Notes under the pieces: model-generated
Seen by the model: the letters and a program-made list of their open reading frames with translations, nothing else
Told to the model about the DNA's origin: nothing
The model's database searches: none
Translations under genes and position numbers: made by a program
NCBI GenBank assembly: GCA_001724265.1
Contig: MEDY01000329.1
Coordinates: 1 to 34,434, forward strand
Length of the DNA stretch: 34,434 bases
Reading direction: 5' to 3'
DNA from: Rhizaria sp. SCN 62-66
Lineage: Eukaryota
Shown here: piece after piece, positions 1 to 34,434 of the stretch
How the letters are laid out: each line of letters starts with the position of its first letter
How positions within the stretch are numbered: the first letter of the stretch is position 1

Positions 1-1
1 A

Positions 2-2083
2 AACGAGCAAGCGATCACAAATACGCTTGCTGACACGCCCTGGGCTGCTGCACGTGCTGCGTTTGAGGCAGCGACCACCGATGCGACTGCTGGCTTGGTA
101 CCGCGCGAGGTCACGTGCAAAGCTGATGTGCCACTCGCTGACTTGCTCTCTGCATCTGACGGCGACGGCTTGGTTGCTGAAATTGGCACGGTTGAGCTGT
201 GCGGCGTGCGTTTCAGGTGCACTGTGCGCCGCGGCTGCGGCTGCGGTGCCTCCACGTTGCTCCTGTCACAACAGCTAAAAGACTGTAAAGATGGTGCCTT
301 TACGGGCGCATCTGTTGAAGGCACACCGTCCAGTGCAAACGCGGACGCAGGTTCACGTCCTACAACATCAGCGACAACTTTGCCTCTGTGCCGATGTGCG
401 CTTGTCGGTGAGGTCACGGCGAATATTGTGTCAACAAGCCTTGCCGCAAGCTACTACGCCTGCGGATCACGCGCCAAGACCGTCGCCGACCTAATCGAGA
501 CTGAGGACAGCGACGAAGTTGAAGATGACATTGACAATGACAACAAAGCGAATGATACTGGCAAGAACATCACAGCGACTGCTAATTCAGTTGACTGTGG
601 CGACGATGTCAGTGGAGACACCTGTGAGTTCGGCACTGTCCGTGCAACCTTCTCAGTGCTGCGCGGTAGTGACGGCAAGAGCAGCGGAGGAGCTCAGTCT
701 GACGATAACAACACCGACAACTCTGGTCTTGTTGCTACAATGCTGCTTACAGATGTCGATAAGCGCACCGCTTCTGTTGTACTCGCACAGTTGGCGAACG
801 CGCAGGCAGTGGCAACGGCGTCGATGAGTGCAAAGTGGTGTGTGCGTGTCGCTGTTGCGTTCCCGGACGTTTTCCACGAGAAGCGCGCGCTGCATATGCT
901 GGCGGAAGCTGTTCCGGTGGACTGGATGTTAAGGACTGAAGGTGCTGCTGCAGAGGCAGCTGCTGTGGCCGCTGCTGTGGCTACAGCTGTGGCTGCTGCA
1001 AAGGCAGAAGGGGATGCAAAGGCTGCTGTGGCTGCTGCAAAGGCAGAAGCGGCTACAAAGGCTGCTGTGGCTGCCGCAAAGGCTGCCGCTGAAGCGGCTG
1101 CAAAGGCGGCTGCAGAAGCTGCGGAAAAGGCCGCCGCTGAAGCGGCTGCAAAGGCGGCTGCCGAGGCAGAAGCGGCTGCCAATGCAAAATGGCTGTCGAA
1201 TGATTGGGAGGCCCACATTGCTTGCAGCCTAGAGGAGTGTGGATACCCTCGGCGACAGGCAACAGTGGCGTCATATGACTACACCCCGTCTCCAGCTCCT
1301 GTGAGGGATCATGGGATTCCACCTCCTGCGACACTCACGCTACTGCAAACAAAGGCTCGCGATCGTATTCTGGCATATGCTCGGCAGAAGTTGGAGAAAG
1401 AACACATGACATCTGATGTGGTCATGAATGTTAGTTTATATGATGCAAACAACACGAACTACGGCGATCATCGCATGGTGATCCGTCTTGATGACAAACG
1501 GTTCCCTCACAACGCCGCACACTTCCGCACTGCAGCTCAAAGTTCCGCATTGGGTCGCCGATTGCACCAATGTTTTGTCCCTTCAGGCCAGTCTCCCAGC
1601 ACGCCTCTGCCGTTTGTCACACTGCATCATCGAGAGCACGGCCCCTCCTGTGCCAAGTCACCCATCACACTTCCTGAGACCGACATTGTTTACGGTGAGT
1701 ACACGACGCCCGCTGCCAGCGCTAACGTGACATATCCAGTCGGCATAGTGCTGATGTACCCTCGCGAAGTTGTGCCTCGTGAGAATACGAGTGGTTACCC
1801 GGCATATGACTCCCCATGGTTTATCGTGTTCAAGCCTTGCGCTACCACTTTGCTGCGCGGCGCGGTGCCAGTCGGGCGTGTGATGTCGTTTGTGAAGGGC
1901 TGGAATGCGTCAACAAGCGATAATAGTGCGCAACCATTTGATGCACATGTGTTGCAGTGCTTTAAGACATATGCCAGTCCGCAGATAGGCCAGCCGTGCA
2001 AATCTTACAATTCGTACATGAATTTGTATTCGTTCATGAGATCTGCAAAGAACGATCATAAATCACACCCAAAAAAAACATAA
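2..2083 (+). CDS. 5'-truncated protein with acidic/low-complexity N-part, Ala-Lys-Glu helical repeat and divergent cyclophilin-like C-terminal domain (copy A)
   Basis: The frame of ORF 95..2083 is open back to position 2 (NEQAITNTLADTPW...), so the true start lies outside the window; it ends at TAA 2081-2083. The C-terminal motif order VVMNVSL..HRMVIRL..FPHNAAHFR..LHQ..IVYGE..VGIVLM..DSPWFI..GAVPVGRV..KG parallels cyclophilin VFFDI..GRIVIEL..VPKTAENFR..FHR..SIYGE..PGILSM..GSQFFI..KHVVFGKVKEG. A paralog keeps the same frame open. Confidence 0.8.
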   Translation, partial: NEQAITNTLADTPWAAARAAFEAATTDATAGLVPREVTCKADVPLADLLSASDGDGLVAEIGTVELCGVRFRCTVRRGCGCGASTLLLSQQLKDCKDGAFTGASVEGTPSSANADAGSRPTTSATTLPLCRCALVGEVTANIVSTSLAASYYACGSRAKTVADLIETEDSDEVEDDIDNDNKANDTGKNITATANSVDCGDDVSGDTCEFGTVRATFSVLRGSDGKSSGGAQSDDNNTDNSGLVATMLLTDVDKRTASVVLAQLANAQAVATASMSAKWCVRVAVAFPDVFHEKRALHMLAEAVPVDWMLRTEGAAAEAAAVAAAVATAVAAAKAEGDAKAAVAAAKAEAATKAAVAAAKAAAEAAAKAAAEAAEKAAAEAAAKAAAEAEAAANAKWLSNDWEAHIACSLEECGYPRRQATVASYDYTPSPAPVRDHGIPPPATLTLLQTKARDRILAYARQKLEKEHMTSDVVMNVSLYDANNTNYGDHRMVIRLDDKRFPHNAAHFRTAAQSSALGRRLHQCFVPSGQSPSTPLPFVTLHHREHGPSCAKSPITLPETDIVYGEYTTPAASANVTYPVGIVLMYPREVVPRENTSGYPAYDSPWFIVFKPCATTLLRGAVPVGRVMSFVKGWNASTSDNSAQPFDAHVLQCFKTYASPQIGQPCKSYNSYMNLYSFMRSAKNDHKSHPKKT
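941..1185 (+). repeat. Coding tandem repeat: 39-nt (AAVAAAKAExxxK) and 24-nt (AAAKAAAE) units
   Basis: Recurring gctgctgtggctgctgcaaaggcagaag and gcaaaggcggctgc/gccgctgaagcggct units; the translation is EAAAK-like. Confidence 0.85.
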
Positions 2084-2132
2084 TCTTGTGCTACATTAGA
2101 GGTGAAGTCCAGTCACGATCACTCGCAGCGCA
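1289..2132 (+). repeat. Left arm of a long inverted duplication (pairs with 33488-34434)
   Basis: Direct comparison: tctccagctcctgtgagggatcatgg at 1289 matches the reverse complement of the window end. The 3' flank taatcttgtgctacattagaggtgaagt..cagtcacgatca.tcgcagcgca is shared up to 2132. Confidence 0.95.
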
Positions 2133-3059
2133 CGATGATCTTTTTTTTCTGGACACTTAAGGGGTTTGGGAAGTGTAAAAGGCAATGGAACTTGAGTACG
2201 CGTACAGACTTGTAATGTTAACTTCAAGCTGTACGAATTTGTATTTTGCATTCTCACGAACCCGATTAATGGGGTCGAAGGAGAATAATCATCTGCTCTT
2301 GCTTCCTCACCACAAACGAATCGCGGTGCTGGGGGTGGATATGAACGTTACATGTACGTACGTCAAATGCAGTTTTTGTGTGTTGGTTAACAGAAAATGG
2401 ATGTACTCACACCACAAGAATAGACCATGAATCAGTCAACCACATGACAATCACGTAGCGGGGTACACCGGTGTTTTCCAGGGAATTGCCTACACATGTA
2501 ATTATTATGTCAATGAGACTATGGAGTGAAACGTACGCGACATGTAACATGCGCTATTCGCAAATATATAGTCACATGATATGTATGTGTCACATAAATT
2601 GCTTTTATGACAACATACCCATACGATTTGATTTGAACTCACTCCAGTCTCGTCCACTAAATTCATGATATTAATAGCTGGTTTGACTAACATACATGTA
2701 TTAATAAGCTTACTGACTTAAGCCCCTTCTTGCATCCCGAACACATTGAGAACAGCTTGAGTCGAAGCTCCGCGCTGGCGCCTTCAGGCGGCTCTTAACA
2801 AAGGCTTTAGACAGCCAATGGTAGCACGCATCTGTTGTCGGTGCGTCACCTGGGTTCCTCATGACCTGCCAGGTTTTTAGTTGCAAGTTACATTGCTAAA
2901 ATACTCATGTCGAGTTGATTGTTACACTGACAGAATTACAGCGTAACCAGTAATGAAAGAATAATGTATTATGGATAAATGTGTTTCTAAAAGATGGACA
3001 TAGATTGCGTCGATATAGCTATATGTATAAAAACTCAGTCGTGAACTGAGCATTCGAAT

Positions 3060-6000
3060 TTAAAGCTCATTATGAAGCTGTTTGATCTCGAGACTCCACA
3101 GCAGCCCCATCTCCTCCTCCTCCTTGCGGGCCCGCGCGACGGCCTCGAGCGCCGCGCGCACGCGCTGCCGGTGCTCCGCCGCAAAGCTCCCGTACGCGCG
3201 GTCGCGGTGCGTTACGATGGCGCGCGCCAGAGGCCCGCGGTAGGCGGTCACGGCCGGCGACGTCAACACCGTGCCGACGTTAGCACTGCGAGCGCCACCG
3301 TGTTGCTGCTGCTCCTGCTGCTGCTGTTGTAGGGGCGCGTCGGAGGCGGAGTGGGGCGCGGCGGCGATGGACAGGAGGCGCAGCGAAGAGCCTGCCGCGC
3401 CGGCTGCAGCGGCCTCGCCAGCGCCACAGCCGTTGCCAGAAGAGCTACTATTCTTGGCGCCATTGCGATTGTCGCTGCTGTTGTCAAAAGATGCGAACAT
3501 GGACTCGAAGGCGTCAGTGAGTTCGGCGGCGGAAGCGCCGGAGACAGCACGCAGCAGCGCGCCAACCGCGGCCGTCACTGGGTTCGCAGCGGCAGCAGGG
3601 GCAGCGCTGCTGCTAGAGCCAGAGCCAGAATCAGAGCTAGTGGTAAAGCTCGAGCTCGTGCTGCGAGGGGCAGTCGCAAATGAAGCGGCCGCGGCAGCAA
3701 GAGCAGGGGCGCAAGCAGCGGCGACAGGGGCCGACGTGAGCGCAAGCGCCGGTGACAGCGACAACATCAACGATGACGAGGACGAAGATGACGACGACTC
3801 GGAGCCCGAAGTTAAGCCGCTGGTGGTGGCAGCAAGGCGCGACTTAATGTAAGCCGCCTCCATGGCGCGCAGTGAGGCGAACATCGCGATCACAGGATCG
3901 GCAACGAGAGCGCCAGCAGTGATTGCGGTGCCGCTGACATTCACAGTCGACTGACTGGAGACTTGAGTCAAAGCGTTACTCGTGCTCGTAGCAGCGCCGT
4001 GGTGTTGCTGCTGCTTGGCGGCGACAGCAACGGCGTGAGCCAAAAGCTCGCTGCCGAGCTTGAACAGCTGTTTGGAGCCGCCGCTGCCGGTCAGAGCAGA
4101 CTTGGCGCCCGCATTGGTGCTGTTAAGGAGGCCCAGGACGTCGAGGTGCGGACCGAGCACCGCGAGCGGGGCCAGCGGGGACGCGAACACCGCGCTGCTC
4201 ACCCCGCCAGCCGCACCACTCGCGGTGAGAGCACTGGATTTGGCAGAGGCAGCGCTCAAGGAAGCAGCGTTGTTGGTGTTGGCGTTGTTGAGAGCGCGTG
4301 CGAGGGCCACGACGCGGGTGTGCAAGTACCCGTCTAAGGGCAGCATGCCGAGTGTAAGGGGCAGGCCCGGAATGCGCGTCGTTAACAGACGCGGCGCCGT
4401 CGCAGCCACGGCCACGGCACCAGCGCTCGCGTTCGCAGCAGCGGTGGCGGCAGCAGCAGCGGCAACAGCCAAGTCAGAGCCGGAGCCAGCTCCAGCGCCA
4501 GAGCGGGCGGTGAGGGGCGCCAACAGCACGCTCGCGTGGGCCGCGTTCGCAGCGGCGGCAGCAGCGGCAGCGGCAGCGGCAGCGGTGCGGCTGCTGCCGC
4601 CCCCGCCGCGGTGGCCGCCCTCAGCCGCGGCCGAAGCGGCAGCGGCCGCGGCCGCGGCGGTGGCGTTGGCGGCGTTGACGGCTACCGCAGCGGCGGCCAC
4701 GGCGGTCGTGGCCTGCGCGCCGAGGGACATCGCCTCGATGCCGCCGCCGCTACCGCTCTGCGCGTTGGCGCCCTAGCTGGCGCTGGCGGCGGGCTGCGCG
4801 AAAGCGGTGGCGAGGGCGGCGGGCGGCACGCGGCACTCGACGGAGCGCGCGAAAGCCTGGCGCAGGCGCAGCGGGTTGCGCACGGTCACCGCAGCAGAGC
4901 CAGCAGCGGCGCCGTTAGCGCCGACGCTAAGGCTCGTGCTGCCGAGGCTGGAGTTAACGTTGCTGAAGCTGACGGCGGCGGCGGCGGCGCGGGACGGCTC
5001 GGCGCCGCGGATCGCCGGCAGGGTCACTGTCCCGCTGCTGACGCCTACAAAGCTGCCAGCGGTGCCGTTACTTGAAACAGCAACAGCAGTGATGGGAACA
5101 GTGGCATTGCCGACGCTCACGGACGCGTCAGCGAAGTTGCTCGCGACCGTGAGAGGCGCCAGAGCGGGGGCGCCTGCCTTGCGGTCAGACAGAGCGCCGC
5201 TAGTCGTCGCAGTGACAAAGCCGCTCGAGTTAAAGCTATTATTGTCGTTATTGCTGTTGCTGTTGATGCTACGAGCCGAGACGACGGGTGCGAGGTCTTC
5301 GACTGCAATCATCGCGTCGCCGTTGACGACAAGCGCCTGCGTCGCGTGCGTGATGCGCTGCATGAACACGCGCGCGACACAGGCCTCGGCCACCACGGCC
5401 ACCACGCGGTACGCAGCGGCGGCGCGGGCGGCGGCCACCGCGCGCGCAGCCTCCGCCTCGGCCAGCCCCGTCAGACTCGCACCGCCGGCCCCTGCCTCGC
5501 TACCATGGGCCATGAGCAGCGCTGGCCCCAGCGGGCGGCGGTGCGCGACGGCGGCGGCGCGCGTGCTCTCGCGGTGGCGCTCGAACGCCTCCGCCAGCGC
5601 GCGGGCGACAGCCGCGGCCTCTGCGGCGGAGCGGCAGAGAATGTCAGCGAACACGGCGGCGGCGGCGCGCGGCAGCAGCGGGGCCGTGCGCGCGGCCATC
5701 AGCGCCAAACGCGCGCGCGCAGCCACAAGCGTGGCGTGGGCGGACCGGCGCAGCGCGCGCGAATGCGACAGCAGCTGCGGCGGCAGCGCGGGCGCGGACT
5801 GGGACGACATCAGGGCGTCGACAGCGGCGGCGGTGGCGGCTGCGGCGGTGGCGGCGGTGCTGCTGCCGGCTAAGCTGCTGCGAGTGCTGGCACTGCCGTT
5901 GCTGGCGCCGAGAGCGCCGCCCCGAGCGGGTTTGCCGTTCGCGCCGTCGCTACTGCTAGACGGGGACGCGACAGTGACCGATCCAGTGTTGCTGCCGTGG

Positions 6001-9000
6001 CTCGGGCTCACGGGGCTCGCAGCGCCGGCGGCGGTGCCAGCGGAAGGGACGGCGGCCGCGGAGGCGGCATGGCAATAGAATGTGGCGACCATCGAGCGCT
6101 CGTGACTGGCCATGGCGGCGGCGATCGAGTCCTCAAAGAACACAGATGCGCCGCCGACGGCGTTCGCGCCAGAGCCGGGCTTGCCGGCGCTGTCGGTGTG
6201 GCTACCGCTGATATGAGAGCTAGAGTCGCTGTTGCCGCCAGCAGTGTTGAGCCAGGAGCTGGGGGGCAAGGCCCAGGAGATCGCGCCGGAGGCCGCGGCC
6301 AACACGGGCGCGGCCGAGGCGGCGGCGAAGGGCGCAATCGCGCCGTGGCTGCCAACGCTGCTCACGCTCACTGCAGCGGCACCCGCGTTCGAACCGGTAG
6401 CATTAGCGCCGACGCCAGCGCTCTGCGTCGTCGTGGTGGTGCTGGTGACTGAAAGGATGGGCGCAGTAGTCGCCAGAGCGCCCGCGGAGACGGCCAGCGC
6501 GGTACTTACACCAGAGGTACTTACATTATCCGTGACGAACATGTAGGGGAAGAGCAGACGTGTGAGCGGCGAGGCCGTTGCGTTGAGCGCGGCCGCGGCC
6601 CACGTGGCCACGGCGCCCGTGGCGATGATGCCCGTCGACAGCACGGCTGCCGCGGCACCGTCCGAGGGGGTACTTAGAGCGGAGACGGTGGCTACGCGCA
6701 GGTTCACGCCAACAGTCGTGTTACAGCTCGGACCAGCAGCGGAAGCGGCAGTGGTCGCACTCTTCGCGTTGATGTTGTTCACAGCGTTCGCGCCGGCGCT
6801 GTTGTTATACAGGGCATCATGGGCGACGGCGACGGCGCTGGGCAGCGGGAACGACTGGGCAGAGGCCGAGGCGGCCGCGGTGAGCGCGATGGGCGCGGCG
6901 GCGTCGCGCGCAGTGACCACGACGCGGGCGACGGCGCCGGCGCCCGCGCTGCCCACAGCAGCGGCGGAGCCACCGTTGGCGGCGCTAGCGGCTGTGGAAG
7001 CGCTGGCGGGAGCGCTGGTGTGAGTCAGAGTGCTGCTGGTGGTAGAAGTGGCAGCGGCAGGGGCGACGACGGGCACGGTGCTGGTGATCGCGACGACGGC
7101 GACCGCGTCCGTCGCGCTCACAGTCACGGAGCCGCTCGCACCGCAGAAGTCCTGCTGTTGCTGCTGGGGTGAGGGAACGGCGCTCGCCTGCGCGGCCGCG
7201 GAGAGCGCCGCAATGGCAGCCGCGCCCATCCGGCTGCCGCTGTCGCCGCCCGCCGCGCTAGAGCCAGCAGCGCGACCAGCGGCGGCGGCGGCGGCGGCAA
7301 TGAGAGGCAGGGCAAAGGCGTTAGTGCCGGCGCTGCCGCCGACGGGGGCGGACGCGGCGGCGGCGGCGACGGAGGCGGAGGCGGCCGAGGCCGCGGCGGC
7401 CACTGTGTTGGACGCGACGGCTGCGTTAGGGCCGGCGAGCGCGTGGCCCATCGCGACAGCGCTCGCGCCAGAGCCGGCGTCGCCGATGATCGTGGTAGTG
7501 GCGCTGCTCAGAGCGCTGTTGCCGCCGCCGCCGCTGTTCGAGGCGAGCGAGCGGACGAGGGGACTGGAACCAGGCGCGTTGGCGTTGCTGTTGTAGCTAA
7601 CCGCGACGGCGGCGGGGGCGAAAACCGTGTGCGCGTTCAGCACTGAGCCGGCGCTTGGGCCAGCAGCGCCGCCACCGCCAACAGAGCCAGAGGTGGGGGC
7701 ATTACCAGCCGCGCTGCCAGTGTAACTGCCGCCTGCTCCTGCGAGCGGCGCCGCCGAGGCCGCCTGGTCGAGCAACAACGCGGCGTAGCTGCTATCATGC
7801 CAGTGGGGGTTCAGCTCAGGCCACAGCAACAGCGCCGGCGACAACGACGGCGGGAAGATCAACGAAAGCGACGGCGCGCCGCCGCTGCCTCTGCCCGTCC
7901 CACTGCTAGAACCGCCGGAGGTTGTGAAGGTCGGGGCAGCGACCGAGGCAGGCGCGGCGGCGGCGGCGGCGGCAGCGGCGGCGGCGGCGGCGGCGGAGGC
8001 GGAGCCGGCGCGGGCGCCGGGGCGACTGCTGCCGCGGGGGGTGCCTGCAGTGCCGGCGACCCCGACAGCGTTGCTGCCCGCACTACCCGTAACCGCGCTC
8101 GCGCTGGCGTTGCCACCGCTGCCAGGGAGGGCGCTGCCACGCTTGCCGCGCCCGCCGCTGCCGCTGCCGCTGCCGCTGGAGCCGGTGTTGGCGCCGGCGG
8201 CAGCGGCCGCAGCGGCTGCGGCAGCCGCAGCGGCCGCGGCGGCAGCGGTGTTGGCTGAGTGCACGCATGCGAGCAGCGACTCGACCAGCGCGGGTGAGGC
8301 CGCCGCCAGGGCAAACAGCGACGCGTTGCCGGGCACGGCGCCGGCGGCAGCGCCAGCGCCAGAGAGGAAGGCGCGCGAGTGGCCGTGGGCCGCGGCCGCA
8401 GTGGCGAAGTGGCTGTGGGCGGAGCTGTGGGGGTCGTGGAAGGGCAGGCAAAGTACGGAGGCGGGGGGAGCGGGCAGCGCCCACACGCACCGCATATCGC
8501 CGCTGTCGGCCGCTCCGCCCGCGGGCGCGCTGCTCTGCGTGACGCGGGAGTACAGCAGCACCGGCGGGGCCAGCGAGTGGGGACCCGCCGAGGCCGCGAC
8601 AGCGGTCGTGGCGGCGGCGAGCGCGGCGGCGGTCGCGGCCGCGGGCGACAAGCCGTTAACACCGACGGCAGCATTGGAGCTGTTGCCAGCGGCGGCGACG
8701 GATGCGAGCTCGATGGGGTCGAGCACGGCATTAGCGGCGCTTGTGATCGTTCCAGTGTTGTGCGTAGCGATGGCGGGGGCCGCGGACGTGCTTACACTGC
8801 TGTTGGTGTTGGGAATCGCGGATGTAAGCAGGTACGTCCAAGGGGAGACGCCTAAAGGGGCCGCGCCTGTAAGGGCCAGCAGCGTCAGCGACGGCGCACT
8901 CGCAGCGCTGCCGCTAGCAGCAGCAGAGCCGACAGCGGCGGCAGCAGCAGCAGCATTAGCGGCTACAGTCGTACTTGCAGGAGCCGTGGCAGCGGGAGCG

Positions 9001-12000
9001 AGGCTACCGCCGGTGTACGCTGCCGAGAACAGCACAGACTGAGGCAACGGGGGGAGCACACCTGCATTCGTAGCGTTACCATTCGCACCGGTACTGCTGC
9101 CGCTGCTGCCGTTGCTGCTGCTGTCCTCAACGGTGCCAGGGCTAGCGATCGTGACGTTGCCGACGGGGTAGGCCGCGCCGAGCCCCGCGATCGCGAGCGT
9201 GCTCAGGGGGTCAAACCCGCCCGCCCCCGCACCGCCGGTGGCGTACGGGCCCGTGAAGTCCCCCCACTCGGGGTACGTACCGCCCAGCGCAGACTGCGCA
9301 GTCCACAGCAGGCCGCCCGCGCAGGGGAAGGCAGCCGCGGCCGCGAAGGCCGAGGCGGCGGCGGCGGCGGACCCAGGGCCGGCCGCCAACGCGAGGCCCG
9401 TGGCCAGCCCGGGGGCGGAGGCGGCCGCAGCGGCAGCGGCGGCCGCGGCGGCGGCAGCAGCGGCAGCGCCACGCTTGTTGGCACCTCCAGCGGCGGCCGC
9501 AGTGCTCACGGTGGAGCCAGCGCCTGCAGCGCCTGCTGAACCGATGCTGCTGCTGCTGCCTGAGACGGCGGAGTGGCCCGCAGCAGAGCCGGCGACGGCA
9601 CCCGCGGCGGGCGCTGCAGAGGCGGTGGCAGCGGATGGGGGTTGGGGCGGGGGAAATGTGAGCATCGGCGCGAGAGCAGGCGCTAAGGGGGCCGCGGTGT
9701 GCAGGTACCGCGCCTGCGCGGAGGCTGAGAGGTACAGAGACGCCAGCAGTGCGGCGCCGCCGTCGAAACCACCGGCGTTGGAGCTGGGGTTCGCGGGAGA
9801 AGACACTGAAACAATAGCAGTCGACGTTGCACTGTTGATGTTGTTCTTGCTGTTGCTGCTGTTGCTGCTGTTGCTAGTCAAGTATGTCAGCGCGGCGAAC
9901 GCGCGCGGTACGGGCTCGAGCGCGGGCAGCGGCAGCACGAAGGGCGCGGCGCTGCGCGCGGCGGCGACGAGCGCGTGCACGGACTGCGCCCACGAGGGGA
10001 ACGCCAGGGCGAACGAGGAGACAGTCTGCCAGAGCAGAGGGTGGTTCCACGCCACGGCCGCGGCCGGCAGCGGGGCCGGCGCCAGAGTCAGCGCCGCGTT
10101 GCCGCCGCCGCTGCTGCAGGTGCTGCTGTCGCTCAGGAGAGTGACCGTGGGCATGGTGGTGGGCAGCCCCGGGCCGAGCCTCGGCAGCGAGACCGCAGGC
10201 AGCAGCGCCAGCGCGCTGTAGGCGGCCAGCGCGGCGGGGGCCGTCGCGGGCGGCACCAGAGACAAGCCGGCGCTCGCGGCAGAGGCGAAGGACAGCGAGG
10301 AGGCGGCGGCGGCGGCGGCAGCGGCAGCGGCGGCCGAGGAGGAGCCAGAGGCCTTGCCACTGGGGGAGGTGAAGCAAGCGAGAATAAAAGATGACATTTA
10401 GAGACGAAGACGTAAGTTAATGAAAAATATATAAATCATATAGGATCAATATTTCGAATTCTTATTATGGAAAAGGCTAAATTGTGTTGATATACAGATT
10501 TACGTACGCAGCAGAGCGCGAGCCTGCGGAGGCCCCGCCCGCGCCGGCGCCGGCCGCGGCCTGCGGGGGCGGCGAGGCCAGGGCGGCCACGGTCGCGGCG
10601 GGCACCCCGGCCGCCGCCACAGCCGCCGCGACGGCGGGCGTGGCGAGCAGGAGCGGAGTTAGCGTGCCGTTGGCGGCGAGCGCTGCGACATGGGCGCGCG
10701 CGAAGGCCTCGAACACGAGGGCCGCGAGTTTCAACAGAGAGAGCGAGTGCGTGAGGCTCAGTGCGGTCGCAGAGGCCAGCGACAGCGGCGGCAGCGGCTG
10801 CGTCAGGCGGGGCTGCTGTTGCTGATGTTGTTGCTGTTGGGCAGAAGCAGGGGGAGAAGCGGCAATAGAAGCAGACGCGCTGCTGTTGTTGGAACCCTTG
10901 TTCGCAGCAGCAGCACCACCACTAGGAGCGGAAGTCGCAGCGCTCGTATTGCTGGGGACAGTAGAGATGTTGAGATACTCGTTGAACTGAGCCAGGTCGA
11001 TTGAAGCTGCACCGGCAGATCCCGCGTTCGCGCTGATATCCTTGCTGTTGTTCGCAGAATTGCCGCCGCGAGTGCTGCTGTTCCTAGACACACCCTTAGA
11101 CCCTGCGGCATTTACACCCGCCGCACCCGCGCCGGGGCCGCCGGCAGTGGCAGCAGAGAGCGCCGGGGCCTGCGCCTGTGTCTGCGCCTGCGTCAGGGGA
11201 TCCGAGGCCGGGACCAGGGACGCGACGGCGGCGGCGGGGCGCGCGGCCAGCCCGGCGGCGCCGTGGGCTGCCAGCAGGGCGACCGTATGCGCGGCCTGCA
11301 GCTGCAGGAACGCCGTGGCCGCGGCCAGGTGCCGGTGCAGCACCGCCGCGCGCTGCGGGTAAGCCGCGGCGGCCGCGGCCACGACGACGGCACTCGAGCC
11401 AGCACCCGCACCTGCGCTCGCGCTCGCGCTCGGGTTCACGACAGCAGTCGAGTGAGGGTGCGGCTGAGGGCCGCTGAGGACGGGCGCGTAGGCCAGGGGC
11501 AGGAAGCCCGTGACAGCGAGCAGCGTGGCGTTGCTCAGCGGCAGCGTCAGGCCACAGGGCGTGGAGATCACGACACTGGGGACGGCGACGGCGGCGGTCT
11601 CGGCCGCGCCCGCGCTCGCGCTGCTGCTGCTGTTGTTATTGCGGTGGGCGGCGGAGGACGGGCGCGAGTTGGACAGCGCGGACGGCGACCGCGAGGGGGG
11701 CTGCGAGCCACCGGCGCCGCCGCTGCCCCGCACGGACCGGGCGCCAGGCTTGGCGTTCACAGCGGTCGGCGTCGCGACTGCTGCGGCCTCGGCGGTCGCG
11801 TCAGCGGTGTTACCGTCAGCGGTAGCGGTGTTGCCGCCGTTGCCGGCAGCGCCGTCGCCGATGTCGGCGTCGGTGTCGGGGGCGGGGATGGCGGGGGCGT
11901 AGCTGTTGATCGCGAAAGTCAAGCCGCTGACGACGGCGCCAATCGCCGTCGGCATGCCAGCATTGACAGCGCTCGCAGCGCTCGAATTAGAACCAGAGCT

Positions 12001-15000
12001 ACTGTTGTTGCTGTTGTTGTTGCTGTTGTTGCTGCTCGAGGTTGCGGCGACAGCGAGTGGCGACTGCGCCTGCTGCGTGTGGGGCAGCGCGCGGAGATAC
12101 ACGGCGCGGCGGCTGAGCGCCAGGCGCAACGCCGTGAGCATCGACAGCACCTGCACGGCCGCGCTCTCCTGCTCGCAGGCGCCCGCGCACGCGACGGGCA
12201 CGGGGGCGGGCAGGTACACCGCGGCGTCGCTGCTGCCACGGGCGGCCGACTGCTGCGGCAGCGGGTTGGCGGCGACGGTGACTGCGCCAGGCGCGGCGGC
12301 GACAGCGCAGGCGTGCTGCGCAGCGTGCGCGGCGGCGGCGAGCGGGTGCGCCGCGCCCAGCGACGCCATGACGGCGGCGAACACGGCGCGCACCCTCGGC
12401 AGCCGCGCGGCCAGCGGCTCGCGCGAGACCGCGGCGGGCAGCGAGAAGCTGTCGCGGGACGAATTCTTGGCAGGCCTGCTATGGGCGGCGACAGCGCGGG
12501 GAGCGGTCTCAGGGTCGATGCTGCCGGTCTCGACGTCGTTGTCGTCGTCGGTGCTGTTGCTGGTGCTCTTGCTCTCCGGGTCGCTCTCGTCGCCACCGCT
12601 CTGGGCGGCGAGTCGCAGCGCGGCCGCGGAGCGTGGCGACAGCGCCTCAACGGGCAGACTGGCCTTGGTGCTGACGCGCGGGGTAAGGACCGCGCGCGCC
12701 GTCGCGTTCATGCGCTCTTGCAGCGCGCGCTGCCGGTCCGCCGAGGCGGCGATGCTTGCGTCAAACACGGCGACCTCAGACGCGGCGGTGTCGTGGCTAG
12801 CGCTTCCAGTCTTCGCCAGAGTCTTGTTCAGCCTCTTCGTGGTGCCGAGACTGCTGCTCGTGGAGCTCAGACCGCCCAGGTTGCCTGTGCCCTTACCGCC
12901 ACTGTTGCCGCTGCCGCTGCCGCTGCCGTTGTTGTTGTCAAGCTGCTCACAGTCGGCCAGCATGAGCTCCAGCGTCTCAATGAGCCACAGTAGCTCCCTC
13001 TCCTCCACGGCAGCCGCCTCGGTCTCCCGGCTGACCACGTCCACGAGCGACCGCCGAAGCGCGCCGAAGCGCTTGCCCGCGCCGAAGGCCAGGTCGAGCT
13101 CTGCGCCGCGGGCGCCCGAGGCGGCGGCAACGGCGCCCGTCGCGGCGGCCACGGCGGCGGCAACAGCGGCGCGCGCGGAGGCGAAGCGCGCCGTCTGGTG
13201 CGCGTGCAGCGCAGCGAGGGTGGCCGCGGCGGCGTCGAGCTTCGAGGCGTAGATGGCGCGCTCGATCGGGTGCAGCTGCAGAGTCACCGCGGTCGCTGCG
13301 GTGCCGCTGCTCGCAGAGCCGTTACTAACGCTGCTGGTGGTGACGCTGTGAGACTCGGTGATGTTGGTCGAGGTCGTCAGCGATGTCTCTGCAGCAGCGG
13401 CGAGCGCGGGTGTGAAAGCGGGCAACAGGAACCCGCCAGTAGAGCTTGAGCTGTCAGCGCGGTTCGCGTCGGCGCCAATGTCGCTGATAGAGCCGTTGCC
13501 GCCCGCGGCGCCATTGGGGTGAGCGAGCGTGACCGGCCCCGTGGCGGCGTTGGCGCCGGCGCAGGGGTTGAAGGGTCGCACCTGGAAGTGCAGCAGTGCG
13601 TTCTGCTGCGGGAACAGCATCGCGTCCGTCTCGGCCACGGCGTCCAACGCGCCGGAGCCAGCGGCGCCGGCGGCGGCAAAGCGGCCAGTGCTCGCTCCCG
13701 CGTTGAAGCGGTTGCGGCGGACACCCGCGGTCTTGAGGCCCGCAGCCGCAGTGGCGGGGCGCGCGTTGGTGTTCGCCAGAGTCGTGCTCGTCGCAGCGCC
13801 GCCAGTGCGAGTGAGGCTGAGCGCGGTGCCGTCAGACTGCGTGAAGGCCAGCAGCTCGGCGGTCGCCGTGACGGCCTCGAGCGAGAGCAGCAGCTCAGTC
13901 GCATCCCTGCCATACGGCAGCGCGGGTGCGAATGCGCTGAGCCCGCCGCGGTAGCCGCTCACAGTCGCCTGCAGGCGCGCGTTCACCGCCGCGGCCTCGG
14001 CCTCGGCGGCCGCGATGTCCGCGTACGCCTGCGCCGACAGGGCGCGGATGCGCGCGCGGGCGGCTGTCGCCACGGTGGAGGCGTTCGCGCGGTCGTCAGA
14101 CACACTGCCGCTGGAGGCAGAATTAGAGCTAGAGCTGTGGGGGCTGTTGGAGGCGGCGAGTGTTGACTGGCACTGGAGCGCAACGGCCGCGACGTCTCGC
14201 TGCAGAGCCCCGCCGGCGCGCTCGCAGACCGCGGCCGCGGCGGCCTCGCCGCGCTCGGCCTCGCCTGCGACAGCGCCCTCGAAACGCCCGAAGGCGGCCG
14301 CGTGCGCGGCGAGCTGCGCCGACCGCGCGGCCGGAAGTGCGCGCGCGAGACGCGAGTGCAGCGCGGGCAGCTCGTCGCCGCGCTGCATGCTCAGTGACGC
14401 CGCCGCGGCCGTGCGGGCGCGCGCCGCGGCGGTCAGCGCGGTGGCGCGGCGGGTCAGCAGCGACTGCAGGTGGCAAAGGTGGCGCGCGCGCAGGGCACCG
14501 AGGCGCAGCGCGAGGGGGCGCGGGGACAGGCGCAGAGACAGAGGCGCGAGCGTCGCGACAGCACTGCCAACAGCGCTAGCGGAGTGAGAGTTAGAAGAAA
14601 TGAGAAGCTTGCGGATAGTCAAGCGGGCCGTGGTAATAGCCGCGTTATTGATGCTACTACTGCCGTTGTCGTTGTCGTTGTTGTCGACGCCGTTCTCATC
14701 CTCGTCGTCGTCAGCCGTCTCATCGCCCTTGGTACCGTTGCCGTGGATGCCGGAGTCGTCGTCGCAGCTAGCGCTCTTGCAGCCGCCAGCGATGCTCATG
14801 ATGGCGGTGACTGCAGTGAGGGCCGCCGAGACGGCCGGCGTCTCGCCGGGCAGGCAGCACGGGTCGCCGGCGATCAGACTGGCGCCGACGCTACCGACAG
14901 TCATCGCAGTGCAAGAGCTTGCGCCCGCAGTCGATGCGGCGCCAGCGGTGTTGGCGACAGGCGTGTTGAACGCGGCGGCGGCGGCGCGGGCGGCGGCGAG

Positions 15001-17259
15001 CGCGCTGCTGGCCTGCGCCGCCTGCGGGCTGTACAGCGGCACCGTGATCGCGGTCGCCAAAGCGGCCGCGAAGCTGTCGTCGTCGGCGTCGGCGTCGCGG
15101 TCGCCGCCAAAGGTCGAGCCCTCGTCGCTCTCAGCCACCAGCACGGCCGCGGCGGCGTTTGAGCCAGCGCCGACGCCCGCGCCGGCGTTCGCGGTGATAC
15201 CATCCATGTCGGCCGCGGCCGCGAAGGCGACGGCTTCGGCATCGTCGGCCGCCGCCGCGTCGGCCGCGGCGACGGCGGCCAGCAGCGCCGTCAGCGGCAG
15301 GTGCGCGCGACGGCACAACGCCACGGTCAGCGCCAGTGGCAGCGGCGAGCTCAGCGCGCCGGCGCGGACAGCCACGGCGGCGTCGGCGACGGAAACAACA
15401 ACGGGCGACGCGGCGGCAGCGGCGGCGGCAGCGGAGCCAGTGCTAGCGCCGTTGGTCTCGGTAAGAGTGTTAAGGCGGGCGCCGAAGCTGAAGCCGCTAG
15501 AGCTTGAGCTGGAATTGGAACTGGAGTTTGAGCCAACACCCTTGGTCGGGATGATGATGTCGAGGTCCTCAGCGGCCGCAGCGGAAGCAGCGGCGGCAGC
15601 AGCAGCGGCGGCAGCCGCAGCGGCGGCGTTGGCGTTCGTGGCGGCGAGCGCGGCGGCGGCGGCGCGCGTCTCCGCCGCGGCGAGCCTGGCGAGGGCCTGG
15701 GGCGCGGTAAGCACGGCAACGGCGTCGAGCACGATGCTGGCGTCGCACATGTGCTGCGGGAGTAGCGACGGCAGCAGCGCCGCAAGTCTGCTGGAGCTCG
15801 CGGCAGTCGCGCCCGCGCCCGCAGTGGAGCTGTTAGCGCCGCTGCTGCTGTTGCTGTGCAGCAGAGTGAGAGTCGGGGGCGTGGACGTGAGTCGGGTGGA
15901 GTTGCGGGACAGCGTCTCGTTCAGCGCTGCAACGGCGGCGTCATTCACACCGGCGATAGCGCTGCCGCTGGCGGCGCTCAGCGAAGCGCAGTAAAGCTTG
16001 TTGCCAGCGGCGGACGCGTTTGCGGCAGCGTTGGTCGTGCGCGCGGTGCGCGGAGGGCTCTTGACGCCAGCGGTACTCGCATTGGCATTGGCGCTAGCGC
16101 TGCTACTATTAAAAGGAGCAACGGGCGTGCCGCCGTTCGCCGCCGTTGCCGCGCCGCCGTTGCCGTTGCTGGCGAGGCAGTCGCTGTAATAAGCGGCCGC
16201 GATCTCGCCGTCGCTGCTCATGGCCACCGCGGCAGTGGCCGCAACCACGGCGGCCACCGGCGCGGGCGCCAGTCCGGGCCACACCAGCACCGACACGGGC
16301 ACTGCGCTGCCGCCCGCGCGCGTGCCGGCGCTGGGGGCGCCGCGGCGGTTAGAGCGGCGGTCGGCAGACGCAGCAGCGTTCTCAGCGGTGTTGTTATTGT
16401 TAGCGCCAGTGTTGTTGTTGTTGTTGCTGGTGCGGCTGGGTTTGGCGCCGCGGCGCGGGGGCCGCAGCGCAGCCGCGACAGCGGCGGGCGGTGACAGCGC
16501 AACCGCGACCGCCGTGGCGGGGCTCAGCGGCGGCGGCACCAGAGATGCAGCGGCGGCAGCGGCCGCCGCGGCGGCCTCAGCGGCGGCGGCGGCGGCGGCG
16601 GACGGGCGGCCGGGACGGGCCTTAGAGCCGCCGCCACCGGTGACGCTGTTGACAATGGCGTTAGCCGCTGCGGCGACGCTCATCTCTTGCCCGCTACCGC
16701 TGGCGCCGCCGCTAGCAGTGGTGCTGCCAGAAGTGCTGCAGTCGTCGCTGCTCACGTTGGTGGTGATGGTCGAGAGCGCAGAGCTGACGTCGGCGACAAA
16801 CGCGGCGTCGGTCGCAGCGGAGGCGGCCGCCAAGTAGGCAAACGCACTCTGAGTCTTGCCCTTGCCGTCATCGAAGCCCGCGAAATCGGCGCTGTTAGCG
16901 CTGGAAGCACTCCCAACATCGGAGTTTACACTGCTGCTGCTGCTGTTGCTGCTGCTATTGTTGCTGTACACGACAATTGCGTTCTTGTTCGCAGAAGCGC
17001 CGTTCTCGCTGTTCGCGCCGTTCGCACCCGCACTCGCACTGCCGCCGCTGCCGCTGCCGTTGCTGTTGCAGCCGGGCTCGGGAACCGTGAGCGCGGTGGG
17101 CGGCAGCGTCGAGAGCATGTGCGCCGACAGAATAGTCGCCAACGCCACGGCCGACGGGGACGCCGCGAAGATAAGCCCCGGGGCTGCGGGCACCAGCGCG
17201 GCAGGGGACTTGTTGCAGTCGGCAGCCTCGCTGGCCTCGGCGGCGGCAGCCGCGGCGGC

Positions 17260-17292
<33 letters not shown>

Positions 17293-20200
17293 CTTGTTGC
17301 CGCCCTTACCGGCGCTGCTGCTGCTGCTGCTGTTGGCGGAGACGGTGGCGGCGGCGGGGAGCGAGGCGGGAAAAGCAAGAGCGGCGGCGGCCGCGGCAGC
17401 CGCGGTGACGGCGGCGGAGACCGCGGTGTTGCTGTGCGCCGCGAAGGGGGTGACCGCGTGCGTGGAGAGGTGGTAGAGGTGGCAGTCCAGCGGCAGCGGC
17501 AACCCCGCCACGGCGGCGGCCACTACAGACACGAGCGCCGCCGGACTGAACGGCAGCGGCGGGCACTGGGGCGCAGCAGCAGCCACCGCAGTCGAGGTGG
17601 TGAGACTTGAGGTGTCGGCAAAACCGGCGGAGGCGCTTGCGCTTACGCTGCTGCTGTTGCTGTTGTTGTTGACCGCGGTGATAGGGCAGGGCGGCGAGCG
17701 CAGCTGGGACAGGGCCGCGGGCAGCGGGAGGTAAGTTAAGCCGCACTCGCTCACAGTCGACGCGGCGACAGCCTCCAGAGCAGCGACTCCGCAGCTCGCA
17801 GTCGCGCCAGCAGTAGTCACGACGTTGGCGCCGGCTGCGTTGCCGCTGCTGCTGCTGTTGCCCAGGCCGTAGCTGTTGGTCTTCGAAGCGGCAGCTGCGG
17901 CGTTCACGGCTCCGGCGCCGCCCGCCTTAGCGCTGCCTGTGTTCGCGCCCGAGGCCTCGCGGCTGTGCGAGCGGTTGCGCGCGCCAGCGCCCGTGGTCCC
18001 GGGCCGCGACCCGCCGCTGCCGCCACTGTTGGTGCGGTGATGGCCACTCGGCTTGGAGCTGCCGCTGCCGCTGCCCACGATCGCCGTCGCCGCCGCCGCA
18101 GCAGCAGCCGCAGCCGTGCGCACAGTGCTCGAGTGCTCTTCCAGCGCGCGCTGCTGCTGGGTCAGCGCGATGCGCTCCAACTGCGCGGCCTGCTCGCGGC
18201 GGCGCTCGGCGCGCAGGGCAAGGAAGGACATCGCGGCGCCCTGCGCGGAGGAGCCGGCACCGTAACCGCCGGAACCCGCGGGGGTACTCATGGGGTAACC
18301 CGTGGGTGAGCTGGCGATGGAGGCCGCGGTGGACAGCGCGGCGGCGGCAGCGGCGACGGCGGGGGCCGGTGCGAGGCCCAAGATCGAGGCCAGCAGGGCG
18401 TCCGGGTGCGCGGCGTCGAGGAAAAGCAGAGGAGCGCTGCCGTCGCCGCTGATGACGCTCGTTGCAGCCGCAGCGCTGCTGCTGCTGCTAGCGCTGGCGT
18501 TGCCGGCGTTGTTGCTGGGAGAGTTGTAAAGAGACACGGTGCCAGGGAGCTCAGCTGCGGGCAGCATCAACACAACACCGTCACCGCCGTTGGCTCTATT
18601 AGTCGCATTTGCAAGCAGCATGGCGTTTGCCGAGACCGCGAGCGGTGCCGCGATGGGCGCGGGCACGAGCGCCAGCGTCTGCGGCAAGTTAAGCCGCGGC
18701 ACGTGCGGCGCGAGCGCGCTCACAGTCACCGCCGCCGCCTCCTTCGAGGCCTTGACGTAGGTCAGCGCGCGCGTGGCCGTGGTGGCGGCGGCGGCGGCCA
18801 CGGCGGCGGCGCCGGTCAGGCGGGTCGGTCGCGCAGGGGTGCTGCCGCGACTGGTGCTACCGTTGCCTGCAGCAGCGCTGTTACTGCCATACGCTGCATG
18901 ACTGTTGGCATAGGCACTGGCGCTCGCTGCAGTGGCGTTGAGCGCGAGGCCGTTGAGGTTGGAGCCGAGAGCACTCGAGCCGGACAGACGGCGGCCGCTG
19001 GCAGTGCCGGGGGGAGAACCCGCCCCGCCTGCGTTAGAGCCACTGCCACTGCTGTTGCTGCTGGTGTGGCCGTGGCCGCGGCGGGAAGGCGGAGCGGCGG
19101 CGGCCGAGGCGTCCGCGGCGGTGGCGTCCGCGGCCTGGGCCAGCGCGGCGCGGTGGGCGGCAGCCGAGGCGGTCGCCGAGAGGCCGATGGCCGCAACACT
19201 GGCGGGGTGAAGGGCGTAGGCGTACCCGCTTGCAGCGTCAGTCGCGTCGGTCGCGGTGTCAAAGTCAGCGGTGAGCTTCTCACGGTCACTCTTGCGCTCA
19301 CGGTCACTCCCACAGTCGCTAGCGCGCTCGCTGGCGGGGTCGTAGGCACCGGCGATGGTGATAGTCATGGGGGGCGTGCGCGGCCGCGAGGGCGGGGGCA
19401 GCATGTCGAGTCCAAACAGCACTTGCTCTGCCAAAGTGGCCGAGGTCACTGGAGCGCCTGCACTTAGATCCGTGTAAGTGTCCAGAGACGACATGATGTC
19501 CGCGACGGCCGCGTCCAGCAGCGCAGCCGTGCTGGCACCGGCACCGGCACCCGTGGCAGTCGCGGCGTGGGCGTTGGCGCGAGCGCTACCACTGGTGCTG
19601 CTGCTGGTGGTGTTGGAGTGGGTCAGAGCGGGTGCGGAGGCGCGGAAACGCTTGTGGTACAAGCGCGGCAGGAACGCAATTACGTGGGCCACGGCGGTGG
19701 GCGTGGGGATGGGCAGGGTAAGCGAGACGCCGCCCAGGCGGGACAGCGGCAGAACACTGAAAGGATTACTTCCCCCTGTCGCAGTCGCGGACGCGGGAGA
19801 CGCAGAGACTGAGACGGCAGCGCTGGCGTCCAAGTCCGAGAGGCTGTTGTTGTTGCTGTTGCTGTTACCAGCAGGGCTAGTGAGGTTAGCCGTCAGGAAA
19901 GGAGGCGAGTTAAGCAGGGAATCAATCGCTGCCAAAGCATCACTCGCGTTGCCCTAAGGAGTATGAAATGAGTTTATATATAGCACAAGATGACAGCATA
20001 GAAATACAAATCTGAGCAAAAATGAATATGAATTGGATTGCATTTTGGTGATGAAAAGTATATTTACATAAGTGAGATATATGATGTGCGAATCTCTTGT
20101 TTATCTCCGTACCTGAATGAGTTGCTTGTGCGCCCGCACGCGCGCCAGCTGCTCCGCCACGGGCAGCGCGGCCGGAAACGACAGTGAGTCGCACACAGTC

Positions 20201-23200
20201 ACCGTGGCGGCCGGGCCGCCGTGTGCGCCCTTTTTCCCAGCAGCACCGGTGGCGGCGGTGGCATCGTGGTTGGCCGAGTTGACTGCGTTGGTACTGTTGT
20301 TGCTGTTGTTGGCGGAACCGGGCTTGGAGCGGCGGCCGGTGACGGCGCTGCCGCTGCCACTGCCGCGCGCGCTGCCCGGGGGCGCGGCACCGGTCGCCGA
20401 GACGGCCGCAGCGGCGGAGACGGTGGCGGTAACCGTGGGGGCGGGGGCGCGGCCCTTGCTGCCCGCCCGTTGCTGACCTTGGCCCTGGCCCTGAGCCTGA
20501 GACTGCGACGACGTCTGTGTCTGAGGGCGGCCGCGGCCACCGCGCGCCTCGCTGCCAGTGCCGGGCGCGCTACCACCGCCGCCCTCGGCCGCTGCGACTG
20601 CCGCAGCAAGCCTGGCTTCGGCGGCGGTGAGCAGCGGCAAGTCCCTGGCGAGCGCGGCGGCCGTGGCGGCGCGGGCGCGCAGCAGCGCGGGCACGGCGGG
20701 CAGGCCGAAAAGCGCGCCCATCGCGGTTAGCGCGTGCTCGCTCAGCGCGGCCGCCGCCGCCGTGTGCTGCGCGGCGGCCGCGGAGGTCAACGCCAGCCAG
20801 TCGCGGTGCGTCGCCGCCCAGAGGCCTGTGCCGGAGCCAGCAGCAGCGGCGGCGCCACCGGTGGTGTTCGCGTTCGCACTCGCATCGGCGCTAGTAGAGC
20901 TGTTCTTGTTAGAGCCAGGAGTATTGGCGGCGCTATTGACGGGGCTGAGCGCGGGCTCGGTGCGCAGCAACGCGTCCAGGTGCCCACGCTCCTGCGCGAC
21001 TGCGCCCGGCGTGGGCGCCTGGAGCAGGCGCGCGTGGTGCTGCTGAGTGGCGGCGCGGAGGTCGTCGCAGCGCACGCAGTAGAGCGTCCACAGCTCATGC
21101 AGCTTCAGCGCATAGTGCATATCGCACGCCAGCGACTGAGAGACCGCCGAGGACCACACGGCCGCCAGCGAAGTCAGGAACGCGGCGACAGACGCTGTGG
21201 TCGAGAGCAGCGCCTCGCTGTCGCGCGCGGCCTTGGCCGACAGGCGGGCGTGCGCGAGCGCGGCCTTGGTGTGGGGCAACCGCAGCAGCGGCGCCGTCAG
21301 CGCGATGAGGTGGCCGTCCACCGTGGCCGCTGAGGGCGGCACGGGCGCCGAGGCCAGCGCCAGCAGCGCGGACGGCGTGAGGAACGCCTGAGAGGCCTCC
21401 GCCACATCCGCGGCCGCGGTAGACCCGTTGTTGGCGGCGAGCAGCAGCCGGCGCGTCTTGTTGGCGGTGGCGTGGAGGCGGCGGCGCAGCGCCAGCACGG
21501 CGGCGGCAGCGCGGCGCTCGTGGGCCAGGTCCGCCAACGCGAGCTTGGCCAGGATGCAGCGGAGAACGAGGGTGCCGCGCGCGTGCAGAGCGAAGAGCAG
21601 CTCGGAGACGAAGGCGGTCGCGGTGCAGTCATCCTGCGCGCTGGCGCCGGCGCCGCTCTCTGTCGCAGCAGCAGTGGCACTGGCGCTGGCGCTGGAGCCG
21701 TTTTCGGTGGCGGGCAGATAGGGCAGAGAGAGAAGGTGCCGCTCCCAGGCGGGGTCGAGAGCGAACGGAACGAACACGGAGGACTCTGCGTCGTCGCTGC
21801 AGTCGCTGTCAGCGTCGCCATCGGAGTCGGACGAGTCGGAGTCACTGTCAGAGTCGGCGTCGTCGCTGCTGTCGCGAGATTTTGCGTTGCGCTGCACACT
21901 AGACCGGTCGCTGCTGTGGGCGTTCGCCTTGTTGCTGTTCGTGAAGGCCTTGTACGAGAGGCTGTCAGCGAGCTCGGCCTCGGTGGGCACGGTGTGCGCC
22001 AGCGTGGCCAGTGCGCCGAGCGCGGCCGACAGCGGGGGCAGCGGCAGCACACCGGAGTGCAGCGCAAAGCCAGCGCTGCTGCTCAGAGTGGACGCAGCAG
22101 CGCTAGCGTCCGTGTGAGCGTTGCTGCTGTCAGTGGGAGACGGACTGGACACGGTCAAACGCACCGCATTCGCCCCAACAACAGCAGCAGCAGAAACAGC
22201 AGTGGCAGGAGCGCTCATAACGCTTGTGCTGGCAGTAGTGGCGACGGCGACTGTGGTTACCATGCCGTCGGCGGCGATCACGGTCGGGGTCCCGTTGCTG
22301 ATGCTGTTGAAGGCGGCAACAGGGGCGCGCTTGTAAGCAGTGAAGGTGCGCTCGACCGCGGAGAGGATGTCGGCGGCGGAGGCGAAGTGGCCGCGCTGCT
22401 GCTGCTGTAGTTTCATCGTGGAGGACAAGCCGCCCCGCGCGGAAGGTAAGCCGCTCGCCGCAGTGGTGCTGAAGGCGCGGGGCGTGTGCGACTGCGTGTG
22501 CGCGGGCGAGTGGCTGCTGCTCGTGTTGTTAAACGCAAAGGCAGTTGTGCCCATGGACTTGTATGTCACACTACTGGCCGTGCTGCTAGCACTGTGATTG
22601 TAATTGTTATCGCTGTTGTTAGTAGGGTTGGGATTGCTGAGGACGTCGTTAAGCACCACAGTGAAAGGGTCACGGTCATACACAGACACATTCACGGCAC
22701 TAGAGTTCACGTTAGCAGTAGCATTGTTGCCCGCGTCATCAGCACCAGCGACAGCCGCAGCCGCCGCAGCCGCGGCCGCCGCAGCGGTGGCGTTGGCGGC
22801 CGACGCGGTGATGAGTGCCTCCACGGCCACGAGCGGCCGCAACGCGACCAAGTTCGGGGTCGAGATGAACGAATGCGCCGCGCCCGCAACGGGATTCAGC
22901 GCCGCCGCGCCCGCGGACGACGGGGCGGGGCTGCCCGCGGGGCGGCTAAACTTCGATGCGCTGGCACTGGACCCGGAGGCAAAATTCGAGTAGAACGAGC
23001 TCCCGTCGTTGCTTGAGTTGCTGTCGCTGCTGAACGTGGTAAAAGCAGGGTCGATTTCGTGCTTTTTAGGCGCCAAATGCTTGAACGCCGCTGCAATGAC
23101 CGCATTCACGGCAGCGTTTACCGCCCGTGTAGTCGCGGTCAGCTGCTGCAGCAGCTTCGCCTGCGTCAGAGGCATGTTATTCGCGCTCTTAGACTTGCGG

Positions 23201-26001
23201 GCCTTGCGACCGCTCTTGCCGTTGAAGCCGCTCGTAGTCGCATCAGCGGCTGCGGCCGTCGTCACGGGCTGCTGAGCAGAGTGCGCGGAGTCCGGACGGC
23301 GGCCGCGCTTGGCGCCCTTGGTGGCACGCCGATGCGACGGGACACCGGCGTTGCCGCTCTGCTTCTGCTCCTGCTCCTGCTCCTGCTCCTGCTCGAACGA
23401 CACGACAGAGCTCGAGCTAGAGCATGTGTTAGTGCTCTTGTTGATGCTGCTTTGGGAACTCGCAGTCGCAGCGGGCACGTAGGGCGCCTTGAGCTTGCTG
23501 ACAGTCTTGTTGCACAGCATCTGGTGCCGGCGGGCGCCCCAGCGCAGCAGCGCCTGGCCCCAGACCGCCTTGACCCACGCCTCCCGCTGCAGCCCCTCGC
23601 TGCGCAACCGCGCGACGACGGCGGCGCGCGTGCCCGCGTTGCGTGTGAGCACGAGCGCCTCGCTGTCGACGCACTGCTGCAGCTCGAGCGCCGCCGCGTC
23701 ATGGCCCAACCCGCCCGCGGCCGCCGCCACGCACTGCGCCGCGCACGCCGCCACGGCCTCGGCGATGCGGCCGCGGTGCTCCCGGTCGCTGCGTTCGAGC
23801 TCGGCGGCCAGAGCGGCCACCACGTCGCCGCGCGCGCGCAGCAGCGCCGTCACCGAGGCCTGGTGTTGCGCCAGCTCAGCGCTGCCGCCCGCCCACGCGG
23901 CGTCGACCCGCTGCGCGTGGATTAAGTTAAGCCGCGCCGCCGTCTCAGCCTCGTCGGCGAGCGCGGCGGCGGCGGCGCGGGCCGCGGCGGCCAGCTCGCG
24001 CTGACGCTGCTTCGCCGTCTCAACCGCGGCGGCAAGAGCAAGCTTCGCCGAGGCCAGGGCGGCGGTCGCAGCGGCCACGGCGGGGGTCGGCTGTTGCTGC
24101 TGCTGCTGCTGCGCCGCGTCAAGGGCGCCGGCGTTGGCATTGTTGCGCTTCGAAAGCGTGCCGCGATGGGAGCTGCTGCTGTTGTTGTTAATGCTGTAGG
24201 TGCCTGAGGTAGGGGTGGCCGCCGCGGACGCGGGGGAGCCGAGGCGGGTGGACGCGGACCGGGACGACGGACGCTGCGCCGACGCGTTACCAGCGTTCAA
24301 ACTCGCATTCGAGTCGGACTCTGCGATGGCGAGGGCCAGCGACGCAGCCTCCTCGGTCGTCGTTGCCGCCTTGACCTGCTCCTGGGCCTCGGCCAGCGCG
24401 GCAGCCGCGGAGGCCTTTTCCTGCTCGAACACGTCACTCAACCGAGGCGGCTTGACTTCCGCTGCGGCGTCTATGGCAGCCTGGTCCACCGCGCCCAGGT
24501 CGTGCAGCTTGGCCGCGATGGCCGCGTCCGCGCCGTGCAGCGCCGTCCGGGCCGCGTAGAGCGCCGCGGTGGCGGCGTCGCCGGCGAGCCGCGCGGAGGA
24601 GAGGATGGCGCTGCGGGCGGCGGCCACGGCGGCGGACTGCGCCAAAGAGCGACGGGCAGCGAGAGAAGACAAACGGGGGGAAAAGGCCGGGGCGGAGTCT
24701 AATGGGGTCGAGAACAAGGCACTTAGCTCACGGTCGGCTTCAGCAGCCACTGCGTCCTCATCATCATCGTCATCATCGCCATAATTGTAGCTGTTGTTGA
24801 TTGCGTTGTTGCCTGTGATAGACAGCTTATCAAACACATCGACAACATTCACGTTCCGAACACCAGAGCCAGAGCCAGAGCCTGAGCCAACACTCGCAAT
24901 CGCAGAAAAGCCAGAGCTGGCGCTGGCGCAAACGCTGGGCATGTGGGTGTGCGACTGGTCCACGGGGTCGTCCGGCAGCTGCGAGACCAGCGCGGCGTCG
25001 TCGCGGCGGCTGCCCATGCTGCCCAGAATCGGCGGCGGCCCCGTGGGCGGGACAAGCCCCAGGGACAGCAGCAGCGCGCGCGCGCGTGCCTTGAGCGAGG
25101 CACGCGACGCGGCGACGCGTAGAGCGGCGGCCGAGGCGACCGCGTTGTCGTAGTCGTCGTCGCCGTCGTTGTTATTGGGGTCACTGGGGAAACCGCTGCT
25201 GCTGCTCGTGACAGTCAGCGCTGAGCGGGGCGCTGAAATGCTGCGGCTAGAGTCTGCGTCAGCGTTATCGATGGCACTGCTGCTACTGCTGCTGCTGCTA
25301 AGACTGGCCAGCGTGGACGGGTAAAGTGCGGCGTGGAGCAGGTCGTGGAACCCGCTCACAGTTACGGAGCTCGTGTCGAGCTTGAAAGCCGAGGCGTCGG
25401 ACGCGACTGACGCGGCGGCCGAGGAGGACGTGCTGACTACCGCGCCCACGCCACCCCCGCCGCGCCCGCTGAAACCCGGGCCGTGGTGCTGCTGTTGCTG
25501 TGCGGTGACGGCGGAGGCAGCAGCGCGCGTGGCGGGCTCGAGCGGCGTCGCCTCGTCCCCGCGCGCCTGGGCCGTAGCGAGCGCGCGGACAGCGGCCTCG
25601 GTCTTGAGGCGCGCGTACGGCACCCAACCGTCGGCGGTAGCCAACGTGGCGATCAGCTGCGCCGCCTTGGTCGCCCACTGCTGCGGGGTCACGGAGGGCG
25701 TGCACTGCGACGCGGCGACAGGCTGATGCTGTTGCTGCTGCTGCTGGGCGCTCGCACCAACGTCCGTGCTGGTGCTGTTGCTGCTGGTGGCGGCTGCGGC
25801 GGAGGAGCGGAGCGCGGTGGTGGCGAGCGCGGCGGACATGGTCGTGGCGAGCTTGGTAGCGTGCAGTGGGTTAAGCGCCACCGATGAAGGCGGCAGCGCG
25901 CTCAGCACAACGGGGGGGCGCGGCGGCGCGGCGGGGGAGCCCGGGGCGCGCGGCTTAGAGGTCGCGGGGGCCGCGGGGGAGGGCGAACCGGCGCGGCTCA
26001 T
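3060..26001 (-). CDS. CCDC180: Giant CCDC180/CFAP76-like (DUF4455 + DUF4456) flagellar protein; exons 26001-20113, 19953-10508, 10359-3060; in-frame TAG at 4773-4775; 7,544 aa if TAG is sense, 6,973 aa if it is a stop
   Basis: Four consecutive same-strand ORFs are joined in frame by two AT-rich GT-AG introns and one TAG. Conserved islands were recognised from memory of the family. N-terminal: LERSDREHR..EALVLTRNAGTRAAVVARL..LQREAWVKAVWGQALLRW (about 23920-23510, DUF4455-like). Internal: FERHRE..HRRPLGPAL..EAEAAR (about 5690-5330, DUF4456-like). C-terminal: RAIVTHRDRAYGSF..EEEEMGLLWSLEIKQL. ATG at 26001-25999, TAA at 3062-3060. Confidence 0.72.
4773..4775 (-). other. In-frame TAG inside coding sequence (putative sense codon)
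   Basis: Context gcc agc gcc agc TAG ggc gcc aac gcg cag. The frame continues for 570 more sense codons to TAA at 3060, with the same GC-rich Ala/Ser/Gly codon style on both sides and no AT-rich intron. Confidence 0.85.
10360..10507 (-). other. Spliceosomal intron 2 of the CCDC180-like gene, 148 nt, phase 2
   Basis: Donor GC|GTACGT, AT-rich body, pyrimidine tract ..cttgcttcacctcccccAG|T. Splicing gives GCT and joins the two ORFs in frame (RSAA-GKASGSS). Confidence 0.88.
19954..20112 (-). other. Spliceosomal intron 1 of the CCDC180-like gene, 159 nt, phase 0
   Basis: Donor CAG|GTACGG, AT-rich body, acceptor ..tttcatactccttAG|GGC. Splicing joins KQLIQ to GNASDALAAID in frame. Confidence 0.9.
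23365..23394. repeat. (CTGCTC)5 hexamer encoding an EQEQEQ dipeptide repeat on the - strand
   Basis: Read directly from the sequence. Confidence 0.85.
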
Positions 26002-26841
26002 GCTGGAGAGGGCGCTGTAGGGACGCAGAGGCTTGTACCGGGCGGTGCTGTGCGGTGCAGGGCAGAGCGGAGCGAAAGGGGAGCTGCCAAGAAAGGTTGG
26101 GGTCTGAGGCAGGGCTTGCTACGGGTTCTAAATCGGTTTGGAGGAAAGCTAGTGCGTACACGATAGAAATTGTGCGGGATAATGTTATAGTGAGGCGGTA
26201 GTCCGAGAAAGTACGGTTACAGTGAACTAAATGACATAAGAGTGAGCGGAAGTGAACACAATCGGTTTCTGTAGAGGGCCACTGGGTTCTCGTGGCCATG
26301 GAGGAACATAGTAACTGGGAGATTCAAAAATTAAACTGCAGTAAATTTCGCGTGTGTAATATCTATGAAACCCATCTGTTCGCTACTTGATGATCAATCG
26401 AGGATGATTTTCGATGCAGAATCATCCTTAGTTTGAAATGTAGCTCGAGATGGGCCAGTTCGCAAAAAATCGGGCCGATTCTCGAGAAGAAGAGAGAGGA
26501 GCTCTCTCTCTCGAAGATATGAAATGTTGGTGGTTTGCGCCCTTGAAGTCCGAGAGTTTGGCTGCTTTTTCAATGCTAGCGCTTATCAGTATGATATTAT
26601 TTTCTACGTGTATTTGATATCCGCTCAATGCTACTTTGGGTGTGACCAGCTGCAAAAGAAGATTCCAAAAATCTACTTGAAGAGACTAAATAAGTAGACC
26701 TCTATCTCGCTACTAAAACGTTTGTACTCGCATAATAATGTTTAAGATATAGCCTCACCAGTACTGTTCATATTCTTTTTCACTAATTTTATCTGCGCTT
26801 GTAGCGGTTTCGTTGTACACTCGCCTTACATTGAAGGTGGA
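26002..26841. promoter_or_regulatory. Divergent (head-to-head) intergenic region, presumed promoters and 5' UTRs of both central genes
   Basis: About 0.85-0.95 kb of lower-GC spacer between oppositely oriented start codons. No specific core motif was identified. Confidence 0.5.
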
Positions 26842-26967
26842 ATGGCCCGGCCACCAGGCAAGTCTGTCTAGTTCCCTTTCTCAGATTCTCTACGAGCTGC
26901 ATACTCACTCCAAAAACCCGTCCACGTGTCCGTACTCCCCGTCGGTTCCATATCCGCCACCGAGGCG

Positions 26968-29900
26968 ATGTCCGATCAACCCTCACTTGGTTGCGGGCCC
27001 GTTTCGGCGTCCCACTTCCCCTCTGCAACGGGCGCGCGTGCAGGCATCCAATCCCCACTCTCCTCCACTGCCGCTGCTGTCTCCACTGCAACCGTGGGCC
27101 CGCTGCCCCTGTTTGCGGCGAAATTGCCCGCGCAGCCTTCCCGGCCGCTGCTCTCCGCGTCCGACTCGTGTGGGCCTTCTGACTACTCGAGCGCCACCAC
27201 GTCTCCCATGCTGCGCCCCTTTCACACCAACATCAGCATCAGCGGCGGCGGTGGCGGCGGCGGCGGCGGCGGCAACGGTCACAGCAGTCTCGGCCATATG
27301 TCATCGACAGGCGGCGGCTCGAGCCTCAACACCAACAGTCTCGGCGCCTATATAGCAATCGCCAACAGTTCGAGCTCCTTCGCTGCACCCGCCTTCACAC
27401 ACTGCAACAACAGCAGCAACATCAACGGCTCTGCTTGCCCCAGCACGCTCTCCAGCGGCTTCGCCTCGCCAGTGGCTGCGGCCGGCGCTATTACAACGAC
27501 GGTGACGACGCCATTTACATTCCCGCCGCCGCCGCGCCCTCCCAACCCTTCTAGCACCAGCGGCATTCGTCTCGGCTCTGGCGCTAGTTCTGGCTCTGGC
27601 TTGGCTGCTGAGGTTGTGCCGCTGCCGCTGCCGCAGCGGACAGCGTCTTCGCTGCAGCGGCTGCCGAAGCAGAACGTTGCCAGCAGCGCCGCCAACACGG
27701 CCGCCGACGCCGACGCCGACGCTGACGCTGAGGCAGAAGCAGAAGCAGAAGCAATGGCAAAGGCAGGCTCAGTGACTAAGAAGTCGAGGCTGAGGGCAAA
27801 GGCGGCGGATGGCGACGACAGCGTCACTGGCAGCGACTACGACAACTCGCCCGCGCTCATGCCCACTGTGATCTATGCCCGTATAAACACTGGTAACGTG
27901 GTGAACGACCGCGGCCGCAGCCGTCCTGGCGGTGGCACCAGCCACAGCAGCAGCGCCTGGGCCTTGAGACAGCACAGACAGCAGCCGCGCGAATTGAGGC
28001 AGTCGCGGTCACGCCCACGGTCACGGTCGCAATCGCGCTCGCGGCGGCACAAAAGCGGCAACGCGGGCAACGACGGCCACATTCAACTGCCGCATTTACA
28101 GCCGCAGCAGCAGCAGCAGCAGGTAGCGCGAGAGCGTCAGTCGGCGCAGCCCCACCGCCACCGCGGCCACGGCGCAAGGCATGGTGGCGATGTTGTGTCT
28201 AGCGGCAGCAAGAACGCATCCGCCGCTCACGACAACGGCGACAAAGATGACGACGACGACTACGATGCCGAGAGCAGCAGCGGGGGGGTGTTGCCGTCGG
28301 AGTTGGCGAAAGCGCTGTCGCGGACTTACTCGAACGTGTCGACGCGCAGTTCAAGAGCTGACGAGTTTGCAGCACTTGCGAGCAGTAACAACATCAACAA
28401 CAACAATATTAACGGCACGTTCAACGACAACAGCGACGACAGCAACGGCGACGACGATTGTGACAGTGACCGCTTTGTCTCGGCTTATCTCGGCAATAAG
28501 AGCAAAGCTCTCGGCGTCCACACCGCTGGTGTCGGCAATGCGTACACTTGCGGTGTCAACGTGAGTGTAAGCGCGAACGGTCCCGGCCACGGTGGCCGGA
28601 AGCAGTGGAGTCAGAGGCGTGATCTCAGGCAGCAGCAGCTGCAGCAGCAACAGGACCCTCAAAGTTATGCCGCCTCGGGCTCCGCTGTGAAGAGTCAAGC
28701 CGTGACTTACTGCACGTGTCCCCTCCCCGTCCACGGTCGCAGCCGCCGGCAAAGTCACAGTCACCGTCATAGCGGTCATGGCCACGGCCAGGATGCGCCT
28801 TGCGAGCCAACAGCAGTGATGCATGACGACGACGATGACACGAACAACAAGCCCTCCCATAACGCTGTTGGGGCCAACGTCTCTGTGCCGTCGCCATTAT
28901 TCTCGTCGTAGACTCGCACCGGCCTCAACGCTCGGAACGACTGCGACAGCAACAGCAACAGCAACGGCTACAGTAACGACTACACCAGCACTGTTGTTGA
29001 CTGCCGCATCTGTGGTGGCGCCATTATCATGCTTCCCAATAAGAAGCGCGGCGACGATAGCGTCAACGGCACTCATAGCGCGAATCGACGTGGCCGCAAC
29101 CGTGTCCGCGACAGTAATGCTGCTGCTACTGCCGCTGCTGCTGCTGACCACTCCAGCATCAGTGACGCGAACCTCAACAGCAGCAACAGCTTCGGCGACA
29201 GCTGCGAGTTTGACAGCTGCAGAAGTTACTGCAGCTGCTATACGCACAGCAGCTGTGCCAGCGACTGTCTCAGTGACGCGACGAGCAGTGGCGGCGACGA
29301 CGACACCAGACAAACCAACCCTGCCAGTCACAACAACATCTTGCAACAACAGCAACAACAACAGCAGCAGCGGCGCCGGCACAGACACCTGCGCCGGCCC
29401 CAACTGAGCCCGCAGGAGCTGGAGTCCCTCCTCAAAGAGCCTCTCGCGCCGCGGACGTCTTCACGGTCCCAACAGCAACAGCAGCAGCGGCAGCGGCTCG
29501 CGAGGCCGGCGCATCCCCCGCCCCCCAACACGCCTCGGCGCGGCGCGGGGGGCGCGCGGTCTGTCGCGGCGGCGGCAGCGGCGGCGGCAGGTGGCGGCGG
29601 CGGCTCTGCGCCGGCGTCGGCCCCGTGCTCGGCGCTGAACTCGTCCTCAGACAACGTCGCAGTCGCGGATAATAACCACGAACTCGACCACGACAACGAC
29701 TTCGACAGCCATCGCGTCAGTGGTCTTCAGAGTGGCACTGCGGCTACTGGTGGAGCTGGGGACGCGATGGCTGTAAACGCTGCAGCTGTCGGTGGCAATA
29801 TAAGTGATATGAACGATATCGGCACCGCTGGCCCAGGTCTAAGTACCTCTGGCGCTGGTCTAAGTAGGCCGGCGACGGTGTGCTCTAAGGGTGGCGTTTA

Positions 29901-32676
29901 CTTACACTTACACCAAGCAACGGCCACAAGCAACGGCAGCGCAAGTGGGATTGCCGACAACAACTCCGGCAGTTACATTCTCCAGCACCAACAGCCGTCG
30001 CCGTCGCAGTTCGCGCCGCCGCGGCCGCTGTCCCAGGCGCAGTCTCGCGCCGTAAGCGCGGCGGGCGATAGCGCCAACGGGAACATGCTGCTGTTGCCGG
30101 CAACGGGCAACGGTGGCGGCGTTGGCGTTGGTCCTGCTGTGTTGGCCAGCAACACGGCTGGCCGCAGCCGCAGCATTTCGGAGTGCTTGCCGTCGCACCC
30201 GTCTCTTGCCACCAATGCAAGCAACAATACTGCAAATACGAGCAGCAGCTACCAACATTAGCAGCAACTGCTGCAGCCGCAGTTGCTGTCGCTCAGTAGC
30301 AGCATTTCCCACTTTCTGCCGCAAAACTTCATTCAGTCTCTGATGCGCCCGTCGCCACCTCTGCTACCGCCCCAGCAACAACAGCAGCAGCAGCAGCAAC
30401 TGATTGCTGCGGCTGCTCTCGCGGCCACACCGTCGCGGTCACCGGGTCTGACACTCCATAGTAAAGAGGCGGGCGGCCCTGTTTCAGTGCGCGGAAAACG
30501 GCCGGCTGTTGACACGTTCAGCGCCAGCATGAAAGCCGCTGCCAACGGTACGCTGCCACTGGCGAAACCGTGCTCACGCCGCAACAACAGCGACCACAGC
30601 CGCTCTGCTGCTGCTGCAGCTACGTCGAGCGGTGTGAATGCGCTTAAGAGCGCGCGTGCGAAGGCTGCAGCAGGCAAACGAGGCGACATGTTTGACAGCG
30701 ACGACGACGACGGCGGCGGCGCCGGTGATCGGCGGAGCTGCAGCGGCAGTGGCAGCGACAGCGGCGCCGCCAGCGGCGCCGCCAGTATAAGCGGCAACAC
30801 CGAGGACGACGACGATGACAACTGCGACGATAGCAGTCTCAACTGCAACAGCACAAGCAGGAACAATAAGTACACTGCTGCTGGCGGCGGCGAGCGCACC
30901 GCGAATGGTCGTGCGTGTGCTTGTGGTAAAGATGGCACCGAAAACCGCCGCGGCAATGCCAACAGCGGTAAGAGCAGCTTCGGCACCCACAGCAGCGACG
31001 ACAACAGCTGCTGCAGTCACTGTGAAAGCGACACGTACAGTCGCACCGCTTTCCCGCGCAGCCACGCTCGCAGCGGCAGCGGCTCCACCAGTGACAGCGA
31101 CAGTGACGACTTGGCTGACGGCGGCGACGACGACGTGTGCCTGCTGTTGGCTCAGCCCTGCTGCCCTCGCTGCTGCCCCGCCGCTGCCGCCGCGATCGCG
31201 AAGTTGGATACCAACGGCAGCTACGGTACCAACAGTACTAGTATCAATCCCAATCCTGGTGGTGTCATCGCGGGTGCTGCCGCCGCGAGATCTGGGTTGT
31301 TGTCGTCGTCCGCGTCTGCGTCCGCGTCCCCGGCGCTGCAGCTGTCGCTCTCTGCCGTGTCCTCGTCCTCGTCCTCGTCAAATTCCCCCGTGTTCCAATG
31401 GCAACATCAGCAGCAGCAACAGCAGCAACAACAACAGTTTGTGATGTCTCTCGTGCATAGCGCCAGTGGCGGCAATAGCAACCCCGCTAACAGCTCGAGC
31501 GCCGTTAGCTCGGGCGCCGCGAACGCTGTGGACCTGGCGAACGACAACATCAGTGTTGCTGCTGCGAGCGCGCCTGTAATCACGCTGACTGCGGTCGCGC
31601 CCCTGAGACGGCCGCCGCTGCTCTGTGCGCACGGCCACTTGGCTGCCGCTGCGGCTCATAACCACGGTCACTGTCATAGTCATAACCACGTCCAGCAGCA
31701 GCAGCAACTTGAGGGCCTTTGTGTCCACTCGCAGCAACAACAACAACAGCAGCAGCAGCAGCAGCAGAGTCAACAGCAGAGGCAGCGGCAGATGCACTTG
31801 CGTGTGCGGAAACAAGCCCAATCGCCATCGTTGTCGTCATCATCATCACCATTGCGGCAACAGCAACAGATGCGGCAACAACGCAGCCACGTGGCCGTGA
31901 GCGCGCAGTCCCCTCATGGCAACACTTACTGCAGCGGGCACAGCAGCGGTCACGGCCGCAGTCACCGGCACCGGCGGCACATGGGTTCGCGCAGCAGTTC
32001 GAATGCATCGCCGGGCAACAGCGCTGGCACTAGCAACCGCCCTAGCAGCCCTCTCGGCGCTGCCACTAGCTACTACAGCAGCAGCGCCAACACTTACCGC
32101 CACGGTGGGAGCAATGCCCTCAGCCCACTGCATCGCCCGCGGCCGCCGCAGCCGCAGTCGACTCTCTCGAGTCCCAGGTACGTTCCTATAGTTGGATTGC
32201 AAAGAATAACATGTGTTTCCTCCGATTAAACCTTTGAAATGCGTCTAAAATTAATTAGATTATTGTCGTTGCTTTTTTTGCTCAACATTGAGTCTTGCAT
32301 TTTGCTCACTATTCTGACCGCTCGTCATTGCCACTTGTATTTGTGTGCCTAGGCCTGTGTGGGTGTGGTCACAGGTCTCCGTGTCGCCGTTCAAGCCGCT
32401 CGCAGCCGTCGCTCCCGCGTCCGCAGCAGCAGCAGTAGCGGCAGCCACGGCCACAGCGGCGGCGACAGCAGCAGGGGCAGCTGCAGCGACTGCAACTGGC
32501 CCTAGTTCAAGCGCTAGTTTGAACAACACGGTTGGCTCGATGCTCCCTCTGTCAACGGCAGTGTCGCAGTCACCGCCGACTCTTGCCCACAGTCACTCTG
32601 CGAACGCCCACGGTCACAGCTCGACTGGGTTGGAGCAGGAGCCAGTTGATTTGTTCAAGAAATGGCAACAGCGGCC

Positions 32677-32735
<59 letters not shown>

Positions 32736-32860
32736 GACAACAGCATAGCGCAGGTGCAAATGGCTGCTTTAGGGCTGGAAACGCGGCTGCAGCTGCAGCT
32801 TATGCTGCAGAGGCTGCCAATGCCGCGGCTGCCGCTGCTGCTGCCGTGAATAAGAACTAA
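26968..32860 (+). CDS. Large low-complexity Ser/Gln/Ala/Asn/His/Cys-rich protein of unknown function; exons 26968-32177 and 32353-32860; in-frame TAGs at 28909 and 30259; 1,905 aa if TAG is sense
   Basis: ORFs 26926-28911, 29029-30261 and 30283-32229 share one frame and are separated only by single TAG codons. One intron links them to ORF 32345-32860, which ends at TAA. The start is uncertain (ATG 26968, or ATG 26842 through a further TAG). No domain was recognised. Confidence 0.7.
27703..27753 (+). repeat. Hexamer repeats encoding ADADADAD-AEAEAEAE
   Basis: gccgacgccgacgccgacgctgacgctgaggcagaagcagaagcagaagca read directly. Confidence 0.8.
28909..28911 (+). other. In-frame TAG inside coding sequence (putative sense codon)
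   Basis: Context ttc tcg tcg TAG act cgc acc ggc ctc aac. It is followed by 39 typical sense codons (NDCDSNSNSNG..DCRICGGAII) before the next annotated ATG at 29029, in the same frame. Confidence 0.82.
30259..30261 (+). other. In-frame TAG within a Gln-rich run (putative Gln)
   Basis: tac caa cat TAG cag caa ctg ctg cag ccg cag = YQH*QQLLQPQ; the frame continues to the intron at 32178. Confidence 0.85.
32178..32352 (+). other. Spliceosomal intron, 175 nt, phase 2
   Basis: Donor AG|GTACGT, AT-rich body, CTGAC branch-like motif near 32314, acceptor ..gtgcctAG|G. Splicing restores AGG and the frame of the last exon (SPR-PVWVWSQV). Confidence 0.8.
32678..32734 (+). repeat. (CAG)16 CAA CAA CAG polyglutamine tract
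   Basis: Perfect CAG run 32678-32725 read directly; the tract encodes Q19. Confidence 0.95.
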
Positions 32861-33487
32861 TCAACAGTGTTGAAACACTCTCCGCGTAGTGGATTCGAAC
32901 ATTGAGGCCTTTATACTTGTTGTCGTTTTTCGCGTCTCAAGTAAATACGTATGTGGTTCACGATTTCTCTGTGTCTCTCATTTCAATTTGGTTTACCCTT
33001 GTGTCGGTGCATTGTATCCCTCCCCTTTTCTATTTTGTGTATATGTTCATCGTTTAGTCTTCTTTCGTGATGAGCCAACTCAATGTTGCGCATTGTGTCG
33101 TTCTTTTGTTATCCTCCCGTTTTTTTCCACCCTGATTCCTTAATTTAATTCTAACACCTGCCTGCACTTGTGTGCCCGCATGCCCTCGTCCTGCGACCTT
33201 TGTTGCTGTCGCTTTGTGTCGCTTTGCGCTACGTGTGTTACACATCTAAGTTGTACGAATATCTCAGCTCTACCTATTGAGACCAACTGCATCCCTTGCC
33301 ACACATATCCGGCTCGCTTCTTATCTGCTTCATCCATGCTGGATAAGAAACTTCATTATCACTTCGTATCTCAAAACCGTTGCATCTCTATAGCCCTTAT
33401 ATTAGAGCTGTAAATAATGTCAGTAGTCACGTATTTAAACATCATGTCATCTGGAATAATACATACGTACGATCTGATCTAATAACT

Positions 33488-34434
33488 TGCGCTGCGAATG
33501 ATCGTGACTGAACTTCACCTCTAATGTAGCACAAGATTATGTTGTAAGCTTATCATTATTTCGGGTGTGATTTATGATCGTTCTTTGCGGATCTCAACAT
33601 ATATTCTGTTGGTTCAAGTTATGCTGGTGTTGTAGTTGTATAAGGTTTCATAAGTTCACGCGCATCAGTGTCTCACGGAGACCTGAACTCAGAAAACCAC
33701 ATGTTCGAAGAGTTAGATTTGCACTGTTGACCTGTCTGCAGAATGTCATAGGTCTCAAAGCACTGCAACACATTTGCATCAAAGGGTTGCGCACTATTAT
33801 CGCTTGTGGACGCACTAGAGCCCTTCACACACGACATCACACGCCCGACTGGCACAGCGCCGCGCAACAAAGTGGCAGCGCAAGGCCTGAACACGATAAA
33901 CCATGGGGAGTCAAATGCCGGGTATCTACCCTCTCCATCACGAGGCACAACTTCGCGAGGATACATCAGCACTGTGCCGACTGGATATGTCACGTTTGCG
34001 CTGGCAGCGGGCGCCGTGTACTCACCGTAAACAATGTCGGTCTCAGGAAGTGTGATGGGTGACTTGGCACAGGAGGGGCCGTGCTCTAGATGATGCAGCG
34101 TGACAAACGGCTGACGCGTGCCCGGAGACTGGCCTGAAGAGACAAAACATTGATGCAATTTGTTACCCAATGCGTAACTTTGAGCTGCAGTGCGGAAGTG
34201 TGCGGCGTTATGAGGGAACCGCTTGTCGTCAAGACGGATCACCATGCGATGCACGCCGTAGCTTGTAGTGTTATTTGCATCCCATAATTTAACAGACATT
34301 ACTACATCAGATGTCATGTGCCCATTCCCCAACTCCTGCCGAGCATATGCCAGAATACGATCGCGAGCCTTTGTTTGCAGCTGCGTGAGTGCCGCAGGAG
34401 GTGGGACTCCATGATCCCTCACAGGAGCGGGAGA
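33488..34434 (-). repeat. Right arm of the inverted duplication (pairs with 1289-2132; runs off the window edge)
   Basis: The reverse complement aligns to 1289-2132 with scattered substitutions, small indels and an extra 87 nt at 33598-33684. Confidence 0.95.
33673..34434 (-). CDS. 5'-truncated paralog (copy B) of the divergent cyclophilin-like protein
   Basis: The frame is open from the window edge (SPAPVRDHGVPPP..). The translation is largely identical to the C-terminal third of copy A and ends at TGA 33675-33673. Confidence 0.85.
   Translation of the reverse strand, partial: SPAPVRDHGVPPPAALTQLQTKARDRILAYARQELGNGHMTSDVVMSVKLWDANNTTSYGVHRMVIRLDDKRFPHNAAHFRTAAQSYALGNKLHQCFVSSGQSPGTRQPFVTLHHLEHGPSCAKSPITLPETDIVYGEYTAPAASANVTYPVGTVLMYPREVVPRDGEGRYPAFDSPWFIVFRPCAATLLRGAVPVGRVMSCVKGSSASTSDNSAQPFDANVLQCFETYDILQTGQQCKSNSSNMWFSEFRSP

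Follow-up and report, generated by a model that had tools for sequence, protein, structure and literature searches.

The locus described here raises the question of whether UAG can be read as an amino acid in a nuclear genome in which UAA and UGA still terminate translation. A preliminary description of the window (the whole stretch of DNA that was analyzed, 34,434 nucleotides in length) had proposed that UAG is sense, probably glutamine, and that UAA and UGA remain stops. Judging from the coding sequences and their paralogues, this lineage probably reads UAG as sense, with UAA and UGA kept as stops. The support derives from a paralogous family in related metagenome contigs, i.e., from evidence beyond the coordinates of the preliminary description.

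The window harbors four genes, arranged as follows.

2 to 2083, forward strand: gene 1, its 5′ part lying beyond the window edge, with its stop TAA at 2081–2083 and no in-frame TAG.
3060 to 26001, reverse strand: gene 2, with exons 26001–20113, 19953–10508, and 10359–3060 and its stop TAA at 3060–3062.
20112 to 19954 (159 nt) and 10507 to 10360 (148 nt), reverse strand: the introns of gene 2, with refined splice sites.
26968 to 32860, forward strand: gene 3, with an intron at 32178–32352 (175 nt, GTACGT..TAG) and its stop TAA at 32858–32860.
33556 to 34434, reverse strand: gene 4, its 5′ part lying beyond the window edge, with a terminal intron at about 33676–33593 and a probable stop TAA at 33556–33558.

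Gene 1 is a member of a multi-copy family and has a C-terminal domain with a cyclophilin-like fold. Gene 4 is its second paralogue, placed in inverted orientation and 89% identical to it at the nucleotide level. Gene 2, whose start we infer to be the earliest in-frame ATG in exon 1, has a spliced coding sequence of 22,635 nt (7,544 codons) and encodes a low-complexity, Ala/Ser-rich product with no Pfam domain match. Gene 3 (5,718 nt spliced, 1,905 codons) encodes a low-complexity product rich in Gln, Ser, Asn, and Asp, the sole Pfam match of which is TFIIA, below threshold. All three introns of genes 2 and 3 have a GTACG donor and a YAG acceptor, and their GC content is 25–32%. By sequence comparison, genes 2 and 3 are orphans. 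The C-terminus of gene 2 across its TAG, used as a query, gave no match among 8,000 low-complexity candidates, and a full search against representative sequences returned a single weak match (E = 1e-5, 26% identity). Because of this orphan status, the three TAG codons of the window, listed next, have no aligned counterpart in other proteins.

4773 to 4775, reverse strand: TAG at codon 6974 of 7,544 in gene 2, with 570 codons onward in the same frame and a local GC content of 77–86%.
28909 to 28911, forward strand: TAG at codon 648 of 1,905 in gene 3, with a local GC content of 55–59%.
30259 to 30261, forward strand: TAG at codon 1098 of 1,905 in gene 3, in Gln-rich surroundings (CAT TAG CAG CAA).

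The preliminary description had named these three codons as the sole interruptions of the two genes, with no frameshift and no internal TAA or TGA. Both statements are reconfirmed on the refined spliced genes, whose 9,449 codons are rich in triplet repeats and yet free of frameshifts. The reading frame and an exon-like composition persist for 570, 449, and 807 codons beyond the respective TAGs, and GC3 is high in the unchanged frame on either side. Counted over 9,573 codons, the window contains TAG three times.

The TAGs could in principle be assembly or sequencing errors; alternatively, editing or small unrecognised introns might eliminate or alter them at the mRNA level. Metagenome assembly of low-complexity DNA is indeed error-prone, and the RNA contigs of run X5 fall on exons, with none bridging a TAG or an intron among the matches listed. 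Such an origin is nevertheless highly improbable, as the TAG at 30259 recurs in a contig assembled from a different run in a different study (run X3, record 8), which shows 0 differences over 29023–31725, and 16 independent errors in the gene family discussed below would all have had to yield TAG. The window itself is represented in runs X1–X3. The idea that the TAGs fall in hidden introns is rejected because the surroundings are GC-rich (55–86% around the window TAGs), in contrast to the AT-rich introns with their GTACG donors, and because the TAG-bearing family members are colinear with their paralogues. Separately, a contig of run X4 (record 16), from a strain of about 98% identity, matches 28511–30489 with 36 differences, a span that takes in both gene 3 TAG positions; sequencing-run joints and loose ends were mostly low-complexity noise.

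A more serious alternative is that the standard code applies and that the TAGs are nonsense alleles or mark young pseudogenes, the affected genes being fast-evolving and dispensable (genes 2 and 3, both giant orphans of low complexity, together with the multi-copy family of genes 1 and 4, which recombines). The preliminary description had countered that decay would also produce TAA and TGA, an argument that proves weak for this composition. CAG, GAG, AAG, and TCG dominate the GC3-rich genes 2 and 3, such that precursors of TAG are far commoner than those of TAA or TGA. Given their codon counts, a nonsense mutation striking at random yields TAG with a probability of 0.65–0.68, and the chance of observing TAG in three of three cases under simple nonsense decay is 0.27–0.32. 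Owing to this dominance of TAG precursors, the window alone carries little weight, although the lack of any frameshift in 9,449 repeat-rich codons is not readily reconciled with decay.

The gene 1/gene 4 family allows a stronger comparison. Eighteen related metagenome loci (L001–L018) were examined, every one of which carries members of this family, while genes 2 and 3 are present in none of the 18. At the nucleotide level, the loci are 83–89% identical to the window copies, in line with the 89% between the two window copies and the 84–90% among the loci. They may derive from a relative instead of the same species. A scan for the family in collections of genome contigs and viral contigs gave no matches.

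Stops lying within homology blocks were counted automatically by tblastn with 33 family proteins of less than 97% identity, covering 9,368 codons. Sixteen of the 20 stops are TAG, three are TGA, and one is TAA. The nonsense spectrum expected from the family's own codon usage is 0.46 TAG, 0.30 TGA, and 0.25 TAA, and the TAG excess has an estimated binomial P of about 0.002. When stops aligned to gaps are left out, 13 TAGs, one TGA, and one TAA remain opposite residues. Counted over 8,611 family codons, TAG occurs 13 times. That one TAA and three TGAs likewise occur within alignments is in keeping with nonsense mutation under the standard code; most of these are gap-aligned, lie at a probable intron, or are backed by only one or two queries.

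Homology extends beyond the TAGs. The motif FRPV is conserved past the TAG at position 3046 of L005, and a conserved cysteine together with the C-terminal block is found past those at 2361 of L010 and 785 of L012. The alignments are colinear at the family TAGs, indicating that neither an insertion nor an intron is present there. Selection on the family also appears undisturbed, with dN/dS values of 0.36–0.60 across all pairs; L001, which carries three TAGs, gives 0.41–0.48 versus 0.39 for TAG-free pairs, and the values of TAG-bearing copies are not raised. Frameshifts occur in two of the 18 loci (a 1-nt insertion in L002 and a net −4 indel in L006), compared with approximately 14 well-aligned TAGs. 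These two copies are pseudogene-like, and the family includes mosaic copies, as the standard-code explanation would anticipate. L006 itself carries two of the family TAGs, and single copies of its type remain compatible with being pseudogenes. For the family as a whole, a pseudogene origin under the standard code fits poorly, given stop counts of 16/3/1 in place of mutational proportions, frameshifts in 2/18 loci, and dN/dS of 0.36–0.60 with no increase in TAG-bearing copies.

The codons that terminate the genes point in the same direction. Among 22 inspected gene ends, 13 are TAA, nine are TGA, and none is TAG, a small sample in which several of the ends assigned to family members could be splice donors instead of terminators. 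For the window, the preliminary description had listed ends at TAA 2081, TAA 3060, TAA 32858, and TGA 33673. The positions are correct, and TAG is indeed absent, but the last is probably not an end: the TGA at 33673–33675 sits within a GTGAGA splice donor of the short terminal intron of gene 4, and the spliced frame, judged by comparison with paralogues such as L003, continues to SAKNDHKSHPK-TAA. The four gene ends of the window are therefore probably all TAA.

With the family TAG excess, the homology beyond the TAGs, the unchanged dN/dS, and the absence of TAG from 22 gene ends, UAG is best regarded as probably sense, and the standard-code explanation is unlikely. The code put forward in the preliminary description thus stands by virtue of the family and not by virtue of the window statistics. 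A motif for programmed stop-codon readthrough is rejected as well, on the basis of sequence context: position +4 of 17 TAG contexts can be G, A, C, or T, and no hexamer is shared, which extends the earlier remark that the differing 3′ contexts argue against a single readthrough signal.

Which amino acid UAG specifies is less clear. A substitution-matrix likelihood averaged over the eight nearest homologues favors Gln (−34.9, versus −37.8 for Glu), while Q, S, D, A, and E are almost tied when the nearest neighbor is used alone. Gln occupies the nearest paralogue at one of nine close-paralogue TAG sites and the majority of the eight neighbors at two to three of the nine; canonical Gln codons, by comparison, retain Gln at 88 of 110 sites. 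Paralogues have CAG or CAA at four to five TAG sites. Gln, the residue originally proposed, is accordingly the leading candidate from these alignments by a narrow margin in mean likelihood, but it is not established.

The residues opposite the TAGs are mostly those with codons one step from TAG (Gln, Glu, Ser, Leu, and Tyr), and no single residue prevails, a pattern that recent nonsense mutation under the standard code would also produce. At four sites, in contrast, the paralogue codons (GAT, CAA, GCG, and CTG) are two steps away, which suggests long-lived codons instead of fresh nonsense mutations. One column contains two TAGs (L001 10391 and L006 490), opposite which most paralogues have CTG (Leu) and one has CAG. 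Leu is the majority residue at that single column only and falls outside the eight best-scoring residues, and a UAG = Leu code is not supported on these grounds.

The diversity of codons opposite the TAGs, with no one amino acid that fits, would also be expected if UAG were ambiguous or leaky, i.e., poorly recognized by eRF1 and read by near-cognate tRNAs (Gln, Tyr, Lys, Glu, Leu, Ser, or Trp), or if it served as sense or stop depending on its position, as happens in codes lacking a dedicated stop. The rarity of TAG agrees with this possibility, and stops with a position-dependent, dual meaning have precedent in the published accounts (PMC4967479, PMC12153298). A dual role as a stop nonetheless lacks positive support, since TAG terminates none of the 22 gene ends, and 13–16 sites in a fast-evolving family are too few to distinguish one residue from several. 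Even in Iotanema, the reported share of UAG sites dominated by Gln is just 23–41% outside hyperconserved columns (PMC5304391). Leaky decoding is thus quite unlikely, and a UAG that is read as sense remains preferred.

Several known codes resemble the one proposed here to varying degrees. In Iotanema spirale (Fornicata), UAG encodes Gln, and UAA and UGA are stops; 204 in-frame UAG codons are reported in 126 genes, with 79% Gln at hyperconserved positions (PMC5304391), and its eRF1 has a change at the GTS motif (PMC9161772). As far as these descriptions extend, both genomes have in-frame UAG that never terminates, with UAA as the main and UGA as the second stop (TAA 13, TGA 9, and TAG 0 here), and Gln is the best-scoring residue in the present one. 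The present genome differs in that UAG is far rarer, Gln is a candidate only, the exons have 63–72% GC, and the source is wastewater reactors, with no tie to fornicates.

In the rhizarian exLh, a relative of Sainouroidea, UAG encodes Leu, and UAA and UGA are stops (PMC5304391). Here, too, UAG alone would be reassigned, and a Leu-majority column holds two TAGs; unlike the reported exLh code, Leu fits that one column only, where one paralogue has CAG. Phyllopharyngean ciliates show independent UAG reassignments at GC contents of 27.4–53.6%, with UAG in up to 91.1% of genes (PMC11687900), and Oligohymenophorea sp. PL0344 uses UAA for Lys and UAG for Glu (PMC10553269). The common feature is a UAG meaning decoupled from that of UAA. 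In contrast to the phyllopharyngeans as reported, the present exons have about 70% GC, the introns span 148–175 nt with GTACG donors, four genes lie on a 34-kb contig, and UAG is rare. The dual-meaning codes of Condylostoma and Parduczia, as well as that of Blastocrithidia nonstop, in which UAA is both Glu and stop, are similar in tolerating in-frame stop codons genome-wide. According to the accounts available, however, these affect all three stops or UAA, whereas here UAA and UGA seem to act simply as terminators and TAG is found at none of the 22 ends.

The explanation that best accommodates the data as a whole, and the one considered likely, is that UAG is read as an amino acid throughout nuclear genes, with UAA (mainly) and UGA terminating translation. 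The giant genes 2 and 3 would then be functional, and their three TAGs would be ordinary sense codons that happen to be rare. By analogy with known reassignments, the most likely mechanism would be that UAG is decoded by a CUA-anticodon tRNA or by an efficient near-cognate tRNA and that its recognition by eRF1 is lost or weakened. Neither the window nor the 18 related loci, 95 kb of sequence, yielded a tRNA gene, and no Rfam family was matched. In the giant genes, which are GC3-rich, roughly one codon in 3,000 is UAG, and in the paralogue family about one in 600. At most sites the UAG codons look evolutionarily young.

It has also been considered that an undescribed GC-rich lineage widespread in wastewater reactors, outside ciliates, fornicates, and rhizarians, has independently freed UAG and has only begun to reassign it, with rare and young UAG codons scattered over non-Gln ancestral codons that are possibly read as more than one residue by near-cognate tRNAs. 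This combined reading is doubtful; if true, it would capture a code change mid-progress.

The organism is a GC-rich, intron-bearing eukaryote of wastewater and bioreactor metagenomes. Locus L004 carries part of a histidine ammonia-lyase that is 66–75% identical to vertebrate enzymes and, by an eye count of the alignment, identical at about two thirds of positions to the best PDB chain, 6v6h. Because it is similarly close to both, the enzyme provides no taxonomic placement, and atlas matches were likewise uninformative in this respect. B-box, Sushi, TIG, and ephrin-receptor-like domains are a lead, and only a lead, toward a holozoan affinity. Literature searches listed no account of a code of this type from holozoans or from eukaryotes of wastewater.

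Giving UAG a meaning apart from that of UAA was once thought to be mechanistically constrained in nuclear codes, and, in the literature cited, such split codes are known from only a handful of lineages (Iotanema, exLh, some phyllopharyngeans, and one oligohymenophorean). If UAG is indeed sense here, the organism would add a further case of this very rare type in a very different genomic setting. Exons of about 70% GC should favor TAG, not lose it, and the lineage would provide a test of codon-capture and of eRF1/tRNA models of stop-codon reassignment. In practical terms, standard-code gene callers truncate the proteins of this organism, as exemplified by the database protein P0009, which terminates precisely at an L005 TAG, and eukaryotic bins from wastewater metagenomes may be mis-annotated as a result.

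The window is a 34.4-kb eukaryotic stretch without any N, with exons of 63–72% GC (GC3 ~0.7–0.8), intergenic spacers of 41–43% GC, and three introns of 25–32% GC that have GTACG donors and YAG acceptors. The intron borders of the preliminary description were wrong and differ from the corrected ones. Genes 1 and 4 share 89% nucleotide identity, and this inverted pair at the window ends brackets the giant genes 2 and 3:

2–2083, + strand: gene 1, inverted paralogue of gene 4
3060–26001, − strand: gene 2, 7,544 codons, low-complexity, without a Pfam domain
26968–32860, + strand: gene 3, 1,905 codons, low-complexity, without a Pfam domain
33556–34434, − strand: gene 4, inverted paralogue of gene 1

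At least half of the sampled gene 3 words are present in four runs from three studies, one run possibly being the source of the window; these are bioreactor, wastewater or activated-sludge metagenomes.

As previously claimed, three TAGs (4773 on the − strand in gene 2; 28909 and 30259 on the + strand in gene 3) are the sole interruptions of the two spliced frames, which harbor neither frameshifts nor internal TAA or TGA. Their surroundings are GC-rich and exon-like, with an equal codon-position GC pattern on either side, unlike the AT-rich introns. A contig assembled independently in a different study and run agrees with the window at 29023–31725 with 0 differences and covers the TAG at 30259, which is therefore not specific to the window's assembly. 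By itself, the window says little about UAG being sense, because TAG precursors are abundant: the one-step precursors of TAG are far commoner in the window genes than those of TAA and TGA (e.g., CAG 244 vs CAA 67 in the four largest ORF pieces), such that a random nonsense change yields TAG with a probability of 0.65–0.68 and three TAGs out of three have P = 0.27–0.32. The best in-window argument is the maintenance of frame over 9,449 repeat-rich codons. Word-indexed searching with the C-terminus of gene 2 returned 0 homologues, and full HMMER scanning of 1.84 billion representatives produced a single weak match for the giant genes. Genes 2 and 3 are orphans; therefore, the window TAGs have no alignable residue.

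Gene 1 has 32 database homologues, and a scan of metagenome contigs identifies 18 loci (L001–L018) encoding members of the gene 1/gene 4 family. At the nucleotide level they are 83–89% identical to the window copies, the same as genes 1 and 4 are to each other and the loci among themselves, and on this basis they are paralogues from the same organism or a close relative. Like the window, they are mosaics of ~50% GC and ~70% GC genes. Stops were counted automatically in tblastn alignments of 33 family proteins (9,368 codons), leaving out alignments at ≥97% identity and requiring ≥10 aligned columns on both sides. The alignments contain 16 TAG, 3 TGA, and 1 TAA, against a random-nonsense expectation from family codon usage of 0.46/0.30/0.25, respectively (P ~0.002, binomial estimate); 13 TAG, 1 TGA, and 1 TAA face residues in most queries. 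Other features of the family point the same way as this excess: conserved sequence resumes past the TAGs, the codon alignments are colinear there, TAG is two steps away from the paralogue codon at 4 sites, dN/dS is 0.36–0.60 for all pairs and not raised in TAG-bearing copies, and 17 TAG contexts share no common motif. Finally, the 22 gene ends examined comprise 13 TAA, 9 TGA, and no TAG.

Two family loci are frameshifted, L002 by a 1-nt insertion (~2790) and L006 by a net −4 indel (~1430–1470). The family thus includes decaying copies, and at least some are pseudogenes or mis-assembled; the frameshifted L006 holds two TAGs, which counts against UAG being sense. A further TAG, found at the same place in three paralogues (L001 ~9470, L005 ~382, and L002 ~609) just 5′ of the CCYKH...ML(Y/F)WCD start region, probably serves as a 3′ splice acceptor (YAG) rather than as a sense codon and was left out of the in-frame TAG count.

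The window gene ends had been described as TAA, TAA, TAA, and TGA. The lack of TAG stands, but the TGA at 33673 is probably not a gene end, as it lies inside a GTGAGA splice donor conserved in paralogues. Because spliced gene 4 ends SAKNDHKSHPK-TAA, like gene 1, all four window genes probably end in TAA. The short terminal intron is located after an FRSP/FRPV motif in gene 4, L003, and L004, and most of it has been lost in frame from gene 1:

Window 33593–33676, − strand: terminal intron of gene 4, ~84–87 nt, donor GTGAGA or GTATGA
L003 2004–2090: terminal intron, ~84–87 nt, donor GTGAGA or GTATGA

The in-frame TGA at the intron start is a terminator look-alike, and some of the TGA "ends" are probably splice donors, a point that likewise weighs against the sense reading of UAG. 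Past the gene 1 TAA, window 2040–2140 is still homologous to the L003 frame (2090–2240), which runs ~50 codons beyond the point matching this TAA. Since an A-run at 2071–2078 shifts the window frame relative to L003, the annotated end of gene 1 may be the product of a homopolymer indel.

Gln, the residue suggested in the preliminary description, is the leading candidate for UAG. In a BLOSUM-based likelihood, Gln ranks first for the mean of eight neighbours (−34.9 vs −37.8 for Glu), whereas Q, S, D, A, and E are almost tied when only the nearest neighbour is used. In the nearest paralogue, canonical Gln codons of the six closest loci are matched by Gln at 88/110 positions, while the corresponding residues at the nine TAG sites are D, R, L, D, A, S, Q, L, and P, with Gln at one; in this respect TAG is unlike a conserved Gln codon. 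The paralogue codons facing TAGs are CAG/CAA (4–5 sites), GAG (2–3), and TCG (1–2), followed by TAT, GAT, and CTG. Two readings fit this pattern: either UAG = Gln codons are rare, of recent origin, and located at sites that tolerate change, or UAG is decoded non-uniquely. For the fornicate Iotanema, PMC5304391 (section 7) gives only 23–41% of UAG positions as Gln-dominated outside hyperconserved columns.

At the start of full-length family members, the alignment shows a B-box-like, Cys/His-rich motif and a stretch resembling a coiled coil. The conserved 300-residue C-terminal domain (gene 1 1184–2080) has no Pfam match, and a Pfam search of the family protein P0005 found no domain. The predicted fold of the C-terminal domain is confident (pLDDT 86.5) and resembles cyclophilins (Foldseek E ~1e-4, target-normalised TM-score ~0.5). 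By eye, the gene 4 product is closely similar to the database protein P0007 over the first ~160 residues and divergent beyond, a pattern suggestive of mosaic copies or gene conversion. Two further ORFs lie in the loci:

L001 2–6997, + strand: 2,331 codons with TIG, Sushi, ephrin-receptor-like, and TRP-like domains, no TAG, TAA end
L003 2753–3277, + strand: 175 codons, AT-rich (42% GC), one in-frame TAG

The latter has no Pfam match at E < 0.01 and contains a motif of the H...Q...CG type that recalls a cysteine protease. A histidine ammonia-lyase fragment in L004 is 66–75% identical to vertebrate enzymes; it affords no taxonomic placement because the best PDB chain is about as close.

TAG is tolerated in frame, is never seen as a terminator, and shows no dependence on local context. 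The change envisaged is a global one in the translation apparatus, in which a UAG-reading tRNA would be paired with an eRF1 whose recognition of UAG is no longer efficient. The same pair is proposed for Iotanema in PMC9161772. The 95 kb of the window and L001–L018 contain 0 tRNA genes and 0 Rfam families.

The observed pattern corresponds to a rare class of split code that gives UAG a sense meaning and keeps UAA and UGA as stops, and among such codes it comes nearest to that of Iotanema. A code of the UAG = Leu type fits the family TAG sites poorly, and ciliates differ from the window organism in composition and gene structure. No report of a UAG-sense code in a wastewater eukaryote or holozoan was found in the literature searched. 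The split code put forward in the preliminary description draws little support from the window alone, and the family stop counts and gene ends make it a probable reading. The window organism would then probably be a newly seen case of a known but very rare kind of code in which UAG is sense.

Follow-up and report, generated by a model that had tools for sequence, protein, structure and literature searches.

A conserved tail behind an in-frame TAG in a giant, probably CCDC180/FAP76-type gene points to decoding of TAG

A giant gene on contig MEDY01000329.1 of Rhizaria sp. SCN 62-66 (GCA_001724265.1), of which all 34,434 nucleotides were analysed (hereafter the window), probably encodes a CCDC180/FAP76-type protein in which an in-frame TAG is decoded, the most likely reason being that TAG is a sense codon throughout the genome. 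A conserved family tail lies behind the TAG, so that the full-length protein requires the TAG to be decoded. An earlier note on this DNA had argued the same and had seen in it functional support beyond codon counts; the homology of the tail to that of P0001, an environmental member of the family, bears this out. The need for decoding does not itself separate genome-wide reassignment from readthrough. According to the proposed mechanism, the family domain order would have been kept at the 3' end, namely DUF4456 (5702-5271), a linker of ~670 aa and a terminal helix of ~66 aa (3260-3063), and the ribosome would insert an amino acid at TAG 4775-4773, within the linker, to make the conserved tail. 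In this GC-rich, uncultured eukaryote, sampled from wastewater or bioreactors, TAG would then be a sense codon genome-wide, with termination at TAA and TGA. The features are listed in Table 1.

Table 1. Coordinates of the features in the window; a slash marks a splice junction, and the splice sites are predictions.
Feature	Position	Strand	Remarks
Giant gene, 3 exons and 2 AT-rich introns	26118 -> 3060	minus	7,583 codons
Exon 1 of giant gene	20113..26001	minus	from first ATG
Intron 1 of giant gene	19954..20112	minus	159 nt, GTACGG...TTAG, phase 0, AT-rich
Exon 2 of giant gene	10508..19953	minus	
Intron 2 of giant gene	10360..10507	minus	148 nt, GTACGT...CAG, phase 2, AT-rich
Exon 3 of giant gene	3063..10359	minus	acceptor CCCAG/T, frame read from sequence
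DUF4456 (PF14644)	5271..5702	minus	Pfam above gathering cut-off; upstream of TAG
In-frame TAG	4773..4775	minus	codon 7013/7,583, in low-complexity linker between DUF4456 and tail helix
Sense codons past TAG (n=570)	3063..4772	minus	Ala/Ser-rich low-complexity linker and conserved tail
C-terminal conserved helix, last 66 aa	3063..3260	minus	residues 7518-7583 of spliced protein
Terminal stop TAA of giant gene	3060..3062	minus	GC-rich coding composition ends, AT-rich flank follows
Neighbouring gene, 1,785 codons	26872..32229	plus	in-frame TAGs at 28909-28911 and 30259-30261; ends with TAA

The splice sites of both giant-gene introns are predicted from the sequence. Splicing at these sites gives a coding sequence of 22,752 nt, which is a multiple of three without frameshift and has TAG 4775-4773 as its only internal stop, with removal of intron 2 restoring the frame. 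The open frame extends to 26118, with its first methionine at residue 40. Exons in the window have ~72% GC, introns and spacers ~35-42%; GC is 35% both in segment 19938-20132, which spans intron 1, and in segment 10361-10520, in the region of intron 2, and just past the terminal TAA it collapses to 36% (segment 2854-3102).

Under the standard code, the two sides of the TAG appear as separate ORFs of the minus strand, 3060..4772 (570 aa) and 4773..10397 (1874 aa), which abut and share one common frame. The ORF listing and the identities of the stops confirm the 570 in-frame sense codons ending in TAA that had been described behind TAG 4773, and the terminal peptide quoted at that time is the translation obtained here. 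The open frame past the TAG is not a product of chance. The frame has no stops over 4772-3273, as opposed to 12 and 14 in the two remaining sense frames. Trained on the 7,012 codons upstream of the TAG, a log-likelihood of codon usage scores the 570 codons at +0.489 bits per codon in frame, compared with -0.805 and -0.897 in the other sense frames and -0.17 to -1.14 in the three antisense frames. The in-frame reading scores best in all six chunks of 95 codons, and codon positions 1/2/3 have a GC of 0.667/0.709/0.807 before the TAG and of 0.668/0.647/0.746 after it. Pfam assigned no family to the translation of 3063..4772 at E <= 1.

It is very improbable that the TAG is absent from the mRNA, either as the end of an unrecognised intron or by virtue of 3060-4730 being a separate transcript. 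The sequence CTAG/G around the TAG does resemble the acceptor of intron 1 (TTAG/G), but both recognisable introns are ~150 nt long, have 35% GC and start with GTACG, and no such composition or donor is found near the TAG: between 3102 and 5210 no 40-nt window falls below 45% GC, and the donor-like motif GTA[CA]G is absent from 4300-5300. Moreover, the frame is open over the 300 nt that precede the TAG, with a GC3 of 0.86, and the intergenic spacers of the window, all three of them AT-rich and each at least ~700 nt long, have no counterpart at the TAG. Thus, by GC, codon usage and donor motif, the surroundings of the TAG look neither intronic nor intergenic, which speaks against the splice acceptor and the separate transcript that the earlier note had itself raised. 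In the polyA library X5, contigs lie on both sides of the TAG, and the one that crosses it (4759-4932) is unspliced and reaches 14 letters beyond the TAG; this argues weakly against an intron, as the contig may represent DNA or pre-mRNA. Among the X5 contigs, none bridges the TAG by 31 letters and none contains a spliced joint of the kind that would prove an RNA origin.

Upstream of the TAG, the DUF4456-like block that had been placed at about 5690-5330 corresponds to a Pfam match above the gathering score (PF14644 at nt 5699-5274, 29.8 bits vs a cut-off of 27.5, E 6.5e-7), which in an isolated 201-aa fragment extends over 5702-5271 and profile positions 58-194 of 210 (35.8 bits, E 9.9e-9). 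By BLASTP, the region is 32% identical to residues 1436-1556 of P0001 (E 1e-10) and 25% identical to residues 1473-1592 of P0002 (E 3e-5). AlphaFold2 models the DUF4456 fragment as three long helices (pLDDT 65), and a Foldseek search of the PDB with this model returned nothing at E <= 0.001, its sole return being an Ala-rich antifreeze helix (E 1.3). Pfam did not match DUF4455 (PF14643) to exon 1 or exon 2 at E <= 1 or to any of eight fragments at E <= 10; the only signal comes from P0001 and P0002, whose DUF4455 parts give weak, colinear BLASTP matches to residues 812-878 and 1596-1707 of the giant protein. An HMM built from P0001 and P0002 finds DUF4456 in the giant protein with 29.9 bits and the tail weakly with 1.6 bits, but does not detect the DUF4455 region; a control with the reversed sequence returned no match.

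By sequence comparison, the terminal block and the very end of P0001 are homologous. A search of 1,835,955,588 proteins yielded P0001 as the single match at E <= 0.001 (E 1e-5, three matched stretches). P0001 is itself a CCDC180-type protein, with DUF4455 at 235 bits, DUF4456 at 74 bits and matches to the solved structures of FAP76 (7n6g, 7sqc; E 1.1e-35) and mouse CCDC180 (9ijj_F; E 8.8e-12). By BLASTP, the last 66 aa of the giant protein align without gaps to residues 1700-1765 of P0001, with 17 of the 66 positions identical and the alignment running to the final residue of each protein (E 3e-4, or E 4.7e-5 when P0001 is compared with the whole spliced protein). The Smith-Waterman score of 87 compares with shuffle means of 24.4 and 35.4 (z = 14.4 and 10.9) and was reached by none of 2,000 and none of 500 shuffles, respectively. 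The tail match is colinear with the DUF4456 match, and further weak matches to the giant protein keep this order for both relatives: residues 296-355 and 1278-1322 of P0001 match 812-867 (E 1.3) and 4596-4637 (E 0.005), and residues 352-406 and 507-618 of P0002 match 824-878 (E 0.21) and 1596-1707 (E 0.038). P0002 shares the tail block only over its first ~20 residues (7/18 identical, E 18, not significant alone), and we think that its tail has been mis-predicted. The description of the C-terminus as a non-repetitive helical block agrees with the AlphaFold2 model of the last 80 aa, in which residues 16-79 form one long helix (mean pLDDT 88).

The resemblance to CCDC180 C-termini that the earlier note had proposed thus holds for P0001, but not for FAP76 or mouse CCDC180, which remain unmatched; likewise, the motif given there for the terminal helix, A[IV]xxRDxxY..F..W..[IL]xxL, could not be confirmed on either of these solved members. 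Searches against solved FAP76 and mouse CCDC180 gave no match for the giant tail, the P0001 tail or a profile of the two tails, and the P0001 tail paired with the mouse CCDC180 tail scores -0.5 bits. In the same manner, phmmer with the last 896 aa found no family match among PDB sequences at E <= 10, and PDB sequence searches with these 896 aa, the last 100 aa, the two-sequence tail profile and the last 81 aa of P0001 did not return FAP76 or CCDC180, the best E values (0.12 to 2.1) belonging to unrelated proteins. A direct match to solved FAP76/CCDC180 is absent, and the link to these members is transitive, via P0001. Word-based protein searches returned nothing with the DUF4456 region or with the tail, and only P0001 itself and P0002 when started from P0001. 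A search of the ESM Atlas with the last 80 aa gave a best score of 0.85 and no family, and when metagenome contigs were scanned with the tail peptide and the DUF4456 alignment, 590 and 593 pattern matches emerged, of which none was confirmed.

That the giant gene encodes a CCDC180/FAP76-type protein is nevertheless the best explanation of its predicted sequence. A table row in PMC6548120 equates FAP76 with CCDC180 and gives DUF4455 and DUF4456 as its domains and C1 as its location, and the portions available of PMC6548120 and PMC12297659 assign the family, in Chlamydomonas and mouse, to the C1 microtubule of the central apparatus of the cilium, so that the giant protein may have a ciliary function. 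Like these proteins, it contains DUF4456 above the Pfam cut-off and shows weak colinear matches along its whole length, and like P0001 it has DUF4456, linker and terminal helix in this order, the two tails aligning end to end. Unlike them, it comprises 7,583 codons vs 1,638 in FAP76, 1,664 in mouse CCDC180 and 1,765-1,770 aa in P0001 and P0002 (~4.3 times the 1,638-1,770 aa of family members), consists to 26% of Ala and to 14% of Ser, has no DUF4455 detected by Pfam, carries an in-frame TAG in its linker and lacks a direct sequence match to the solved members. Low-complexity inserts rich in Ala, Ser and Gly inflate its size.

The TAG might also be a real stop that arose by a recent nonsense mutation, a strain polymorphism or an assembly error, with 3063-4772 as a decaying relic. 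This is quite unlikely. TAG is the likeliest single-base nonsense product in these genes (62-65% of the single-base routes from sense codons to a stop), and the undetectable DUF4455 together with the huge inflation could reflect relaxed constraint. In addition, three DNA runs hold 0.99 of the words of the window, but these may be the source itself and are therefore not independent; a contig from run X1, itself possibly the source of the DNA, spans the TAG (4616-5683) with no differences. Against a relic stand the undecayed codon usage behind the TAG, the two further TAGs in the next gene, and the lack of any frameshift, TAA or TGA in 7,583 and 1,785 codons despite long indel-prone repeats. In a related strain (run X4), moreover, both indels inside the ORF are of 15 nt, whereas two of the four in the 3' flank have lengths not divisible by three. 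Of the 11 substitutions listed for this strain downstream of the TAG (counted by hand), four fall at third codon positions, which is no enrichment. At 3061 of the plus strand, C replaces T in this strain (one contig, depth 7.8); on the coding strand, we take this to turn the terminal TAA into TGA.

Under the standard code, the TAG could instead be partly read through, as a leaky or programmed stop, giving a short form without the tail and a minor long form with it. This is unlikely as well, although the four genes of the window contain only three TAGs (and no TAA or TGA) among 10,314 in-frame codons, a very low usage for a true sense codon, and all three lie in low-complexity linkers that would accept any inserted residue. 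The local context is Ser-rich at two of the sites and Gln-rich at one, and as all three are in low-complexity sequence, no conserved alignment column indicates the inserted amino acid. Readthrough would be required twice in succession in the neighbouring gene (in which Pfam found no family), and it leaves unaccounted for the full coding-type codon usage over 570, 449 and 655 codons after the TAGs as well as the conserved family tail behind the stop. Furthermore, in this small sample of gene ends three of the four are TAA, one is TGA and none is TAG, and in-frame TAGs are present in both complete genes of the window. From the three TAG codons we infer genome-wide reassignment rather than local readthrough, while the codon count alone proves little, since under random nonsense mutation three of three would be TAG with p ~0.24. 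A tRNA scan found no tRNA genes in the window, and Rfam gave no matches there.

With TAG as a sense codon, the code would resemble the UAG-only sense codes. The sections consulted of PMC5304391 and PMC11687900 list UAG as Gln in Iotanema spirale, Protocruzia tuzeti and some phyllopharyngean ciliates, as Leu in the rhizarian exLh and as Ser in Scotinosphaera. The in-frame TAG inside long genes of conserved frame, and the use of TAA and TGA to end genes, are shared with these codes, whereas the contrast between exons of ~72% GC and introns and spacers of ~35-42%, and the three TAGs in the window, set the present case apart. The codes in which UAA and UAG both specify Gln, which the excerpt of PMC11687900 lists for Ulvophyceae, hexamitid diplomonads, Streblomastix, Amoeboaphelidium and many ciliates, are similar in the sense use of a stop of the UAR pair but differ in that TAA is a genuine terminator here, ending three of four genes and, in the giant gene, falling exactly where P0001 also ends. 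In the portions seen of the literature on activated-sludge eukaryotes with a reassigned stop and on recent protist UAG reassignments, no report fits this organism.

Taken further, these features could tentatively be drawn together into an undescribed, flagellated eukaryote of wastewater bioreactors in which UAG alone has independently become a sense codon (Gln or Ser) and UAA and UGA still act as stops, with very GC-rich exons and AT-rich introns, and with ciliary proteins expanded several-fold by low-complexity inserts with short conserved islands kept. The conserved family element behind the TAG provides functional evidence for decoding independently of codon statistics, which are weak here. 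Gene callers that use the standard code would break up the giant gene at its TAG and its two introns, thereby hiding an orthologue of a central-apparatus protein with 7,583 codons. The parts cited of PMC5304391 and PMC11687900 describe nuclear codes that give UAG and UAA different meanings in only a handful of lineages; if an independent UAG-only reassignment is true, it would be one more uncoupling of UAG from UAA in the nuclear code.

The window is eukaryotic in style: GC is about 72% in exons but about 35-42% in introns and spacers, a contrast that could act as a gene-finding signal for the source organism. Both introns of the giant minus-strand gene (see table) are about 150 nt long and 35% GC, and start with GTACG within exons of 72% GC. 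The splice sites are predicted; no joint at either intron is listed among the contigs of the read runs, and spliced RNA was not seen. Splicing out both introns would yield a CDS of 22,752 nt and 7,583 codons without frameshift, interrupted by no stop other than the TAG, which is codon 7013. Ala makes up 26.4% and Ser 13.7% of the encoded protein, which has short islands of higher complexity. It (3063-26001, minus strand) is about 4.3 times the length of its relatives, with long low-complexity inserts between the conserved islands and every repeat-rich stretch in frame.

The giant gene is of CCDC180/FAP76 type. The DUF4456-like block placed upstream of the TAG by the earlier note was recovered as Pfam PF14644 at 5699-5274 (minus strand; 29.8 bits versus a cut-off of 27.5, and 35.8 bits on an isolated 201-aa fragment), while DUF4455 was absent from the Pfam results for exons 1 and 2 and for eight fragments tested, and the 570 residues behind the TAG matched no Pfam family. 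An exhaustive phmmer search with the last 896 aa, in which the TAG was set to Q purely as a bridge, returned a single protein at E ≤ 0.001 among 1,835,955,588 representatives, the 1,765-aa P0001 (E 1e-5, three matched stretches). P0001 contains both DUF4455 (235 bits) and DUF4456 (74 bits), and matches solved FAP76 (7n6g, 7sqc; E 1.1e-35) and mouse CCDC180 (9ijj_F; E 8.8e-12). FAP76 appears in a table row as the DUF4455+DUF4456 orthologue of CCDC180 at the C1 microtubule (PMC6548120), and mouse CCDC180 is described as running along C1 and contributing to its 32-nm repeat (PMC12297659). A word-based protein search with P0001 as query found a second family member, P0002 (1,770 aa; DUF4455 241 bits, DUF4456 79 bits).

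The TAG (4775-4773) divides two minus-strand open frames, 4773..10397 (1,874 codons) and 3060..4772, which adjoin in the same frame and close jointly at the TAA 3062-3060. The 570 in-frame sense codons and the terminal peptide read earlier are encoded as described. Over 4772-3273 (minus strand) there are no in-frame stops versus 12 and 14 in the other two sense frames, and GC at codon positions 1/2/3 is 0.668/0.647/0.746 behind the TAG versus 0.667/0.709/0.807 before it. With the 7,012 codons upstream of the TAG as training set, the codon-usage log-likelihood was +0.489 bits per codon in frame behind it, -0.805 and -0.897 in the other sense frames, -0.17 to -1.14 in the antisense frames and -0.73 to -1.05 in the 3' flank; the in-frame reading was best in all six chunks. 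Just beyond the terminal TAA, GC drops from about 64-73% to 36%. The 570-codon stretch is coding. That the TAG lies within an intron, or that a separate transcript begins downstream, is unlikely, as neither an AT-rich segment nor a GTACG-type donor was found near it and the 300 nt upstream are strongly coding. In the polyA RNA library X5, low-depth contigs lie on either side of the TAG (3362-3819, 4759-4932, 5066-5423 and five more), but the one crossing it reaches just 14 letters past, so that transcription and continuity are not demonstrated by these contigs.

Features of the window and BLASTP matches of the giant protein to P0001
Feature	Position	Strand	Description
Left-end gene, last ~250 residues	1289-2083	+	paralogue of right-end gene
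Intron 2, giant gene	10507-10360	-	148 nt, phase 2, GTACG donor, AG acceptor, AT-rich
Intron 1, giant gene	20112-19954	-	159 nt, phase 0, GTACG donor, AG acceptor, AT-rich
Neighbouring gene	26872-32229	+	1,785 codons, ends in TAA then AT-rich sequence
Right-end gene	33673-34434	-	paralogue of left-end gene
BLASTP match 1	residues 25-155 of last 896 = P0001 1436-1556		DUF4456; 32% identity, E 1e-10
BLASTP match 2	residues 831-896 of last 896 = P0001 1700-1765		terminal helix; 17/66 identical, ungapped, E 3e-4

The two BLASTP matches to P0001 are colinear, and that of the tail reaches the final residue of both proteins. With the whole spliced protein, masked for low complexity, the tail match was the best of six (E 4.7e-5), all in colinear order. 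The Smith-Waterman tail score of 87 was reached by none of 2,000 shuffles against the last 100 aa of P0001 (mean 24.4, z 14.4) and by none of 500 against whole P0001 (mean 35.4, z 10.9); in the alignment of the two tails, 20 of 82 columns are identical. The helical character proposed for the block agrees with an AlphaFold2 model, in which residues 16-79 of the last 80 are predicted to form one helix (pLDDT 88). In P0002 the match to the tail is limited to the first ~20 residues (7/18 identical, E 18; overall z 1.5), beyond which the P0002 tail looks like a mis-called gene end. Neither FAP76 nor mouse CCDC180 was found among PDB sequences using the giant-protein tail, the P0001 tail or a two-tail profile, and the P0001 tail paired with that of mouse CCDC180 scored -0.5 bits. 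The proposed likeness to CCDC180 C-termini stands as end-to-end homology to P0001, but finds no sequence match in FAP76 or mouse CCDC180. The block is therefore conserved as a C-terminus in at least a P0001-like subgroup of the family.

The linker between DUF4456 and the tail helix measures about 125 residues in P0001 versus about 670 in the giant protein. The TAG falls inside this linker, upstream of the conserved tail, and the tail is therefore made only if the TAG is decoded, which bears out the claim that a full-length protein requires decoding. The neighbouring gene and the giant gene are transcribed divergently, with an AT-rich spacer of about 700 nt between them (26126-26824). Runs of poly-Q, Ser, Asn and His-Arg are frequent in the neighbouring gene, which matched no Pfam family and contains two in-frame TAGs (28909, 30259); the frame stays open for 449 codons after the first and 655 after the second. 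Standard decoding with partial readthrough is a less likely reading, and fits poorly with two TAGs in this single gene and with codon usage that is undecayed behind all three TAGs. Over 10,314 codons in four genes, in-frame stops comprise three TAG, no TAA and no TGA, and the genes end in TAA (3/4) or TGA (1/4). Since 62-65% of single-base sense-to-stop routes in the window's genes yield TAG, three of three would arise by random nonsense mutation with p about 0.24, which cautions against leaning on the counts. A recent nonsense mutation or an assembly error agrees poorly with 9,368 codons that contain neither a frameshift nor another stop. The main weight is carried by the tail homology and the lack of frameshifts, support that is, as anticipated, independent of codon counts.

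Three bioreactor/wastewater DNA runs contain 0.99 of the window's words and may be its source, with smaller shares in other wastewater, sludge and fuel-cell runs. Contigs aligned from run X4 and from X5 reveal a relative about 2-3% diverged. In X4 this strain differs at 3061 in the terminal stop (one low-depth contig), which we read as a stop-to-stop change from TAA to TGA. Its last 21 codons carry two changes, at 3083 and 3125 (one low-depth contig each), in our reading both Lys to Gln codons. Both of its indels within the ORF are 15 nt long (behind 3977; at 5247); of four in the 3' flank, two have lengths not divisible by three.

The left- and right-end gene segments share 81% identity across 250 aa (E 2e-147) and lie in inverted orientation, so that an inverted duplication of a gene segment flanks the window. 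Their domain matched no Pfam family at E ≤ 1; 26 of 30 ESM Atlas hits are cyclophilin-type PPIase clusters, the best score (0.95) belonging to a cluster without a name. The nearby clusters, mostly recorded from Chlorophyta, may offer a weak lead to the lineage. Among codes listed in PMC5304391 and PMC11687900, UAG alone is read as Gln in Iotanema spirale, Protocruzia tuzeti and some phyllopharyngean ciliates, as Leu in the rhizarian exLh and as Ser in Scotinosphaera; among the papers listed by literature searches, none fits a GC-rich wastewater eukaryote with a UAG-sense code. The sequence around the TAGs is Ser-rich at two of the three and Gln-rich at the other, and does not tell which amino acid is inserted. 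The nuclear code of the source organism is probably one in which UAG is a sense codon.
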